From contig CAVUZH010000013.1 in NCBI GenBank assembly GCA_963745835.1, forward strand, positions 640,001 to 704,000: a stretch of DNA of 64,000 nucleotides, written 5' to 3'. The DNA is from an uncultured delta proteobacterium (GTDB lineage: Bacteria; Desulfobacterota; Binatia; UBA9968). The position numbers and the translations under genes are program-made. The notes beneath the pieces were generated by a model that was given only the letters and a program-made list of their open reading frames with translations, made no database searches and had not been told where the DNA came from. Numbering within the stretch: the stretch's first letter is position 1; every line of letters begins with the position of its first letter. This document shows positions 1-64,000 of the stretch, one piece after another.

Positions 1-338
1 CGAGACATATCGCTCATGGTGCCGTCGGATCCGAGATACAAGTCAGTAGAAGATTTCGCGCCGGACTTGAGCTCGGTCAGGACCCGCGCCGCCACTTGCG
101 GGAAACTGGGCCCGGGAGCCAGGTTGACTTTGTGCTTAAGTCCGAACCGCTTATTGAAACCCGCTTCCAATTCGGTAAATCCTTTTTTGCCACCGAAGGT
201 CGAAGCGCTCGCCACAAGCGTCACCTCGCCTTCCTTTTTGGCGCCGGCGATCAGTTGTTCGAGCGTCTGCGCTTCTAGCGGGTATGCTCCCAAAACGAAT
301 GGTAAAAACGCGGCCAACACTGCAATGGTTCTAAGCAT
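1..338 (-). CDS. Extracellular solute-binding protein, 5' part (runs off window edge)
   Basis: Manual translation from ATG at 338 (GGAG RBS upstream): MLRTIAVLAAFLPFVLGAYPLEAQTLEQLIAGAKKEGEVT...; signal peptide; paralog of the 3128-4355 protein. Not in the ORF track. Confidence 0.85.
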   Translation of the reverse strand, partial: MLRTIAVLAAFLPFVLGAYPLEAQTLEQLIAGAKKEGEVTLVASASTFGGKKGFTELEAGFNKRFGLKHKVNLAPGPSFPQVAARVLTELKSGAKSSTDLYLGSDGTMSDMS

Positions 339-381
339 TAGTTTTTCTCCTGCAAACGTCGCACAAACAGGACCGCCTGTG

Positions 382-466
382 CGTTTTTCCCGTGGCAGCG
401 GGAATCCAGGTTTTGCATCTTCTCAATCAGAAGCGAAACTGGATGTCCGCATTCGCGGACACGACG
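382..466. repeat. REP-like palindrome doublet (degenerate)
   Basis: TTCCCG..GCGGGAATCCAG ... CTGGATGTCCGCATTCGCGGACACGACG, inverted arms in an intergenic gap; resembles 1803-1870. Confidence 0.6.
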
Positions 467-514
467 GAGTAAACGCAGAAGTGCTAAAGTTCCCAATCGC
501 AAATTGAACTTCTC

Positions 515-1642
515 TTACGTCAGAGCTTCAACCGCATCCCGACTCGAATCGAAAATTATCGGATCGTGCGCGCTTCGAAATACGCCGGCGGGATCTTTGC
601 CCTGTTTCACCGCATCAATGGCTTCACGGATCATCTTACGTAGCATGAGGATCCCCTGATCGGAAGTCGCCAGATGCTCCTTGGTGCGGTCAGCGACCGC
701 GCCCTGCGTTTCTTGCGCCACCCGGTCTTGTTCGCGATTGGGCAAATTCCACCAGCCATCCTCGACCCGCTGGTAAACTCCGGGTTGATCTTTTTTAAAG
801 CCTCTCGTTTTTAGCGGCTCAGGCCGCATTGGTTGGCCGTCCTTATGCGGATAAAAATCAATCCAAAAAGTAACAGTAGTGGTATCGTCGGCAGGGACGC
901 GGAAGCGAATAACCTGACGCGGCTGCTCACCAATGCGCGCCGCCGAGTGACGTACATGAGACGGAAATACAAAATGAGAAATCCGCGGCTTCGTCACCCC
1001 TTCAACCCAGGTGGTTTCCTTGATGCCGAGCGCGGTGGGTTCCCATTTCATCGTCGGCCGCTTCATTGCCATATTGGGATAGCCGGCTGCATGCAACGCG
1101 ATGGAATGCGCGCCGTCGGAGGAATTCTCCGCGCGCTGCAGCCAGTTGCAAAACTCCTCGCCGCCGCCGACCACGCGGCAGCCATCTTCGCGCACCAGCA
1201 AATCGTAATTGGGCAGCAATGGCGCAGGCTCCGGGCCGACATAGGCGAAGACGAGACCACCGGCGTCCTGAGCATGAAACGCCGGATGCTGAATGCGGTC
1301 CTTGAACGTGCTCCCTTCCGGCTCGGCCGGCTGCTCCAGGCACTTTCCGGCGCGATCATACAGCCAGCCATGGTAGCAGCAGCGGATTCCATTCTTTTCG
1401 ACCCTGCCGAACTCAAGCGAAGTACCGCGATGCGAACAATGAAGCTCGAGCAGGCCTAGCTTACCGCTGCCGTCGCGAAACAAGACAAACTCTTGGCCCA
1501 ACAATTTCACTTTGGTAGGCCGTGCTTCCGGTTGCACGACTTCCGTGAACGCGACCGGCCACCAGTAACGCCTCAACATCTCGCCGGCCGGCGTGCCGGG
1601 CCCAACGCGGGTCATGAGTTCATTTTCTTCTTTGGTCAGCAC
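515..1642 (-). CDS. Rieske non-heme iron oxygenase alpha subunit (phthalate 4,5-dioxygenase-like)
   Basis: CSHRG...CCYHGW Rieske motif; ENSSDGAHSIALH mononuclear iron motif; GTG start. Confidence 0.93.
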   Translation of the reverse strand: MLTKEENELMTRVGPGTPAGEMLRRYWWPVAFTEVVQPEARPTKVKLLGQEFVLFRDGSGKLGLLELHCSHRGTSLEFGRVEKNGIRCCYHGWLYDRAGKCLEQPAEPEGSTFKDRIQHPAFHAQDAGGLVFAYVGPEPAPLLPNYDLLVREDGCRVVGGGEEFCNWLQRAENSSDGAHSIALHAAGYPNMAMKRPTMKWEPTALGIKETTWVEGVTKPRISHFVFPSHVRHSAARIGEQPRQVIRFRVPADDTTTVTFWIDFYPHKDGQPMRPEPLKTRGFKKDQPGVYQRVEDGWWNLPNREQDRVAQETQGAVADRTKEHLATSDQGILMLRKMIREAIDAVKQGKDPAGVFRSAHDPIIFDSSRDAVEALT

Positions 1643-1802
1643 TTAATTAACCCTCCGGAGTTCTAGTCTTTGGTTTCGAGTTTTGATGATCAGTTTAACC
1701 CCCATAGGCTGCTCAAAAAATGTTGAGGCGCGCCGCGCGAACATCGATAAATCGAGGCGTACTCATTTACGTTGATCCGAAATCGATAGCAACACCGCAA
1801 AC

Positions 1803-1870
1803 CGTCATCTTCGAGACGGGTATCAAGATTCGTCCCGGAAACCTGGATTCCCGCGTTCGCGCGAATGACG
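1803..1870. repeat. CGTC-tagged REP-like doublet
   Basis: CGTCAT... left arm and CTGGATTCCCGCGTTCGCGCGAATGACG right arm between two Rieske genes. Confidence 0.6.
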
Positions 1871-1935
1871 CCTCTCTCCCGACGCCAAACGTTTTGAACT
1901 GCTTGAACATTTTGAGCGTTTTGAACCCGTTGGTA

Positions 1936-3069
1936 TCAAGCCAGCGGCCCGATCTCCTGCATGCTCGCGTCGAAGCCGATGTTTCGATTCTCGGCCGTAT
2001 CTCTCAGAATCCATATCGGGTCTTTGCCGTTAGCCGCAGCATCGATGGATTCTTTGATCATCGCGCGCAGTAGAATGACACCTTCATCCGCTGCGCCCAA
2101 ATGCTCTTTGGTCCGGTCATAGATGGATCCCTGGCTCTCCTGCGCCACCCGATCTTGATCGTTCGAAGCGATGCCCCACCAGCCGTCATCGACCCGCTTG
2201 TAAATGCCCGGCTGGTCGTCTTCAAAACCTACGGTTTTGAGAGTCAGCGGCCTGCCTTTATCGCTCTCAGTGTATGGATAAAAGCGCAACCAGAAAGTTT
2301 TTGTATTGGTGTCGTCCACCGGGACGCGAAAGCGGAGCGCATGATCCGGAATCCGCCCGATCCGCGCGGTGGTATGCCGCGTATGCGAAGGAAAAATCCA
2401 ATGGGAAAATTTCGGCTTGGTCACACCGGTAACGTGCATGGAAATTTTGGCGCCGTAAGGTTTGCGCTCCCAACCGATGATCGGCCGCTTCAAGGCCATA
2501 TGCGGATACTCGGGCGCATGGAGCGCAACCAGATGACTTTGGTCCACAGAGTTTTCGGCGCGCTGGAGCCAATTGCAATAATCATGGCCGGCGCCAACGT
2601 GGCGCTCGCCATCTTCGCGCAGAAAGAGATCGTAGTTGGGCAATAACGGGACCGGCTCGGGACCTATGTAGGCAAATATAAATCCGCCAATCTCCTGAGC
2701 CCGGTAAGCTGGATGCTGCACGCGGTTTCTGAAGCTGCTCTCAGCCGGTTCGGCGGGCTGTTCCAGGCATTTTCCAGCGGTGTCATAGAGCCAGCCGTGA
2801 TAGCAGCAGCGAATTCCGAGGTCCTCGACGCGGCCGAACTCCAAAGAGGTGCCGCGGTGGGAGCAGTGGAGCGCCAGTAACCCGAGATTTCCAGCGCCGT
2901 CGCGGAAGAGCACCAAGTCCTCACCAAGCAGGCGCACTTTCGTCGGTTGGCCTTTTCTAGTGACCAACTCTGAAAACCCTACAGGCCACCAGTAGCAGCG
3001 CAGCATCTCGCCGCCCGGCGTGCCCCGCCCCACGCGTGTCAAAATCTCATTTTCTTCCTTGGACAACAT
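1936..3069 (-). CDS. Rieske oxygenase alpha subunit
   Basis: CSHRG/CCYHGW; ENSVDQSHLVALH; close paralog of 515-1642. Confidence 0.93.
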   Translation of the reverse strand: MLSKEENEILTRVGRGTPGGEMLRCYWWPVGFSELVTRKGQPTKVRLLGEDLVLFRDGAGNLGLLALHCSHRGTSLEFGRVEDLGIRCCYHGWLYDTAGKCLEQPAEPAESSFRNRVQHPAYRAQEIGGFIFAYIGPEPVPLLPNYDLFLREDGERHVGAGHDYCNWLQRAENSVDQSHLVALHAPEYPHMALKRPIIGWERKPYGAKISMHVTGVTKPKFSHWIFPSHTRHTTARIGRIPDHALRFRVPVDDTNTKTFWLRFYPYTESDKGRPLTLKTVGFEDDQPGIYKRVDDGWWGIASNDQDRVAQESQGSIYDRTKEHLGAADEGVILLRAMIKESIDAAANGKDPIWILRDTAENRNIGFDASMQEIGPLA

Positions 3070-3127
3070 TTGGCCCCTCAGAATTTCTGGTATCTAGTCT
3101 CAAGTTGCTGGTTGAAGTCACAGGCTG

Positions 3128-4355
3128 CTATTGTTTTAAGATTTTTGCCAACTCAGCCTTGAACTGTAACCCGTCGTCCGTTTCACCCTTGAGGTAGTAA
3201 GCAATCGATTCCTTTGGCTCTTGCACCTGGATGCGATTCTCCTTTAGATATTTCTGCATCATGGTTCCCTCCACGAGGTGTGAGCTGCGCGACTCGTGTT
3301 TCTGGATGATCGCTTGCGCCTCTTTGGTCGCCATGAACGCGACGAAAAGCTTGGCTAAATTTGGGTGGGCGACATTCTTCGGCACGCTAAGCTGAAAATA
3401 ATCGGTATTGATCGGCGACGTCCCGGGAACCGCGATGATCGGCGCGCCTTTAGCTTGCCAGGTCCACATGGCGCCCAGCGCATCGCCGAGATTCGCCATG
3501 ACGGGAAACTCGCCGCTGACGATCCGCTCCTCTTCGCTGTAGCGCAGCCGACCGCCGCTGATCGCCACGAGTTTGCGCGCGAAGTCCTTAACTTTTTCCT
3601 GGCCCCAGTTGAGCGATAGTTCGGCCAACCATGCAACGTACGGGGGGATCGCCAGCTTCCCCGCCCACGAGGGACTCAACCGCGGATCCACGAGGTCGAT
3701 ATAGTTCTTCGGCGCCTTGTCTTTGGGAATCAAGTTCGCGTTGTAAACGATGCCATTAGGCGAGGTGTAAACCAGCACCGCTTCGTTGGGATAGATTTCC
3801 ATTTCTTTGGTCACCCAGGGAAAGAGCCCCGCATAATTCACTTTCTCGAGAGTGTTTTCCACGTGCATCAGTGCCTGATGCGACTGCGAGCCAAGAAAAA
3901 TATCCGACGACGCTTTGCGTCCCGACTTGATCTCGGTGATGTGGCGCGCCGCCCGCGCGTTCATGTCGGGGCCGGCCGCAAAGTTGATGCGTGTTTTCAA
4001 GCCCGAATCGCATGTTGAATGCGGCCTCGAGATCGCTCAGACCTTTTCTCCCGCCGAAAGTCTGGGCGCCGGCAACGAAGGTTATTTCATCTTCTTTCTT
4101 AGCCGCGGCGATCAATGAGTCCAAGGACTCAGCAGTAAAGCAGGGCGCAGCGGTGAAGAGGAACAGGATTGAGAGCGAAAGACATTCGAGATAGCGGCGC
4201 CGGCTATATATTCGAAATCCGAAATCCGAAGTTCGAAACAAACTCGAACGATGAAAATCAGGAAAGTTCCAAGGGAGCCGGCTTCGAATTTTGTAATTTA
4301 TCCGCTTCAGCTTTGTTTCGGATTTCGAAATTCGGATTTCGGATTTATTCCGCAT
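3128..4355 (-). CDS. Extracellular solute-binding protein (AfuA/SBP_bac_6-like), frameshifted near 3995
   Basis: ORF 3756-4355 gives the signal peptide and ...LIAAAKKEDEIT...; ORF 3128-4000 gives the rest with HPNLAKLF; one indel joins them. Start uncertain. Confidence 0.8.
4211..4347. repeat. Palindromic (TCCGAAA/TTCGGAT)n interspersed repeat
   Basis: TTCGAAATCCGAAATCCGAAGTTCGAAACAAA ... TTTGTTTCGGATTTCGAAATTCGGATTTCGGATTT, inverted arms made of 7-mer units. Confidence 0.8.
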
Positions 4356-5520
4356 GCCTCACCTCGTTCGGGTCGAGTTTGAACTCTGCTGGACTCCAAC
4401 GGAGGATTTCGTTTTTGGCCGGATCGCGAATAATTCCAACCGGGTCTTCGCCGCGTTGCACCGCTTCGATGGACTGCTTGAACATTTTACGCAGCAAGAT
4501 AACGCCTTCATCCGATACACCGAGATGCTCCTGGGTACGATCAAAGATCGCGCCCTGGCTCTCCTGGGCGCAGCGGTCCTGGTCGCCGCGCGCGATCCAG
4601 CCTGTCTCCTCGTCCCAGCGGTACTTGCCATGGACGCTGTCGATAAGCCCCTTGTCCGACTGATCAGACGGTATCTTCGCCGCCGTGCCATCAATGATTG
4701 GCGAGAAGTAAAGCGTGAAATGCATGGTGTTGGTGTCGTCGATGGGCACGCGCCAGCGCAGCGCTTCATAACCTTCATGCGTCGCGGCAAAAGCGGCCGG
4801 ATGATCCTCCGGCAGATGGTAACCGACCTTGTTCATATTCGGCATCAAGAACAAACTTATCGTGCGGAAATACTCATCGCCGACGCGGCGGGTGAAGGTA
4901 TCGCGGATGCCGAACTCGGTGGGATCCGAAGTCAATTTTTCATCTTTCCAGAAGCGGGTTTTAGGCGTGCGGTGCAGCCATTTGAAGTGATGCTGATCCA
5001 CGCTGTTCTCGACCATCTGCAAGAAATTGCAATGGACGATTCTAGCGCTGAGCGAGCGAACACCATCATCGCGTACAAGAACATCGTAGCGCGGCAACAG
5101 CGCCGCCGGATCGGGTCCGAGATAGGCGAAAACGATCCCCGCAAGCTCCTGCACCTTGTAGGCTGGGTGATGAATGCGCTGGTAAAACGTGCTGTCCTCG
5201 GGCTCGCCGGGTGTTTCTAGGATTTTCCCGGAAACGTCATAAAGCCAACCGTGATAACAACAGCGCAGGCCGCCGTCTTCCACATGGCCGAACTCCAGTG
5301 AGGTGCCACGATGCGTGCAGTACAATCCAAGCAGACCGGCGCGCCCTTTGTCGTCGCGGAATAGCACCAGGTCTTCCCCAAGCAGCCGCCTTTTCACCGG
5401 ACGATTTTTCAATTCATTAGTAAAACCGACCGGATGCCAGTAGCGCCGTAACATCTCACCACCGGGCGTGCCCTTGCCAACACGGGTTAACATTTCGTTC
5501 TCTTCACGACTCAAAGCCAT
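4345..5520 (-). CDS. Rieske oxygenase alpha subunit
   Basis: CTHRG/CCYHGW; ENSVDQHHFKWLH. Confidence 0.93.
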   Translation of the reverse strand: MALSREENEMLTRVGKGTPGGEMLRRYWHPVGFTNELKNRPVKRRLLGEDLVLFRDDKGRAGLLGLYCTHRGTSLEFGHVEDGGLRCCYHGWLYDVSGKILETPGEPEDSTFYQRIHHPAYKVQELAGIVFAYLGPDPAALLPRYDVLVRDDGVRSLSARIVHCNFLQMVENSVDQHHFKWLHRTPKTRFWKDEKLTSDPTEFGIRDTFTRRVGDEYFRTISLFLMPNMNKVGYHLPEDHPAAFAATHEGYEALRWRVPIDDTNTMHFTLYFSPIIDGTAAKIPSDQSDKGLIDSVHGKYRWDEETGWIARGDQDRCAQESQGAIFDRTQEHLGVSDEGVILLRKMFKQSIEAVQRGEDPVGIIRDPAKNEILRWSPAEFKLDPNEVRHAE

Positions 5521-5535
5521 GACATTTTCCTCGCT

Positions 5536-5830
5536 TCACGGGCAAACTCTGTCACTGCGCCAGAAATAGCTGAGCACGTCCGGAGGTGTCAATAAGCACC
5601 CGCGGGAGGCAGGACCGGGCCAGGCATGAGTCTGGATTTTACGGCTTAAGAAGAGTTTCTTTTCTCTTTGCAGGTCCCGTTTCCTTTCATAATCTCGATA
5701 TAACCGGCTAATCATCGATGGATCGCGTCCCAGCCGCTTGCCTATCTCACCGGTGGTCATTTCGCTCCAGCTTCGCGGAGATATCGAGCAAACGAAACTA
5801 TCCAATGTGGCACGGCAAGACCTAGACCCC
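5536..5830 (-). pseudogene. Remnant of a Y1/RAYT-type transposase C-terminal HTH
   Basis: EIGKRLGRDPSMISRL HTH-like segment, bounded by CAAGACCTAGACCCC at 5816-5830. Confidence 0.5.
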
Positions 5831-5888
5831 GCCCTCTGGACGCTCTGGACGATTGTCTCTTAATGGCCTAAACGGAGCGTGAAGGCGA

Positions 5889-5957
5889 TTGAACCGCTTG
5901 AACAGTCGGAACGTGGCATGGTTACGTTGAACGTTTGAACTATTGAAACCTTGGAAC
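5889..5957 (+). repeat. TTGAAC-unit low-complexity repeat (also 1893-1927, 35686-35737)
   Basis: Repeated TTGAAC/TGGAAC at ~9-nt spacing. Confidence 0.7.
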
Positions 5958-5993
5958 CGCCGCATCGCGGCTCGTGCGGCATCGAATTGTGCT

Positions 5994-6827
5994 TCAGTCG
6001 CAGTTCTTAAGCTTAGACTCCTGACAGCGTCGTGCCATCTCCTGCGCGGTTTCGATCTGCTCGGCTGTCATTTTTGACGCAATTCTATCTCGATTCTCTG
6101 TTGCCGTATCTCGAGACTGGCCGGTCGATGCTGCGGCAGCGAGATTAAACCACATATGCGCACGCACGAAGTCCTGCCCCAGGCCTCTCCCCTTGGTATA
6201 CATCATACCCAGATTGACCTGCGCCGATTCGTTTCCTTGCGCTGCCGCGAGGCGATACCACTTGACGGCTTCGCGATAATCCTGCGGCACGCCCTGTCCC
6301 TTTTCATACGCCGCACCCAGACTGTACTCTGCCGGTGCATATCCCTGCACCGCCGCGAGGCGATACCACTTCACAGCCTCCTGATAATCCTGCGGCACGC
6401 CTTTCCCCTCGGCGTATATCGAACCCAGCCTCGTCTGCGCCCACTCGTCTTCCCGGGTCGCCGCGATGCGATACCATTTTATGGCTTCCTGATAATCCTG
6501 CGGCACGCCTTTCCCCTTCTCATACGCCAGACCCAGGCTGTACTGCGCCGGGACATTTCCCTGCGCCGCGGCGAGGCCATACCACTTTACAGCCTCCTGA
6601 TAATCCTGCGGCACGCCTTTCCCCTCGGCATACATCAAACCTACCCTTCTCTGCGCCCATTGGTGTCCGTTCTCGGCAAGCTGGCGAAAGAGTTTCATCG
6701 CCTGCACATAGTCGCCGCGCTCGTACACAGCGAGAGCGTCATCGAAAGTGGTTGCTGCGGCAAAACTAGCGCTACAGAGCAAACAAAGAGTGGCGAACAG
6801 CAGGCTCTTGAAAAAGACCCACCGCAT
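5994..6827 (-). CDS. Secreted Sel1-like repeat protein
   Basis: About five 36-aa repeats (AQYSLGxxYExGxGVPQDYQEAVKWYRLAA), 108-bp DNA periodicity; signal peptide MRWVFFKSLLFATLCLLCSASFA. Confidence 0.92.
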   Translation of the reverse strand: MRWVFFKSLLFATLCLLCSASFAAATTFDDALAVYERGDYVQAMKLFRQLAENGHQWAQRRVGLMYAEGKGVPQDYQEAVKWYGLAAAQGNVPAQYSLGLAYEKGKGVPQDYQEAIKWYRIAATREDEWAQTRLGSIYAEGKGVPQDYQEAVKWYRLAAVQGYAPAEYSLGAAYEKGQGVPQDYREAVKWYRLAAAQGNESAQVNLGMMYTKGRGLGQDFVRAHMWFNLAAAASTGQSRDTATENRDRIASKMTAEQIETAQEMARRCQESKLKNCD

Positions 6828-6933
6828 CAGGTCGGATGAATTATGAAAGCTGAAAGCAGAAATTTCCGTTTTCATCCTTCCGCTTTCATCCTGTCTTTTT
6901 GCGACTCGCATCTGAAGCTTTTTGACCAGCCTG
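6801..6933. mobile_element. MITE-like element with CAGGCTxxxxAAAAAG terminal inverted repeats
   Basis: Ends CAGGCTCTTGAAAAAG / CTTTTTGACCAGCCTG; internal sequence closely repeated at ~16507-16620. Confidence 0.75.
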
Positions 6934-6949
6934 GAATCAGTTGCACCGA

Positions 6950-7858
6950 CTATTGTTCCAATTGGAAACACCGTCCGGGAGGATAGCCCGCCTCGAACTC
7001 CACTAGTTTCATGCGCGGGACCGAGGTGCCGCTGCAAACCTTTTGGATTTTTATTAGCTGGGTAGGCCTTTTCAAGTCGGTCTTCGACTCGCAGGTGACT
7101 TGCACGCAGGAGATCTTCTTTAACCAGGAGCATACTTTCACGTCGCGCCCGAAGGCATCCTCGAGTTCGGTCAGATACAAGGTGCCGAGTTTATCCTTGC
7201 CATCCTCTAAGTGCACCCCCGTGGCCAGCGTGTAGAAGCTACCGCCGATCTCCAACAAGCTCAGCACCTTGTCAACGAACAGGGACAAGTCTTCGGTATA
7301 GGTGAAGCCGCCGTACACGTCGGTAATGATCTGGAATTTTCCAAGCTCGTCGGGCGAATATTGCCGCAGGCGCTTGCCGAAGAGATAACGTATACGGTCA
7401 GCACCGAGGCGAGCGGTCTGCTGTTTCCAGTTGTCGGTCCGGCGGTCTTCGATGGAGATCGCCACCGCGCGCGCTCTGGGGCCGGACCCGAGGCATTTTT
7501 CAGCCGGCGCCGCGGCATCTTCGGGTAGGTAGTAATCTAGGATGGCCTGCGCTTGGCCCGCTCCGATATCGAGCCATCGGTCCGAGCTGCCCAGCCGCCC
7601 GAGAGCGTCGCAGAAGCCGGAGGGAAGAAGCTCCGAATAGCGCGAGAGCCCGCGATCGGTGGTGTAGACCCTGCGACCATCGGCACCCCGGCTGCGGTAG
7701 ATTTTTTCCTGCTCTAGAAATTCCTCTTTGATCCGCGGTTGAACGGGTTCCTGTGACCAGCCGGCCCGCGGCCCCAGCGCCTGTATGATGACGATCACAA
7801 CGGCCAGGCGCGCTGCCGCGGTTTGCCATCGTGGCACCGACGAATTGATTCTCCGCAT
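6950..7858 (-). CDS. Signal-peptide-bearing class I SAM-methyltransferase-like protein, copy 1
   Basis: WLDIGAGQAQA motif I; hydrophobic N-terminus; paralog at 14584-15495. Confidence 0.75.
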   Translation of the reverse strand: MRRINSSVPRWQTAAARLAVVIVIIQALGPRAGWSQEPVQPRIKEEFLEQEKIYRSRGADGRRVYTTDRGLSRYSELLPSGFCDALGRLGSSDRWLDIGAGQAQAILDYYLPEDAAAPAEKCLGSGPRARAVAISIEDRRTDNWKQQTARLGADRIRYLFGKRLRQYSPDELGKFQIITDVYGGFTYTEDLSLFVDKVLSLLEIGGSFYTLATGVHLEDGKDKLGTLYLTELEDAFGRDVKVCSWLKKISCVQVTCESKTDLKRPTQLIKIQKVCSGTSVPRMKLVEFEAGYPPGRCFQLEQ

Positions 7859-7863
7859 GACGG

Positions 7864-8835
7864 CTACTTCCTCCTCGCATTGAAAAACATGCCATTCTTG
7901 AAAGCGTTTTCAAAGCTGTTCCAGGCATAGTCGATGTCGCCGGTGGCGGCAAGGCCAAAGGCGGAGGCGGTGAGTGCGCTCACGAACCTAATCTGCGCCT
8001 CCTCCGTGTCGTCGGGGTCGTCCTCGAACGTGCGCAGCGTAAGCTGGTTGGGATACTGTGCATCTTCATGCACCGTATCCCGTATCGAGATCTCTCCCAC
8101 CGCGCGTGGAATGAAGCGGTAAAATGGCCCGCGATTGCGGGCGGGCCGTATGTCCTCGTCCGCGCCGATCACCATCACTGGAACGGCGATCCGCTTTAGC
8201 GATTCCGACAAGCCCCGACCGATTGCAGTGGGATCGAGTAAGACACCGCCCAGCGCGGGGGCGCCTTCCCCTAAGGCGGTGGCGACGGCGGTGGCGCCGA
8301 ATGAGTGGCCGACGAGAATAATTTTGTCCCCGTCTATGCGCCGGTCGACGAGCTGCGGCGTTCGATGAATGATATCGACGAGCTTGGCAAGGATTCTGCC
8401 GTTGCCGATCCACGGGCCGCGCTTGGGTAGGTCCAGGGCAAGGCCATGCATGCCCCAGGAGGCCAAGTGCATCGCTTGGAAGGCATGGTCTTCCTTGGAA
8501 TTGTTGTTACCGTGCAACACGATGACCAGAGGCGCCTTACCGGCCGCGGCGCACAGGTATAAGTCCGCTGTCACCGTCAGATCGGAATCGAGGGGAATTT
8601 CCAGGCCCCTGCGCTCGACCATGGCGAACGGCCCGCGAAACCTGAATTGCGCTACGTCAGGCTTGCTGGAAAGTAGATAGCGCTGGAGCTCGGCGGGGTT
8701 TGCTGCCTTTATGGTTGTAACTTTAGTCGTCGGAAACTGGCGAGTACAACCAACCGCATGCGCTATCAAGGCAATCAGCAGCAGGACTGCAATACTAAAA
8801 CTCGATCGGCCGATTATAGCCGCGGTTGTTGGCAC
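7864..8835 (-). CDS. Alpha/beta hydrolase lipoprotein, copy 1
   Basis: GHSFG nucleophile elbow, GADED, TVHED; lipobox AVGC; GGAGG RBS plus GTG start. Confidence 0.85.
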   Translation of the reverse strand: MPTTAAIIGRSSFSIAVLLLIALIAHAVGCTRQFPTTKVTTIKAANPAELQRYLLSSKPDVAQFRFRGPFAMVERRGLEIPLDSDLTVTADLYLCAAAGKAPLVIVLHGNNNSKEDHAFQAMHLASWGMHGLALDLPKRGPWIGNGRILAKLVDIIHRTPQLVDRRIDGDKIILVGHSFGATAVATALGEGAPALGGVLLDPTAIGRGLSESLKRIAVPVMVIGADEDIRPARNRGPFYRFIPRAVGEISIRDTVHEDAQYPNQLTLRTFEDDPDDTEEAQIRFVSALTASAFGLAATGDIDYAWNSFENAFKNGMFFNARRK

Positions 8836-8930
8836 GTTACCTCCGAGAACTAAACGCTACCTTAAACCCGAGCGTAATATGAATGAGCTTAATATCAATG
8901 CTTGCCAGAGTGTTGAAAATGACTTTGATC

Positions 8931-9055
8931 CAGGCTGTTCAAAACGGTCCAGATGCAAGGCGCGCGAGAATGGGCGAGCGCAGGCGTACTCCTTTGGTAC
9001 GTCGAGCGAGGCCATCGGAGCGCAACGTAGCAGGTGGGCCGTTTTCAACAGCCTG
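8931..9055. mobile_element. MITE/REPIN-like palindromic element
   Basis: CAGGCTGTTCAAAACGG ... CCGTTTTCAACAGCCTG terminal inverted repeats; partial relative near 1707. Confidence 0.75.
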
Positions 9056-9151
9056 TTGCCCTTAATCGAAAAGATTGACTTAACATAATGAGATGTCCAT
9101 CTCGTATTATATTGTTCTGCCCCGCAATAAGTTAGCGGAGAAACTTTTTCA

Positions 9152-10306
9152 ATGATTGCTCGAGTTCAGAAGAGAGCCGGTATGAGGCGCGGAGTCTTAT
9201 GCGGAGCCTTGATGGTTGCGGCGTTGATTTTGGCAGGTCTCGTTGGCGCCGCGCCGGCTCAAACGGGCCAGGGCCAGGCCGGCGAGTGGGACAAGATCCT
9301 CGAAGCTGCCAAGAAAGAAGGCAACGTGGTCGTCTCGATTCCGCCGAGTCGTAAGCTCCGCAGGGCCATGGAGGTCGCGTTTACCCGCCGCTACGGCATC
9401 GGCGTTGAGTTCGTATCGGCGCGCAGCAGCGCGAGCATTCAAAAAATGATCAGCGAAGCCAAAGCGGGGATCCCCTACGTTGACCTCCATATCGGTGGCA
9501 CCGAGCCGGCCGTTACCATGTTACTGGCTGAAAAGGCACTGGAGCCGGTGGAGCCTTATTTCGTCCTACCGGAAGTCAAAGATTCCAAGCAGTGGTGGGG
9601 CGGCCACATGTGGATGGACAACGACAAACGCTTTATCTATCCCTTCGCCGCCCATCAAATCGTCAGCCTGTGGTGCAATCCCAACGAGTACAAGCCCGCA
9701 GAGTTTCAATCGTTCGACGATCTCTTGAACCCCAAGTTGCAGGGCAAGATCGGCATCAGCGATCCGCGCACGCCGGGATTGGGCAATTCGATGTGGTCGT
9801 ACATGCTTTCGGTCAAAGGCGAGGAGTACTTAAAAAAGTTGGTTGCGCAGAAGCTTTTTGTCGCGCGGGATCTCCGCTTGCTGGGCGAGAATCTAAGCAC
9901 TGCGAAAATCGCCGTCACGTTGGGCATTGGTTATTCCGAGCTGCTGCCGTTTATCAAGACCGGCTTGCCGGTCGTGCCGCTCCCCTATCCGAAGGAGGGC
10001 CTCTACACCACCGGCGGTAACGGCCATTTGATGGTCATCAAAAACCCGCCTCATCCCAACGCGGCCAAGGTGTTCGCCAACTGGCTGTTGGGAAGGGACG
10101 GCCAAGAGCTTTTCGGCCGGACCATGGCGGTCGGCAGCCGGCGTCTCGACGTCGACACGAAATGGCTCAAAGATTTCGGCGTGATCGGATCGAAGGACTC
10201 GCTCACCGTCGAGCAGTTTCACCGACTCGAAAACGACTCCGAAGAAAAATTCTACAAGCTCAGGGAGCAGGGCGCCGCCGCGGCGCGCAGGCTATTGGGC
10301 ACCTAA
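9152..10306 (+). CDS. Extracellular solute-binding protein (AfuA-like)
   Basis: Signal peptide; WDKILEAAKKEG; PPHPNAAKVFANW. Confidence 0.9.
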   Translation: MIARVQKRAGMRRGVLCGALMVAALILAGLVGAAPAQTGQGQAGEWDKILEAAKKEGNVVVSIPPSRKLRRAMEVAFTRRYGIGVEFVSARSSASIQKMISEAKAGIPYVDLHIGGTEPAVTMLLAEKALEPVEPYFVLPEVKDSKQWWGGHMWMDNDKRFIYPFAAHQIVSLWCNPNEYKPAEFQSFDDLLNPKLQGKIGISDPRTPGLGNSMWSYMLSVKGEEYLKKLVAQKLFVARDLRLLGENLSTAKIAVTLGIGYSELLPFIKTGLPVVPLPYPKEGLYTTGGNGHLMVIKNPPHPNAAKVFANWLLGRDGQELFGRTMAVGSRRLDVDTKWLKDFGVIGSKDSLTVEQFHRLENDSEEKFYKLREQGAAAARRLLGT

Positions 10307-10402
10307 TGGGCGGTACAATCGCGCCTGTTTCGCATTCACATCCCTCCCCGTGGAGCACGGAGTAGACTTTTCTCTCGTCTTGGAGTAATTGGGCCCTTAC
10401 CG

Positions 10403-11452
10403 ATGGGAAAAGACAACAACAGATCAGGTTTTTATTTTGAGCGGCCCAAGTGGCGGGCCACCAACGCCGATTTCAGCTTAATCGTTGCCGCTTTCATTTT
10501 TCTCGCCGCGACCGGTGCGGTTGCGCGCGCCGCCGATCAGGTGACGTCGGCGTATCAATCCGTGTCGATCGGGAGTTCCACCCCGTTGTGGATCGCCAAA
10601 GACGCGGGTTTTTTTGAGCGGCAAGGACTCGACGTGAAGATTGTGTTTGTCGAGGGAAGCCCTCGCACTCTGCAGACGCTCATCGCGGGAGAATCGCAGA
10701 TTGTCGAATCCACAGGTCCGGCGGTGCTCAACGCCCGCGCGGCGGGCTCGCCCGTCGTCATTGTCGCCGGCTATGTCAATGTGATGCCGTACTATCTTAT
10801 CGTTGACAATTCGATTAATTCTCCGGCGGACCTAAAAGGCAAAGTGGGCGCTAATCATATGCCCGGAACCGCGGCGGACACCGTTATTCGCATCGGACTT
10901 AAAGCGCTCGGGCTGGATCCCGACCGAGACGTATCGCTCCGCGGTGTCGGCAACACGCCGATGCGTTTGCAGGCGATGTCGGCGGGTGTCGCTCAATTTA
11001 TGGTCGGTCAAGATTTGGAACTTCAGCAGGCGAAGCGCCTCGGTTTTAAGGTTCTTGTGGATTACGTGGCCGCCAAAACCCCCTTCCCAATGGGCGGCGC
11101 GGTGACAACTCAGCGCTACGTGCGGGAGAAGCGTGACGTCGTGCTGCGCTACGTGAAAGCGCTGGCGCAAGCCCTGCAGTATTTGAAGACAAATAGAGAA
11201 GGCTCTATCGCCATCATATCCCGCTACGCGCGCTCCTTGAATCCCGAGGTGATGGGAGCCGCTTTCGATTCTGCTCGACGTCTCTACAACGAGATTCCTG
11301 CGCCCACGACCGAAGGGTTCGAACTCGTTGCCAGGGAACTCGCCCAGCGCAATCCAAAGCTACGCGATTTCGACACGAGCTCTGCGGTGGACCTGCAGTT
11401 CGTGAGAGAGCTTGAGCAAAGCGGCTTTCTGAAAAGCCCAAAGGGGAACTAG
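10403..11452 (+). CDS. ABC substrate-binding protein (SsuA/NMT1/THI5-like)
   Basis: PLWIAKDAGFFERQGLDV; DLKGK; GLDPDRDV; FVRELEQSGF. Confidence 0.9.
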   Translation: MGKDNNRSGFYFERPKWRATNADFSLIVAAFIFLAATGAVARAADQVTSAYQSVSIGSSTPLWIAKDAGFFERQGLDVKIVFVEGSPRTLQTLIAGESQIVESTGPAVLNARAAGSPVVIVAGYVNVMPYYLIVDNSINSPADLKGKVGANHMPGTAADTVIRIGLKALGLDPDRDVSLRGVGNTPMRLQAMSAGVAQFMVGQDLELQQAKRLGFKVLVDYVAAKTPFPMGGAVTTQRYVREKRDVVLRYVKALAQALQYLKTNREGSIAIISRYARSLNPEVMGAAFDSARRLYNEIPAPTTEGFELVARELAQRNPKLRDFDTSSAVDLQFVRELEQSGFLKSPKGN

Positions 11453-11913
11453 GTTCGGCTTTCATGCTGCGCGAACAGCGCGAGCAGCTTTGGATCCTCG
11501 CGGAAAGAATAACTAACCGGCGAAGCTGGGCTGCAGCCCTGCATCCGGGAGCCAAACCCGCCCGGCTTCCTGCTCGACGTGCCACACCGGAGTATGCCGA
11601 CGGCATCGATGTTAGCGAATTCGATTTTTCCGCGGCCAATTTTTTGGCCTTCTCGCCGTCTCCGTTTCCAGCGCTAATTTGATATCCAACTTCCTCGCGA
11701 TCGCAATCAATTATTGTAGTGTCGTACTGAAAACCCTCTGACGATCGCTTGTCGTTGAGAGGATTGGATGGAATGGAGTCCGTGGAGTTCGATTTCCGAT
11801 ACAGCGCACGAGGGGCGGCTGCTACCATCGGAACAACCGCCCCTTCTTGTCATCAATGCAACGATCATCGATGATCGCCGGCTTGCCAGTGTGGCGGCTT
11901 CGCCCGACTCCAA

Positions 11914-12363
11914 TTATTTTTTCGCTTTTTGGTCCACAACCTTGAGGTCGAACTTCCCGGGCGACTCCTCATAGAACAGCGCGCCCTCTTTCGCATCTCC
12001 GCTGCTCACGTGCACGGTACCGGCCGGAATGGAGAGATAGGATCCGGCACCAACTCGCCTCTCGTTGCCGTTCTGGGGCTTGTAGATGTAGGCGCCCCGC
12101 AGCACGACGATCCGGACTTCGTTGGTATGGGTATGCAGCGGATTAGTAAGGCCTGGATCGAACTTCGTGAAGGCGCCGTAAGCCGCCGCATCGTGATTCC
12201 CCCACAGAATCTTTTTCTTGACTCCCGGAACGACCTCCTTGAACTCCGCTTTTTCGGATTCCACGAAAACCGGCTCCTTCTTACTTTGGGCCAGCGCCAT
12301 GCCCAGCGAGCAGGCTACGATCGCGACTCCGACAACCGAAACCAACTTTGATTGCATCTTCAT
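11914..12363 (-). CDS. Secreted cupin-domain protein (DUF4437-like)
   Basis: PLHTHTNE...PAGTVH cupin motifs; signal peptide; AGGAGG RBS. Confidence 0.8.
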   Translation of the reverse strand: MKMQSKLVSVVGVAIVACSLGMALAQSKKEPVFVESEKAEFKEVVPGVKKKILWGNHDAAAYGAFTKFDPGLTNPLHTHTNEVRIVVLRGAYIYKPQNGNERRVGAGSYLSIPAGTVHVSSGDAKEGALFYEESPGKFDLKVVDQKAKK

Positions 12364-12491
12364 AGCTTCCTCCTGTGATGCGATTACGGGCAACTTTCCT
12401 AGGCGATCACTATTGGATTTCGGCTCCGGAGAGAGCCTGAAGGGCGGCTGCTACCCTCGAAACAACCGCACCGTCGTGTCATCCGTGTCAT

Positions 12492-14180
12492 CTATGTAGT
12501 GATCACGTCGATGATCGCCGGCTTGCCGCTCTGGTTGGCTTCGAGCCCGCGCTTCAGCGCATCCTGGAGCTTCTCCGGATCCGTCACCTGCTCGCCGTAG
12601 CCGCCGACGGATTCGGAGACCTTCACGAAGCTGGGTGGATTGATGTGGGTGCCGTGGTAGAGATCGATCTCCGCCGCGATCCCGTCCGGATACATCTTCT
12701 GGTGCATGCCCTGCATCGCGGCGTATTTCTTGTTGTTGAAGATGACCGTCATTGTTGGCAGCTTGTAATCCCGCGCCGCGCCCAGGCTACCGAGAGCCGG
12801 GTTGTACAGGAACGCGCCGTCACCGATCAAGGTCACGACCTGCCGTTCCGGCTTCCCCAGCTTGATTCCGAGCGAAAGACCCAGCCCTTGTCCGAGACCG
12901 CCTTGCCGGGTGAACAGACACTGCGGGTCGTTCCATACGAGATGTTGTCGCAGAGTCGCGGTGTGAGTGGTGACCTCGTCAATGTAGATCGTATCTCTCG
13001 GCATTACGGCGTTTAGAGAAGCGCACAGCCACACCGGATCGATCGGTGTCTTCTTGCGCGCCGCCGCCTGCGCCGCATTTCTTTTCTCGACCAGCGCATC
13101 GTGCGCCGCCGCGAGCTCCTTCCGTCTTGCCTCCACTAGAGCCTTGTCAACTTTGGCGGCGTTCGCCAGATCGCGCAGCGTCTGCGCCGCGTTGCCTTCG
13201 AGGTACATGTCGGCCTGATGGCTCTGATAGACCATGGCCGAGTTGTGCGGCGCCTCGTCCACCATGGCGACGACGGCTTTGGACGGGCGGTTGCTCGGCG
13301 GATACCAGGGTGCGCGTGACCGCACCACGATCGCCAGGTCCATGTCGGTCCAGAAAGGTTTGATGTCGGTTCCCTGATAAAGCGGATGATCCTTGGGGAA
13401 GTTCGCGAACAGAGCGCCGGCCTTCTCGACCACCGGCAGAGCGAACTTCTCGCACAGCGCCACCAGTGCCTCATAGGTTTCGACCTCCTGGCCGGCGCCC
13501 TCGGTGAGCACGACCGGGTGCTTCGCCTTGGAGAGCTGGGCGGCGAGCTTTTCGATATCCTCCGGCGCCGTCAGCATGCGCGGCGCGGGCGGAACCTTGC
13601 GCGGATTGGCCGGCGGTGTCCAGCCATCCATTAGAGTTTCCGTCGAAACGGACAGATAAGTGGGTCCTGTCGGTTGCCGCTGCGCCAGCTCTCCGGCGCG
13701 GATGACGCTTTCATAGAGCGTGTAGGCGCTGCCCGCGACCGAAGAATACTTGACGATCGTATCGACCAGGCTCGTCGTACCGCCGACGATGCTAAGATTG
13801 TTGATCCACTGGGCGCCCGGATCGAACTCCGGTTGCTCACCATAGGTCATCGACTCTCCGGAGATCACCACCATCGGAACTCCGCTGACAAAGGCGCCGT
13901 GGATGCCCATGGCGCCCTGCAGCAGGCCGGCGCCCGCGTGCAGCAACACCGCCTGCATCTTCCCCGTGGCCAGGGTGTAGCCCGCCGCGATGTCTACGGC
14001 AAGCGTTTCATGCCACACATCCAGCAGCTTCGGGCCTTCCTTCTTCCGGTGGATCTGGTCGGCCATCGCTTCCCACACGGGCGCCCATTCGGTACCCGGC
14101 GAGGACAGAATGTACTCGACTCCGAGCTTGCGAAATGCTTCGACTAAGGCGCTGCCGCCATCGAACTGGTTTTTTTTCAT
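12492..14180 (-). CDS. Thiamine-pyrophosphate-dependent enzyme
   Basis: SPGTE, WHE; GDGAFLY...NN TPP-binding motif. Confidence 0.92.
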   Translation of the reverse strand: MKKNQFDGGSALVEAFRKLGVEYILSSPGTEWAPVWEAMADQIHRKKEGPKLLDVWHETLAVDIAAGYTLATGKMQAVLLHAGAGLLQGAMGIHGAFVSGVPMVVISGESMTYGEQPEFDPGAQWINNLSIVGGTTSLVDTIVKYSSVAGSAYTLYESVIRAGELAQRQPTGPTYLSVSTETLMDGWTPPANPRKVPPAPRMLTAPEDIEKLAAQLSKAKHPVVLTEGAGQEVETYEALVALCEKFALPVVEKAGALFANFPKDHPLYQGTDIKPFWTDMDLAIVVRSRAPWYPPSNRPSKAVVAMVDEAPHNSAMVYQSHQADMYLEGNAAQTLRDLANAAKVDKALVEARRKELAAAHDALVEKRNAAQAAARKKTPIDPVWLCASLNAVMPRDTIYIDEVTTHTATLRQHLVWNDPQCLFTRQGGLGQGLGLSLGIKLGKPERQVVTLIGDGAFLYNPALGSLGAARDYKLPTMTVIFNNKKYAAMQGMHQKMYPDGIAAEIDLYHGTHINPPSFVKVSESVGGYGEQVTDPEKLQDALKRGLEANQSGKPAIIDVITT

Positions 14181-14583
14181 GTTTGGTCTCCCTGAACTGC
14201 TTTTTGATGGGTGTATTATCTCACGCCTGAACACGCAAGACCCTGGCGCGCTCCCCGAGATTAATGGAAAAAAATTCAGCAACAGCCCAGTCGCGCAATC
14301 CTGATTTGCTACAATGCTGGAGCCTAGGCGAGCAGCTTCTTGACCTCGGCCGCTACTGCACTGCCGGAGAAAATCACCGGTCGGACGATTACTTTAGACT
14401 TTGTTGTTTTTTTGTTCAGCCCGCACACGCACTAAATTCACTGCCCAATTTGTTCCTCGCGAATCGCGGCGCCGTCGCCCCGGACGCGCAGCTTGGCGCA
14501 GGCGATTTGCGACGCGCCGACGCATCCAGGTGACTTTGTATTCATGAGCAACCCTGAGCTCTCCCGTTGTACGAATTCATTCC

Positions 14584-15495
14584 CTACGGCTCTAATTGGA
14601 ATCGCCTTCCCGGAGGATTCCCCGCCTGGTACTGCAATAGCTTCACGCGCGCGACAGAGACATCGCTGCAAACCTTCCGAATGTTTATCAGCTCGGTCGG
14701 CGCGTCCCACTCGCTCTTCGACTCGCAGCCGACTAGGGCGCAGGTGGTTTTCCTGAGCCAGGAGCACACTGTCACGTCGCGGCCCGCTGCATCCACGATC
14801 TCGGTCTCATATCGGGCACCGGGCTTGTCGTTGCCATGCTGCAAATGCACGCGTTGCACCATCGTGTAGAAAACGCCGTCAACCTCGAGCAAGCTCAACA
14901 CCTTCTCCACGAACTGAGACAAATCTTCGGTATAAGAGAAGCCACCGTACACGTCGCTAATAATCTGGAATTTTCCAAGCTCCTCGCGCGAATACTGCCG
15001 CAGGCGCTTGCCGGAGAGATATCGTATACGGTCTTCGCCTAAGCTCGCGGCCTGCTGTTGCCACTTCTCCGTCCGCCGGTCCTCTATCGACATCGCCACC
15101 GCGCGCGCCCTGCCGCGATACCCGGTGCATTTTGCGATCGGCGGCGCGCCGCCTACGGGTGCATAGTAGTCCAGTATCGCCTGGCCATTGCCTGCGCCGA
15201 TATCCAGCCACCGGTCCGAGCTGCTCAGACTAGCGAGCGCATCGCAGAAACCGTAGGGAAGAATTTCCACGTAGTCCGAGAGCGCTCGGTTGGTAACGTA
15301 ACCGCTGGGAACGTCGCCGCCCCGGCTACCATAAATTTTCTCCTGCTTTGCGATCTCCTCGTCCGTCCGGAGTGAAGCGGATTCCTGTGGCCAGCCAACT
15401 TCCATCCCAAGCACCTGCACGACGATAACCATCAGAACGGCCAGGCCCATCGCCGCGCCCTTCCATCCTTTCGATGATATTTTGAGTGAAAACAT
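14584..15495 (-). CDS. Signal-peptide-bearing SAM-methyltransferase-like protein, copy 2
   Basis: WLDIGAGNGQA; colinear paralog of 6950-7858. Confidence 0.75.
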   Translation of the reverse strand: MFSLKISSKGWKGAAMGLAVLMVIVVQVLGMEVGWPQESASLRTDEEIAKQEKIYGSRGGDVPSGYVTNRALSDYVEILPYGFCDALASLSSSDRWLDIGAGNGQAILDYYAPVGGAPPIAKCTGYRGRARAVAMSIEDRRTEKWQQQAASLGEDRIRYLSGKRLRQYSREELGKFQIISDVYGGFSYTEDLSQFVEKVLSLLEVDGVFYTMVQRVHLQHGNDKPGARYETEIVDAAGRDVTVCSWLRKTTCALVGCESKSEWDAPTELINIRKVCSDVSVARVKLLQYQAGNPPGRRFQLEP

Positions 15496-15500
15496 GATGT

Positions 15501-16580
15501 TTACTTTCTCCTCCCGTTGAAAAAGATCCCGTTCTTAAGAGCGTCCTCAAAGCTGTTCCAGGCATAGTCGATGCTGCCAGTGGCCGCAAGACCGAAGGCT
15601 GAGGCGGTTAGTGCGCTAACGAATGCGATCTGCGCTTCCTCCGTATCATCGGGCCTGTCTTCGAAGGCGCGCAGCGTGTACTGGTTGGGATACTGTGCAT
15701 CTTCGTGGACCGTGTCTCGTATGGAAATCTCGCCTACGGCGCCCGGAATGAATCGGAAAAATTGGCCGCGGTTGCGGGTGGGCCAAATGTCCTCGTCGGC
15801 GCCGATCAGCATAACTGGAACTTTGATTCGATTCAGGAATTGCCGCAATTGCCGGCCAATCCCGGCGGGATCGAGAAGGACGCCTCCCCGAGCCGGGGCG
15901 CCTTCTCCCAACGCAGTGGCGACAGCGGTCGCGCCGAATGAGTGGCCCACAAGGATTATCTTGTCCGGGTCTATATGCTCATCGACGAGCTGAGGCGTCC
16001 GCTGAATGGTTTCGACCAGCCTGGCAAGAGTTCTGCCGTTGGCGCTCCACGGGCCGCCATTGGGCAAATCAATGGCAAGGCCGTGCATGCCCCAGGATGC
16101 CAAGTGCATCGCTTGGAAGGCGTGGTCCTCTTTGGAGTTGTCGAGACCATGCAACACGATCAACAGCGGAGCCTTGCGCGCCGCTGCGCACAGGTATAGG
16201 TCCGCTTCCACCGTGAGACCCGAAACCAGCGGGATTTCCAGATCCCTGCGCTCGATGACCGTAAAGGGTCCACGCGACCTGAACTGCGCCACATCGGGCT
16301 TGCGGGAGAGTAGATACCGTTGGAGCTCGGCGGGGTTTGCAGCCTTTATCGGCGTGACTTCGGTCACCGGAAAGCGGCGAGCACAGCCGACAAAATGCGC
16401 CATAAACGCGATCAGCAGAAGGGCTGGAATGCAAAAACCTGATCGCGCGAGCCCCGCTGCGGTTCCTGGCGCGTTACTCCAGAACGACTCAGGTCGAAAT
16501 TTTGATAGCCTGCTGAAAAAGGCCGACCGCATCAGAACGGATAAATTATGAAAGCTGAAAGCAGAAATTTCCGTTTTCAC
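15501..16580 (-). CDS. Alpha/beta hydrolase lipoprotein, copy 2 (start uncertain)
   Basis: GHSFG, lipobox FVGC; the codon matching copy 1's GTG start is GCG (16470-16472). Confidence 0.82.
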   Translation of the reverse strand: MKTEISAFSFHNLSVLMRSAFFSRLSKFRPESFWSNAPGTAAGLARSGFCIPALLLIAFMAHFVGCARRFPVTEVTPIKAANPAELQRYLLSRKPDVAQFRSRGPFTVIERRDLEIPLVSGLTVEADLYLCAAARKAPLLIVLHGLDNSKEDHAFQAMHLASWGMHGLAIDLPNGGPWSANGRTLARLVETIQRTPQLVDEHIDPDKIILVGHSFGATAVATALGEGAPARGGVLLDPAGIGRQLRQFLNRIKVPVMLIGADEDIWPTRNRGQFFRFIPGAVGEISIRDTVHEDAQYPNQYTLRAFEDRPDDTEEAQIAFVSALTASAFGLAATGSIDYAWNSFEDALKNGIFFNGRRK

Positions 16581-16882
16581 CCTTCCGCTTTCATCCTTGT
16601 CTTTCCGCGGCTCGCATCAGTCTGAATCTGAGCTTCAACTCTCTTGAATCTTGACATTTCTACTTTCGATTTTGCTCTTATAGCAGTTCGACATGATTCG
16701 GTTAAGCCTTGAAGTGGAATTGGGCAACTCAATAGTCTTGACGAACCCTTCATTCACTCTTTTCTCATAGGAAGCGCTTCTTGATCCTCGGGCGATCATC
16801 CATGCGCTGGAAACGCGCGGCAATGATATTGAGATCTCTCGCGCGTGTTGACCCGTGGCTGGGATTACGTTTGAATTTAGCG

Positions 16883-17896
16883 ATGCACAAACAGATTGCG
16901 CTGCTTTTGATAATTTTACTCGGCGCTGGATTGAACGGCTTTGCTCAAACCGACTCGACACCAGGCGCGCCGACCGCAGCTATCGTCGCAGCCACGAAGA
17001 AATTCCTCGCGACGCTTAACGATACGCAGCGTGGCAAGATCGTCTTCGATTTCAAAGACGAGGCGCAACGCAAGCGCTGGTCGAATCTTCCCGCGGCAAC
17101 CTTCAAACGGCAGGGTTTGCGCATGGGCGACCTGACAAAGCCGCAGCGCGAGGCGGTGCTGGGGGTCTTGGCAGCGGCGTTGAGTCCGCAGGGATACACG
17201 AAAATTCTGCAGATCGTCGAGGCTGACGAGGTACTGAAGAACTCGGGCGGTCAGACGATGTTCGGGCGCGATGAATATTATCTCTCGTTTCTCGGCCAGC
17301 CTTCCACCACCGAGCCGTGGATGATTCAGTTCGGCGGGCACCATCTCGGTCTCAACATCACGCTTGCCGGCGAGCAGCGCACGCTCGCGCCGAGCCACAC
17401 CGGCGCGCAGCCGGCGATTTACGAGCTCGAAGGCAAGACGGTGCGCCCGCTCGGTCGCGAGACCGACAAGGCGTTTGCGCTGCTTAGCTCGCTGAACGAA
17501 GCGCAACGCAAGCAGGCCATTCTTGACTTTCAGATGCGCGACCTTGTGCTCGGACCCGGCCGCGACGGCCAGACGATTCAGCCGGAAGGAGTCAAAGGCT
17601 CGAGCTTGAACGAGAAACAGCGCGAGATGTTGCTGGATCTCGCCGGCGAATGGACCGGCATACTTCACGAAGCGGTTGCGAAATCGAAAATGCACGAGAT
17701 GAGAAAAAATATCGCCGAAACTTACTTCGCATGGAGCGGCCCAACTGAAAAAGGCAGCGCCGCTTACTTCCGCATCCAAGGGCCAACGGTCATCATCGAA
17801 TACGCGCCGCAGCGCCTGGGCGGCGACGCGACCAAGCACATTCACACGATTTACCGCGATCCAACCAACGATTACGGATTAAAATGGAAGCCGTGA
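16883..17896 (+). CDS. Secreted DUF3500-family protein
   Basis: RWSNLP, QFGGHHLGLN, YFAWSG, HIHTIYRDPTNDYG. Confidence 0.85.
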   Translation: MHKQIALLLIILLGAGLNGFAQTDSTPGAPTAAIVAATKKFLATLNDTQRGKIVFDFKDEAQRKRWSNLPAATFKRQGLRMGDLTKPQREAVLGVLAAALSPQGYTKILQIVEADEVLKNSGGQTMFGRDEYYLSFLGQPSTTEPWMIQFGGHHLGLNITLAGEQRTLAPSHTGAQPAIYELEGKTVRPLGRETDKAFALLSSLNEAQRKQAILDFQMRDLVLGPGRDGQTIQPEGVKGSSLNEKQREMLLDLAGEWTGILHEAVAKSKMHEMRKNIAETYFAWSGPTEKGSAAYFRIQGPTVIIEYAPQRLGGDATKHIHTIYRDPTNDYGLKWKP

Positions 17897-18456
17897 TCCG
17901 GACACTTCGTAATCTGCCGCTGCTGTTCGCGTTGATCGCGTTTCCGCCCGCCGTTTTCGCGCATCGGGATGACCAATATCTGCAAGCGACGCTTGTGGCC
18001 ATCGAACCGAGCGTTGTCCGGCTGCAAATCAACCTTACGCCGGGCGTCGCTGTCGCCGAACGGGTAATCGCCGAGATCGACCGCGATCACGACGGCGCGA
18101 TTTCCAAAAACGAAGCCGCAGCCTATGCCGAGTTGCTGAAGCGTGATCTCACGCTGCGCATCGACGGGCGAGATTTAGAGTTGAAACTCACCGGGTCCGA
18201 ATTCGTCGGGCCTACGGAGCTGCGCACCGGTTCGGGAACCATTCAGATGGAATTCTCCGCGATCTTCGGCCTGCCGGCGACCGGTCCCCACAGGCTCACG
18301 TTGGAGAACCGGCATTCAACCGCAATGAGTGTTTATCTCATCAACGCTGCTCGGCCCAGGTTTGCCACGGTCCAGATCACCAGACAAAAACGCAACCAGA
18401 ACCAGAGCGCCGGCGAAATCGAATTTACCCTTTCATCCGTTGCGCCCCAAAGATAA
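17893..18456 (+). CDS. Secreted hypothetical protein with an EF-hand-like loop
   Basis: Signal peptide; DRDHDGAISKNE; GTGA overlap with the upstream stop. Confidence 0.7.
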   Translation: MIRTLRNLPLLFALIAFPPAVFAHRDDQYLQATLVAIEPSVVRLQINLTPGVAVAERVIAEIDRDHDGAISKNEAAAYAELLKRDLTLRIDGRDLELKLTGSEFVGPTELRTGSGTIQMEFSAIFGLPATGPHRLTLENRHSTAMSVYLINAARPRFATVQITRQKRNQNQSAGEIEFTLSSVAPQR

Positions 18457-18654
18457 CTGAATCCGTTGCGCGGCCTTTAAGTGGATGAGGTGACAACAAG
18501 CAGAACAAACTTCAGTTTCGATTCTGAATAGGTAGGGGAAATGGCGAAACCTGAAATGTTCACCTCACCTGGCAATGCCGAATTAACATAGAGAAGAAAA
18601 ATTGTCCGGCGGTGAAATAGTCGAACGAGTACTCGCGCCCGGCCAGCCTATCGT

Positions 18655-18972
18655 CTATCCAGCTTTTAATTCCCGCTGCAAACGCTCAGCCAGCCAAATA
18701 CGAGCAAGAGTCGTTGCATCCGTGGTGCGCTCGCGCGCGAGCTTGCTGAGCACCGCCTTCATGGCCGGTGGAAGCCGCATGTTGAGCTGGGCGGTGTTGT
18801 CCTGGAAGATCGCTTCATGGAGAACCGCGTCTAAATCGGTATGGTTTTCAATTATTTCAGATACGCCAGCTTCCAAACGATCAAATACATCATTGGATTT
18901 TGTCCAGCGGATAATCTCATTATCGCTAGCGTCCCTACTTAATCGGGAAATTTTTCTTCTAGGTTTTTTCAT
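18655..18972 (-). CDS. Putative antitoxin (BrnA/CopG ribbon-helix-helix)
   Basis: QLNMRLPPAMKAVLSKLA...TTLARIWLAERL. Confidence 0.7.
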   Translation of the reverse strand: MKKPRRKISRLSRDASDNEIIRWTKSNDVFDRLEAGVSEIIENHTDLDAVLHEAIFQDNTAQLNMRLPPAMKAVLSKLARERTTDATTLARIWLAERLQRELKAG

Positions 18973-19226
18973 TTCCGGTACCTTCGATAGCGCTTTTTCT
19001 GTGCTTCTGTCATGGAGTTGATATGGAATACCCGTAGCGTGCGATCGGGCAACACCGGATAAATCACATGGAGATAGGTTCCACTTAGGCTTCTTCCGAG
19101 TAACTCATAAACATCATCGAGTCCGCGCTGGCTTCTGATCTTTAAATATTTTGTCGCCAATAATCCATAGAAATCTTGCTCGGCATAGCCACACCGAAAC
19201 GCGGAAGCGGAGAAACTCACTTCCAT
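18969..19226 (-). CDS. Putative BrnT/RelE-like toxin
   Basis: YELLGRSLSGTYLHVIY...RVFHINSMTEAQKKRY; ATGA coupling to the antitoxin. Confidence 0.65.
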   Translation of the reverse strand: MEVSFSASAFRCGYAEQDFYGLLATKYLKIRSQRGLDDVYELLGRSLSGTYLHVIYPVLPDRTLRVFHINSMTEAQKKRYRRYRK

Positions 19227-19380
19227 CGTTTGGATTGAAGCAGTTGCTATACTTCGCAAACTCTAATGACAAACGCTGCGGCAGACTCACCCCAAGTCCC
19301 AACTCTCGGCAGAGCGCGTAGGCTATTATCCTTGACCTGAAAGGGCAATTGTTATTAGCGTCAGCCGACCTTCCGGAAGT

Positions 19381-20391
19381 ATGAGGCGACAATCGATGCA
19401 GATATCCATGATAAAGACCGGGCGAGTTGGCGGATTCTTCATGCGCGTGCTGATGGCGGCGTTTTTGTTTCTGCTTTCCGCGAGGGCGGGAGAAACGGCG
19501 GAGCTGAAGAAGTTCACTCTTGGTTACTCCACGGTGGGACCGGCAGGCACCGGCTTGTGGATGGCGAAAGAGATCGGCGCGTTCGAAAAATACGGCATCG
19601 ACGCGGAGCTGATATTCGTTTCCTCCGGACCGATCGTTGTGCAGGCGCTCTTGGGCGGAGACATGAAAGCCGGTTTAGCGGCGACCAATGCGGTGACAGC
19701 AGCAGTGCTGGCCGGCGCGCCATTGGTATCAGTGATGAGTCTCGTCAATCGTCCGTATTATCGTTGCTGGGTGCAGCCGGAAATTACCAGGATCGAGGAC
19801 TTGCGCGGGAAAACCCTCGGCGTCTCGCGCTTTGGCTCTGTCACCGATAACTTGACGCGCATTCTGCTGCGCCGATACAAGCTCGAAGGCGCGGTTCAGA
19901 TCCGCCAGATGGGCGGGACGACGGAGATGGCGGCGGCGTTCCAGCGCCGGCAGATCGACGGCGCGGTGATCTCGGCGCTGCGGATCAATGCGCCGATGCG
20001 CATGCTCGCCGATCTGGCGGAGTTGGGCATCCGCTATTCGAACATCGTGATCGCGGTATCGCGCGATTACCAGCGGCGCAGCCCCGATGACGTCGAGGCG
20101 ATGGTGCGCGCCTATCTAGAAGGCGTTGCGGCAGCAAGCCAGCAAAAGGAAAGAGCGCTACAGGTAATCCAGAAATACACCCGCCTGCAAGATCCGAAAT
20201 TGATCCACGAGCTCTACGCCGACGGCGTCAAATTCCTCGAGAGAGTGCCGCGGCTGGACGCGGAAGCGCTCGCGCCGATCGTCGAGTTCATGGGCAAGAA
20301 GCCGATACCGGTCGAGATTGTCGCTGACAATAGCATCGTCAACCGCCTGGAACGAGACGGCTTCATCGACAAGCTGTACGGCAAACGATAG
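19381..20391 (+). CDS. ABC substrate-binding protein (NMT1/SsuA-like)
   Basis: LWMAKEIGAFEKYGID; DLRGKTLGVSRFGS. Confidence 0.9.
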   Translation: MRRQSMQISMIKTGRVGGFFMRVLMAAFLFLLSARAGETAELKKFTLGYSTVGPAGTGLWMAKEIGAFEKYGIDAELIFVSSGPIVVQALLGGDMKAGLAATNAVTAAVLAGAPLVSVMSLVNRPYYRCWVQPEITRIEDLRGKTLGVSRFGSVTDNLTRILLRRYKLEGAVQIRQMGGTTEMAAAFQRRQIDGAVISALRINAPMRMLADLAELGIRYSNIVIAVSRDYQRRSPDDVEAMVRAYLEGVAAASQQKERALQVIQKYTRLQDPKLIHELYADGVKFLERVPRLDAEALAPIVEFMGKKPIPVEIVADNSIVNRLERDGFIDKLYGKR

Positions 20392-20480
20392 CCCTCCCTT
20401 AGATAAACACTTCGGTTGATGACAACTGTTGGCGATCGCATCCGGTAAGGATCGTATCGAATATCGTTAAGGAGACCCAG

Positions 20481-20864
20481 ATGCCTAACAAAGAAATTAT
20501 TCAGGTGAATCTTGCTGCGGCCAATCCGAATCTCTCACCCGCTACACGTTTCGGCGATCTCGTATTCGTCGCCGGTCAAACCGGCCGGCATCCGATCAGC
20601 GGAGAGGTCGGCAGAGACGTTCGCGAACAGACCCGATACGCCATCGAACGCATCAAAATGATTTTGGAAACCGCGGGGACCTCTCTCGATAACGTCCTGA
20701 CCGTGTTGACGCATCTGACCAAACGCGAGGACCTTGCGCCGTACAACGAGGAGTATGCGCAATTTTTCCCGACCAACAAACCGGCCAGGACCACGGTGGA
20801 GGCGATGTTGAACTTTCCCGAGCTCCTTGTGGAGATAACCGTTACGGCTTGCATTCCCGACTAG
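20481..20864 (+). CDS. RidA/YjgF family protein
   Basis: LVFVAGQ, PARTTV, LVEI motifs. Confidence 0.9.
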   Translation: MPNKEIIQVNLAAANPNLSPATRFGDLVFVAGQTGRHPISGEVGRDVREQTRYAIERIKMILETAGTSLDNVLTVLTHLTKREDLAPYNEEYAQFFPTNKPARTTVEAMLNFPELLVEITVTACIPD

Positions 20865-21140
20865 CAGCCAACGATTCAAGATTGATTGCGCTCTCTCGGC
20901 GTCTGCGGGCAATCATTCATTTCTTTATCGTAGACGATCAGCTTCTGATCCTCGGCGTAAACTTCATTTGGTTGTTCGAATACTCACGGCGGATGATGGG
21001 ATGACGCTTTTGCGGCTGTTGAAAACTTTTGTCGAAACCCTCTGAAATTTCCTATTGACGGCCCTCCCTGAGCGCGCCTAATGTGCCATCTCAGACCGCT
21101 CTTGTTCCCGCGCGTCTGGGGCTTTGAAGGGAGATTCATC

Positions 21141-22178
21141 ATGTATATCGACTGCGACTCGCATTACTTTCCGGTAAAATTTCTCGAGCCGGTGAGTGCC
21201 AAGTACCCTCACTCTCCGCGGGTGGTTCGCCAAGGCGACGATGTCAGATCGGTTCTGCCCGACGGAACTTTGATTAAAAATCAGGCGCCGAAAGGCCGCT
21301 GGCATCTCGATACTCGCGACCAGCATGTCGACTGGGAAGGCTTCGACGTTCACGTTCTCATTCCCGAAAACCGCGAGCTGCTCTACACGTGGGATCGCGA
21401 TCTCGGTTGCGAGCTCGCCCGCGCCTATAACGACGCCGTGGCACAAGACCTTAAGGAATGCGCGCATCCGGAAAAATACATCGGTGTCGCCTGGGTGTTT
21501 CTGCCGGATGTCGAGGAATCCTGCCGCGAGGTTGAAAGAGCGGTAAAAACCCTTGGACTCAAAGCAGTCAAGTTCATGGGCGGATTTGAAGGGGCCAACC
21601 TGGGCGCAGAGAAGCTCTGGCCCTTCTACGATAAAATCTGCCAGCTCGATATTCCAATTCTCGTCCACGATACCGCGTCGGACCGCGATGGCCATCCCAA
21701 TCCCGCGCTCGTGGGCATAGAGCAGTTATTTCTGGAGGCGGACAATAATGCTCTGGCCTTTTTGCTCGCCTTCCCGTTCCGCTACATGGTCGATATCGGC
21801 AGTCTGATTCTCCGCGGCGCGTTAAAGGAGTTTCCCAAGCTCAAGATCTGCTTCGTCGAAGGATCGGCGGCGTTTGTTCCCTGGCTGATGGAACGGCTCG
21901 ATATGGATATCAAAGCGAAGGAACGGCTCGGCAAGCTGCCGAGCGAATTCTTCAACCAAATCTGGGTTTCGGCTTTCGCCGCTGAGACCTCGCTAAAATA
22001 TGCCTGCGATTTCTGGAAGGACCATAACCTGACTGTGGGCAGCGATTATCCGCACGGCGATCCATCCGCCACTTGGAACATAGGCACCGTCAAGATGATA
22101 AAAGAGATGGACGGAATGGCGGCGAGCGACAAAGAAAAAATTCTCGGTGGCAATGCCATGCGCTTATTCGGCATGTAG
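21141..22178 (+). CDS. Amidohydrolase_2 family protein
   Basis: IDCDSH; ARAYND; GSDYPH; ILGGNA. Confidence 0.9.
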   Translation: MYIDCDSHYFPVKFLEPVSAKYPHSPRVVRQGDDVRSVLPDGTLIKNQAPKGRWHLDTRDQHVDWEGFDVHVLIPENRELLYTWDRDLGCELARAYNDAVAQDLKECAHPEKYIGVAWVFLPDVEESCREVERAVKTLGLKAVKFMGGFEGANLGAEKLWPFYDKICQLDIPILVHDTASDRDGHPNPALVGIEQLFLEADNNALAFLLAFPFRYMVDIGSLILRGALKEFPKLKICFVEGSAAFVPWLMERLDMDIKAKERLGKLPSEFFNQIWVSAFAAETSLKYACDFWKDHNLTVGSDYPHGDPSATWNIGTVKMIKEMDGMAASDKEKILGGNAMRLFGM

Positions 22179-22266
22179 CGGTGGCGTGCCGAGTGCTGTT
22201 TAGGCACGCTGCGGCCGGCGGCGTGCTGGCCGCCCAGCTTCAACGGGGTTGTCAAGGAGGCGAGCT

Positions 22267-23298
22267 ATGGTCTGTTATAGAATCGCTATTCTGGCGCTGT
22301 TTGCCGGGCTAGTTGCGTTTCATCAGTATTGCATCGAGGTACACGCTGCGGCGGCACCCCCCAAGGTTGTCATCTCGTTTGCCGGAGTGAACCCGAGGCA
22401 AACTCCGCTCTGGATTGCGCAAGAACAAAAATTTTTCACCAAGCACGGCGTCGATGCTGATGTCGTCTTTATCCGCACGGGACCGATTCAAGTGGCGGCC
22501 GTAAGCTCCGGCGCCACACAACTCGCCTACTCCGGTCCCGCATCGGTCCTCGGCGCAGCTGCGGGTGGAACCGATCTCCGGCTGATTGCTTCTTTCACCA
22601 ACAAGCTTACTTACACAATGATCGCACGGCCGGAAATAAAAAGGGCCGAAGACCTGCGCGGCAAACGCTTCGGCGTGCAAGCCATCGGCGGATCTGTTTG
22701 GATGGGAGCAGTCTTGGGGCTCGAACACCTGGGCCTGGAGCAGCGGCGCGATAATATCAACATCATTAATGTCGGCGATCAGACGGTGCTAGCGCAGGCG
22801 ATGGAGAGTGGAACCATCGATGTTACCGTGCTCGATGGCGTTTTCAGCCGCAGGTTGAAGCAGAAAGGCTTCTCCGTCCTGGTCGAGCTTGCCGACACGA
22901 CCATCCCGTATGTCAGCAATACGATCGTTGGAACCCGGACATTTTTCCAACAGCAACCGGAACTGACCGAGAACATCATGAAAGGCTTGATCGAGAGTGT
23001 GGCATTTATTATGGCGCCACAGAACAAACCAATCGTCGTGAATACCATCATGAAACGCCTGAAAATCAGCGACCCATCGGTGGCCGAGCAGGGATACCAG
23101 GACCTGGTTCAGATCTCGGACCCAAAGCCGTACGTCTCCTTGGAAGGCCTGCGCAATATACAGCGGCTGATCAAAATCCAAAATCCACCCATCGGCAACG
23201 TCAAACTGGAGGAACTGATCGATAACCGGCCCCTGAAAAAACTCGAAGACAGCGGGTTTGTTCAGAAGACTTACGCCGCGTATGGAGTCGTAAGATAA
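22267..23298 (+). CDS. ABC substrate-binding protein (NMT1-like)
   Basis: PLWIAQEQKFFTKHGVD; DLRGKRFG; AAGGAGG RBS. Confidence 0.9.
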   Translation: MVCYRIAILALFAGLVAFHQYCIEVHAAAAPPKVVISFAGVNPRQTPLWIAQEQKFFTKHGVDADVVFIRTGPIQVAAVSSGATQLAYSGPASVLGAAAGGTDLRLIASFTNKLTYTMIARPEIKRAEDLRGKRFGVQAIGGSVWMGAVLGLEHLGLEQRRDNINIINVGDQTVLAQAMESGTIDVTVLDGVFSRRLKQKGFSVLVELADTTIPYVSNTIVGTRTFFQQQPELTENIMKGLIESVAFIMAPQNKPIVVNTIMKRLKISDPSVAEQGYQDLVQISDPKPYVSLEGLRNIQRLIKIQNPPIGNVKLEELIDNRPLKKLEDSGFVQKTYAAYGVVR

Positions 23299-23671
23299 GA
23301 GACAGAATAAGAATGAAGGGAAACTTCGGTGTTAGACTTTCGTACTGACTCTTCCTTGAGCGTGTTCAGGGCCGGTGCGGCGTGTCTTCACTTTTGACAG
23401 TTCTCCTCCTTCCGCAATGCTCCAGGACTCATGACGAAGGGGATCCGTTTGGCGTCAGATTGAGTTAGCCCCAGTTTTACCCGAGCCCATCCATCAGCAC
23501 GTACAGCACTTTCATCCCGCCTCTTTACGCAAGAAGTTGTGGAATTTGCGTTGACTCCCGCCGGTCACCCGATTTATAGCTCCATCTGGAAAACTTGAGA
23601 GAGAAAATGATTGGTTCTATGCGCCCGGAAATTGCAAAATCATTTAGCGCGCTATCCTGAGGGAGGCTTAG

Positions 23672-23851
23672 ATGAAGGAACTACTTAGAAAAATTGACGC
23701 TGAATACGGGTTTAAATTAACTGAAGAGGAAATGAGTCGAATAGAAAACGACGCAAAAGAAGCCGAATGGCTTTTTCAGCAAGTCAATGAGGTCGACGTT
23801 TCGGGAAAAGCTCCTTTTATGAAGCTTGCTTTGAAGGGATCCAAGTCATGA
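23672..23851 (+). CDS. 59-aa GatC/AtzG-like amidase partner
   Basis: GGAGG RBS; MKELLRKIDAEYGFKLTEEEMSRIENDAKEAEWLFQQVNEVDVSGKAPFMKLALKGSKS; ATGA overlap with the amidase. Below the ORF-track cutoff. Confidence 0.7.
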   Translation: MKELLRKIDAEYGFKLTEEEMSRIENDAKEAEWLFQQVNEVDVSGKAPFMKLALKGSKS

Positions 23852-25299
23852 GGGAAACGGATCTTGAAGATCTGACCATCACGGAGATTTCACCGCGCAT
23901 CAAGACTGGAGAAATATCGCCTGTAGAACTGACGAATTTGTTTTTGGAGCGTATAGAGCGACTCAACCCAGTTCTCAATGCTTTTACCACCGTTCTGCTT
24001 GACTCGGCGAGAGCTGAAGCCAAAGCAGCGGAAAAGGAAATACGCAACGGCGAATATCGCAGTCCCCTCCACGGCATTCCGATTTCGATCAAAGATAATC
24101 TTGCAACTACGGGTGTTCGCACCACAGGAGGATCTAAGATCCTGTCGGATTGGAAACCAGACTTCGATGCCACGGTTGTCACGAGACTAAAAGCAGCCGG
24201 CGCGATCAATTTGGGCAAGAATAATATGCATGAATGGGCGTTGGGCGGGACCACCATAAATCCTTATTTCGGGACCACTCGAAACCCATGGGATATAACT
24301 CGGATTCCCGGAGGATCGAGTGGCGGTTCCGCAGCGGCTGTGGCGGCCACCATGTGTCTCGCATCCATTGGAACCGACAGCGCAGGATCTGTACGTAATC
24401 CCGCAGCCATGTGTGGCATCACGGGCCTGAAACCAACCTACGGTCGTGTCAGCTGCTTTGGCGGTGTTCCTGGCACGGGTGCGTATTCCACGAATCATTT
24501 CGGAGTCTTGACGAAGACCGTCAAGGATTGCGCTTTAGTGCTGCAGGAAATCGCGGGCTTTGACCCAAAGGACTCTCTAAGTGCCGATGAACCGATTGAC
24601 AATTATTCAGAGAATCTAGGGAAAAAGCTCGATGGCATGAGAATCGGGCTGATCGTGGGATATTACAGGAAATTGACGGTAGGAGATGTTGCGCTCAAGT
24701 TTTCAACTGCGGTTAGGTTGCTGGAGTCGCTTGGCATGAGGACGCAGGAGTTATCGATTCCTCATATGGAAATAATTCCCGCAGTGCATACGATTGTTAG
24801 CCGATCAGAACTTGTTTCTGATCATGATCGTTATTTGAGAAGCAGACCCCGTGACTATAGCTCGGAATTGCTTTACAGGCATATCCAGGCCCTGATGTTT
24901 CCCGCTGGAACCTATGTAACTGCTCAGCGGGTGCGGCGCCTCATATGCGAGGAGTTCGACGAGGCTTTCAAGCAAGTCGACGTGATCGTCACTCCCGTAT
25001 CAATACCTGCGCCGAAAATCGAGGATTGCGGCCGTGGCGTAACAGAAATTGACAGTGAAAGGGTTACGCTAAGAGATGCCAGGGGGAGTTTTTGGGGCTT
25101 GGGAACCGTTCCATTCAATGTGACCGGACACCCTGCGATTAGCGTGTGCTGCGGTTTTTCCAACTTGGGTCAACCGTTAGGGATGCAAATTGTCGGGAGG
25201 CCATTTGAGGAAAAGACCGTTTTGCAGGTCGCCGGCGCATATGAGACCGCGGCCCAATGGTATAAGAGAAAGCCGCCGCTGCAAGCTGTAGGGCGCTAA
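23848..25299 (+). CDS. Amidase-signature family amidase
   Basis: IKDN; GGSSGGS; GTDSAGSVRNP (Lys-Ser-Ser triad). Confidence 0.93.
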   Translation: MRETDLEDLTITEISPRIKTGEISPVELTNLFLERIERLNPVLNAFTTVLLDSARAEAKAAEKEIRNGEYRSPLHGIPISIKDNLATTGVRTTGGSKILSDWKPDFDATVVTRLKAAGAINLGKNNMHEWALGGTTINPYFGTTRNPWDITRIPGGSSGGSAAAVAATMCLASIGTDSAGSVRNPAAMCGITGLKPTYGRVSCFGGVPGTGAYSTNHFGVLTKTVKDCALVLQEIAGFDPKDSLSADEPIDNYSENLGKKLDGMRIGLIVGYYRKLTVGDVALKFSTAVRLLESLGMRTQELSIPHMEIIPAVHTIVSRSELVSDHDRYLRSRPRDYSSELLYRHIQALMFPAGTYVTAQRVRRLICEEFDEAFKQVDVIVTPVSIPAPKIEDCGRGVTEIDSERVTLRDARGSFWGLGTVPFNVTGHPAISVCCGFSNLGQPLGMQIVGRPFEEKTVLQVAGAYETAAQWYKRKPPLQAVGR

Positions 25300-25377
25300 A
25301 ACGAAGCAAGTAACGCCCCCGCAGTAGAAGCAGTGGTTTTGCTGAACGCAAATCATTCAAAGAGCCAAGGGGGTACT

Positions 25378-26415
25378 ATGCGGCATCAGCTGAGACAGTT
25401 TCTATCAATTTGTTTCATCGTTGCGGTCATTGTCGGTGTTCAGGTTTCCAAAGCGAGCGCTCTAGAAAAAATTACTCACGTGGATTGCGGGCTGGTGCCG
25501 TCATTTTCTGTTGTCTGGGTGGGAGTGGACGCGGGCATTTTTAAGAAAAACGGCTTGGACGTGAATACCGTGACTGCGCAATCGACCGCTGCTTGCGTCC
25601 AATCTATGCTGGCAGGAGAAGCGCAAGTGGGCAATCCGGAAACGGTCGCTGGATTGATCGCCAACCAAAACGGGGCGAGTTTTGTCAACATCATGAATTA
25701 TCAGAAAACGATTCTCTACGAGATGTTCGTTCGTAGCGAGATCAAATCCGCACAAGATCTAAAAGGTAAGAAGATGGGGATCAATAGGTTCGGAGCGACG
25801 GCGGAAGCCATGTCGCGAATCATGTTGAAAAATTTGGGCCTCGACCCGCACAAGGATATGAGTTTCATTCAAGTCGGAGGCGGACAGGAAAGGGCATTAG
25901 CCTTGATGAACAACGCCGTACAAGCATCCCTGTTTTCACCCCCGGAGCCTGTTAAGCTGGCTAAGGAACCATCACTCAGGCGCTTCGCAACATTGTCGGA
26001 TCAGAATGTCGAGTACCCCTATTTAAATTTGGTTACCACTCGGAATTATTTGAAAGATCGGCGAGATATTATTCGGAACTTTGTTAGAGGTTATTTAGAA
26101 TCGTTGAAATTTTATGCCACCTCCAAGCAGCAATCGATGGAGATTATTTCAAGGCGGCTGCGGATCACGGATACGGAATTAGTGGATTATGTTCACAAGA
26201 CCACGGTCGAAAACAGTTACATGAAACCGTATGTCCCCAAGGACGCCGATATACTCTACGAATTTGCGCAGCTCCAGCTGAAGAAACCCATCACTGTAAA
26301 ATGGGACGACACGTACGATAACAGTTTCGTCAGGGAATTAGACGCATCGGGCTTTATCGATAAACTATTCCAGGGAGTGACAAATGTCATTCGTGAACCT
26401 GTGGCTCATAAATAA
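25378..26415 (+). CDS. ABC substrate-binding protein (NMT1-like)
   Basis: GIFKKNGLDV; DLKGKKMGINRFG; FVRELDASGF. Confidence 0.9.
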   Translation: MRHQLRQFLSICFIVAVIVGVQVSKASALEKITHVDCGLVPSFSVVWVGVDAGIFKKNGLDVNTVTAQSTAACVQSMLAGEAQVGNPETVAGLIANQNGASFVNIMNYQKTILYEMFVRSEIKSAQDLKGKKMGINRFGATAEAMSRIMLKNLGLDPHKDMSFIQVGGGQERALALMNNAVQASLFSPPEPVKLAKEPSLRRFATLSDQNVEYPYLNLVTTRNYLKDRRDIIRNFVRGYLESLKFYATSKQQSMEIISRRLRITDTELVDYVHKTTVENSYMKPYVPKDADILYEFAQLQLKKPITVKWDDTYDNSFVRELDASGFIDKLFQGVTNVIREPVAHK

Positions 26416-26703
26416 TGTTTCACTGGGTTTCTTTGCTTAGTCGCTGTCTGAAATACTTAGATCCATCGCTGCTCTTTTTTGCCAACTGTAGCATCTTTCC
26501 CGATTCACACAGCTCTGTTTGTTCACATTCTTTGCCTGGCTGAAAACCATCATTTTCGTACGCTGTCGTACGGACCCACCCGATTTTGGCTTCCTTTTTG
26601 TCAGTTAATACGCCCTATCGCGGGCTTTTGCGCCTCATGGCTGCCCGTGTCGACGCGGTATTTCAGGGGCATGGTCATTGCGGAAGTAACCTTCCTCTGA
26701 GCC

Positions 26704-27369
26704 ATGCACTGTGCAATTACAAGATCATCAATTTCAACCTGTTTTGAGTTGCCGCTAGGCGCATGGATGATAACGGCAGCGGCAGCGTTGTTGTCAACCG
26801 CTCTAGGGTGCGGCACCATTTCAGACGCACCTCATCGATCGATAGCGACGAGCGCAGTGTTGCCGGCTGAGACCCTGAGCGACAATCCTCCGGTGGACGA
26901 GCCACAGACCGACATTCCCCCTCTTGAGAGTTCATCTGCGCCGATTTTGCCGCGCTCTCCCGAAATGCAGGAAGCTTTGCCGCCGGCAACTCTTCCCAAT
27001 CCTGCGCCATCGACGATCATAGAGACCGGGCTAGCCTCTTGGTATGGAGCAAAACATCACGGCAAGCGGACGGCGAGCGGAGAAATTTTTGATCAGAAAA
27101 AATTCACCGCCGCGCATCGAACTCTTCCGTGGGGCAGCATCGTAAAGGTAACCAACCTCGACAATGGAAAATCGGTGGAAGTGCGGATAAACGATCGCGG
27201 GCCGTTTCCCAAAGGCCGGATCATCGATCTCTCGCGGGCCGCGGCAAGGGCTCTGGGCATGGTGGAATTGGGAGTTAGCCCGGTGCGAATGGAATTGCTT
27301 TCGCCGCGCGAAATCTCAAGTGATCTGGTGTTGCAAAATAGCCAATCGTCTTCGGGCAACAGACAGTAA
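26704..27369 (+). CDS. rlpA: Septal ring lytic transglycosylase RlpA-family lipoprotein
   Basis: GLASWYG...TASGE...TAAHRTLP...VRINDRGPF...IIDLSRAAA; lipobox LGC. Confidence 0.92.
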   Translation: MHCAITRSSISTCFELPLGAWMITAAAALLSTALGCGTISDAPHRSIATSAVLPAETLSDNPPVDEPQTDIPPLESSSAPILPRSPEMQEALPPATLPNPAPSTIIETGLASWYGAKHHGKRTASGEIFDQKKFTAAHRTLPWGSIVKVTNLDNGKSVEVRINDRGPFPKGRIIDLSRAAARALGMVELGVSPVRMELLSPREISSDLVLQNSQSSSGNRQ

Positions 27370-27673
27370 TTAGAACCCGGATCATTAACCGACTTTCCGA
27401 TCGTTCAGACGTCGCTAAGTCCAAGTTATCTACAGCGTAATCTTTCCCTCCGTTCACTGCTTCGTTGACCGCAGAAAACCCGCTCAAATTGGGTAAAGCA
27501 ATTGGACAGGCCGGCTGGAACCTCGTAACAAAGGTCTGAGCTGACCGGCCGCAGGTTGTGCGTGCTAATGAGCGATCTGGATAGTGATTAACAGCTAGAC
27601 TAGGTCCATTCGGTATCGGGGATCAGCCGACTATTCCAGTTAGTTAACAAGGTTTTCCGAAGTGGTGCCGAGT

Positions 27674-28663
27674 TTACGGAAGTCTAAAAAAGTCCCGGGC
27701 GTTTTTATGACCCACTTTCTCCCGCTCTTCGTTGGAAAAACAATCCGACTCGATAAGTCTTACTGCTTGGTCGAGATAAGCATCTTCAATGGGATGATCG
27801 CTGCCGAACATTATATGTTCTGCTGCAAGGGTCTCAATTGCGCAGTGCAGTTCCGGCTTTGACCAGCGTGGCGGCGCCGTATCAAAGAAGATGCGCTGCA
27901 AACGTGACTCTAGTGTTTGCCGCAGTCCCATGTCGTAATGGCGGCCCAGGATGCGTTGTTTGAGGACGCCGAAACTGCCACCTAGATGTGGATAGATAAA
28001 ACGGAGCTTGGGGAAGCGATCGAGCAGATCGCTCAGCAAAACCCGCAAAAACGAGACGGTCGTATTATAGGGTCGCCCGTAACACATGAGTAAGTTGTAG
28101 TCCGACAATGGCAGCCTGGCGCTCGGCGTACCCGACACGTACTCCAGGGGCTCGCATGCGGGATGTGTGATAATGGGCAGGTCGAGCTTACTGACAAGTT
28201 CGAAAAATGAGTTTAGGCCGGGATTGTCCAGCGACCACCCCTTACGGGACAGATGCACGATGCTGTAAACGCCCGCAACACCAGGGCCGCGGACCGTTCC
28301 AGCTCCTCCAAAGCGCCCTCTTCACCGATGGGCACGTGCGCTAGTGTAAGCAGCCGCTCCGGGAAACGTCGCCGCAGCTCGTACATGGCATCGTTAACCT
28401 CACGGCACATTTTCAAATCTAACCACTCGATCCAGTTTGCGACGCTCAACACCGCTTTGTCGATGTTGTAGCGGTCCAAATCAGCGATCAGCCGATCCCC
28501 GATGAGATCTTTTCATCATACAGAAACAATACGCTGTCACCGCTGGCGATTCCGACCGTGCCGGGGCGCAACTCGCGCACCGTCTGGCCGGCAGGACGAC
28601 TTTGTGCAGTTCCTTCATCTGATGCGGTGGAATCCAATGATGATGAACATCGATTATTCCCAT
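27674..28663 (-). pseudogene. Amidohydrolase_2 family protein split by frameshifts
   Basis: IIDVHHH (28481-28663), REVNDAM (28213-28479), PHLGG...GSDHP (27674-28258). Confidence 0.8.
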
Positions 28664-28935
28664 AGAGGTGAACCGCTCTTTGGCATCGAGAGTCGATGTG
28701 AAATGGATTTCCGGCAAGCTCACTTCACGTCGACGGAAGATAGATGGAGAGAGAACGTGATTTTCGTCTGGCAGGCTACAGTCCGATTAGTGCGCAACCG
28801 CTCAGCCTTGCCAACCGTTTTGCGACAGCGCGTACAGGTTACCTTCTGGATCCACGAGTTTAACTTCGTCCGTTTCACCCTCAGCCGCCGGCAGTGTCAA
28901 CCCGATCTGCTGAAAGCGCTATATCCGATCGCCTT

Positions 28936-29132
28936 CAACAGACAGTAATTAGACCCCGCATCTTTTACAGATCTTCAATCATTCAGGCATCGCTGAGTCC
29001 AAGTTAGCTATGGAGGCTTTCGCCTAATGGTTTTTCCCTCCGTTCACCGCTTCCTTGGACGAATACCCGCTCACTTCGGGAAAGCGATCGGACGGCCGGC
29101 CGGTCTTTCAAACAGTAACAAAAGATGTGATC
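28936..29132 (+). repeat. rlpA-tail repeat, copy B
   Basis: Aligns by eye to 27357-27546, from CAACAGACAGTAATTAGA to GTAACAAAAGATGTGATC. Confidence 0.85.
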
Positions 29133-29249
29133 GAGAAATTCTCGGCACGCAGCGCTTCTCGCATACGAGCCGTCTGCCTTTCAATGAATAAGTAGCTTGC
29201 GCTCTTTTCTTTTTCCGTTCGTTTGCTGTGTCTGCTCATTTCGCAGCGG

Positions 29250-29882
29250 TCAGTAAAGCTCGGTCTTCAGGCGCTCGGCATATTTCTCGTTATAACTTCT
29301 GGCGTAGGCAGCATCCTTGCCGTCGCGGGCGGCGGCGAAGTCGCCGTGGGTCGGGGCGCCGCTCGGCCGCTCCGTCGCCTCCCACAGCTTCGCCCGCACC
29401 AGAGCTTTAGGACAGTGATTGAAGGCTTCCTCGACAGCGACGACCACGACCACGCGCGGCGGCTTGCCGCCCACCTCGAATCGCTTCAGCAACTCCGGGT
29501 CCGTGCTGATCGTCGCACTGCCAGTCACGCGATAGGTTTCGTTCGATCCCGGGATCATGAAAATGATACCGACCTTCGGATTGACGAGCAGGTTCTTCAT
29601 CCCGTCGATGCGGTTGTTGCCTGGCCGGTCGGGGATCAGCAGTGTGCGGTCATCGAGCAACTGCACAAATCCCGGCGCATCGCCTTTGGGCGAACAATCG
29701 ATGCTGGTCCCGTTCGAGGTCCCGATCACCAGGAACGGCGATGCCGCGATGAAGGCGCGCCCGACCTCGGTGATGTGGTCGGTTTCCTTGGTGGCGACGT
29801 GGGGCAACGGCTTGGCATATATTTTCGCGAGATGGTCGAGTGAAGTAACGGTATAGGCATCGTTCCGGTCTATCGCATCCAT
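29250..29882 (-). CDS. Pyridoxamine 5'-phosphate oxidase-related FMN-binding protein
   Basis: DCSPKGD, PDRPGNNR, HCPKALVR. Confidence 0.9.
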   Translation of the reverse strand: MDAIDRNDAYTVTSLDHLAKIYAKPLPHVATKETDHITEVGRAFIAASPFLVIGTSNGTSIDCSPKGDAPGFVQLLDDRTLLIPDRPGNNRIDGMKNLLVNPKVGIIFMIPGSNETYRVTGSATISTDPELLKRFEVGGKPPRVVVVVAVEEAFNHCPKALVRAKLWEATERPSGAPTHGDFAAARDGKDAAYARSYNEKYAERLKTELY

Positions 29883-29895
29883 GTCATATTCCTCC

Positions 29896-30033
29896 TCGGG
29901 TCGGTGACGGTGGCAAAAGTCTTCGTTGGATTCTGCAATATCGATTGCTAACTGAGTATTGTCAACATTGCAATTTGCCGCATAGGCCGAACGGGGAAGC
30001 GGGTCGTCTCCCTAACGAACGGCGGCTTATTTC
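29896..30033. promoter_or_regulatory. Promoter region of the FMN-binding gene, duplicated at 31818-31957
   Basis: Minus-strand TTGACA-17-GATATT with near-palindrome GCAATATCGATTGC; ~138-bp diverged direct repeat. Confidence 0.7.
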
Positions 30034-30044
30034 AAACGAACGGT

Positions 30045-30395
30045 CGGGATCAGGTCTTTTACCTCTGACAGTCAGCCGCAGATCTGAGAGTTTATTTTCA
30101 GGATGTTCCGGCCGCCGGGCAGCGGAGATTCCGATTGCCTTCAATTTTCAAAAAGCAGCCTGCGATGATATGCCCTCTGAACTCCGGCGGCCGCCGTGGC
30201 TCGTCTTCTTTTTGCAGTCCCGTCAGCGACACTCCGTTCTTTTTGCACATTCCGCAACACGCTCGGCCATTCGGTTCTCCTTTACACATTTTGCGCATCG
30301 GCGTCTGTCGTCGTTGAACGATACGCCACCGTTCAATCCCTTTGATCATGACGTGATGCAGGTCCCGGGGTATCTATTCTCGCTTGCCGCGACAT
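30045..30395 (-). pseudogene. Y1/RAYT transposase N-terminal remnant
   Basis: MSRQARIDTPG/LHHVMIKGIER across a frameshift; GGGATCAGGTCTT end-like motif near 30046. Confidence 0.6.
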
Positions 30396-30757
30396 GTCAT
30401 GCGCACTCTGGGAGGTCGTCTCCTTATCGGGCTCCGTCAAGCTACCACTTCCCCTCAGATATTCTCTTGACAGGGGCTACCCGAGCCGAATAGATTTTGG
30501 CGGTCTCACAGCTCGATCCACCACTTACGGGGGGATACGAATTAGTCGCTCGAGCATTACCGGACCGTAATGCCCAGACGAGGCGATGGCCGTTAACATC
30601 CATCCAGTCGTCGGCGATCGCGTCTTGGTTCGCGGCGACCCGTTCGCCGAACTATCGACCATGTGCAAGGTTTGTTTGTTCTGGACCAGATTGGGTGAAT
30701 AATTCGGCACCGGTCAGACTGGAGTCTTGGTCTGCTGAGCCTCTGAGGTTACCTACC

Positions 30758-31717
30758 ATGCCTAAGTTCACGGAATCGCAAATCAAGGCGGCGATCTCTG
30801 CACGCGACAAGGAGACGCGTGCAGATTCGAAGCTCCGCAAGACGATGTTGGCTCGGATGCAGACGATGCAGCGCCAAGGAGAAAAAGCTCTCACTTCCTA
30901 TCTTAAGAAGACCGGGTTCGATTTCAAAGGCTACGACAGGATCAGTGCACAACAGCAGGCGGAGATGCACCGGCTCTTGAAGGAAGCGCAGAAAGCCGCG
31001 ATCAAACGGTCTTCCTCACGAAAAAAGGAGCTCGCGTACGGCGTTGAGAACTGGCGCAAGAACGTCGAACGGTTTCGCGACGCCACCCTCGTGTCCAAAT
31101 TCGTACCCGCCTTCGAGGTGGTGGATACTCCCTTCCTGATCTGGCCGACCAACAACCTGGAGCTTGAGGACTCGCATACCGAGCCGTGGAACAACACGGC
31201 AAAGGTTCGCGGTCTGTGGTCCGGCAGCACGGGAAGCGAAAACTTGCGGTTCATCTTCGTCTGGGAAAACCCGATCGACAAGTGGGCCGTCGTGAACGTC
31301 GAGTCGAATCTGGCTGTCAACGGCGCCTGTGATGCGTTCGCGGAAGGAGGATTTCTGGCAGGCAGCCTGAATAGCGTGTTTGTTCAAGCATCCCTGAACG
31401 TCTGGGAGTGGTGGAATAACCCACCGACCATGCTTTCGCCGCAGGCGACGCAAGCTCAAAGGGTTCTGGCCGTGGCGGCTAGCGGCGGAGGGCCTCTGAG
31501 TAATCTGGGCGGCGGCAGTGTTGATTCGAAGAGCGCAAGTGGAATCCATGATCTCAGGCGCACGTTGTTTTCGCTTCCCCCCAATGGTGTCGCGGTGTTC
31601 GAGGTTGCGTTGGAGTTTTTCTACGACAATACCGGCGGCGGCATGATCCAAGCGAACTTCGCAAGCGGTGACTTTGGGGTTAAGTGTCCTGCGGTGGTGA
31701 TTGCCGTTCTAAGTTAA
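30758..31717 (+). CDS. Hypothetical protein
   Basis: 319-aa ORF from ATG with GAGG upstream; helical basic N-terminus and beta-rich C-terminus. Confidence 0.75.
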   Translation: MPKFTESQIKAAISARDKETRADSKLRKTMLARMQTMQRQGEKALTSYLKKTGFDFKGYDRISAQQQAEMHRLLKEAQKAAIKRSSSRKKELAYGVENWRKNVERFRDATLVSKFVPAFEVVDTPFLIWPTNNLELEDSHTEPWNNTAKVRGLWSGSTGSENLRFIFVWENPIDKWAVVNVESNLAVNGACDAFAEGGFLAGSLNSVFVQASLNVWEWWNNPPTMLSPQATQAQRVLAVAASGGGPLSNLGGGSVDSKSASGIHDLRRTLFSLPPNGVAVFEVALEFFYDNTGGGMIQANFASGDFGVKCPAVVIAVLS

Positions 31718-32049
31718 CTGAAGACTCGCTCGTTCTCGCGTACCTCACGAAGTCGCAGCCCGCACCTGCGAGCTCTTCCGGGCTGTCCCGTCACGCCAAT
31801 GCCAACGTTCCGAGTTTTCGGGTCGGTGACGGTGGCAGTAGTCTTCGTTGAATTCTGTAATATCGATTGCTAACTGAGTCTTGTCAACATTGCAATTTGC
31901 GGCTTAGGCCGAATGAGGGAAGCGGGTCATCTCCCTAACGAACCGGCCGCTTATTTCGACCAATGAGTTTACTTCGGCGTAAAGTAGCTGCACTTTTTTA
32001 TTTCGTCCTATTTAGTCCCTCACACCGCGCTGCACACTACTCGACCGCG

Positions 32050-32538
32050 CTAATCAATGCTGACCCTTCGCCCAAAGAAAGTATCAGAAGCGATGGCCGG
32101 AGTATTCGAATCCAAGGGATCGTCATTGGGATTGAAAGCGCGCAACTCGAAGCTCCCTTCCATTTCGTCACACCTTTCAGCGAACCTCATGACGATATCG
32201 AGTCTGGAGATCTGCGACGGTGGAACACCACCGTTCACGGGAGTCTCTCTAAAGTTGAAGTCCAGGCCCCTCGCCTTCGCGTCCCGAGCGCCGCTTTTCT
32301 TCCACACACCTTGTATGTGGCTGAAGCCAAACGCCCTTTCTGCGGAGCTCGTAATCTGAAACCCACCGTCTTGTGACAGCGTCCAGAGGCTTTGAGTGCC
32401 ACTGCCTTCAACGACGAGATAAGTGCCGGGGAAACAGCCGCCCTGTGCTCCCGTATCGCGCGAGCTAGCGCTGGTCGAACTCAATAAGAAAGTCGCGATC
32501 GATAATACAAAGGCCAATATTATAAATCGGTATTTCAT
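32050..32538 (-). CDS. Secreted hypothetical protein (paralog of 39965-40444)
   Basis: Signal peptide; GGCFPGTYLVVEGSGTQSLWTLSQDG; AAGGAG RBS. Confidence 0.8.
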   Translation of the reverse strand: MKYRFIILAFVLSIATFLLSSTSASSRDTGAQGGCFPGTYLVVEGSGTQSLWTLSQDGGFQITSSAERAFGFSHIQGVWKKSGARDAKARGLDFNFRETPVNGGVPPSQISRLDIVMRFAERCDEMEGSFELRAFNPNDDPLDSNTPAIASDTFFGRRVSID

Positions 32539-32632
32539 GGTTCACTCCTTGCCGCGGTTATTCGTGCAGACTTCTCGGAACACGCGCTTCTAGCACAGGA
32601 TGCGCCCTCAAACAAATCCCGGACCGTGTTCG

Positions 32633-33033
32633 ACCAATCTCGACAATCAAAATCGGTGGAAGTGCGGATAGACGATCGCGGGCCGTTTACCAAAGCCCGG
32701 ATCATCGATCTCTCGCGGGCCGCGGCAAGCGCTCTGGGTATGTTGGAATCGGGAGTTAGCCCGGTGCGAATGGAATTGCTTTCGCCTGGCGAAATCTCAA
32801 GTGATCTGGTGTTGCAAAATAGCCAAGCACGTTCGGCAACAGACAGTGAGTAGATCTGATATTTACAGACCTTCCGATCGTTCAGGCATAGCCAAGTCCA
32901 AGTCATCTAAACCAGAGCCCCCGTAACCGCGTAGGTTTTTTTCTTCCGTTCACTGCTTCATTCGACACCGCAGAAATACCGGCATAATTTGGGAAAGCGA
33001 TCGGACAGCCGGCGGGCTAGCCCAACCTGACCC
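32633..33033 (+). repeat. rlpA-tail repeat, copy C (about 220 nt of rlpA coding sequence plus downstream DNA)
   Basis: KSVEVRIDDRGPFTKARIIDLSRAAA matches rlpA from 27151; ends CCTGACCC. Confidence 0.92.
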
Positions 33034-33136
33034 GTGTGGTTCGGGTATGCGCGGTTATGGATTTGACATCACCTAACGGCGATCAAGTGCGCCAGGGAAG
33101 AATGCCCGACCGTTGTTTCACTGATGCCGAAGTAAT

Positions 33137-33607
33137 TTAGAAAAGCCCACCGGTACGAATAGCAACTCCGGCCACGAGAAAACCGATAGAGATCAACGTG
33201 ACCAGGACGATATGGGATGCAAGCACATGCATGTTATCGCGGTTGATCCTGGGAATCACGCGAAATTTCGCGTTCAATGCCAAACCAAGGGTCGTCATCA
33301 AAAGCACTAATTTTATGAAAATGTAGATTGAGGCATTAGAATCAAGCCTAAACCAGGCGCTGCTCTCCGGCAGCCAACGATAAGCGAGTAAAAGTCCGGT
33401 AACCACTTGAAGACCGAGCGACGGTAGACCGATCCATTCAAATCCTTTCTCAAAATCGAGGATGATAGCCGGCTCGCGATGACGTAGTGCTCGGGGAAGA
33501 ATGGTCGCGGCCAGGACGAGGTGCCCACCGATCCAAACCGAGGCACCAATGAGATGGAGCGCGATTAGAATCCGGTACAAAATAGGCGATGCGTGGAAGT
33601 CAAACAT
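33137..33607 (-). CDS. CopD-like four-helix membrane protein
   Basis: LHLIGASVWIGG; four hydrophobic helices. Confidence 0.75.
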   Translation of the reverse strand: MFDFHASPILYRILIALHLIGASVWIGGHLVLAATILPRALRHREPAIILDFEKGFEWIGLPSLGLQVVTGLLLAYRWLPESSAWFRLDSNASIYIFIKLVLLMTTLGLALNAKFRVIPRINRDNMHVLASHIVLVTLISIGFLVAGVAIRTGGLF

Positions 33608-34006
33608 TGTGAAAGATGCTCAATGAAGTGCCGACGTTATCGAATCTAAGTCATGGCTGCAATAATTTAGTTGTCCCTTCCGATTCCTTCCTGCGCTACG
33701 ATCGCGCCCTGCGTTACCGATCGACGAAATCCGTCAGTGCGCTTACCTGCCATTCACGACCACAACGCGATTGGGGCTTGACCGCTGGCTGCTGCTGGGG
33801 CACGCCGTGGAAAAGCGGCCGCCTGTTTCGTAGCCTTCGGACCGCGGAAACAACTTGAGCGGCATTGATTCAAAGGACTAGAGAGGCTAAAACTTGGTTG
33901 GCATAATCAGTTCTCCTACAGAATGCTGTGACCAGATAGGCGACTAAGCGTCAGACTTAATTTCTATTTGCTATCAGCGACTTCATAGACAGAAAGAAGA
34001 AGCAAA

Positions 34007-34264
34007 ATGGATTTCGAAAAAGCAAAGCTGAATCCCGCAGCCATTTTTAAGAGCCCTCAAGAAGTGGTTTCAAGTCAAGAATTGTCGCGCCAGCAAAAAA
34101 TTGAAATCCTCCGGCGATGGGAACAGGACGCGACGTTGATGGAAGTCGCGGAGGAAGAAGGCATGCCCGGCCCGCAACCCAAACTGCTACAGCCGATCCG
34201 CGACGCTCTGCACGCCCTCGATTATTGGCCGGATACTGAGAACTCGGGCCCCAGCAAAGCCTGA
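34007..34264 (+). CDS. Conserved-looking small hypothetical protein
   Basis: KAKLNPAAIFKSPQEVV...KIEILRRWEQDA...EEGM. Confidence 0.7.
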   Translation: MDFEKAKLNPAAIFKSPQEVVSSQELSRQQKIEILRRWEQDATLMEVAEEEGMPGPQPKLLQPIRDALHALDYWPDTENSGPSKA

Positions 34265-34396
34265 GAAGCGAACCCCAAGAAAGTCGCGATGCTCAAAGCA
34301 ACTCCGTTCAACCTTACCCTCAATGCTCCCCTCAATGTCTCATTCAGGCGCGTCTGTTAAGTCAGGGTTAACCCAAATCCGCAGTTTTACTTCCGC

Positions 34397-34425
34397 TTGA
34401 CACGGTGAGCCGCCGTGCTTACCTT
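34397..34425 (+). promoter_or_regulatory. Sigma70-type promoter of hsp20
   Basis: TTGACA-17 nt-TACCTT, about 40 nt before the ATG. Confidence 0.55.
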
Positions 34426-34465
34426 CCCGTTAGCTTAAAGAAGAGGTTAAAAAGGAGTGCTAATT

Positions 34466-34912
34466 ATGGAACTAGTAAGATGGGAGCAGGTTGAGGGTGT
34501 AAACAGAATTCAGTCGCGAATCAACGAGCTATTCGAAGACGCATTGGGTCGCACACGGGCGCAACAGAGCGCTGCCGCTGGAGTCTGGTATCCTCCCGTG
34601 GACATTCTTGAAAGTAAGGATTCGTATCTCATTCGCGCCGAGCTGCCCGGGATGAGAAACGAGGATCTCAAAACGGAAGTAAACGATGGGATATTGACAC
34701 TCAGTGGCGAGAGAAAGCTTGAAGAGCCGGCCACTGGGGTCGAGTACCACCGGGTTGAGCGGGTTACAGGTAAATTTTCTCGATCCTTCTACGTGCCGCA
34801 AACCGTGAAACACGATGGCATCAAAGCGACCTATCGAGACGGAATACTCGAAGTACAAGTTCCCAAAGCCGATGAGGCCAAGCCAAGAAAGATCGCTATA
34901 AGCCTGAACTGA
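34466..34912 (+). CDS. Hsp20/alpha-crystallin small heat-shock protein
   Basis: PPVDILE, AELPG, GKFSRSF, ATYRDGILEVQVPK. Confidence 0.95.
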   Translation: MELVRWEQVEGVNRIQSRINELFEDALGRTRAQQSAAAGVWYPPVDILESKDSYLIRAELPGMRNEDLKTEVNDGILTLSGERKLEEPATGVEYHRVERVTGKFSRSFYVPQTVKHDGIKATYRDGILEVQVPKADEAKPRKIAISLN

Positions 34913-34938
34913 TTCCGCAGAACCGTCAAACAGAAACT

Positions 34939-34971
34939 CAGGGGGAAAGCCAAGCGCTTCCTCCCTGTTTT
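34939..34971 (+). terminator. Rho-independent terminator
   Basis: CAGGGGGAAAGC...GCTTCCTCCCTG followed by TTTT. Confidence 0.6.
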
Positions 34972-35035
34972 CTCGCTAGCATCCCGTATACCTCAACGTA
35001 GCCCCTGCATGATCTTGACAACCTTGCAGGTTCGA

Positions 35036-35268
35036 TCAGCAAGTGGACGTTGATTGCTCATCAGCACTTAGCAATAAACCTAAGCCGTGGCGCTGCCGGT
35101 ACTCCTCCAGTTCCTTCCAAATAGAATTCCCCGTCGCGTCGCTGCGGAAGATTACCTGCGCTGATTGCCTCGGCATAACCTGGTAAAACGCTCCCGCATA
35201 TTCAACCCTCGGCCATTGCGTCCCTATTTGAGAGGTTACCTCAATAAGCAATACGAAAGCCTGACACC
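35036..35268 (-). pseudogene. Y1/RAYT transposase N-terminal remnant
   Basis: RVEYAGAFYQVM..R..Q.IFRSDA; end motif AAAGCCTGACACC. Confidence 0.65.
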
Positions 35269-35338
35269 AAAATCCTTAGCCGGTTTTCTTCGACGGCCGT
35301 CGGGCATACAACTAGTAACAAAAGATTGACCCCTTTGG

Positions 35339-35997
35339 TTGGTTTCTGGCCGCAGTGGCCAAGAATACAATCAGCGCAAAGGATGCCACGGCGCATTCTG
35401 GGAAGACCGCTATCATGCCACGGCCATCGAGATTAACGAGCACCTTCAACGTTGTCTTGCTTACATCGATTTGAACATGGTTCGCGCCCGAGTCGTTACG
35501 CACCCCTGTAATTGGACACACAGCGGTTATCGAGAGATTCAGAAACCCCCGAAGCGGTACGGAATTATCGATCTACGGGAGTTAAGTTCGTTATGTGGAT
35601 TTGCTGGCGTCACCGATTTTCAACAAGCCCCCTGCAGAAGCGGTTGTCGCGGCATTCGCATTCGAGACTTACCGAATTCGGTTCTTGGAACGATTGGAAA
35701 TGAGCGTAGCGATTGAACGGCTGGAACGGTTTGAACCAACCGTTTTTGGTCCGAAGCGATCGCGGTCGGCAATTTGAATTTTGTTGAGAAGGTGCAGAAC
35801 CAAACTCGGATACAAAGCGGCGCATCGCGAAGTCATTGAAAGTGGCGGTACATATGAGCTCCCGGAGCAGACTGAAAGTTATGGGTCCAATTTTAGCGGT
35901 CAAAATGAGGCGCTAAGATCGGAAAACACTAGATTGTGGAACGAAAATTCTGAACTTACTGCAACTTAGCTTGGTCCTACCCCGAAGTTCTGACCCC
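35339..35997 (+). pseudogene. Y1/RAYT transposase C-terminal remnant
   Basis: GAFWEDRYHATAIE...YIDLNMVRA..V.HP..W.HSGY; interrupted by a TTGAAC repeat; ends TTCTGACCCC. Confidence 0.75.
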
Positions 35998-36017
35998 GTA
36001 AATGAGTGTACTGACAC

Positions 36018-39000
36018 TCAGCTTTCAGCGGAAGCATTCCCATTCTTGGTCTGTGGCATCATCGAGCCGCCAGTTCGCACAGTTAACAGAGCTTCGAGTT
36101 TCTCAAAGTCCACCGGCTTTAGGAGATGCGCATCAAAACCGGCTTCGCGCGCACGCTCTTCATCCCGGGCGTAGCCGCTGATCGCGATCAATAGACATTT
36201 GTCCAGTCTCGGGTTTTGACGTATTGCCCTTGCAACACTATAACCGTCGAGTACGGGCAGTCCGATATCACAAAGCACGACATCAGGCCGAAACCGCTGT
36301 GCCGCGTTGATTCCCGCCGCTCCGTCATGCGCCGTTTCTAGAGTGTGGCCAAGGTTTTCCAGAACCATACGCATGCTATACGCACCGGCTAGATTGTCCT
36401 CGATCACAAGAATCCGGCGTCGAACCGGCTCGGGCGTATTGACGCGTACCACCGCAGTCGACGGAGCGTGGTTCTCGTCAAGCGGAAGCCGAATCGTAAA
36501 CTCCGAGCCCTGTCCCCGGCCCGCGCTTGCTGCCGCCACTTCACCGCCATGGAGCTCCACAATCCCTTTAACCAGCGCTAGGCCGAGTCCTAATCCACCG
36601 CGGCTCCGATCCACACTCTCGTCAACCTGTCTGAAAGGCTCAAATACCCAACCGAGCACTTCCGGGTCCATTCCCATCCCGTTGTCCCGCACTTTTATAA
36701 TAGCGTGGGTCTGGTTTTCAGCGTCCAAACTGACCCAGACCGTCCCACCCGGCTCTGTGAATTTACAGGCGTTCTGCAACAGATTGTTAAGCGCTTGTGC
36801 AAGGCGGGTAGAATCCGCTGCCGTTCGTAGCGGCTCATCAGCTAGAGTGAGTTCAACTCTTAAGTCATTCTCTCTCAATTCGCGAACGTAATCCTCGGCG
36901 GTTTTCTGTACGATATCGCGCAAATCGCATGGGCCCTTGACCAACTGAATCTTTCCGCGCGACAAGCGTGAGACATCTAGCAGATCATCGAGCAGACGGG
37001 AGGTGTGAGTCACTTGTCGTGCGATCATCTCTCGCAACTCGATAACTTTCGGATCTGGCGGACCAAGCTTACGCAACAGCTGGACGCCGCTGCTGATGAT
37101 CCCCAAAGGATTCCGCAACTCGTGTCCCAACATCGCCAGAAATTCGTCCTTGCGTCGGTCGGCCTCTATCAAAGCTGCTTCGGCAGCCTTTTGAACTGTC
37201 ACGTCCCTGCCGTATAAATTCGCGTATTGACGGTCGAGGATAGGAACCACGAGGAACGAGAACAGCCGTTCGCCAAAGTACATTTCCAGTTCGCGTCGGT
37301 GCCCATCGCGTAGCGCCTGAGAGACTGCTTCCGCAAGGGCCGTAGGTAGTTGCTCACGATTGGCGCTCGGGAGTTCTGCCAATGCCTTTTCGGCGGCAGG
37401 GTTAAAGTACATCACCACTCCCTCAGGGTTCGCACGCAGGACCGGCGCCGGGTCTTCCAAAGGGAACCGCGCTAAGTGGTCCAATGCCTCTTCCGCGCGC
37501 TTTCGCTTGTCTATGTCGGTTATAACCGCCACCCATCCGTTCACTGCTCGATCTGCCGCATACGTCGGAGAGTAACTGGCGTGTATCCAGCGGCGGCCTA
37601 ATCTCATTTGCCATTCAGTCTCAAACTCGATTAGCTGACCGGACAACACAGCACGAATACGAGGCTCGATCAGCGCATAGAGTTCGGGATCCAAAATTTC
37701 TTTTACCGAGTGGCCGACGATCTCGGATGGAGACTTTCCGAGCCATTCGCAAAGGCGCTTGCCGACCCAGAGATGTTTCTGGTTCTTGTCAAGGCGCGCA
37801 ACCCCCACCGTCATAGTGTCCGTAACTATTCTGAGCTCCGCGTTACGCTGGGTCAGATTGTCCCGTACCTCCTGGAGGCTTATTTCGAATCGATCCCGCT
37901 CCGCGTCGGCTTTGTCGCGCTCCGCCTTAGTCGTTTGAAGCAGAGCGGACGCTTCCGCCATGGCACTGGTAATGAGATTGACCTCTGTCACAGGCGCTGG
38001 GGCGACAATCTCGACTGGTTTCCCCTTGCCTATCGTATGTGCAAGATCGATAAGATAAGTTGTGCAGTGGCGCACGAGCCGTCCATAGAAGGTGATCAAG
38101 AAAAGACCCGTTGCGCCAGCTACCACTCCAATGAGTGATATAAACCAGACGGAGTTTAGGAGAGTTCTGGACATCTCACTCTGGGGCACGATTATTCCGA
38201 CGTAGAAACCTGAAATGGGCGCTTTGACGAACGCGCCGTAAGAGTCGACACCGCCCCGGTTTGGACCGGATATCCAGGCTGCATCAGCCTTATCGGGGAT
38301 TTGCGAGATCAGAGGACCTGGTTTGCGTCCGCGGTTGGCTTCACTGTTCGCTGTGCTGCTTGCAATTTGTACACGCTCTCGATCAAAAACCGCTGCATAC
38401 CAACCATCGTTTAACCGCTGTTCATGCAGAATCTGGTCTATGCGAACGGCATCGATCGTTGCCGTGAGGACATATTTCAACTCGCCTTCCCGAAGCACTG
38501 GAACGCGGACTCCAATTGTCGGCCCAGTGACCGGCCCAACGAAGTAATTCATCACTGTAGGTCGGAGAGTATTTATAACCTCATCGAAACTTGCAGGCTG
38601 GACGGTTTCAGGGCGTGGCGTGCCAAACGCGAAAGAAGAATGGAAAATGTCCTTGCCGGAGGCATCTCGCATGATCACTGTTCGCCATCCCGGCTGGCTC
38701 GGCAAAATGCTAATCACGTTCTGATGAAGATCCCTAAGATTTTCTTGATCGATCAATCTGGAGGTCGCGAGAGCTTCCAGTGTCCTGATGCTAGCCTGCA
38801 GCTCGCGATCAACCGCACCTGACAAGGCCCGCGCTGTATCCTCCAGGCCCGTTTTTGCGCTCCGAAACTCAGCGCGACCGACGTAAAAGACGGCCATGGC
38901 CGTCAGAATGATGAGGGGAATCGCTGTCCCAAAGAAAATTAATAGGAAGTGGGTACGAACGGAACGGACCCGCGACAACCTGAGCATTGAAACTCCCTGG

Positions 39001-39038
39001 GGGCGACAACCACTCGCCGCGCGGTCGAAAGAGAACAT
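36018..39038 (-). CDS. Hybrid sensor histidine kinase (Cache-PAS-HisKA-HATPase-REC)
   Basis: Two TM helices; LAMLGHELRNPL; NACKFT, GLGLGL; LVIEDN...CDIGLP...KP. Confidence 0.95.
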   Translation of the reverse strand: MFSFDRAASGCRPQGVSMLRLSRVRSVRTHFLLIFFGTAIPLIILTAMAVFYVGRAEFRSAKTGLEDTARALSGAVDRELQASIRTLEALATSRLIDQENLRDLHQNVISILPSQPGWRTVIMRDASGKDIFHSSFAFGTPRPETVQPASFDEVINTLRPTVMNYFVGPVTGPTIGVRVPVLREGELKYVLTATIDAVRIDQILHEQRLNDGWYAAVFDRERVQIASSTANSEANRGRKPGPLISQIPDKADAAWISGPNRGGVDSYGAFVKAPISGFYVGIIVPQSEMSRTLLNSVWFISLIGVVAGATGLFLITFYGRLVRHCTTYLIDLAHTIGKGKPVEIVAPAPVTEVNLITSAMAEASALLQTTKAERDKADAERDRFEISLQEVRDNLTQRNAELRIVTDTMTVGVARLDKNQKHLWVGKRLCEWLGKSPSEIVGHSVKEILDPELYALIEPRIRAVLSGQLIEFETEWQMRLGRRWIHASYSPTYAADRAVNGWVAVITDIDKRKRAEEALDHLARFPLEDPAPVLRANPEGVVMYFNPAAEKALAELPSANREQLPTALAEAVSQALRDGHRRELEMYFGERLFSFLVVPILDRQYANLYGRDVTVQKAAEAALIEADRRKDEFLAMLGHELRNPLGIISSGVQLLRKLGPPDPKVIELREMIARQVTHTSRLLDDLLDVSRLSRGKIQLVKGPCDLRDIVQKTAEDYVRELRENDLRVELTLADEPLRTAADSTRLAQALNNLLQNACKFTEPGGTVWVSLDAENQTHAIIKVRDNGMGMDPEVLGWVFEPFRQVDESVDRSRGGLGLGLALVKGIVELHGGEVAAASAGRGQGSEFTIRLPLDENHAPSTAVVRVNTPEPVRRRILVIEDNLAGAYSMRMVLENLGHTLETAHDGAAGINAAQRFRPDVVLCDIGLPVLDGYSVARAIRQNPRLDKCLLIAISGYARDEERAREAGFDAHLLKPVDFEKLEALLTVRTGGSMMPQTKNGNASAES

Positions 39039-39556
39039 CGCACCTGCGATCTTTAGAAGTGTTAAAGAAAAATCCAGCGTAGTGGAATGATTTTCGGCTC
39101 CTGTTAGCTATCGCGCCCCGCCCCCGGGTTGTCAAGCACAATCTGAGACGGTGAAGAGTACCGGGTCTTTGTGGTCGAATATTGCCGCCATCTTCCCCCG
39201 TTCGGAAGCTACGCGGCAACGCCTCTGAATGCTATCGCGTCATAGAAGAATGACAATGATGACTACCTCGTGATGGTTTGGATCAGCATGGGCTTCGCGC
39301 TCTCTCTACTTCCGTAAACGCCGCTTATCCGCACGACAGCGGCCTGGATGGCTATGGCTGCCATAACAACACCAAAAGCAGGCGGCTATCAATGTCACCG
39401 TGGACCCTTAGCTGGTGAGGTCTTTGCCAGCAAGCGGAGATGCTTGAGCGGCTCAAGAGAATCAGCAGTACGGTAGAGGCCGCACCTGATAAGCGGCGTC
39501 GATAGGCGGACCACATTTCTGCTTGACGCCTTCTGCTGACTGAATATGGGCGGTTG

Positions 39557-39738
39557 ATGCCGAAATACATCAGTCTACTCCGCTGGCTTCTGCTAACCTT
39601 AGCTGCGAGCCTATTCACCACCTCACCCCCTACCCGTGGGGCAGCAAAGGACATGAAATTATCGCCGCTATCGCAGAGACTCACCTGACCGACACCGCAC
39701 GCAAACGCATCAAAGAACTACTTCGTAATCACAGATGA
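39557..39738 (+). pseudogene. Truncated S1/P1 nuclease N-terminus
   Basis: Signal peptide, then after a frameshift WGSKGHEIIAAIAETHLTDTARKRIKELL, then stop. Confidence 0.7.
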
Positions 39739-39964
39739 TCGGGTCGCCCATTAGCAGGCAGGTCACCGAAACAACCGCGGGCGAATGTGGTATAGGCCGG
39801 GCCGTGATCACAATGCTTATCGGACGAGAAGTGCTTGACAGAATTTTTTGAAAAAAGGGATATTACAAGCGGCGACTAAACTCTTGACGTGTTTGCTCAA
39901 TTTTTTGATCTTACGACAACAAACAACTGTCCTATGGAGAAGGGCAACTATCATAGGAGGTTTT

Positions 39965-40444
39965 ATGACATCGCAGGTTCGTACGGCTTTGTTATCCTTT
40001 ATCCTAACACTGAGTGGCATCCTGACCGTGACCGCTTACGCCGACGCCGATGGCGGCTGCTTTCAGGGAACCTACTTTGTCAGAGAGAGCAGCGGCACGC
40101 AGAGCCTATGGACGTTTTCACAAGATGGTACTTATCAAAGCGCCAGCTCGGCGGAAGTGGGCCGGAGTTTTGGTCACATACAGGGCGCCTGGAAAAAGAC
40201 CGGGGCTCGAGAACTGCGCTCGACAGGTTTGGCTTTTACTTTTAGTGGCGGCAACGGCGACGTAGGCGTTCCGCCGCTTCGGACCGCTCGGGTTGATGCC
40301 GTTATGTCATTCACAAATAAATGTGAGGAGGTGGAAGGAACCTTTGAGGTTCGCTTCTTTGGCCCGGACGCCGATCCCGTCTCGGAGCCCGGCGAGTTCG
40401 TCTTTTCCGACACCTTTACCGGGCGCCGTGTCACGGTTAATTAG
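39965..40444 (+). CDS. Secreted hypothetical protein (paralog of 32050-32538)
   Basis: AGGAGG RBS; GGCFQGTYFVRESSGTQSLWTFSQDG. Confidence 0.8.
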   Translation: MTSQVRTALLSFILTLSGILTVTAYADADGGCFQGTYFVRESSGTQSLWTFSQDGTYQSASSAEVGRSFGHIQGAWKKTGARELRSTGLAFTFSGGNGDVGVPPLRTARVDAVMSFTNKCEEVEGTFEVRFFGPDADPVSEPGEFVFSDTFTGRRVTVN

Positions 40445-40503
40445 TTTCGCTGCAAGTGCTAAGTTCTACGGCTCGCCACTGCTGCTTCACAAAGGTGTTA
40501 GTG

Positions 40504-40989
40504 ATGCTCGCGAAGCTCCGATTCTCAACCATACAGACCGGTCTCGTACTCTTCTGGGCGATCTGGCTGACCCTCGTAACCCTCACGAACTTCGCTGATG
40601 CGATGAGGCAGCTGGACGTGCTCCCCAGTGATTTCAAGCTCGCCTCTTACAATTTTGATCTTGTGAAGAAGACGGTCGGCGCTCATGGGATACCGACGAG
40701 CGTCGCGGGCGTGCTTTTCGCCGGAGTTATTTTGTGGGAGTTGCTCGGCAGCATCCTGTTCTGGCGTGCATGGCGAGTTATGCGGCGTCACGGGAACGGC
40801 GCGGCTCCAGAAGTCGCGCAGGCGTTTGCAGTCAGTCTCGCTCTATGGGCTGCCTTTCTGATTGCCACGGAGGCGACGGTGAACTACGAGACCGCCGCGA
40901 CGCACAAGACAACCCTGATCGCGCAACTTGCAAGCCTCCTCGTGGTTCGCGCCAGCGCTTCGCCCACGAAGTCTGAACAAGCGGACTAG
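40504..40989 (+). CDS. Hypothetical membrane protein
   Basis: Three to four hydrophobic segments. Confidence 0.7.
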   Translation: MLAKLRFSTIQTGLVLFWAIWLTLVTLTNFADAMRQLDVLPSDFKLASYNFDLVKKTVGAHGIPTSVAGVLFAGVILWELLGSILFWRAWRVMRRHGNGAAPEVAQAFAVSLALWAAFLIATEATVNYETAATHKTTLIAQLASLLVVRASASPTKSEQAD

Positions 40990-41045
40990 CTGACTTCAGA
41001 GGAGCGTGTGACTTTCCGACTACGCCCTTCTCTGAGGGTCGTAAC

Positions 41046-41779
41046 AGGGGACAGGCTACTTTTTTTTCTACTTCCTCATCTCGCTTAGAGCGGGTCGCCC
41101 CCGTGGACGCATCGTACTCTCAAGTCCAAATAGACCTGCAATCGTCGTCTGCCAGTCTGGTTCTCCAAAAGGTCTTTGACGATTCACTGACTGACGAATA
41201 GAAGCCAATTGGCTCGCTGATAACGGTTCGTCCACATGCGCCAGCCAGTCTGTCTCGACTTCCACAGGACAGGGATCGGCCAGCTCGTTCCGACAGCAAC
41301 TTGACCAAGGCCAATCATCTATCGACGCTGCCAAGCCTGATCTGATCGATTCTGCAACACGTAGCGCAGGACCATTAGCAAATGTTCGTCGCGCTGCACT
41401 GGAAAACTTTTAAACCGGCCCTGCCAAACATGCCCGCTGCTGCCGTAGTGCTTGTGATAACGCCGTACGTGACTGGTCAAGAGCCATTGCATGAATCGGC
41501 TCAAAGACTGGTGATGCGAAGCTTCAATCAGAAAGTGAAAGTGATTCGGCATCAGAGAGAAAGCAAACATCTTAACTGGGTGCCGCGCTTTTGCTAGCGC
41601 GAGGATGGAAAGAAAGGCTTGGTAATCTTGAGCTTTATGAAAGATAGTTGCGCGACCGTTCCCTCGGTTGATCACATGATAAACAAAACCAGCCTGTTGC
41701 GCACGCGGGATTCTCGGCATGGCAGGGCTTTATCATATAGGCGAACGTGATCACAAACGATGAAAGTAGCCTGTCCCCT
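41046..41779 (-). mobile_element. TIR-flanked HUH/Y1 tyrosine transposase element, copy 1 (frameshifted)
   Basis: Perfect 17-bp TIR AGGGGACAGGCTACTTT / AAAGTAGCCTGTCCCCT; YHVINRG, MPNHFH (HUH), WQGRFKS, RYVLQN. Confidence 0.93.
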
Positions 41780-41857
41780 TTAATCCCAGTGGAAGTGATG
41801 GAACCGGGCGCGCGGCTTTGTTTTCCTTCGGACGGGCCATCGTGCATCTTAACGGGC

Positions 41858-42868
41858 TTATTCCCGTTTCTCCCACCGTGCGATCAAGCCCAGCAAATCG
41901 CAGACGCGATTGGAGTATCCCCATTCATTGTCGTACCAACTGAGACACTTTAGATATCTACCGCCCGTAACGCTGGTAAATGCCGGGTCGAAAATAGAGG
42001 AGTGCGAATTCCCTATGACGTCGGATGATACGACGGGTGTTTCCATGAGTTGCAAAATGCCTTTCATCCGTTTCGACTCCGCCGCGGATTTTATCGCGCC
42101 ATGAACGTCCTCGGCACTAACGCGTTTCTGGAGCTCGACGAACAAGTCGACCACGGAGCCATCGGGCACCGGTACCCGCGCGGCGATTCCGTCCAGCCGT
42201 CCTTTCAATTCAGGCAAGACCTCGCCCACCGCCTTGGCCGCTCCGGTGGATGTCGGTATAATATTTTCCGCCGCGGCGCGGCTCCGCCGCCAATCCGAGT
42301 GCGGCACGTCGGCGAGGCGCTGATCGTTGGTGTAGGCGTGCACGGTATTGATGATTCCTTCCACGATACCGAAAGAATCGTGGAGCACCTTGGCCAGCGG
42401 CGCAAGACAATTGGTGGTGCAGCTCGCGTTAGAAATCATCCTGTGCTCGGGCTTGAGCCCGTCATCGTTGACGCCGATTACGACGGTATAATCGATCTCG
42501 TCCTTCGCCGGAACAGTCAGCACCACTCGCTTGGCTCCCGCATCCAGATGCTTGGCAAGTTGTTCCCTGCTAGTGAATATTCCCGTCGATTCGATGACGA
42601 CGTCGATGTCGATCTCGCGCCAGGGCAGTTTGAGCGGCTCCTTTTCACGAAGCATGCGCGTCCGACCGTGCGATGTCACCAGTTCATTGCCTTCGAGCCG
42701 CAGGGCGCCCTCAAAACGACCCATCACGGTGTCATAGTTGAGCAAGTATCGCAGCGCGTCGTGGTCGAAAAGGTCGTTGATCGCAACCAGTTCGGCGTCC
42801 GCCCGCTTATCGAGAATACGAAACACAGAACGGCCGATTCGACCGAATCCATTAATGGCAACTCTCAT
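41858..42868 (-). CDS. gap: Type I glyceraldehyde-3-phosphate dehydrogenase
   Basis: INGFGRIGR; SNASCTTNCL; WYDNEWGYSNR. Confidence 0.95.
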   Translation of the reverse strand: MRVAINGFGRIGRSVFRILDKRADAELVAINDLFDHDALRYLLNYDTVMGRFEGALRLEGNELVTSHGRTRMLREKEPLKLPWREIDIDVVIESTGIFTSREQLAKHLDAGAKRVVLTVPAKDEIDYTVVIGVNDDGLKPEHRMISNASCTTNCLAPLAKVLHDSFGIVEGIINTVHAYTNDQRLADVPHSDWRRSRAAAENIIPTSTGAAKAVGEVLPELKGRLDGIAARVPVPDGSVVDLFVELQKRVSAEDVHGAIKSAAESKRMKGILQLMETPVVSSDVIGNSHSSIFDPAFTSVTGGRYLKCLSWYDNEWGYSNRVCDLLGLIARWEKRE

Positions 42869-43884
42869 CGCCCACCTCCGATGGCATCGAGCCTGCCATA
42901 GTGCCGGACCACTTCGAGCACGCGGCACGCATGCCCCAGGCTCTCATACCAGGCCAGCACTTTGATTATTCTTTTTCCTGCTTTAATGGTGGCGAGCGAA
43001 TCGAAGAGCAAGGATTGCCGGCAACCGATGACATCCGAAGAAACAATCGGATCATCGGTCACGCCGATCAACGTCGGATGATCGGCAGCGGCGGCGCGCA
43101 TAGCTCCGTTCACTTGCTCGGCCGTGACGGTGCCAGCCTGCATGACGCAGTTAACATCGAGCAATGATCCGCGTTGGACCGGCACGTTAAGGGCGTAACC
43201 GCTCAACTTTCCCTCAAACTTGGGCAGAACAAGCTCCACCCATCGCGCGGACTCATTGTTGTTGGGGATGATATTCTCCGCCGCGGACCGGCTGCGCCGG
43301 AAATCTTTGTGTGCATAATTCTGCAGCGACTGATCGCTACTATAGGCGTGGACCGTCGTCATCGATGCGCAGTCGACTCCTAAGGCCTGATCCAGAGATT
43401 GCAATAAAAGCGCAAATGCATTGGTCGTCGCGGAACCGGCCGAAATCATTTTGTCCGCGGCGGCGGCGCTCCCTTCATTGATTCCCGGTACTACGATACG
43501 GTCGATTGATTCCGCCGGCAGCGACGCCAGAATGACCCGCGGGGCACCGGCGCGCAGATGGGCCTCCATGTCCCGACGACTCCGATATCTGCCCGTGGCA
43601 TCAACGACACAGTGGACGTTCAGAACATCCCATGGAACCTCGTCCGGCCGGGCAAGCTGGAGCATTCTTGTGCGGAACTTCTCGTTGATCAGGTAATTGT
43701 CCTGGAGCTCGCAGGGCGCCTCGTCCACGCCGTCGCTATTGAGCAGGTACTGAATGATTTCCGGTTTGCCGATATCGGCCACCGCGACGATTTCGATATC
43801 ATCTATTTCCCGCGCAAGGTGATACAGGTGCCGCCCAATTTGGCCCAATCCCATAATGCCGATTCGGATTTTACCATTACGCAT
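42865..43884 (-). CDS. GAPDH-like protein lacking the catalytic cysteine
   Basis: Full-length GAPDH alignment by eye, but SAGSATTNAF replaces SNASCTTNCL and WYESLGH replaces WYDNEWGY. Confidence 0.88.
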   Translation of the reverse strand: MRNGKIRIGIMGLGQIGRHLYHLAREIDDIEIVAVADIGKPEIIQYLLNSDGVDEAPCELQDNYLINEKFRTRMLQLARPDEVPWDVLNVHCVVDATGRYRSRRDMEAHLRAGAPRVILASLPAESIDRIVVPGINEGSAAAADKMISAGSATTNAFALLLQSLDQALGVDCASMTTVHAYSSDQSLQNYAHKDFRRSRSAAENIIPNNNESARWVELVLPKFEGKLSGYALNVPVQRGSLLDVNCVMQAGTVTAEQVNGAMRAAAADHPTLIGVTDDPIVSSDVIGCRQSLLFDSLATIKAGKRIIKVLAWYESLGHACRVLEVVRHYGRLDAIGGGR

Positions 43885-44021
43885 TTGGCCGCCTCCGTTT
43901 CCGCAAAATTAAGCGCTCGAAGTTGGCGTTTATCCATAGCCGAGAACTCTAACAACCGATCAACCAAAAGAAAATGCTTTTCTGAGGAAATCGTCAAACT
44001 GAACTGGAGGTGAAAAGGGAC

Positions 44022-44370
44022 AGGGGACAGGCTACTTTTTATCTACTTCCTCATTTCGCTTAGAGCGGGTCGGCCCCGTGGACGCATCGTACTCTCAAGT
44101 CCAAATAGACCTGCAATCGTCGTCTGCCAGTCTGGTTCTCCAAAAGGTCTTTGACGATTCACTGACTGACGAATTGAAGCCAATTTGATCGCTGATAACG
44201 GTTCGTCCATATGCGCCAGCCAGTCTGTCTCGACTTCCACAGGGCAGGGATCGGCCAGCTCGTTCCGACAGCAACTTGACCAAGGCCAATCATCTATCGA
44301 CGCTGCCAAGTCTGATCCGACTAGATTCTGCAACACATAGCGCAGGACCATGAGCAAATGTTCGTCGCGC
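44022..44370 (-). mobile_element. TIR-Y1 element, copy 2 (3' half only)
   Basis: Left TIR intact; homology stops at ...TTCGTCGCGC. Confidence 0.92.
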
Positions 44371-44440
44371 CTTTCAGCACGTTGCTAGACTTGGCCCTAA
44401 TGGTTCGAACGATTTCTCTTGTTTAGAAAATCCGGGTTAG

Positions 44441-44757
44441 CGATCTACCGCAGCCGCGGCAAGGGCTCTGGGCATGCTGCAATCGGGAGTAAGCCCGGTG
44501 CGAATGGAATTGCTTTCGGCTGCCGAACGTTGAGTGACCTGGTGTTGCACGATAGCCAATGGTTCGGGCAACAGACAGTAATTAGAACCGCCGATCTTTA
44601 CAGATCTTCGATCATTCAGGGATCGCTAAGTCCAAGTATCTACAGAGGCCCTCGTAACCGCGTGGGTTTTGCCTCCGTCACTCTTTCCTTGGACGAATAC
44701 CCGCTCAATCGGGAAAGCGATCGGACGCCCGTCGGTCCTGCAAAAAAGATCTGACCC
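44441..44757 (+). repeat. rlpA-tail repeat, copy D (about 145 nt of rlpA plus downstream DNA)
   Basis: GCCGCGGCAAGGGCTCTGGGCATG...GCCCGGTGCGAATGGAATTGCTTTCG; ends AAAAGATCTGACCC. Confidence 0.9.
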
Positions 44758-44831
44758 TATGGTATTTCTCACCGCATACCAATGGGCGAACTGGTGTCCA
44801 GTGGGGAGAAATTTGCCGCATCGAGGGCTTA

Positions 44832-45872
44832 TTACTTGGGCAACAGAATTGTTTTCAATCTTGCCACTAGTTCAGGTTGTAAATCAAAAATGCCGGAGAC
44901 TAATTTTTCAACCTCTTCCCCCGCGGAAGGGTCTACGGCAAGGTTAGATTTCTTAGCCTCCGCTAGAAATTCCGGATCGCGCATCGTCTTCATGAACGCT
45001 TCCCTCATGGTGGTTGTCCGATCGGCTGGAGTCCCGGGCGGAAAAGCGTACAGGCGTGTGATCGAACTGGTGGTTTCGATACCCACTTCGATCAGTTTTC
45101 TTGCTTCGTCCGTTTTAGCAAAGTCGTATGCCAAGGGCACATTGGGCAGATCCGGTAATGGCTGTTTCGTCACCTGCAAAAGAACCCTCACGTCGCCGCT
45201 TCTTAGCGCGCCTGTCCAAGTGGGCTTAATAGACTCCCATTGCCAACAACCCCCTGCCAACTCACCGGATTCAGCGCCTAACCGAATCTCGGCAGTCCCG
45301 GGGTACCCCGTCACTACCTGCATGGGTAGTCCCAAGGCTTCTTTGAGAATAAACGCTGAGTTTCCGGGCGCAGTGCCTGCTATGCCGCCTAATTTGACCG
45401 GCGTCTTTGAAGTCAACCATTTTTTCATGTCCGTAATACCGCTCGCCGTTGTTAAGGCGCATACAATATGATCTTTCCCGGGCACACCGAGCCATTGAAA
45501 TTCTTTGGCCTTAAAGGTAATGCCTTCTCTTCCCAGGAGTTGCCCTAAGACCAGATCTCCTATGAAGTTGCCGATGGTGAGGCCATCCGGTTTAGCAACA
45601 TCATAAACGTGCTTGGCAGCAATCAGCGTTCCCGCACCGGGCATGTTCTGTACGATGACACTGGGGTTGCCTGGAACGTGCTTTCCCAAATGTCGCGCAA
45701 TAACTCGCGAGTAGGTGTCGAATCCTCCGCCCGCTGAGGCGCCTACCACGATCCTTATGGTTGCCCCTTTGTAAAATGGCTCCTGAGAGTGGAGCCGCGC
45801 AGCCCCAAAAATGGTAACGCAGAAAGCGGCCATTGCTCCTAACGCAATGCCAAAACACTTTCGAATTGCCAT
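44832..45872 (-). CDS. Tripartite tricarboxylate transporter substrate-binding protein (TctC/Bug)
   Basis: GGGFDTYSR, NMPGAG, KPDGLT, PPGTP. Confidence 0.92.
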   Translation of the reverse strand: MAIRKCFGIALGAMAAFCVTIFGAARLHSQEPFYKGATIRIVVGASAGGGFDTYSRVIARHLGKHVPGNPSVIVQNMPGAGTLIAAKHVYDVAKPDGLTIGNFIGDLVLGQLLGREGITFKAKEFQWLGVPGKDHIVCALTTASGITDMKKWLTSKTPVKLGGIAGTAPGNSAFILKEALGLPMQVVTGYPGTAEIRLGAESGELAGGCWQWESIKPTWTGALRSGDVRVLLQVTKQPLPDLPNVPLAYDFAKTDEARKLIEVGIETTSSITRLYAFPPGTPADRTTTMREAFMKTMRDPEFLAEAKKSNLAVDPSAGEEVEKLVSGIFDLQPELVARLKTILLPK

Positions 45873-45891
45873 AAGAACGGTTCTCCTTGCG

Positions 45892-46605
45892 TTAAACCGC
45901 TTCCATTGCTAGCGCCAGCCCAAGCCGAAAAACTCGATAGAATTCCATCGATTCACGCGCTGCTTTCAGGATGCGTTCTTCATTTCCCTTGCCAAACTCT
46001 GTCAGAACCGGGAGAAACATTTCGCCGTGCTCCTCATCCGCCTCTGCGTGGGCCGCGAGATTGGGAATCTGTTCCCATTTAAGACCCATATCTTCAGCCC
46101 ATCGGATGCCTTCTCGCCGCGAGACTCCTCCGCCGGAATCCAGAAATAAACGATCATCGTTGGCCCACTCCGTAGCCATAAGAGCAGCGAGGCCCTCCAG
46201 CCAATGATGCTCGCGCGTTATCCAACCCCACGCATAGAGTGTCGCGCGCGTTGAAGGCAACGGTTCAACGTTGAGCGCTTGATCTGGGCTCAAACCCAGA
46301 GTTCGAGCTTGACGAACGATAAGCTCCATATGTCCGAAATCGGAGTATTTGTCCTGCACGATTTCGTCGTACTCGTGCGCGAGGATCTTCTGCTTCACTG
46401 ACATTTCCGGACAATTACCCGAGACAAACGCCCAACAATCACGACGATGCTTGATAAATACCCCGAGTTGAAGCAAAGAAATCTTCGCGCGTTCGGGAGT
46501 AAATTTTACTGAAAAGAAACGGTCGAATTCAGGGGTTTTCACTCCCTCTACAACAACCCGTCCAAATGCTTGTTTCCACTCATGTTCGGTCATGAAGCCT
46601 CCCAT
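45892..46605 (-). CDS. Heme-oxygenase-like (TenA/PqqC/CADD) iron redox enzyme
   Basis: HEYDE...GH and HAEADEEH putative metal ligands. Confidence 0.75.
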   Translation of the reverse strand: MGGFMTEHEWKQAFGRVVVEGVKTPEFDRFFSVKFTPERAKISLLQLGVFIKHRRDCWAFVSGNCPEMSVKQKILAHEYDEIVQDKYSDFGHMELIVRQARTLGLSPDQALNVEPLPSTRATLYAWGWITREHHWLEGLAALMATEWANDDRLFLDSGGGVSRREGIRWAEDMGLKWEQIPNLAAHAEADEEHGEMFLPVLTEFGKGNEERILKAARESMEFYRVFRLGLALAMEAV

Positions 46606-46656
46606 TCAAAAAGCCCATCCTTAATACGACTCTGTGCGCTGAGGTCTTTCCGGATA

Positions 46657-46995
46657 TCAGACCGGCCACCCATGTTCAGAGATGTCCACCCGATTGCCTT
46701 CAGGGTCCTCTATCCAGCTCTCCGCAATGGCCCCGTAGACGTTTGAGTTTGCGGTAGTACCGACGAACTCCTCGACGGCTTTGACGCTCGTCACTACAAA
46801 ACCAAAGTGATGGATGCCCCAGGGAAGGTTCGGCGCATTGATCAGGGCAACGTCAACGAAGCCATCGGACAGATAAATCGTTCCATTCGGACCACGTTCC
46901 TTTTCTTCCAGCTTGAATACACCTTTGTAATACTCGGCAGCTTTTTCGCGATCTTCAACGTTGATAGCGATATGGCGAATGCGTGGTTTACTCAT
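46657..46995 (-). CDS. VOC/glyoxalase family protein
   Basis: IRHIAI...YLSDG...GIHHFGF...DPEGNRVDIS. Confidence 0.88.
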   Translation of the reverse strand: MSKPRIRHIAINVEDREKAAEYYKGVFKLEEKERGPNGTIYLSDGFVDVALINAPNLPWGIHHFGFVVTSVKAVEEFVGTTANSNVYGAIAESWIEDPEGNRVDISEHGWPV

Positions 46996-47224
46996 AAGAA
47001 ATCCCCCCCTTTGAAAGACCCTTTTTCGCGTTGGACGCACCTTTCAATGGGACCTGTAACCCCTCTCACAATCGATGTCAAATAACTCGGCGGATAAAAC
47101 TAAACAGAAAAGTAACGGGTCAGAACAAGCAGGAAAAAGAGTCACTCATGAACAGCTTGTCAAATTCTCTTTAGATGCAACTCTCGAGCTCGGGCGAAGT
47201 TGTTACATTCAATCGGACGCCGAG

Positions 47225-47304
47225 TTCTTCCGTTCACTGCTTCGTTGGACCCCGCAGAATACCCGCTCAAATTGGGGAAGTGCTCGGACGCCGGGATTAC
47301 AACT
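47225..47304 (+). repeat. rlpA-downstream repeat, copy E (short)
   Basis: TCCGTTCACTGCTTCGTTG..CCGCAGAA.ACCCGCTCAAATTGGG matches 27449-27493. Confidence 0.85.
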
Positions 47305-47318
47305 GAGGCATGGTGTAA

Positions 47319-48053
47319 AGGGGCCAGGCTACTTTTTTATCTACTTCCTCATTTCGCTTCGAGCGGGTCGGCCCCGTGGACGCATCGTACTCTCAAGTCC
47401 AAATAAACCTGCAATCGTCGTCTGCCAGCCTGGTTCTCCAAAAGGTCTTTGACGATTCACTGACTGACGAATAGAAGCCAATCGGCTCGCTGATAACGGT
47501 TCGTCCACATTGCGCTAGCCAGTCTGTCTCGACTTCCACAGGGCAGGGATCGGCCAGCTCGTTCCGACAACAACTTGACCAAGGCCAATCACCTATCGAC
47601 GCTGCCAAGCCTGATCTGGCTGGATTCTGCAACACGTAGCGCAGGACCATTAGCAAATGTTCGTCGCGCTGCACTGGAAAACTTTTAACCGGCCTGCCAA
47701 ACATGCCCGCTGCTGCCGTAATGCTTGTGATAACGCCGTACGTACTGGTCAATAGCCATTGCATGAATCGGCTCAGAGACTGGTGATGCGAAGCTTCAAT
47801 CAGAAAGTGAAAGTTCGATTCGGCATCAGAGAGAAAGCAAACATCTTAACTGGGTGCCGCGCTTTTGCTAGCGCGACGATGGAAAGAAAGGCTTGGTAAT
47901 CTTGAGCTTTATGAAAGATAGTTGCGCGACCGTTCCCTCGGTTGATCACATGATAAACAAAACCAGCCTGTTGCGCACGCGGGATTCTCGGCATGGCAGG
48001 GCTTTATCATATAGGCGAACGTGATCACAAACGATGAAAGTAGCCTGTCCCCT
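47319..48053 (-). mobile_element. TIR-Y1 element, copy 3 (frameshifted)
   Basis: Both TIRs present (one mismatch on the left); ORF pieces 47800-47994 and 47393-47764. Confidence 0.93.
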
Positions 48054-48200
48054 TTAATCCGCCAGCCTTTTGAATTCGCCGCTGCCGCATTGACAATTTA
48101 AGCCCGCGCGCGATAGCGTTGAGCAACGCCGGCCGTCGAGATAAGCATCGGCGATTGCCGGAAATGTTTTTGCTCACAAATGGAGAACCCGGAGGGACTC

Positions 48201-48905
48201 ATGCGAGTTCTGCTCTTGCTTAACGGTCCTCGCGAGCGTTACGTCGGCGGCGCCGATACCGCACGCCAGATCAAGTGGCGCGACTACTGCTCGCCCGCCA
48301 CCGAACTGGAGATCGGTTATCTGCCGAGCGTGGGAGAAGGCCGCGACGGCGCCAAGGTGTACGGATTTGGAACAAGAGAGGCGCTGACTCTCGGGCCGTT
48401 ATATCCGGATCGTTGCGCAATGGCGGAGCGGGATGGATTCGATGCGGTTATCATCCACTGCTTCATAGATCCCGGCTTGCGCGCGGCGCGCGACCGGGTG
48501 GGCATCCCGGTTGTCGGGCCGGGAGAGGTGACGCTCAGCGCCGGCGCGAGTCTAAGCGGTAAGATCGGCATGGTGACACCGAGCAATGAGACCGTGGATT
48601 CGCACTGGGATCAAGTAAGGGGTCTTGGCCTTGAGAAGCGATTTGTCGGAATCGAAGCGATCGAAGGTCCTCTCCTGCCATTTCCGCAACAAGACCCGCG
48701 AGCGATGACAGAGGCTCTGGTTGCCGCCGGCCGAAAGCTGATCGAGAAAGGCGCCGAACTGATTTGCCCTTCAGGGCTCGCCTATATTCCGATTCGGGTT
48801 TCCGCCGGTGAAGTCTCGCGCAAGCTGGGGATTCCGGTTCTCGATCCGGCCCTCCTTTCGGTTAAAACAGCGGAGATGCTGGTTTCAGCTCTCGAGTATC
48901 CTTGA
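48201..48905 (+). CDS. Asp/Glu/hydantoin racemase family protein
   Basis: DAVIIHCFIDPG, IPVVGPGE, IPVLDP. Confidence 0.85.
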   Translation: MRVLLLLNGPRERYVGGADTARQIKWRDYCSPATELEIGYLPSVGEGRDGAKVYGFGTREALTLGPLYPDRCAMAERDGFDAVIIHCFIDPGLRAARDRVGIPVVGPGEVTLSAGASLSGKIGMVTPSNETVDSHWDQVRGLGLEKRFVGIEAIEGPLLPFPQQDPRAMTEALVAAGRKLIEKGAELICPSGLAYIPIRVSAGEVSRKLGIPVLDPALLSVKTAEMLVSALEYP

Positions 48906-48916
48906 GAATCGAAATC

Positions 48917-49079
48917 TCACCACGAAGGCCGCCAAGAGCACGAAATTTACTCCGGAGTCTGTGAACTGGGTGAAAAGCGATTCGCAGATTCCACCGCCGG
49001 GGCACCGAGGCCGCAGAGCAAAGAGTTTTCAATCAAAGATACTTCGAAACTCAGCGAACTTTGCGTCTCTGCGGTGAAA
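48917..49079. repeat. CACCACGAA/CACCGCAGAG-type palindromic repeat
   Basis: CACCGCCGGGGCACCGAGGCCGCAGAG ... CTTTGCGTCTCTGCGGTGAA between convergent genes. Confidence 0.6.
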
Positions 49080-49134
49080 TACTTCTTTGGTTGCGGCTGC
49101 TCTGTGCACTTGGTCAACGAACCCGCCCTGTGAA

Positions 49135-50085
49135 CTATTTCAGCGCCTTCAAAAATGAATAATCGAGGATCTCATTTACCGTCAAGGGTTTGTTTGTTTC
49201 GCCGCGGCCGTAAATCATTTCCAGGTACTTGTTCAAACCGCTCTCGGCCATAATCATATCGTCCAGCAATACGCCGCTAATATCGTCGTAGGCCTCTTCG
49301 GCGACACCCTGATCGACAGCGAAACTCTGCATGATATAAGCAATCACGGCCTTGCGATCCTGGCGAATCGACTTAATCGCCTCGAGCATGGCTCTGAGCG
49401 TGTTTCTCAGGCGATCGGGATGCTTTTGAATTTTTTCTCTGGTCGTGACGAGACCATTAAAAGGAGACGCCTCGATCACGTCTCCGCTTCGCTTGAGAAT
49501 CTTGAAACCCTTGCGCGCCATTACCCCGGTGAACGGCGGGCTGAGAACCGCGCCTTCGACAAGCCCTCGCTCGAGCGGCAGCATGTTCAAGGCGGTGCTT
49601 CCCGTTTGGATCCAGGTAACCTTCTTGGGATCGGCGCCGCTTTTTTCCAGCATAACGGCTCCGTTGAAATGGCTTTCAGAGCCGATTCTCGAAACCGAGA
49701 TTTTTTTGCCTTCGAGCGACTTGGGGTTCGGTAGCGCGCTGAGCAAAGAAAAGAGCGGGGCCCGGTAAAGCACTGCGACGGCTTTGACTGGCATTCCCTT
49801 GCCGATCCCTTCGATGGCCGTGCCGATGCCGGTGATGAAATCCAGCTCGCCCGCCACCAGCCCGGCCAACTGAAGATTGCTCCTGATTTGAATGATTTCG
49901 ACTTCCAGGCCGTACTTGTCGAAGAACTTCTTGTCTTTGGCATAGTAGAAGGGCATCAGGACGACGTTTCTCGTCGATAGTCCAAGCCGGATCTTTTCAG
50001 CACCCCACGCCGCCTCGCTCCAGGGCAATCCGACACATATCGTAATAAGCAGCCAACTATTCCAACTTCGCAGTGCTGACAGCAT
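49135..50085 (-). CDS. ABC substrate-binding protein (NMT1-like)
   Basis: PFYYAKDKKFFDKYGLEV; LEGKKISVSRIGS. Confidence 0.9.
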   Translation of the reverse strand: MLSALRSWNSWLLITICVGLPWSEAAWGAEKIRLGLSTRNVVLMPFYYAKDKKFFDKYGLEVEIIQIRSNLQLAGLVAGELDFITGIGTAIEGIGKGMPVKAVAVLYRAPLFSLLSALPNPKSLEGKKISVSRIGSESHFNGAVMLEKSGADPKKVTWIQTGSTALNMLPLERGLVEGAVLSPPFTGVMARKGFKILKRSGDVIEASPFNGLVTTREKIQKHPDRLRNTLRAMLEAIKSIRQDRKAVIAYIMQSFAVDQGVAEEAYDDISGVLLDDMIMAESGLNKYLEMIYGRGETNKPLTVNEILDYSFLKALK

Positions 50086-50125
50086 AAATCCTTCTCCAAC
50101 TGTTTACGGAGGCCTCGGATACGTT

Positions 50126-50155
50126 CTTTGCCGGCTAAAACTTACGCCGGCAAAG
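50126..50155. terminator. Intergenic hairpin
   Basis: CTTTGCCGGC...GCCGGCAAAG perfect 10-bp stem. Confidence 0.5.
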
Positions 50156-50176
50156 CGCCGTTATCGACCGCATCTC

Positions 50177-50530
50177 TCAAGTTGGCCACATATCGAGAAC
50201 GACGTCGATCCGGTTGCCCTGGGGATCGATAATATAGTTTTCCGCATGCCGGCCTGGCGCCGTCTCCCCTTGATGAACGGGAGTGATGGCGTTGATGGGA
50301 TCGAGTGACGGTACCAGAAAGCCAAAGTGCCAGATGCCATTCGGCTGATTGTCTTTGGCTGCGTTGATGGCGATATGCATGAAGCCGTCGGTCATGTAAA
50401 TGCTGCTCTTATTACCGCGCGGGTTTCTCCTGACGACCTTCAAGCCGAAGGCTTTCTCGTAAAACGAGCTGAGCTGGTCGGGGTCCTCCGAACGGATGGC
50501 GATGTGTCTGACTTGCATTCTATCCGGCAT
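50177..50530 (-). CDS. VOC/glyoxalase family protein
   Basis: VRHIAI...YMTDG...GIWHFGF...DPQGNRID. Confidence 0.88.
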   Translation of the reverse strand: MPDRMQVRHIAIRSEDPDQLSSFYEKAFGLKVVRRNPRGNKSSIYMTDGFMHIAINAAKDNQPNGIWHFGFLVPSLDPINAITPVHQGETAPGRHAENYIIDPQGNRIDVVLDMWPT

Positions 50531-50696
50531 AAATTCTCTCCTTTCGGTTGGTTGTTCCCAGCGGACTTGACAACAAAACCATTCATTTGTCAATGAACAA
50601 GCAGCCGTGAAGATTCGGTTCACCGACGCCAAGTGCTGGATCTGTGGAGGGAGAAGAGCCGCGAGGGCCATTAATGTCGACGACCAGGAGGTGTAA

Positions 50697-51429
50697 AGGG
50701 GACAGGCTACTTTTTATCTACTTCCTCATTTCGCTTAGAGCGGGTCGGCCCCGTGGACGCATCGTACTCTCAAGTCCAAATAGACCTGCAATCGTCGTCT
50801 GCCAGTCTGGTTCTCCAAAAGGTCTTTGACGATTCACTGACTGACGAATTGAAGCCATTGGCTCGCCGATAACAATTCGTCTACATGCGCCAGCCAATCT
50901 GTCTCGACTTCCACAGGACAGGGATCGGCCAGCTCATTCCGACAGCAACTTGATCAAGTCCAATCATCCATCGACGCTGCCAAGCCTGATCTGACTGGAT
51001 TCTGCAACACGTAGCGCAGGACCATGAGCAAATGTTCGTCGCGCTGCACTGGAAAACTTTTAAACCGGCCCTGCCAAACATGCCCGCTGCTGCCGTAATG
51101 CTTGTGATAACGCCGTACGTGACTGGTCAAGAGCCATTGCATGAATCGGCTCAGAGACTGGTGATGCGAAGCTTCAATCAGAAAGTGAAAGTGATTCGGC
51201 ATCAGAGAGAAAGCAAACATCTTAACTGGGTGCCGCGCTTTTGCTAGCGCGAGGATGGAAAGAAAGGCTTGGTAATCTTGAGCTTTATGAAAGATAGTTG
51301 CGCGACCGTTCCCTCGGTTGATCACATGATAAACAAAACCAGCCTGTTGCGCACGCGGGATTCTCGGCATGGCAGGGCTTTATCATATAGGCGAACGTGA
51401 TCACAAACGATGAAAGTAGCCTGTCCCCT
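50697..51429 (-). mobile_element. TIR-Y1 element, copy 4 (premature stop)
   Basis: Perfect TIRs; 138-aa ORF keeps HUH and YVLQNP, then TGG to TGA. Confidence 0.93.
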
Positions 51430-51596
51430 TGTGCGGACCTATTCCGACACCGATGGACTGAAAACAGGGACGCGTAGATCAGGGGTCGCAATCCTGCAAG
51501 TTGAAAAATGGGAATAAGAAAATTCTCACAGGAACGTGTGTGTCCTCTTGACCTGCCTTCTAATGGCGACCCCAAGTTTCTCGACCGACCTTTCCT

Positions 51597-52649
51597 TTAT
51601 CTTCCCAGCAGCTTTTTCATACGCTCGATGATATCCGGTGGTTGTGTAACCACTTCCTTGGCTATGGCCTGTAGCGGCTCGCCTTCGGTCGGATCTAATT
51701 CAAGTTCTTGCTTTTCGGCAGTGGCCTTAACCTCGGGGTCGGCGATGACCTTGGCAAAGGCTTGGCGCAGGACTTTTAACGTTTCGGGAGAGATAGCCGG
51801 TGGCGCGACAAATGGCCGGCCGATATCGCCGGCGGCCAAAACCACGGTGGCCACGCGTCGACCCGACTCCGGAGTGTTGTACTGATTCATAAGCTCAAAA
51901 ATGGTCGGAACGTCGGGCAGCCTTGGATCTTTGTCTTTTCCCGATTGAATGAGGACCCGGACAAACCCTCTCTTGCGCCACGAAGCGAAAGGTTCCCTGG
52001 CAAAAAATGAATTCAGACTGAAGCCGCGGCACTGAATCTCGCCTCGTTCAATGGCAAGGTCAATGTCGTTCCCGCCCTGATAACCGGTAATTATATTGAA
52101 CTTGGTGCCGAGCGTTTGTTCCATGAGCATGGGGAAATAATAGCCGGTTGACGCGGTTCCGGTTGCCCCGCACTTGGGCGGCACTGAGGCTTTACGCATA
52201 TCCTCGATGCTCTTGAAGGGAGCATCCGTTCGGACGAAAAGGATCTCGTTCGTGCGCGTCGGACTGCCGATGTAGCCAAACTTCGCCCAATCGAACTGCA
52301 CTTCTTTTAGGCCAACGAGCTGATCGAAATAGAGGGCCGGGGCGATAACTCCCAGAGTCAAGCCGTCCGGCTTAGCCACCCCGTAGATATGGTTCGCGGC
52401 GATCAGCGAAGTCGCTCCCGGCATGTTCTGCACGATCATGGTCGGAGAGCCGGGAATATATTTGGGCATATGGCGTGCAATCAGACGGGCCCAAAGATCG
52501 GTGGCGGTTGCGGCACCGTAGCCTACCACGAGTCTGATGTTCTTGCCGGCATAGAAGTTTTCGGCCTGTGAATAACTGGAACGCGGCAGAAGGAGAAACC
52601 AACCCAACAGAAAGAACAGAGAGGCTCCGAATGAAACATGTTTTTTCAT
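51597..52649 (-). CDS. TctC/Bug substrate-binding protein
   Basis: NMPGA, KPDGLT, GYQGG, RPFVAPP. Confidence 0.92.
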   Translation of the reverse strand: MKKHVSFGASLFFLLGWFLLLPRSSYSQAENFYAGKNIRLVVGYGAATATDLWARLIARHMPKYIPGSPTMIVQNMPGATSLIAANHIYGVAKPDGLTLGVIAPALYFDQLVGLKEVQFDWAKFGYIGSPTRTNEILFVRTDAPFKSIEDMRKASVPPKCGATGTASTGYYFPMLMEQTLGTKFNIITGYQGGNDIDLAIERGEIQCRGFSLNSFFAREPFASWRKRGFVRVLIQSGKDKDPRLPDVPTIFELMNQYNTPESGRRVATVVLAAGDIGRPFVAPPAISPETLKVLRQAFAKVIADPEVKATAEKQELELDPTEGEPLQAIAKEVVTQPPDIIERMKKLLGR

Positions 52650-52679
52650 GGTCTACTCCCTGCCCATGAGAGCATTGGG

Positions 52680-54042
52680 TTACGCTTTGCCAGCCAAAAG
52701 CTGGCAAAGCGGTGCGACGGAATCGAGAGTTTCGAGCCTTTCGATCATCGCAGCAGCTTCAAGCACGGCTTCTTCCTTCAGTGCTCTGCGCGCGCAATTG
52801 ATAAGCTTGTCCCTGAGCTCTTCGGGAGTCAGGGGCCATTTCTTCGCGGTCCCTTTCGCATAGTCCACTCGACCGGAAATCGTCCGGCCATCCTTCAGGC
52901 GAATCGTGACCTTGGACGGGTGGCTCCCCTCCGCGTCTTCCTCTAATTCCGGGTCCACTTCCATGTGGACCTTCTCGGCCAAACCGAAGAACCGATTTAT
53001 CGCGGATCGCCTCCTCAGTGAAAGTATGGAGCGTCACTTTCCCGTCGATCACCGCTCTTGCGAGAATATAACCCATGCTAAATTTACTTTGGATCGCGGT
53101 CTCCGGAATTTTGTCGAGGACCTTAGTGTAAGCGTGCGGCGTCACGCCCACGCGAATGTCGTCAATCGTGCCCGGAGCAAGGCCTTGCGCGCGCATTTCA
53201 AGAACCGCATCGACGGCAGAGTGAATTAGGCCGCCACAGGGATACGCCTTGAAGCCAATTTCTCTCTCCACCAGTTCAAAAGATTTCCCCAGGCTTTCGA
53301 TCACTGCCAAATCGTAGGGAGAACCCCTTGAGTAACTCTCGTGAAAACCCCTGGCTCCCTCAAGGATCGAACGATTGGCGGTAAAACCATTGCTTGCCAG
53401 TTTCGCCGCCAATACACCGTTCCGCGCGGCGAGGCCCGCATGAAGCGGCTTGGTCATCGTCCCATAGTTCCAGATGAAACCGCTCGCCATCGAGGCAGCG
53501 ATCCCCAGTGTCGTTCGCACCGCCTCGACCTGGAGGCCGAGCAATTTGGCGCAGGCAACGGCCGCTCCCAGCGCCCCAAGGGTCCCCGCGCTGTGCCAAC
53601 CTTCTTTGATTGAATGGTCCGGAATGGATAACACCAGCTTGGTCGTGACCTCAAAACCAACGACGTAGGCTTGCAAAAACTCCCGCCCGTTTCTTCCTAG
53701 TTTTTCTGCAAGCGCAAAGGTTGCCGCAGCCAAACAGGAAGTGGGTTGACCCATATAGGTGTAGTTATAATCGTAGTCCAACGCATGACCGGCGGTTCCG
53801 TTAACGAGCGCTGCCTGAGAACAAGACGTTTTGAACCCCTGTCCAAAAACGCTCGAATCTTTACTGGTGCTCTCCTCCCGCGCCATTTGCGCGCAAATCT
53901 TGGCGGCAGGCTCGATGCTGCCTGCCAACGTTACGGCCACAGAATCAAGAATAGCCTGCTTCACCAACTCTATGGCTTTTACCGGAAGGTCTTCATACGT
54001 GGTCTGAGCCACAAATTCGGCTACTTTCCTTGTGTAATCCAT
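52680..54042 (-). CDS. MmgE/PrpD family protein (frameshift near 52980)
   Basis: NGTAGHALDYD, GTMTKPLHAG, KAYPCG, KFS; C-terminus in ORF 52680-52982. Confidence 0.88.
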
Positions 54043-54485
54043 TGCTCTCCCTTATTGCCCCTTGTTCGCTGTCCGTGAAACCCGGGGCAGCTCATTCTGA
54101 CCCGTAGCTCCTTCTCCGCTAGACCAAGATCGATCATCCTTCGGTCTCGTCTACTTACAGAGCCACGTATTCGGTGAGAATATGGCACCATCCCGGTCGA
54201 CCCCTCAGATGATTCAGGTGACGAGGGCGGCATTTCAGGCCGTTGCGAGCCTGAATGAACAGGCCACTGACTCCAAGAGCCACACCCTCGTCAAGAATTT
54301 CTTTACAGGATTCTTTTAGATCCTGCTACCTGCTAAATTCCCATGGTAGACCCCTTTGTGTTTCCCCAACTAGCTAGCTAACTCCATACTTGACCCCTTG
54401 ATCCCAGTTTCTGATTGAGATGACTGTTGTTCTCCCAACTGCTTGGCCGGTGCCCGAAAACCTGATTAATCTGCTGTTCGAAGTC

Positions 54486-55121
54486 TTAGAGCGCGCGGCC
54501 GGGCACAACGATACAACCGCTCGTGGCATCGCCGTAGCATTTATAATTTCCGAGTGCGAACTGATACGCAGTGAAAGCACAAAGCGCTGCATCGATTTGG
54601 TCGATGTTGGTAAACTTGCTGGTATCGACGTTCGCGTAACTCAGAATGTAACGACGAAATCGTCGCTTTTGCTTAGCCGATACGATCTTTCCCGCAAGGG
54701 CACACGCAATGGCTTGCGGAAACGTCTCAAAACAGATTGGTTGGGCTGTGCGCTGGGACTTGTTATCGAATAGCACATGGCTGGTTTCAAGATCTGCGTA
54801 CAGCGCGGCGCCGTTTATCATCCAGCCGAAATGATCCTTCGGGTGTTTTTCCGCCGCTTCACGGCTCGGCGTGGAAAAACACCAAATTCTCTCCGCCATC
54901 AGTTCACGCTCGGCAGAACGCGCGCGACCCGTATCACTCCAGCGGCACGGAGCATCCACTGCGATAAGGCGCGCGTCAATTTGTCGGCACCAATCGGCGA
55001 CTTCGGTCACGTTGCACGAGGCAATCTGATTCAAATAGGCACCGGCCCGGAGCGCGACGGCATGAAATCCCTTGGCCCTTCCGCCTACATCAATTCCGGC
55101 GACAATGATCTGTGACGACAT
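54486..55121 (-). CDS. DUF429 family predicted nuclease (RNase H-like)
   Basis: VAGIDVG, IAVDAP, R.AERE, ETFP, DQIDAALCA. Confidence 0.8.
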   Translation of the reverse strand: MSSQIIVAGIDVGGRAKGFHAVALRAGAYLNQIASCNVTEVADWCRQIDARLIAVDAPCRWSDTGRARSAERELMAERIWCFSTPSREAAEKHPKDHFGWMINGAALYADLETSHVLFDNKSQRTAQPICFETFPQAIACALAGKIVSAKQKRRFRRYILSYANVDTSKFTNIDQIDAALCAFTAYQFALGNYKCYGDATSGCIVVPGRAL

Positions 55122-55136
55122 CCAAGCATCCGTGTT

Positions 55137-55237
55137 GATTGGTGAGCCCTCAGTTCGGCAACGGCCGCGTCCATGAGTTTGTCGGCGGTCGTCGGGGCGG
55201 TGACGATCTGGGTTTCCAGCGCGTCCGCCAAGGCCAT
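55137..55237 (-). pseudogene. 3' remnant of a type I R-M hsdS gene
   Basis: MALADALETQIVTAPTTADKLMDAAVAEL resembles the HsdS C-terminal conserved helix. Confidence 0.6.
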
Positions 55238-55307
55238 CGTTTGTCTACTTTCGTCACGGTCCGGCTTGGTCGAAGATGGAAGAGTCGCCATCATTAGAGA
55301 AGGAGAA

Positions 55308-56035
55308 AGGGAACAGACTACTTATTATCTACTTCCTCATCTCGCTTAGAGCGGGTCGGCCCCGTGGACGCATCGTACTCTCAAGTCCAAATCGATCTGC
55401 AATCGTCGTCTGCCAGCCTGGTTATCCAAAAGGTCTTTGACGATTCACTGACTGTCGAACTGAAGCCATTGGTTCGCTGATAACGGTTCGTCCACATGCG
55501 CCAGCCAGTCTGTCTCGACTTCCACAGGACGGGATCGGCCAGCTCGTTACGACAGCAACTTGACCAAGGCCAATCATCTATCGACGCTGCCAAGCCTGCT
55601 CTGACTGGATTTCTGCAATACGTAGCGCAGGACCATCAGCAAATGTTCGTCGCGCTGCACTGGAAAACTTTTAAACCGGCCCTGCCAAACATGCCCGCTG
55701 CTGCCGTAATGCCTGTGATAACGCCGTACGTGACTCATCAGCCATTGCATGAATCGGCTCAGAGACTGGTGATGCGAAGCTTCGATCAGAAGTGAAAGCG
55801 ATTCGGCATCAGAGACAAAGCAAGCATCTTAACTGGGTGCCGCGCTTTTGCTGCGCGAGAATGAAACGAAAGGCTTGGTAATCTTGAGCTTTATGAAAGA
55901 TAGTTGCGCGCCCGTTCCCTCAGTTGATCACATGATAAACAAGACCACCCTATTCCGCACGCGGGATTCTCGGCATGGCAGGGCTTTATCATATAGGCGA
56001 ACGTGATCACAAACGATGAAAGTAGCCTGTCCCCT
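55308..56035 (-). mobile_element. TIR-Y1 element, copy 5 (most degenerate)
   Basis: Left TIR decayed (AGGGAACAGACTACTT), right TIR intact; many indels. Confidence 0.92.
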
Positions 56036-56072
56036 TAATCCTTGTCAACACTACTCTAGCTCGGTAGTCACT

Positions 56073-57230
56073 CTACGAATGAGAAGGTCCTTGCTCTGTG
56101 TACTCTACGATAAATTTGGCTCTTTCATATAGTTCATCGAACGTGAGAATGTCGATTCCGTGTATGGACTTCCGAAAACGCTGCAACGTCTCTCGCTTGC
56201 TACGGCTGTTTAGTTGCGCTAGAACCCCGATCACAATAATACCTTTTGGTTGAACAGTATAAACGCCCCGCCTCTCAAAATTATCACGGTTATCTGGGTG
56301 TTCTGATCCCTGCTTATCCCAGGTAGACATATTCGTCTGGATCTGTGATAACGCGTCTGTTAATTGTTTCGATAAGCTCCACGCTCCACTCCTGATTTCG
56401 CCAGTTCCTTGTAGTAAAGGTGTCGCGGGCGTTTTTATCTCTACGAGTACGGTAAAATTTATTTCTCCGGATGTTGAAGTCAAATAGTCTCCCTTTTGAC
56501 CTCCTCGCCGATCCACTCGCATTCCTCCATAGTGTGGTTGTGACTGTTCTTGTTTTAGGATTTGGTAATTGAGGCCATAGCCGAAAATCCATTTGTTCTG
56601 CTCAAAGAACTTTTGCCAATAACCTTCCCTCTCGGAATTTAATTTCAACTCTTTTTTAAATTGTTCGAGTATTTCCCTTCTCTGAAGGAGTTGATTGATA
56701 TCTTGTTCCGAGAGCCTAATGCCGGTTTTAGATGAAAGCTGCTTTATAATTCTGACAATACTTTCTGCATCCCGATCACCCAAAGCAGTCACAATTTCAG
56801 CATCTCCCTGCGACACCAAGGAGAATGCAGTTTTCGGTACTTCGATCTCGCGTAAAGATTGTAAAAATGAAATCAGCTTCCAAAAATTCTCGTGGCACTC
56901 TTCCAAACTGACATTTGCTTTTAGGACGTAGGTGTTTTTCTCGATCCGTAAAGATTCGTCAATAATTTTCTCGTTTTTATCCCGAATTGAAACACTCAGA
57001 CGCGGGGAAAATTTCTCAGCCTTCTTGATAAGGCAGACCTTGCAGATATAACTTACGCGTGGCCTCTCATCCAGAACAAATTGCGTGATTAGCCGCTTCT
57101 GCTTGCGGTGGTAAAAATAATAAAAATTATCACCGGAAGGCGATGAGTTTATTTGGAGGTCACGAAAATCGTCCTCGCCTATGACAAACTCCTCGCTCTT
57201 ATTCCAGCTCATAAAACCGCTGATTCGCAT
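56073..57230 (-). CDS. sduA: Shedu anti-phage nuclease (DUF4263)
   Basis: E.YWQKFFEQNKWIFG, D...VEIKTP, DALSQ, IIVIG, ILTFDEL. Confidence 0.85.
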   Translation of the reverse strand: MRISGFMSWNKSEEFVIGEDDFRDLQINSSPSGDNFYYFYHRKQKRLITQFVLDERPRVSYICKVCLIKKAEKFSPRLSVSIRDKNEKIIDESLRIEKNTYVLKANVSLEECHENFWKLISFLQSLREIEVPKTAFSLVSQGDAEIVTALGDRDAESIVRIIKQLSSKTGIRLSEQDINQLLQRREILEQFKKELKLNSEREGYWQKFFEQNKWIFGYGLNYQILKQEQSQPHYGGMRVDRRGGQKGDYLTSTSGEINFTVLVEIKTPATPLLQGTGEIRSGAWSLSKQLTDALSQIQTNMSTWDKQGSEHPDNRDNFERRGVYTVQPKGIIVIGVLAQLNSRSKRETLQRFRKSIHGIDILTFDELYERAKFIVEYTEQGPSHS

Positions 57231-57349
57231 GAATTCCTAAATACCATTGATTTTGTAATCGCAATAGATCGGAGCTGTCCCTTGATGTTCGTTTCTCTCT
57301 GTCTTTCAACCTCAAGTCAGTCGATGCATCGTGAGCTTATCCCCATATC

Positions 57350-58078
57350 TTAGTATTCATAAATTTCGAGATTCCCAGTTGCTGAACTGCGTCTGGCAAT
57401 TACACCTTTGCGTCGCCGCCGAAACTTTGTCCCTGGCACCGGTGCCACTACTGGATCACGCCTCACCGGCAGTGTTTGATCACGTGGAACGTGCACGGGT
57501 GGATGTACAGTACCTGCGTCGCTCGGCATGTGATGACTGGCAGATAAAGATTGCTCGATCTGATGAAACTCCTTCGCGACCTGTTCCTTGAACTGTGGTA
57601 AGTCGGCAAGGTCCGGTCCATCTCCGGCCTCCAGAAGCCTCCGTGCGCGATCGACAGCTTCGGTCGCAGAAATTTCACCTTGCTCCACCTGCTCAAATAG
57701 GCGCCGCAGCCTTCCAGGCACCCCAAGTCTACGCTGGTGATATTCAGGCACTGGATCCGGAAGCCCTAACACTCTTGAAATTGCGGGGATGATCAATCGA
57801 GACAGTACAGCGGTATCCTTAATCAGATAATCAGCAGACTCTCTGATGCTACCGTATTGGTTTAGAATCGTGATTAAGGCACCAACAGTAACCCATGTCT
57901 TAGTTGATCCACCCTCGATTCGCACCTCAGGGCTAAGGCGGTACTCATTGAAACGATCTCGATAAAAATCACGAACTGTTTCATCAACAAATGTAAATAA
58001 TCTTTCTCCAGCTGCGGTTATCTGCGAGTCTTCAATCGTGGAATTATAGCGTGCATAGAACTGTGCAAGGACAATCAT
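57350..58078 (-). CDS. Hypothetical protein within the defence cluster
   Basis: 242-aa ORF co-oriented between the DUF6119-like gene and Shedu. Confidence 0.75.
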   Translation of the reverse strand: MIVLAQFYARYNSTIEDSQITAAGERLFTFVDETVRDFYRDRFNEYRLSPEVRIEGGSTKTWVTVGALITILNQYGSIRESADYLIKDTAVLSRLIIPAISRVLGLPDPVPEYHQRRLGVPGRLRRLFEQVEQGEISATEAVDRARRLLEAGDGPDLADLPQFKEQVAKEFHQIEQSLSASHHMPSDAGTVHPPVHVPRDQTLPVRRDPVVAPVPGTKFRRRRKGVIARRSSATGNLEIYEY

Positions 58079-58114
58079 CGTTATTACCGTTTTTCAGCTA
58101 AGGTTCACATCGTA

Positions 58115-59736
58115 CTAATAACGTTTTGTTTTGCGTCGCATCTCACTTACCGAAATTTTGGAAAGTGCGACTCGGTAACCGTACCCGATCAGGCGGTTGG
58201 AAGCAGCTCGTAAATTCAACCGGGAAAAAAAAGGTATGGACAATGTCGAACCGGCAGCGTCACTCACGATCCCGAATACGATTCGGTACTCGTCTCGGTC
58301 AGGAACTTTTCTCGGATCCGCTATTTTGTGTGTATCTGGAAGCGTGTCATTAACAGTGTGACGAAACTCGGATTGCGTATGAAAGAGTTCAGCAGAAACA
58401 GTACCTTGTGAGAAGAAGTGGCTAAATACTTTCGACTGACCGTAACGTTTTACGTGTATGATGTCTCGGCCAGTAGTAAAAATGTCACAAAATTCGACTC
58501 CGCTTCTTGGCCCGCCGTATTTGATAAGTTTTTGATCCATGAGAGCGAATGCTGCGTTTTCATCACAAATACGGGCATTATAAGTTTCTTCCGAGTTGTC
58601 GTTATATTCCGGCAACTCAGTGTCAAAGCGCGGCAGCTGCTCAAAGTATTTGTTTACTTCTGTCACAAAATCGCGACCAAGGCGGTACCACTTGCCGCCA
58701 CTTAGTAAATACGTATGTCCTTGATGATCAAGCTCACAATAAAGGCATGAGTATAGAGACCAACGCCGAATAGTGTGATCGTCATCTCCGATACACAACA
58801 CGTCACGTTGCTTCAATAATTTGAGATCTATGTTGGACGTTGAAAAATCAGTGCCACGAGTTTCCTTTACTTCTTCGATAAATTCGGAGAGGTGCAAATC
58901 GTTGTATTTCGCGTTCCTTGCCTTAAGGCCGTATCGGAAGCCGTCGACCTCCGCCCACTCAATAATATCGGGCACGGCCATCCAGCAGCGGTCAAACTCC
59001 TCCAATCTTATCCGCTCCAGAAGTCTTTCATTTAGGGCGTCCAGAAGAGATGTCCCCTTAACCTCTGCAATATGGTCAACCCAGGGGAAGTTTGACCTGT
59101 AAATAGTAGAACGCGATTGCTCAAGATATCGCCTTAGTAGGATCGGCAGTTCCTCGATTGTAATCTTCAAGGAAGCCTTTATTGCGTCCATACCGTTAAT
59201 CGCTGACCTAAGGTCTGATCCTTCGGTGTACCCGTGAGGGCGCGAACGAGGTCCTGCTCAATATCTATTCCGAAGTCTTGGGCCGATGCTTCTTTGCTAG
59301 TTTGAATCTTAGAGTGAGTGGTAAGAGCGTCGAAAGTACTTTTATCAATTGTTTTTATTTGATCCTGGTCGATTGAATTGAGGACTACCAGCAAACCGAA
59401 ACGTTCCTCCCAACAATCTTGGTCCAGAATGAAGCGACCCCCCTGGCCGAACGTGACTGCAAAAAGTCTCTGCTCAACAGGTACAAAGAGAACGGCGCCG
59501 GTCGACTGGTTTTTGCCTAATAAGTCTCCGTCTATATACGGGTTGAGAAATTTTGCCCATTTCGGGGTGCGGGACGGCATAGGACGAACGTAGAGTTCGC
59601 ATTTCGATCCGTCATCTAGCGTAATAGTTTTATGGATCAGCCGTATGCCACCGGAAACAATAGGGAGGGGTGAAACCTTGTCTAGCTTTATCAGATAAGC
59701 CGATACGGTTGCCTGACGTGGCTGAATTGACCGCAT
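58115..59736 (-). CDS. TIGR04141/DUF6119-like protein (frameshift near 59185)
   Basis: FAVTFGQG, ERFGL.V.LN, GGKWY, E..YN, VEFCD..IHVKR, SHFFSQG, PFFSRL. Confidence 0.8.
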
Positions 59737-59811
59737 GATGTACGACAGGTTCCGAGAGGCAGTTAACTCCTGAACTCTAGCTTCACCAACTTTGGTTTCT
59801 TGACGTTCAGT

Positions 59812-61552
59812 TCATGTGGGATGAAATGCTTCCTTGAGTACGGCTTCTAGGAGGCGTCGGCTTTCGGTTTGTCCGTGGTGAGTTGCGCTTCCAGCCTGTC
59901 GCACACACCCACCAGCTCCTCAACCTTGCCGACGATACGGTATTGTTCGGAGAGCGGCGGGACAGGGACTGGGAACTCCCTCGCGTTGGTGAGACTGATG
60001 TTCGGTTGAGCTGTCACTACTTGCGAAGCGAACATGAACTCAATTGCTGACGGGCTGTTTAAATAATGAAGTAAAAATTCAGGGGCTATATTTTTCGTTG
60101 TCTGTATAAGGCGGATTAGAGCGACAGCTTGGTTTATGTTAGCTTTATCATCTAGGTCATAAATTGCGGTACGCCCAATTGATGCTCCTACAAGGTTCAT
60201 CAGAATATCACCAAAGCGAAGAATCGAGCGGGGCTCAATGTCGTTAAAGCGTTTCTCAACAAATTTTAAATCATTCAATTTTCGGAGTCGATAATTACCT
60301 ACATTTTCGCTCGTGATAAAGAGAACTCCTAAATCCTTCGATACATAGTCAACGCCCTGCCACTTCGGCGATGACCCTTTGGTAATTAGCTCTGTCAGCT
60401 CACCAAGGCGCACCCATCTCCATAATTCAGGAACCTCAAAGGGAGCGGCTTCAACCGGAAGCGATTCAAGTTGTTTTTCTTTCTTAATTTTGCCGTCTTT
60501 TTCCAACCGCAGCTTCTCTGCGCCAATCCGTTTCAACAACTCCGACGCGGGTTCGTCGTTAGGATCTTGCGGGACGAGTTTGCCGCGGACGGCGAGGTTG
60601 AGGATGGTCTGGCGGAGTTGTTGGATGTGTTCGGGGCGCGTGGTGAGGCGCGGGAGATGACGGAGGTGAAAGCGGGCGTGCTCGCGGAACTCGTCGGCAT
60701 CCGCGCCGTTGTTCAGTCGATGCAGAGACGCCGCCGCCAGCTTATCCCGCCGGCTCTCCCGCTCCGCTTGCGCCGCCTCCAACCGATCACACAGCGCCAT
60801 CAATTCATCCACTTTGGCGACGATGCGGTGTTGTTCGGCGAGGGGTGGAAGAGCAAACGGAATAGCTTCGAATGCTCTTCGAGTCAGATGCGACGTCGGT
60901 CCGCCGCCTTGCCTTGCTATCACGATTTGCGCAAACTGCGCGTGAGTAGCTGCAGAAATGAATCAGAGACGATAGCATCGACGTCATAGGACAGCGAACT
61001 TGAATCGCATTGGCACGAACAACAGCTTCAGTATCGCACTAGCGCAGTGTCCCGATCGGATCCGCTGATGAAACAAGACATCGCCATTCGCGAATCGCGA
61101 TCTTCGACTGAGATCGTACGCCTTCTGTCATGATCGTAGCGTCTGAGATTGTTCAGGTCTAGTTCTGCATGTCCGTGATCGCAGACTGATGAAGCTGCAT
61201 CCTGACAGCACGTCGCTTGTTTGTCAGACGTCTGTGCTCCCGTCTGTGATCGAGCTCGACAATCGTCGCCAAGTCGTACCCAATCCCAGATCGCAGGAAG
61301 TTCAAACGGCACAGCTCATCGTCGGATCAGATTCCAACAGTCTTTCGGTCTTCTTATCTGCCCTTCTTTGATCAGCCGCGCCTTCTCCGCCTGAATTCGC
61401 TTGAGCAGTTCGGACGCAGGTTCGTCGTTGGGATCTTGCTCGACTAGCTTTCCCCGCACAGCAAGATCGAGAATGAAGCGGCGCAGGCGCGGGATGGCGT
61501 CGGGCGCATCGCAGATGCGGTCGAAGTGATCGATGACTTGTGCGGCGTTCAT
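59812..61552 (-). CDS. hsdS: Type I R-M specificity subunit (several frameshifts; first TRD garbled)
   Basis: Twice LAVRGKLV.QDPNDEPASELLKRI and PPL.EQ.RIV.KV.EL; tail QTESRRLLEAVLKEAF in another frame. Confidence 0.88.
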
Positions 61553-61570
61553 CGGGAAATGACCTTTTTA

Positions 61571-61656
61571 CACCACCGAGAACACAGAGAGCACAGAGAA
61601 AAGCCTTTTGTTGTTTCTCTGAATTGACTCTGTGTCCTCTGTGCGCTCTGTGGTGA
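61571..61656. repeat. CACAGAG/CTCTGTG palindromic repeat
   Basis: CACCACCGAGAACACAGAGAGCACAGAG ... CTCTGTGTCCTCTGTGCGCTCTGTGGTG. Confidence 0.75.
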
Positions 61657-61685
61657 ACAAGAAATTAACACCTGCGAGCAATTGG

Positions 61686-62798
61686 TCAGTAGTCATCGCT
61701 GATCTCCTCGGTCCACTCGATCAGGCGTTGTTTCAGATCTTCCTTGGAAGGCAGGTAGAGCTGATATTGAGAAGCGAAGATGTTGGCGTTTTTCGGCAAG
61801 GTCAGTTCGATGATGGCCGTTTTCTTCCGCTTGCACAGGAGGATGCCGACGGTGGGATTTTCGTCTGGCGTTTTGACGAAGCGGTCGAAGTAGTTCACAT
61901 ACATCTGCATCTGGCCGAGGTCCTGATGCGTGAGCTTGTCGAGTTTCAGGTCGAGGAGCACGTAGCAGCGCAGCAGCCGGTTATAAAATACGAGGTCGAC
62001 GAAATAGTGATCCTCGTCAAACGTAAAGCGTTTTTGGCGCGCTTCGAAGAGAAATCCTTTGCCGAGTTCCAAAAGAAAATGCTGGAGCTTGCCGATGATG
62101 GCGGATTCGAGGTCGCTCTCAGAATAAGCGGGCTTCTCCTCCAAGCCGAGGAACTCGAGGATATAAGGGTCTTTGAGCATGTCGGAAGGTTGGGTGACGG
62201 TGTGCCCCTTCTCTGCAAGCAGGCGGACCTGTTTCTTGTTACGGCTGAGGGCGAGGCGCTCGTACAGACCGGAATTTAATTGCCGCTTGAGTTCCGGAAC
62301 GGACCAACCGGACTGCGTGGCCTCGATTTCGTAGAAGGAGCGTTCTTCGGAATTTTTGATCGTGAGGAGCAAGACGTAGTGGGACCAACTGAGAGTGAAG
62401 GGTGCGGGAGATTTTCCAGATGGTGTCTGGCCAATCACAGCGGACGGCAATTTCCCAGAAGGCTTCTGGGAAATCTGAACGGCGCGATCCTGCCATAGGA
62501 GGTAAAATTTCCGCATGTATTCAAGGTTAGCGCGGGAGAAGCCACGTCCAAACTCGGCGGTCAGGCTAGCGGACAGGTGGACCAAGGTTTCCTTGCCATA
62601 GACAGCGCGGTATCGACCCTGCTGCTCGTGCTCGACGATGAGGCGGCCGATTCCGAAGTTTGTGAGAACTTGCAGGGCATTGACGCTAGTGGCAGCCGCC
62701 TGACGGGCAGACTGCACCAGAATGCGAACCTGTTCGATGAGCGGGCCGATGCTGCGGCTAATCGAAATGGGGTTCTTTGTGGCGGCCTTCTGCTTCAT
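61686..62798 (-). CDS. DUF1016/YhcG PD-(D/E)XK nuclease-domain protein
   Basis: LSWSHY, KDPYILEFL, LLELGKGF, DLGQMQMY. Confidence 0.93.
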   Translation of the reverse strand: MKQKAATKNPISISRSIGPLIEQVRILVQSARQAAATSVNALQVLTNFGIGRLIVEHEQQGRYRAVYGKETLVHLSASLTAEFGRGFSRANLEYMRKFYLLWQDRAVQISQKPSGKLPSAVIGQTPSGKSPAPFTLSWSHYVLLLTIKNSEERSFYEIEATQSGWSVPELKRQLNSGLYERLALSRNKKQVRLLAEKGHTVTQPSDMLKDPYILEFLGLEEKPAYSESDLESAIIGKLQHFLLELGKGFLFEARQKRFTFDEDHYFVDLVFYNRLLRCYVLLDLKLDKLTHQDLGQMQMYVNYFDRFVKTPDENPTVGILLCKRKKTAIIELTLPKNANIFASQYQLYLPSKEDLKQRLIEWTEEISDDY

Positions 62799-64000
62799 CG
62801 CAGCAGCGCTTCTTCCAGAATCGCCTTGAGCTGGTCGCGTAACGCTGCGGTTTGTTTTTCGGACTCGTCGAGCTTGGCGAGGAGTTCTTCCGGGTCGCCG
62901 TGGTCGTCGGCGACAACGTGCGGGTTTTTGAAATCGAGATTGTAGTTGCGCGCTTTGACTTCATCGATGGTGACTTTCCACGCAATTTCGCTTTCTTCGC
63001 GCTTGTCCCACCAGTCGATGCAAGGCTTGAGGTATTCGAAGCGGATCGGCTTGGTCATCGAGTAGGCTTTTTGCCCGGCGACGACCCGGTGCTCGTAATA
63101 CCAGATTTCCTTTGTCGGCTCGCCTTTGACGAAGAACGAGCAGATTCGTGCCGATCGAGGCATAGGGTTTGAAGACGCTGTTGGGCAGACGGACAATGGT
63201 GTGGAGATTACACTCCTCCAGCAAGTGTTCCTTGAGCCGCGTCTTGACGCCTTCGCCGAAGAGCGTGCCGTCGGGAAGAACCACCGCGGCGCGGCCGCCG
63301 GTTTTGAGCAGGCGCACGATGAGCGCGAGAAAAAGATCGGCGGTCTCGCGCGTCTGGAAATGTTTGGGGAAGTTGGTCTCGATGCCGTCTTCTTCGCGCC
63401 CGCCGAAGGGCGGATTGGTCAGGACGATGTCGACCCGGTCGGACTGCGTATAGCTGATGTACGGCCGCGCCAGCGTGTTGTCGTGACGGACGAATGACGG
63501 ATCGTCGATGTTGTGCAGCAGCATGTTGGTGACGCAGAGCATGTGCGGCAGCTGCTTTTTCTCAGTGGCGCGCAGCGCCTGCTGCATCTTCTGCTCATCG
63601 GCCGGGGTCTTCACGTAGCGTTCGCGCATGTGGCGGATCGCGCAGGTTAAAAACCCGCCGGTGCCGCAGGCCGGATCGAACAAGATTTCGCCGGGGTGAG
63701 GATCGAGACGATCGGCCATGAACGCCGTGACTGCCCGCGGCGTGTAGTATTCGCCCGCGTTGCCGGCGCTCTGCAGGTCGTTCAGGATCTGCTCGTAAAT
63801 ATCGCCGAAGTGCTGGCGCTCGGTAAGGTCGTTGAAATCGACGGCGTTGATCTTGTTGATCACCTGGCGCATGAGCTGGCCGGACTTCATGTAGTTGTAG
63901 GCGTCTTCGAACACTTCGCGCACGACGCGGCGCCGGCCTTGTTTGCTGGTCGCGGGCAAGGCCTTCAGTGCCGGGAACATTTCGCCGTTGATGAATGCGA
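62795..64000 (-). CDS. hsdM: Type I R-M N6-adenine methyltransferase (5' end outside window; frameshift near 63140)
   Basis: GEYYTPR, DPACGTGGFL, NPPF. Confidence 0.95.

Follow-up and report, generated by a model that had tools for sequence, protein, structure and literature searches.

We studied a 64,000-nucleotide stretch of DNA (the window, to which the positions below refer) on a 919-kb contig of a 7.28-Mb genome (G000). The window contains an rlpA block (26505..27545, + strand), which consists of the promoter region, an intact rlpA gene (26704-27369, +) and a non-coding tail 3' of the gene (tail A, 27370-about 27545, +). The rlpA product (221 aa) belongs to the DPBB_1 / RlpA family (Pfam DPBB_1, 6e-27; TIGR00413 rlpA, 2e-45). 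The 3' end of rlpA and about 180 nt of the DNA following it occur again downstream five or six times, always in direct orientation, and the copies are separated by modules of 1.4-9 kb that carry ordinary metabolic genes.

Remnants of rlpA downstream of the intact gene

A blastn search of the whole genome with rlpA and its tail (26704-27620) as the query gave eight matches, three of which were coding sequence only and represent DPBB paralogues on C13:463749, C16 and C24. It found four further copies, which all lie on the + strand within 28921-47279; a profile search with nhmmer returned the same five copies as blastn and nothing additional. The copies of the rlpA tail are thus confined to one 21-kb stretch of the genome. 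Copy B (28921..29130, +) consists of the last 28 nt of the rlpA coding sequence and tail B, and matches A at 28921-29103 (72.5% over 193 nt, E 1e-20). In copy C (32633..33045, +), about 220 nt of rlpA coding sequence, bearing two deletions of 1 nt, is followed by tail C, the right end of which is degenerate (32633-33016, 82.4% over 391 nt, E 4e-103). Copy D (44432..44760, +) has about 145 nt of coding sequence with indels and a tail with a complete right end (44432-44726, 76.6% over 308 nt, E 4e-52). Copy E (47225..47301, +) is the second half of the tail only, cut on the right by a Y1 element (blastn, 47229-47279, 88% over 51 nt, E 3e-10; nhmmer, E 7e-11). Copy F (35289..35345, +), the right end of the tail only (about 55 nt), comprises a hairpin and a 13-mer. 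It is below BLAST length, and its alignment with A is without significance; its support is the 13-mer, AGTAACAAAAGAT, of which the genome has exactly two occurrences, one in B and one in F, both on the same strand and both preceded by a GC hairpin. Copy F lies at the right terminus of the HSP20 module; in G006:C9, the HSP20 module has this terminus too, with another right neighbour.

All five remnants are 3' pieces of rlpA, and the 5' 646 nt of the block gave no match elsewhere in the window by blastn or nhmmer. In rlpA coordinates, the left ends lie at 27151 (C), about 27216 (D), 27338 (B) and 27449 (E), in or just to the right of 27015-27314, the sole stretch with 90% or more conservation between rlpA alleles. 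These results bear out the preliminary description, which named 27151-27546 as the source stretch, in that the tail recurs in direct orientation with varying left ends (F being recognized by the 13-mer) and in that the copies are found at this locus alone, with no scatter over the genome. Two details did not hold: the 13 nt of coding sequence assigned to copy B become 28 nt when B is set against its own allele type, that of the metagenome contig L143, and the 20-mer quoted as a consensus of the right ends is present in no copy.

The left boundary of the block (26505-26512) is common to G000, the relatives G005 and G006, and L143, and the upstream neighbour is different in each. The promoter, the gene and the tail of about 180 nt form a conserved island amid strain-variable gene modules in this lineage.

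Shared right ends and Y1 elements

At the right, A, B, D and F line up with one another and with the tails of G006, G005 and L143 on a GC hairpin and the GTAACAAAAGAT(C)TGA that comes after it. GTAACAAAAGAT itself is found twice (in B and F), and AAAAGATCTGACCC once (in D). Four to six tails (A, B, D and F clearly, C in degenerate form only, and that of G006:C9) end within about 10-20 nt of one point, and their right neighbours are all different. The convergence of the right ends described earlier thus holds for A, B, D and F; C is degenerate there, and E stops at 47301, where a Y1 element starts. Two tails in relatives lack the shared right end: the intact tail of G005 stops at about 27426, and a remnant in G006 (t2) diverges after about 27445. 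A boundary of similar precision is seen in module M2 (29131..32632), which contains a gene for a PPOX-type flavoprotein (29250-29882, -; TIGR04025, 1e-68), hypothetical genes and a 1.8-kb insert. The right boundary of M2 (32619-32632) is common to three genomes with three different neighbours, and was reused within about 3 nt.

Y1 element 1 (41035..41787, -) is about 750 bp long with inverted ends containing GGGACAGGCTAC. Its gene (Y1_Tnp, 3e-17) has, in translation, an intact HUH motif (HFH) and a catalytic-type Tyr in an RYVLQN-type motif; the protein scores under both NCBIfam cut-offs. Sister copies lie at 47302-48060, 50686-51430 and 55302-56041, and a truncated copy (44020-44370; 95.7% identical to element 1 over 352 nt) together with a 60-nt spacer X occupies 44020..44431 (-). 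The five copies are 94-97% alike, all lie at 41-56 kb in the window, and none is found elsewhere in the genome; likewise, all seven genome occurrences of the 12-mer from the Y1 ends are in ends of Y1 elements. Copies D and E adjoin Y1 elements, as had been noted before: E abuts a full copy, and D follows the truncated copy plus the 60 nt on its left. Spacer X and the start of D are homologous to L143 628-703. Copy F abuts a 5'-truncated RAYT-like gene (35346..35716, +; NF047646, 2e-9, profile positions 93-146 only), and an X1 contig has a different sequence to the left of 35346. Three of the six tails (D, E and F) therefore touch Y1-family sequence.

The A/B event and proposed serial displacement

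Copy B and the adjoining PNPOx gene are 97.6% identical over 907 nt to L143, in which this DNA is continuous with an intact rlpA; the match takes in PNPOx, tail B and the 15 nt that precede the stop-codon block. In G006, the end of rlpA runs into a B-type tail and PNPOx as in L143 (89%). An X5 contig joins 27371 to 28957. In a tree of the copies, B and the intact L143 allele grouped with 97/97 support, and A, C and D formed an unresolved star together with the intact alleles of G005 and G006, the tips being 0.11-0.18 changes per site long. These comparisons show that copy B is a displaced resident rlpA end and not a copy of A.

The rlpA block of G000 is 85% identical to that of L143 and only 67-83% identical in the 5' half, and the whole gene is therefore another allele; L143 and G006 are 83-98% alike in this half. 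Because the whole gene is divergent, we rejected an origin of the G000 gene by fusion of the resident 5' part to an arm of an element. Module M1 (27546..28920, -) lies between tail A and copy B and consists of an amidohydrolase pseudogene in three frames (27674-28723) and its upstream region; the Amidohydro_2 match covers 27674-28258 only, with adjoining ORFs at 28213-28479 and 28481-28723. M1 was absent from all 7 genus genomes and all 89 family genomes (E<=1e-8, four candidates scored per genome), and a donor arrangement for A plus M1 was not found among them. The amidase and NMT1 genes upstream of rlpA (23298-26511) are absent at this place in G005 and G006, which, together with the absence of M1 from relatives, fits one foreign segment of 5.6 kb. 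We regard it as established that allele A and M1 are foreign, and that M1 came in with rlpA allele A and its own tail.

Our preferred reading, to which we give somewhat better than an even chance, is that serial displacement at a hypervariable locus left the nested copies as scars. A displacement model is in the literature for T6SS effector-immunity arrays and for Rhs orphans, and that work proposes homology-facilitated illegitimate recombination for the orphan 3' modules of T6SS effector-immunity, Rhs and CDI systems (PMC5361080). In repeated events, a segment from a diverged relative would enter with its own rlpA end, its tail and the donor's downstream DNA. On its left side, the incoming DNA would recombine homologously in or upstream of rlpA, and on its right side it would be joined, by an illegitimate or homeologous event, inside the 3' part of the resident rlpA. 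The resident gene would lose its 5' part, and the 3' remnant, its tail and the downstream genes would be shifted rightwards. The left end of a remnant would be the position of the join, so left ends vary, and the right end would be the limit of homology between the rlpA loci of different lineages, so the right end is shared. A homologous crossover with a join close by would be expected in the conserved stretch 27015-27314, near the left ends. We infer that the route was similar to homology-facilitated illegitimate recombination, and copies C, D, E and F would have had the same origin as B. The 1.8-kb insert in M2 (30034-31822) has direct repeats of about 155 nt at both sides (29896-29996 / 31818-31918, 91%) and is missing from G005, G006 and one X5 contig; it is unrelated to rlpA, and we count this duplication, which is of the same style, in favor of displacement.

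As in the T6SS/Rhs/CDI arrays, the anchor is conserved and incoming DNA brings a new 3' part, and the old 3' end and the downstream genes are moved back in the same orientation, leaving strings of remnants with no integrase. Unlike in those arrays, the anchor here is a housekeeping cell-wall gene, what recurs is a conserved gene end with a non-coding tail in place of a variable toxin tip, the cargo consists of ordinary metabolic genes, most of them on the opposite strand, with no toxin/immunity pairs, and the A/B event replaced the whole gene and not the 3' part alone.

Direct comparative support for displacement comes from the A/B event only. In the genomes and contigs searched, no intact rlpA leads into a tail of the C or D type and the module belonging to it. 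Relatives have remnants of this sort: G006 has its own (t2), and L143 shares the D-type junction with G000; they are therefore natural and old. The D-type remnant of L143 lies 2.6 kb upstream of rlpA, which simple rightward displacement does not predict. Displacement also does not account for the sharp shared right boundary; the precision of the right ends and of the M2 boundary is not predicted by random illegitimate joins and hints at a site-specific step in the history of the locus. The contact of D, E and F with Y1-family sequence counts against displacement as well.

The preliminary description is partly confirmed in its observation and partly supported in its interpretation. As it had suggested, the array is anchored at the end of rlpA, and every copy records an insertion. 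The copies were not re-copied from the resident gene: B was once the end of an intact allele that relatives still have, and the distances among A, C and D are as large as those to intact alleles in other species, their star-like tree therefore indicating that C and D are not recent copies of A.

Alternative explanations

Site-specific elements targeting the 3' end of rlpA might each have brought a replacement gene end and displaced the older one, with their integrases since lost or acting in trans. The layout is the classic one of tandem tRNA/tmRNA islands, for which the Islander work describes a regenerated target and displaced 3' fragments (PMC4383910), and of tycheposon arrays with scattered partial tRNAs (bioRxiv 10.1101/2020.12.28.424599). 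There too, direct 3' fragments of one target mark successive arrivals, with the newest beside the intact gene, and the fragments may differ in length and share the gene-end side. The sharp right ends of tails and modules agree with such accretion, as does a 17-mer at the stop codon, CAACAGACAGTAATTAG, which A, B and D share without mismatch and which is absent from all other sites. However, the target here is protein-coding, and neither an integrase nor a remnant of one is present: the window has no tyrosine integrase (the nearest of 13 genome-wide matches lies about 51 kb past the window end and carries a stop), the sole serine recombinase is on C24, and no recombinase besides Y1 was found among the 78 ORFs of at least 80 aa in 24-52 kb. 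In B, the 15 nt that precede the 17-mer are of the resident (L143) type, and G000 rlpA is not L143-like in its 5' half, so a crossover at a 17-mer core fails to explain A/B; this identity pattern around the candidate core misfits site-specific crossover. The short cargo modules of metabolic genes also speak against accretion, which we consider rather unlikely.

Integron cassette arrays, a comparison drawn in PMC5361080, are similar in that new units come in close to a fixed point and move the older ones away from it, and in their short modules with a recurring separator. Unlike in integrons, IntI and attI are absent here, and the recurring sequence holds pieces of rlpA coding sequence and has no attC-like conserved hairpin.

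The tail right end might instead be recognized by a Y1 (RAYT/IS200-like) or IS91-like enzyme, with one-ended or read-through events moving variable lengths of the rlpA end and cargo. One-ended rolling-circle transposition of IS91, ISCR and Helitron elements leaves copies with one fixed and one variable end, as here, and the preliminary description had proposed HUH capture of this type. REP/RAYT and IS200/IS605 systems have a Y1 HUH protein and inverted flanking sequences, and the neighboring 750-bp elements likewise encode a Y1 HUH protein between GTAG-containing inverted sequences. The only recombinase genes of the locus are of this Y1 type, three tails touch Y1-family sequence, and several population variants have junctions at Y1 ends (34966 to 41048, 35270 to 41761, and 34442 to 44022). 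The right end of the tail reads TTAC and then a hairpin on the minus strand, which we take to be reminiscent of an IS200/IS605 left end. However, no IS91/ISCR/Helitron-type (Y2 HUH) gene occurs among the 78 ORFs; a genome-wide PF04986 search was empty, and its control was likewise silent. The fixed end does not lie beside an element in four of the six copies, A, B, C and D abutting ordinary genes or a pseudogene. The right end had been called TIR-type, and 20 alignments of Y1 ends with tail ends showed no significant likeness (lowest shuffle p, 0.017), which does not support the name, and no link between the Y1 elements and the tail ends could be shown; unlike REPs, the Y1 end sequence is locus-bound and not dispersed. 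The copies sit at one locus, and at least one, B, is a displaced original. HUH capture is improbable on this evidence.

The tail could also be a functional unit (a terminator, a 3'-UTR RNA or a protein-binding site) that was kept or spread because each module needs it. Its conservation is blocky and not uniform, most genes to the right of the tails converge on the tail, and a small hairpin (CCCG...CGGG) is kept in all five aligned tails. However, a search of the tail against Rfam gave no match, no tail contains a terminator-like site, and the tail is undetectable outside G000, G005, G006 and L143. The consensus fold is weak (-5.9 kcal/mol, covariation term +1.5), with compensatory change in 2 of 20 pairs. 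Function alone does not explain the attached pieces of rlpA coding sequence, and we give this explanation very little weight.

Least probable of all is an assembly artefact in which strain variants of the hypervariable locus were strung into one MAG contig: G000 shows 9.3% contamination and exceeds its genus relatives in size, the depth of M1 is far below that of B-PNPOx in four metagenomes, and no metagenome contig (short contigs were compared) was shown to bridge 28920/28921, but the copies are only 73-82% alike and so are not confusable in assembly, their left ends are nested and not identical, the independent assemblies of G006 and L143 have like remnants, and the 919-kb contig passes through all five closely similar Y1 copies.

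Copies of the rlpA end

The rlpA gene (26704-27369, forward strand) encodes a protein of 221 amino acid residues with a DPBB_1 domain and a match to the RlpA family model. A repeat search, a whole-genome blastn search and a profile search concordantly found that a unit comprising up to the last 220 nt of rlpA and about 180 nt downstream of the gene (the tail) recurs in direct orientation. We designate the intact 3' end with its tail (27370 to about 27545) as copy A and the downstream remnants as copies B to F. In the whole-genome blastn search, copy B (28921-29103) was 72.5% identical to A (E = 1e-20), copy C (32633-33016) 82.4% (E = 4e-103), copy D (44432-44726) 76.6% (E = 4e-52), and copy E (47229-47279) 88% over 51 nt (E = 3e-10), all in direct orientation. 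Copy F (about 35289-35345), on the same strand as B, shares with B a 13-mer that occurs exactly nowhere else in the genome and that follows a GC hairpin in both copies. The remaining three genomic matches covered only the DPBB coding part of paralogues. The series is real and locally unique: in both the blastn and the profile search, all copies were confined to 26.7-47.3 kb of the window. As they all lie there, the copies are not a dispersed MITE, and the right-end 13-mer is found in B and F only; the genome-wide BLAST search proposed in the preliminary description thus located them at one locus and not scattered.

All five remnants are 3' pieces of the 1,035-nt rlpA block, and blastn and the profile search detected no 5' piece of the block elsewhere in the window. 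The left ends of the remnants correspond to rlpA positions 27151, about 27216, 27338, and 27449, in or just to the right of the sole stretch that is well conserved between rlpA alleles. At the right end, the alignment of A, B, D, F, and three tails from relatives converges on a hairpin followed by GTAACAAAAGAT(C)TGA; the right end of C is degenerate, and E ends where a Y1 element (an element of about 750 bp with a Y1 HUH gene) starts. The convergence of right ends described earlier is thus confirmed for A, B, D, and F, and the 20-mer quoted for that end proved to be a composite present in no copy. A 17-mer is exactly conserved in A, B, and D. Divergence, which the preliminary description suggested comparing with position, does not track it: B, the copy nearest to A, is 73% identical to A, C 82%, and D 77%.

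Two minor features lie beside the copies. Within 47200-47301, a piece of the tail hairpin region, TCGGACGCCG, recurs 62 nt upstream, just to the left of E, and may represent a small internal duplication. On the left side of 28921, about 55 nt resemble rlpA at roughly 65%, which could reflect an older remnant or chance.

Origin of copy B

In G006, a relative of the same genus, an intact rlpA leads directly into a B-type tail and the gene for a PPOX flavoprotein (PNPOx), with 89% identity over 1118 nt; in the window, this gene belongs to the module at 29131-32632 (M2). A scan of metagenome contigs with one tail pattern yielded a contig (L143) with the same order, in which the B-type tail and the PPOX gene are 97.6% identical to the window over 907 nt and the match starts exactly at 28921. 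In the 5' half of rlpA, the source assembly (G000) and L143 are 67-83% identical, and L143 and G006 83-98%; in the DPBB core, G000 and L143 are 93-100% identical. In the phylogenetic tree, B grouped with the intact L143 allele (support 97/97), and A, C, and D, together with the intact alleles of G006 and of a second relative, G005, formed a star that was unresolved and whose tips measured 0.11-0.18 changes per site; A, C, and D thereby reach the depth seen among alleles from different species. The amidohydrolase pseudogene module between A and B (27546-28920; M1) was absent from all 7 genus and all 89 family genomes. The genes for an amidase and an NMT1-type binding protein just upstream of rlpA (23298-26511) are present there in the source assembly only, and not at that place in G005 and G006. 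A contig from the metagenome X5 joins 27371 to 28957, that is, the rlpA end to tail B without tail A or M1. Judged from this comparative evidence (G006, L143, the tree, the absence of M1, the upstream genes, and the X5 contig), B was once the end of the resident rlpA.

It was separated from its 5' part by the arrival of a foreign segment of about 5.6 kb, which brought an entire rlpA of its own together with tail A and M1. That the segment was foreign and brought its own anchor copy is indicated by the identity to L143, only 85% for the rlpA allele of A versus 97.6% for the adjoining stretch from B to PNPOx, and by the absence of M1 from relatives. Across 20-56 kb, GC content is flat (0.48-0.58) and gives no hint of foreign DNA by composition. 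A crossover at the 17-mer that is exact in A, B, and D does not readily explain the event: on its left side in B, 15 nt match the resident type, which the 5' half of rlpA as it now stands does not.

The tail was detectable only in G000, G005, G006, and L143; four unpublished genomes (G012, G018, G051, and G072) enter the tallies only, and no claim is based on them. In G005, the tail is split: its left half follows rlpA on G005:C251 (L003), and its right half precedes the PPOX gene on G005:C110 (L134). The left half is joined there to DNA that in the source assembly is C13:615450-616016. The amidohydrolase gene (27674-28723), in the most recently arrived segment, is split over three reading frames and is a pseudogene.

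Proposed serial displacement and other explanations

The best reading, in our view somewhat probable, is that the whole series consists of displaced gene ends that record serial replacement at a hypervariable locus; what was found for B would then extend to C, D, E, and F. Such an extension is favoured by the exclusively 3' nature of the five remnants and by the position of their left ends at the conserved stretch. A sequential-displacement model, with homology-facilitated illegitimate recombination (HFIR) as the suggested route, has been proposed for Vibrio T6SS effector-immunity arrays and Rhs orphans (PMC5361080), and the process envisaged for the rlpA series matches it. The relatives also carry remnants: G006 has one of its own (t2), and a D-type junction, in which 60 nt of spacer (X) adjoin rlpA from about 27222, is common to G000 and L143 and is therefore old. 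The repeats of about 155 nt (91%) that flank a 1.8-kb insert in M2 are a second duplication of the same style.

None of the 89 family genomes yielded a C-type or D-type arrangement with an intact rlpA. The family-wide query with the C tail and the CopD-like gene detected the gene in four other genomes (79-81%), in none of them with the tail; that with the D tail and the TctC-type gene matched only the large TctC paralogue family in 90/90 genomes. A 16-mer tail pattern gave at least 119 unrelated chance matches from many phyla among genome contigs. Differences among A, C, D, and the orthologues are flat over the three codon positions, and as this is also the case between intact orthologues, the pattern cannot tell if C and D evolved as working genes.

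Displacement leaves the sharpness of several boundaries unexplained. The right ends of four to six tails fall within 10-20 nt of a single position, and the neighbour that follows differs from tail to tail; three genomes, each with a different neighbour there, reuse the right end of M2 to within about 3 nt; and the HSP20 module has its end at one and the same nucleotide in G000 and on G006:C9. The left boundary of the rlpA block (26505-26512) is likewise sharp, with four different upstream neighbours in G000, G005, G006, and L143. Two tails in the relatives lack the common right end, and the D-type remnant of L143 lies upstream, not downstream, of its rlpA. The sharp and reused module ends suggest that some site-specific step has acted at this locus, and three of the tails adjoin Y1-family DNA.

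Site-specific accretion at the rlpA 3' end, as at tRNA genes, would fit the geometry of a regenerated target followed by displaced 3' fragments in direct orientation, and the 17-mer exact in A, B, and D would be a possible core. However, the identity pattern of A and B around the 17-mer fits poorly, and the window contains neither a tyrosine recombinase (PF00589; 13 matches genome-wide, none in the window) nor a serine recombinase (PF00239; matches on C24 only). We therefore regard such accretion as unlikely.

Units of the IS91/ISCR/Helitron type contain a Y2 HUH Rep or transposase gene, and the fixed end of each captured copy would abut the element. One-ended capture of this type was the mechanism put forward in the preliminary description, and we found HUH capture, also by a Y1 enzyme, unsupported. 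No Y2 HUH gene is among the 78 ORFs (at least 80 aa) of 24-52 kb (a genome-wide search with PF04986 gave no match, and the control genomes were likewise silent). Only E and F directly touch Y1-family sequence, whereas the fixed ends of A, B, C, and D adjoin ordinary genes or a pseudogene. There is no single master sequence, as B groups with the L143 allele (97/97) and A, C, and D form a deep star. The tail ends showed no significant likeness to the Y1 ends (20 tests against shuffles, minimum p = 0.017), including an AAAG...TG.CCCCTTT resemblance noticed by eye, and no tail-like target was shared by the left flanks of the four Y1 copies found by pattern search. Capture of this kind is quite improbable.

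A long shot, to which we give still less credence, is that the hairpin with the 13-mer and the sharp module ends (such as 32632 and 35345) are the joints of an integrase-free cassette system, in which the RAYT-like Y1 HUH enzymes confined to this locus would act in trans, excising modules and inserting them where single-stranded DNA is structured. If true, this would be an integron-like array on HUH chemistry, anchored behind a housekeeping gene; the unexplained precision of the module ends and the confinement of the Y1 elements to the locus are where a new mechanism could still hide. An integron comprises IntI, attI, and attC hairpins between cassettes. The rlpA array differs in lacking an integrase and attC hairpins, its tails having no conserved long hairpin, and an integron was rejected.

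A role of the tail as a functional RNA or terminator has no support, as Rfam gave no match, the tails contain no terminator-like site, and the test for covarying structure suggested earlier gave a weak alifold consensus. We regard misassembly as unlikely, since the copies share just 73-82% identity and independent assemblies carry similar remnants. The source assembly, of which the window is C13:640001-704000, has 7.28 Mb in 25 contigs, 97% completeness, and 9.3% contamination; the seven genus relatives have 3.9-5.5 Mb, and more than one strain may be present in G000.

Should serial displacement be the correct reading, the array preserves a legible record of successive gene transfers into one locus of an uncultured soil bacterium, in which each remnant dates one arrival. 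Beyond toxin loci and tRNA islands, the sequential-displacement pattern would then also cover a common cell-wall gene with metabolic cargo, and such stacks could arise without an integrase. Judged by title, none of the papers in our literature search (rlpA with genomic island and integration) describes rlpA as an insertion anchor.

Gene modules, Y1 elements, and population variants

Small modules separate the copies. Their genes are ordinary, lie mostly on the minus strand, and encode the amidohydrolase (M1, pseudogene), the PPOX-type flavoprotein, a CopD-like protein, HSP20, a hybrid histidine kinase, two GAPDHs, a TctC-type binding protein, a haem-oxygenase-like protein, and a glyoxalase. 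The right neighbour of A is the amidohydrolase pseudogene, that of B the PPOX flavoprotein gene, that of C the CopD-like gene, and that of D the TctC-type gene. The 1.8-kb insert (29896-31975 with its flanks) has the direct repeats, derived from a promoter region, on both sides and is not present in G005, G006, or one X5 contig. It holds ORFs of 182 and 406 aa of no known family; for the latter, Pfam, NCBIfam, PDB sequences, and the named Atlas clusters gave no family.

The sole recombinase genes of the window are the Y1 (IS200/RAYT-like) genes, each in a 750-bp element with inverted ends. Five copies of the element, one of them truncated, lie in one orientation between 41035 and 56041 and nowhere else in the genome; they alternate with gene modules of 2-4 kb, and G005 and G006 also carry copies in the same region. 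REP/RAYT systems combine a Y1 HUH protein with many dispersed REP copies. The Y1 protein of the window has the HUH and Tyr motifs in common with them, both kept in at least two copies, but it scored 56.9 bits against a cut-off of 80, and the 12-mer at the element ends occurs seven times, always at this locus and within the Y1 elements themselves. A 5'-truncated RAYT-like gene (35346-35716), of which only the C-terminal half remains, starts exactly at the end of the HSP20 module and copy F; a contig from the metagenome X1 has other sequence to the left of it.

Parts of the window occur in four metagenomes of soil or rhizosphere, each from another study, and show alternative joints, several of them at Y1 ends (34966 to 41048, 35270 to 41761, and 34442 to 44022); the locus is therefore structurally variable in nature. 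This comparison used contigs, not reads, at 90% likeness, and some may be from related species; the short public contigs did not confirm the junctions specific to G000. Some of the metagenomes gave no cover over parts of the window (e.g., 44.7-46.7 kb in X1), to which we attach no weight.

In L143, spacer X and a 27-nt rlpA fragment (628-712 of the contig) lie 2.6 kb upstream of the intact rlpA, and a DUF433/DUF5615 (PIN-like) gene pair between the two (2159-2829) is probably a toxin-antitoxin module. Between two Y1 copies of the window lies the module with the two GAPDH genes (41788-44019), with counterparts at G006:C15:29725-32223 and G005:C354:3237-5792. It is 97-98% identical across the three species, compared with about 90-92% for the flanking core DNA, and has the look of a unit that was exchanged recently, similar to a composite transposon.

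Follow-up and report, generated by a model that had tools for sequence, protein, structure and literature searches.

Five decayed, co-oriented copies of a TIRYT-type element lie between unrelated gene modules in a variable genomic island

RAYT-type Y1 HUH transposase genes that lie in terminal inverted repeats (TIRs), not in REP hairpins, have been described as TIRYTs or TIRtrons (Di Nocera et al. 2013, PMC3733652); TnpA-Y1 subclass 2.1 of Quentin et al. (2018, PMC6006769) and RAYT group 1 of Bertels et al. (2017, PMC5581495) correspond to them. In published descriptions, these genes are low-copy and diverged within a genome, and the survey of Quentin et al. reports no formal evidence that they are mobile; the Figure 9 legend of PMC3733652 mentions 'grouped' terminal repeats. 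Whether RAYT-type Y1 genes are 'domesticated' single-copy genes is a matter of debate, and the locus described here bears on the mobility of the group framed by inverted repeats. The type is not new; what is new are the rows in related genomes, their differing cargo, the similarity of one gene pair (the gap pair) and an uninterrupted site. Set against the main published descriptions of the class, the locus differs in its five copies, miniature derivatives, comparison with an uninterrupted site and co-oriented rows with cargo.

The IS200/IS605 elements (IS608, ISDra2), which move by single-strand 'peel and paste', resemble it in the Y1 HUH enzyme, the lack of target duplication and the placement of all copies on one strand, the G-rich one, but they end in subterminal hairpins and have no inverted repeats, where we find 27-bp inverted repeats, and their copies are normally dispersed rather than held at one locus. 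In architecture only, the locus is like IS26 translocatable-unit or pseudo-compound arrays, in that copies facing one way are separated by unrelated cargo and no target duplication lies between the units; IS26, however, has a DDE enzyme with a demonstrated targeted conservative reaction, whereas the enzyme here is an HUH Y1 that is dead in all copies. REPtrons, REPINs and BIME clusters (RAYT groups 2 and 3) have a related enzyme and short end-derived derivatives that multiply, yet these are hairpins on the 100-nt scale, dispersed over the genome alongside a single domesticated gene, unlike the 750-bp gene-bearing copies of one island. Integrons and tandem island accretion also place serial same-direction modules at one chromosomal site, and a second repeat family of this island (R2) recalls the repeated attachment sites of tandem accretion at a gene's 3' end. 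The main repeats here, in contrast, are gene-bearing elements, and neither an integrase family among the island ORFs scanned nor attC-like folded sites in the island were found.

The window is a stretch of 64,000 nucleotides on a 919-kb contig (C13) of the genome under study, that of a soil bacterium (G000; 7.28 Mb, 25 contigs). A hypervariable accessory island at 672.6–707.3 kb of C13 extends from 32.6 kb in the window to past its end. The relevant features are listed below in window coordinates; for the element copies, c1–c5, the strand is that of the transposase gene.

27151–27518, plus strand: R2 master copy, at an intact RlpA-like (DPBB) gene (26704–27369)
28921–29112 and 32633–33016: further R2 copies
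39768–41034, plus strand: two ORFs of no Pfam family, left of c1
41035–41787, minus strand: c1, full length; transposase with one frameshift; left end base-precise against uninterrupted sites
41858–43884, minus strand: gap pair, two GAPDH paralogues, between c1 and c2
44006–44370, minus strand: c2, element bases 1–348 only (3' half of the gene), ending where R2 begins
44432–44744, plus strand: R2 copy r44, duplicated RlpA-like gene 3' end and sequence downstream
44832–47040, minus strand: TctC-type binding protein, haem-oxygenase-like/TENA enzyme and VOC, with the R2 copies r44 and r47 on either side
47225–47294, plus strand: R2 copy r47, core only, directly left of c3
47306–48060, minus strand: c3, full length; at least two frame changes; right 244 nt the same as in c1
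48180–50671: Asp/Glu racemase (plus), NMT1-type binding protein (minus) and VOC (minus)
50686–51430, minus strand: c4, one stop and one frameshift; right end without its outer ~8–10 nt, joined to R3
51428–51572, plus strand: R3, ~145 bp left over from the 3' terminus of an IS110-family element, abutting the right end of c4
51597–55121, minus strand: TctC, MmgE/PrpD and DUF429 module
55298–56041, minus strand: c5, the most decayed, its gene broken by numerous stops and frameshifts; identity to c4 94%
56073–57230, minus strand: Shedu (SduA_C) gene, starting ~30 bp after c5

The five copies align from 41046, 44022 (the half copy), 47319, 50697 and 55308, all on the plus strand and 2975–4611 bp apart from start to start. 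A blastn search of the whole assembly found these five copies only, 5/5 within 15 kb. They are 94–97% identical to the reference copy, c4, and differ mutually by 3–7%, with private indels and private flanks, and no target duplication is visible at any of them. The original prediction had described five TIR-flanked HUH copies on one strand, one of them a half, each broken by a different lesion, with unrelated cargo in each interval, the Shedu gene beside the last copy and no target duplication; all of this stands, including the gene identities, and the genome-wide count that it called for confirms a single co-oriented locus. Its 17-bp TIR (AGGGGACAGGCTACTTT) occurs at nine sites with at most three mismatches, namely the two ends of each of the four full copies and, in the half copy, the left end (0.01 expected by chance; 0/100 shuffles reach nine). 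The length needs correction: each end extends ~11 bp further outward, which makes an inverted repeat of ~27 bp, GGGGAT(G/T)TAAAGGGGACAGGCTACTTT.

The gene carried by the ~750-bp element belongs to the Y1_Tnp family (PF01797, 63 bits against a cut-off of 23). With the NCBIfam model REP_Tyr_transpos (NF047646, cut-off 80), an intact relative, P0003, scores 84 bits and the c4 ORF 80.6 bits, and the sole match in a PDB search was 4ER8, E. coli TnpA-REP. The motifs PNHFHFL (H-F-H) and RYVLQNP (Y-V-L-Q-N-P) are legible in c1 and c4; class-2 Y1 enzymes, as summarised in the literature on the family, have the tyrosine motif Y---NP. The terminal repeat at each end, GGGGACAG(GCTAC...), fits the published GGGGWSAS, or GGGG[AT][CG]A[CG], motif. 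On the Y1 profiles, the H-F-H and Y---NP motifs and the GGGGWSAS terminal repeats, the element is thus a TIRYT/TIRtron (RAYT group 1, Y1-HUH subclass 2.1), a class already in print though little studied. Like the class, it has a protein of ~217 aa with a C-terminal extension past the 121-position core; this amounts to ~75 residues in the 217-aa relatives P0003 and P0004, is helix-turn-helix-like in the TIRYT class and matched no Pfam family in the pieces scanned. There were no Rfam matches, and single-strand folds of the two ends on two strands gave hairpins no better than shuffles (z 0.33–0.96). IS200/IS605 membership was rejected on the 27-bp inverted repeats, the lack of above-chance hairpins and a tyrosine motif Y---NP rather than Y---Q; the IS200 model (NF033573) gave 20–22 bits against a cut-off of 55.

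In a related genome (G005, contig C110), and again in G000 itself, where a second copy lies on contig C22, the segment homologous to the two ORFs left of c1 runs through the c1 insertion point without a break. These uninterrupted sites read CTTCTCTG followed by C(T)ATCC..., and C13 reads CTTCTCTG followed by AGGGTCGTAAC-AGGGGACAGG; the left end of c1 is thus inserted base-precisely, without target duplication. The junction is one-sided, the DNA to the right of c1 not resuming the uninterrupted site, so a simple insertion is not demonstrated. An internal-deletion derivative (element bases 1–75 joined to ~440–734) occurs in three different flank contexts and a second (1–43 joined to ~457–734) in two, and metagenome contigs show additional deletion joints. 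The uninterrupted site, the miniature derivatives in several contexts and the multiple copies are comparative evidence, if partial, that one such element did move.

Co-oriented rows are present in G000, G006, G005, G001 and G030, and in the related genomes they mix complete, truncated and miniature copies. On the 72.5-kb contig C15 of G006, six copies or fragments, all on the plus strand, lie between the same backbone flanks as in G000; contig C354 of G005 has five copies on a single strand, and contig C7 of G030 has five on a single strand beside a different backbone. One co-oriented row is in a second genus, at a location other than the backbone flanks shared by G000 and G006. The row-bearing genomes include several of this family, and one of them is labelled Candidatus Binatia by its source. 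The island content between the rows differs between G000 and G006, and the original prediction's counter-case, the same cargo order without the elements, was not seen in the relatives compared. The racemase/NMT1/VOC module recurs at 91% identity on contig C455 of G005, where its racemase side lacks an element, and the Shedu gene, the first of a low-GC defence island, is found only in G000 among six genomes compared. Since similar rows in related genomes carry different genes between the copies, the copies are probably joints at which gene modules are swapped.

A possible signal of such exchange comes from the gap pair, which is flanked by elements on both sides in G000, G001, G005 and G006 (the G004 contig reaches the right flank only). 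In these five genomes it is 98–100% identical, against 85–94% for the backbone. The comparison with G006, the only one inside a single long contig, gives 98% against 91–94%; the G001, G004 and G005 pieces are MAG contigs of 2.7–7.8 kb, possibly mis-binned from a G000-like strain, in which case the identities of 99–100% would be inflated. Third-codon divergence is 3.5–4.8% in the gap pair and about 9–20% in six of the seven backbone frames listed, the seventh looking wrongly framed. GAPDH is a slow-evolving gene, which counts against reading the similarity as turnover. Between G000 and G001 there are five differences in 2,433 nt as far as the left end of c2 and ~4% thereafter, the near-identical tract ending within ~20 bp of that end. 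Among the four genomes with both sides on the contig, the neighbourhoods of the pair differ and the elements are kept on both sides.

The locus may well have arisen in two steps, local Y1 transposition having sown a plastic island with direct repeats and recombination at these repeats shuffling the modules. The element would formerly have been mobile as a discrete end-bounded unit, inserting locally only and without target duplication, to give same-strand copies and miniature internal-deletion derivatives. The direct repeats would then have offered places for accessory modules to enter, leave and change order, mainly by homologous recombination between copies, both intrachromosomal and with the DNA of close relatives; circles of one element plus cargo could excise and re-enter at any other copy, preserving co-orientation. 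The copies are mosaic (c1, c3 and c4 differ at 0–3 positions in the last ~250 columns and at 2–10 per 100 columns leftward), which points to homologous recombination; the joints inside the element and the second repeat family (R2) that brackets modules are further signs of recombination of an ordinary kind. Homologous recombination alone leaves the absence of copies outside the island unexplained.

The elements could instead be passengers, hopping a few kilobases within an island that is variable for other reasons and taking no part in cargo turnover, which we consider unlikely. An excised single strand might re-enter the same replication fork, and the strand bias would be that of Y1 elements. 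GC skew on the plus strand is negative over the entire contig, so all five transposase genes are on the G-rich strand, the orientation preferred by IS200/IS605 elements. The island also holds IS110-family elements, the R2 repeats and the foreign low-GC defence block, and the cargo GC of 0.51–0.58 is native-like (contig 0.537). Against this, the two flanks of c1 do not match, the gap pair retains its elements in different neighbourhoods in four genomes, the two other Y1 genes on C13 face the opposite way to the five copies, and symmetrical terminal repeats offer no obvious basis for a strand rule.

It is more doubtful that the cargo was captured by HUH chemistry. A Y1 enzyme would cut two neighbouring copies of like orientation at the same end and so release one element and its adjacent cargo as a single-stranded circle, to be re-joined at another copy's end, by analogy with IS26 translocatable units, relaxase oriT–oriT recombination or integron cassettes. 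All five transposase genes being dead, present activity would require an enzyme in trans, or there is none; eight of the ten other Y1 genes in G000 have inverted repeats starting GGG(G)..., which makes such an enzyme conceivable, and TnpA-REP is reported to cleave and rejoin its own sites. The co-oriented rows in the five genomes, the preferential retention of right-end fragments in G006 and G030, the stop of the G000/G001 tract at c2 and the precise, one-sided left end of c1, which fits the edge of a composite insertion, would all agree. On the other side, joints lie inside the element (at 348, ~445, 504 and 577), one right end joins an IS110-family remnant, the copies are mosaic, their ends lack an above-shuffle hairpin (z about 0.3–1.0), and R2, an unrelated direct-repeat family from an RlpA-like gene 3' end, brackets modules in the same island. 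One contig, L120, joins the left flank of c5 to the right flank of c1 and may be an assembly chimera rather than a circle junction. We put forward only tentatively, from sequence comparison, that TIRYT ends may be Y1 HUH recombination sites and the rows an HUH-based cassette system; if so, it could run on dead copies given one intact enzyme in the cell or population, and the joining of element-plus-cargo units would be a new gene-capture route via single-strand HUH chemistry. If not enzyme-driven, the locus would still be a clear case in which a plastic island is structured by portable homology, supplied by the decayed copies of a transposon. Here and in the relatives, the copies build up within a single island and all in one direction, and the metabolic and binding-protein modules there vary between close relatives.

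That one or two real copies were multiplied, or modules misordered, by assembly through the repeat is most improbable, since, although the assembly is of metagenome type with an estimated contamination of 9.3% and the metagenome data examined are short-read contigs, the copies are 3–7% different with private indels and flanks, the contig is 919 kb long in an assembly of 25, contigs of run X1 (possibly the source sample) cross the c1-right, c3-left and c3-right junctions with 0–1 differences, and the independent G006 contig has a similar row between the same flanks.

Intact 217-aa relatives (such as P0003 and P0004) exist in metagenomes; in other lineages they are solitary on contigs of up to 14.5 kb, with one copy each in 15/15 metagenome loci examined, from 80 returned, which also weighs against the two-step reading of local transposition and recombination. 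The serial addition of element-plus-cargo units by an HUH enzyme, which was the original prediction's reading, is partly supported: the rows, the element-flanked gap pair far above backbone similarity and the precise left end of c1 favour serial addition, whereas the joints inside the element, the mosaic copies, the solitary intact relatives and the IS110 remnant joint tell against the enzyme as its agent. The terminal repeat of the element also frames relatives in eight loci with varied taxon labels, of Acidobacteriota type (Pyrinomonadaceae, Blastocatellia), Tectomicrobia, deltaproteobacterial/Syntrophaceae, Planctomycetia and Myxococcaceae. Some distant relatives have palindromic ends (GGGGACAGTCCCC), with clusters of these close by.

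The 17-bp terminal sequence named in the original prediction occurs nine times in the window at three or fewer mismatches, where 0.01 occurrences are expected by chance and nine were reached in none of 100 shuffles. Four copies of a real repeated element account for eight of these, with both ends each, and a fifth copy for one, at its left end. All five align on the plus strand over up to 733 nt with start-to-start distances of 2975, 3298, 3377 and 4611 bp, which bears out a row on one strand with a spacing of about 3–4.6 kb. The transposase gene lies on the minus strand (Y1_Tnp, PF01797), and each copy proved to carry a different lesion when it was read in three frames and set against an intact 217-aa relative, as had been proposed. 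The cargo identities are those first named, with Shedu right after the last copy. The initial observation is thus confirmed, and it is extended here.

Features in and beside the window (window positions unless stated; c1–c5 are the element copies, with the transposase gene on the minus strand)
27151-27518, 28921-29112, 32633-33016, 44432-44744 and 47225-47294: copies of the repeat R2
39768..41034: two-ORF module left of c1, neither ORF matching a Pfam family
41035..41787: c1; one frameshift
41858..43884: cargo module, two GAPDH paralogues (gap pair)
44006..44370: c2, element bases 1–348 only; the gene's 3' half alone present
47306..48060: c3; at least two frame changes
50686..51430: c4; one stop and one frameshift
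55298..56041: c5; many lesions
Further cargo module: TctC, haem-oxygenase-like, VOC
Further cargo module: racemase, NMT1-type binding protein, VOC
Further cargo module: TctC, PrpD, DUF429
Directly after c5: Shedu gene
56073-64000, continuing at 704001-707322 of the contig, C13 (locus L023): defence block with Shedu, DUF6119, type I restriction S, M and R genes and a YhcG-type PD-(D/E)XK nuclease
58115-59191 and 59179-59736: DUF6119 of the defence block, two overlapping ORFs

The element belongs to a class already in print. The intact relative P0003 passes the NCBI 'REP-associated tyrosine transposase' model (84 bits, cut-off 80) and fails the IS200 model (20 bits, cut-off 55); its sole solved relative is E. 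coli TnpA-REP, and the H-F-H and Y-V-L-Q-N-P motifs are found in the transposase. The element ends contain GGGGACAG, which matches GGGGWSAS, the motif that Di Nocera et al. 2013 (PMC3733652) give for the TIRYT/TIRtron class (Y1 HUH genes framed by terminal inverted repeats). For Quentin et al. 2018 (PMC6006769) this class is their subclass 2.1 and the RAYT group 1 described by Bertels et al. 2017 (PMC5581495), so that the type of element is already known. The predicted terminal repeat is present but was drawn too short at 17 bp: comparison of many copies places the ends about 11 nt further outward, with an inverted repeat of about 27 nt, GGGGAT(G/T)TAAAGGGGACAGGCTACTTT. No single-strand hairpin better than in shuffled sequence was found at the element ends, and no known RNA family in the window. 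The GGGGACAGGCTAC repeat also frames relatives with 48–68% protein identity at eight loci, whose genome labels are Acidobacteriota-type (Pyrinomonadaceae, Blastocatellia), Tectomicrobia, deltaproteobacterial/Syntrophaceae, Planctomycetia and Myxococcaceae. Metagenomes hold intact 217-aa proteins that are 93–96% identical, one source being labelled Candidatus Binatia.

Two variations in the ends of relatives were seen. In some lineages among the distant relatives on genome contigs L033, L036, L039, L040, L065 and L077 the terminal repeat is a palindrome (GGGGACAGTCCCC), which in some of them is clustered near the gene; this connects the inverted-repeat type with REP-like hairpins. In two metagenome contigs with intact relatives (L113 and L114) the outer end motif is tandemly repeated just beyond the right end (for example TAATCCCTCCC then TTAATCCC), which may be the footprint of repeated insertion at one site.

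Searching the whole source assembly (G000; 7.28 Mb, 25 contigs) with blastn gave a genome-wide count of five copies, all in this window and on one strand, and the 17-mer matches besides the nine element ends are all isolated and all at three mismatches. Besides this element, 10 further Y1 genes are present in the genome, 8 of them flanked by inverted repeats beginning GGG(G).... One of these is a second TIRYT family (C5:162438-165134, L024), with ends GGGACGCTGTTGACTA... and an intact 334-aa gene; it has four copies on three contigs, of which two on contig C5 are adjacent and co-oriented about 1 kb apart, one of these being internally deleted. Matches to the element were found in 18 of the 61 genomes searched, G000 counted; the 36 others in its family contribute 17, and the 24 in the order's two other families none (the tally takes in G018 and G012, G018 also supplying one row each to the comparisons of ends and of co-orientation, and no conclusion rests on either). 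Wherever at least two matches fell on one long contig in the genomes searched, they pointed in the same direction.

Co-oriented rows in related genomes (genome and contig, number of copies or fragments)
G006, C15: six copies or fragments
G005, C354: five
G001, C432: two
G030, C7: five

Rows were not seen as a general trait of the element's wider family. Most of 80 genome loci, scanned for extra terminal repeats only, showed two ends alone; eight of the loci had more than one tblastn piece, and a few of the distant relatives whose ends are palindromic (L036, L040, L065) had clusters of ends nearby. All 15 metagenome loci examined, of 80, had a single copy. No target preference is claimed: CTG precedes five of ten left ends in the genus and the other contexts end in G, a pattern that the intact metagenome relatives do not show. 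A literature search outside most subscription journals, figures and supplements found no published description of co-oriented TIRYT rows with cargo; copy numbers or grouped repeats relevant to novelty may be given in PMC3733652 (Figure 9, Additional files) and in Table S1 of PMC6006769. What appears to be new, on these comparisons, is that the copies keep to co-oriented rows within a plastic island, a pattern shared by several related genomes and seen at two or more loci, together with comparative signs of the element's mobility.

The plus strand of C13 has negative GC skew over the whole contig, so that the five transposase genes all lie on the G-rich strand. IS200/IS605 elements prefer this orientation, their top strand being on the template of the lagging strand. 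Two further Y1 genes, the only others of C13, point in the opposite direction.

The account we consider most likely, holding it with about as much doubt as confidence, has two stages. Local Y1 transposition would first have seeded direct repeats; the accessory modules would then have been shuffled by recombination at them, both inside the chromosome and with the DNA of relatives. Signs of movement come from an uninterrupted site, ...CTTCTCTG|C(T)ATCCTCC..., present in G005 (contig C110) and in a second G000 copy on contig C22; the same place in C13, at c1, reads ...CTTCTCTG|AGGGTCGTAAC-AGGGGACAGG.... Against both, the left junction of c1 is base-precise and without duplication, and in G005 the left backbone is followed by the two-ORF module and then by other backbone, with no element anywhere between. 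The right flank of c1 is not a continuation of the uninterrupted site, so that either more than c1 entered or the right side was rearranged later. A derivative joining element positions 1–75 to ~440–734 occurs three times in different flanks (once in G006, twice in G005), and another, joining 1–43 to ~457–734, is found to the right of the gap pair in both G006 and G004 and at another place in G005; as each derivative keeps its deletion joint while the flanks change, both multiplied after deletion. Runs from soil and rhizosphere yielded short-read contigs with additional deletion joints, the joints listed being mostly deletion derivatives or an 11-bp insertion specific to c2; the best run contained 0.46 of the words, and uncovered parts and depths carry no evidential weight. 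A model in which the element is purely a passenger is doubtful, and we entertain it tentatively.

The second stage of the two-stage account concerns the island, which runs from window 32.6 kb to C13:707.3 kb. Collinearity between contig C15 of G006 and C13 extends to window ~32.6 kb and resumes at C13:707260, and the shared flanks enclose 24.4 kb in G006 against 34.6 kb in G000, with largely different content. The G006 row holds TctC and haem-oxygenase-like genes, two IS110-family elements, glycosyltransferases, HSP20, the gap pair and a Na/sulfate symporter. Several observations speak for ordinary recombination. Joints often lie inside the element: c2 ends at 348, at the start of another repeat, copies left of the gap pair begin at ~445 (G005) and 504 (G006), and three G030 fragments begin at 577, behind a common unrelated segment of ~125 nt. 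Furthermore, c1, c3 and c4 show 0–3 differences in the last ~250 alignment columns versus 2–10 per 100 columns further left, and c5 differs from the other copies along the whole alignment. Modules are also bracketed by R2, the 3' end of an RlpA-like (DPBB) gene with ~120 nt downstream, whose five direct copies (69–82% identity between copies) are confined to this island within G000, G006 having two. In this R2 resembles repeated attachment sites; no integrase was found among the island ORFs scanned. The original proposal that the HUH enzyme itself captures element-plus-cargo units seems unlikely.

The segment fused to the three G030 right-end fragments (G030:C7:471366-471662, 475426-475717 and 486084-486330) is TTGAAC-rich and ~125–150 nt long; a G005 copy has a related piece inserted at its position 42 (G005:C354:3089-3236), and the segment may be another small mobile repeat. 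The G030 row was rejected as an orthologue of the island: it adjoins backbone matching C13:240-252 kb of G000 and is therefore a different locus, in another genus. The right-end junction of c4 was ruled out as an enzyme cut site, being a fusion to the 3' remnant, ~145 nt long, of an IS110-family element (window 51428-51572). Such elements or remnants also lie in or near TIRYT loci at G006:C15:35164-36948 and, in G000, at C5:168780-170346 and C15:11198-12988.

The 11 kb right of c5 (Shedu, split DUF6119, type I restriction system, YhcG nuclease) are missing from the five relatives searched, G000 alone among the six genomes compared having them. Their GC is 0.43–0.50 versus 0.51–0.58 for the cargo; composition gave no sign of a distant origin of the cargo, whose GC is native-like, low GC being found in the defence block alone.

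That modules move or are exchanged at the copies is suggested by the gap pair. Element copies flank it on each side in G000, G001, G005 and G006 (the G004 contig reaches the right side alone), and its left neighbours vary between genomes. It is 97.9–100% identical between genomes versus 85–94% for backbone, and the 114-nt spacer upstream is identical in four of four comparisons. Third-codon positions, compared on the one long contig of G006, diverge by 3.5% in gapA and 4.8% in gapB against about 9–20% in six backbone reading frames and 13.2% in HSP20; a seventh backbone frame, at 4.5% and with a first-position excess, is probably not the true frame. Between G000 and G001, whose gap-pair piece, like those of G004 and G005, is a short MAG contig possibly mis-binned from a strain near G000, there are 5 differences over 2,433 nt, reaching about the left end of c2, then 21 in the next 100 nt (an 11-nt insertion included), then ~4%.

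With co-oriented rows also present in relatives, that the row is an assembly artefact is very improbable. One metagenome contig (L120, 1,060 bp) passes from the c5 left flank through one element to the c1 right flank and could be a permuted row or circle junction, or a short-read chimera through the 733-bp repeat; we treat it as no more than a lead. The two-ORF module has a second copy at C22:278583-281179 of G000, ~93% identical to the G005 version and with a 1.2-kb insertion, and C22:282-283 kb is also matched by other pieces of the G006 row, so that C22 may hold a second plastic island.
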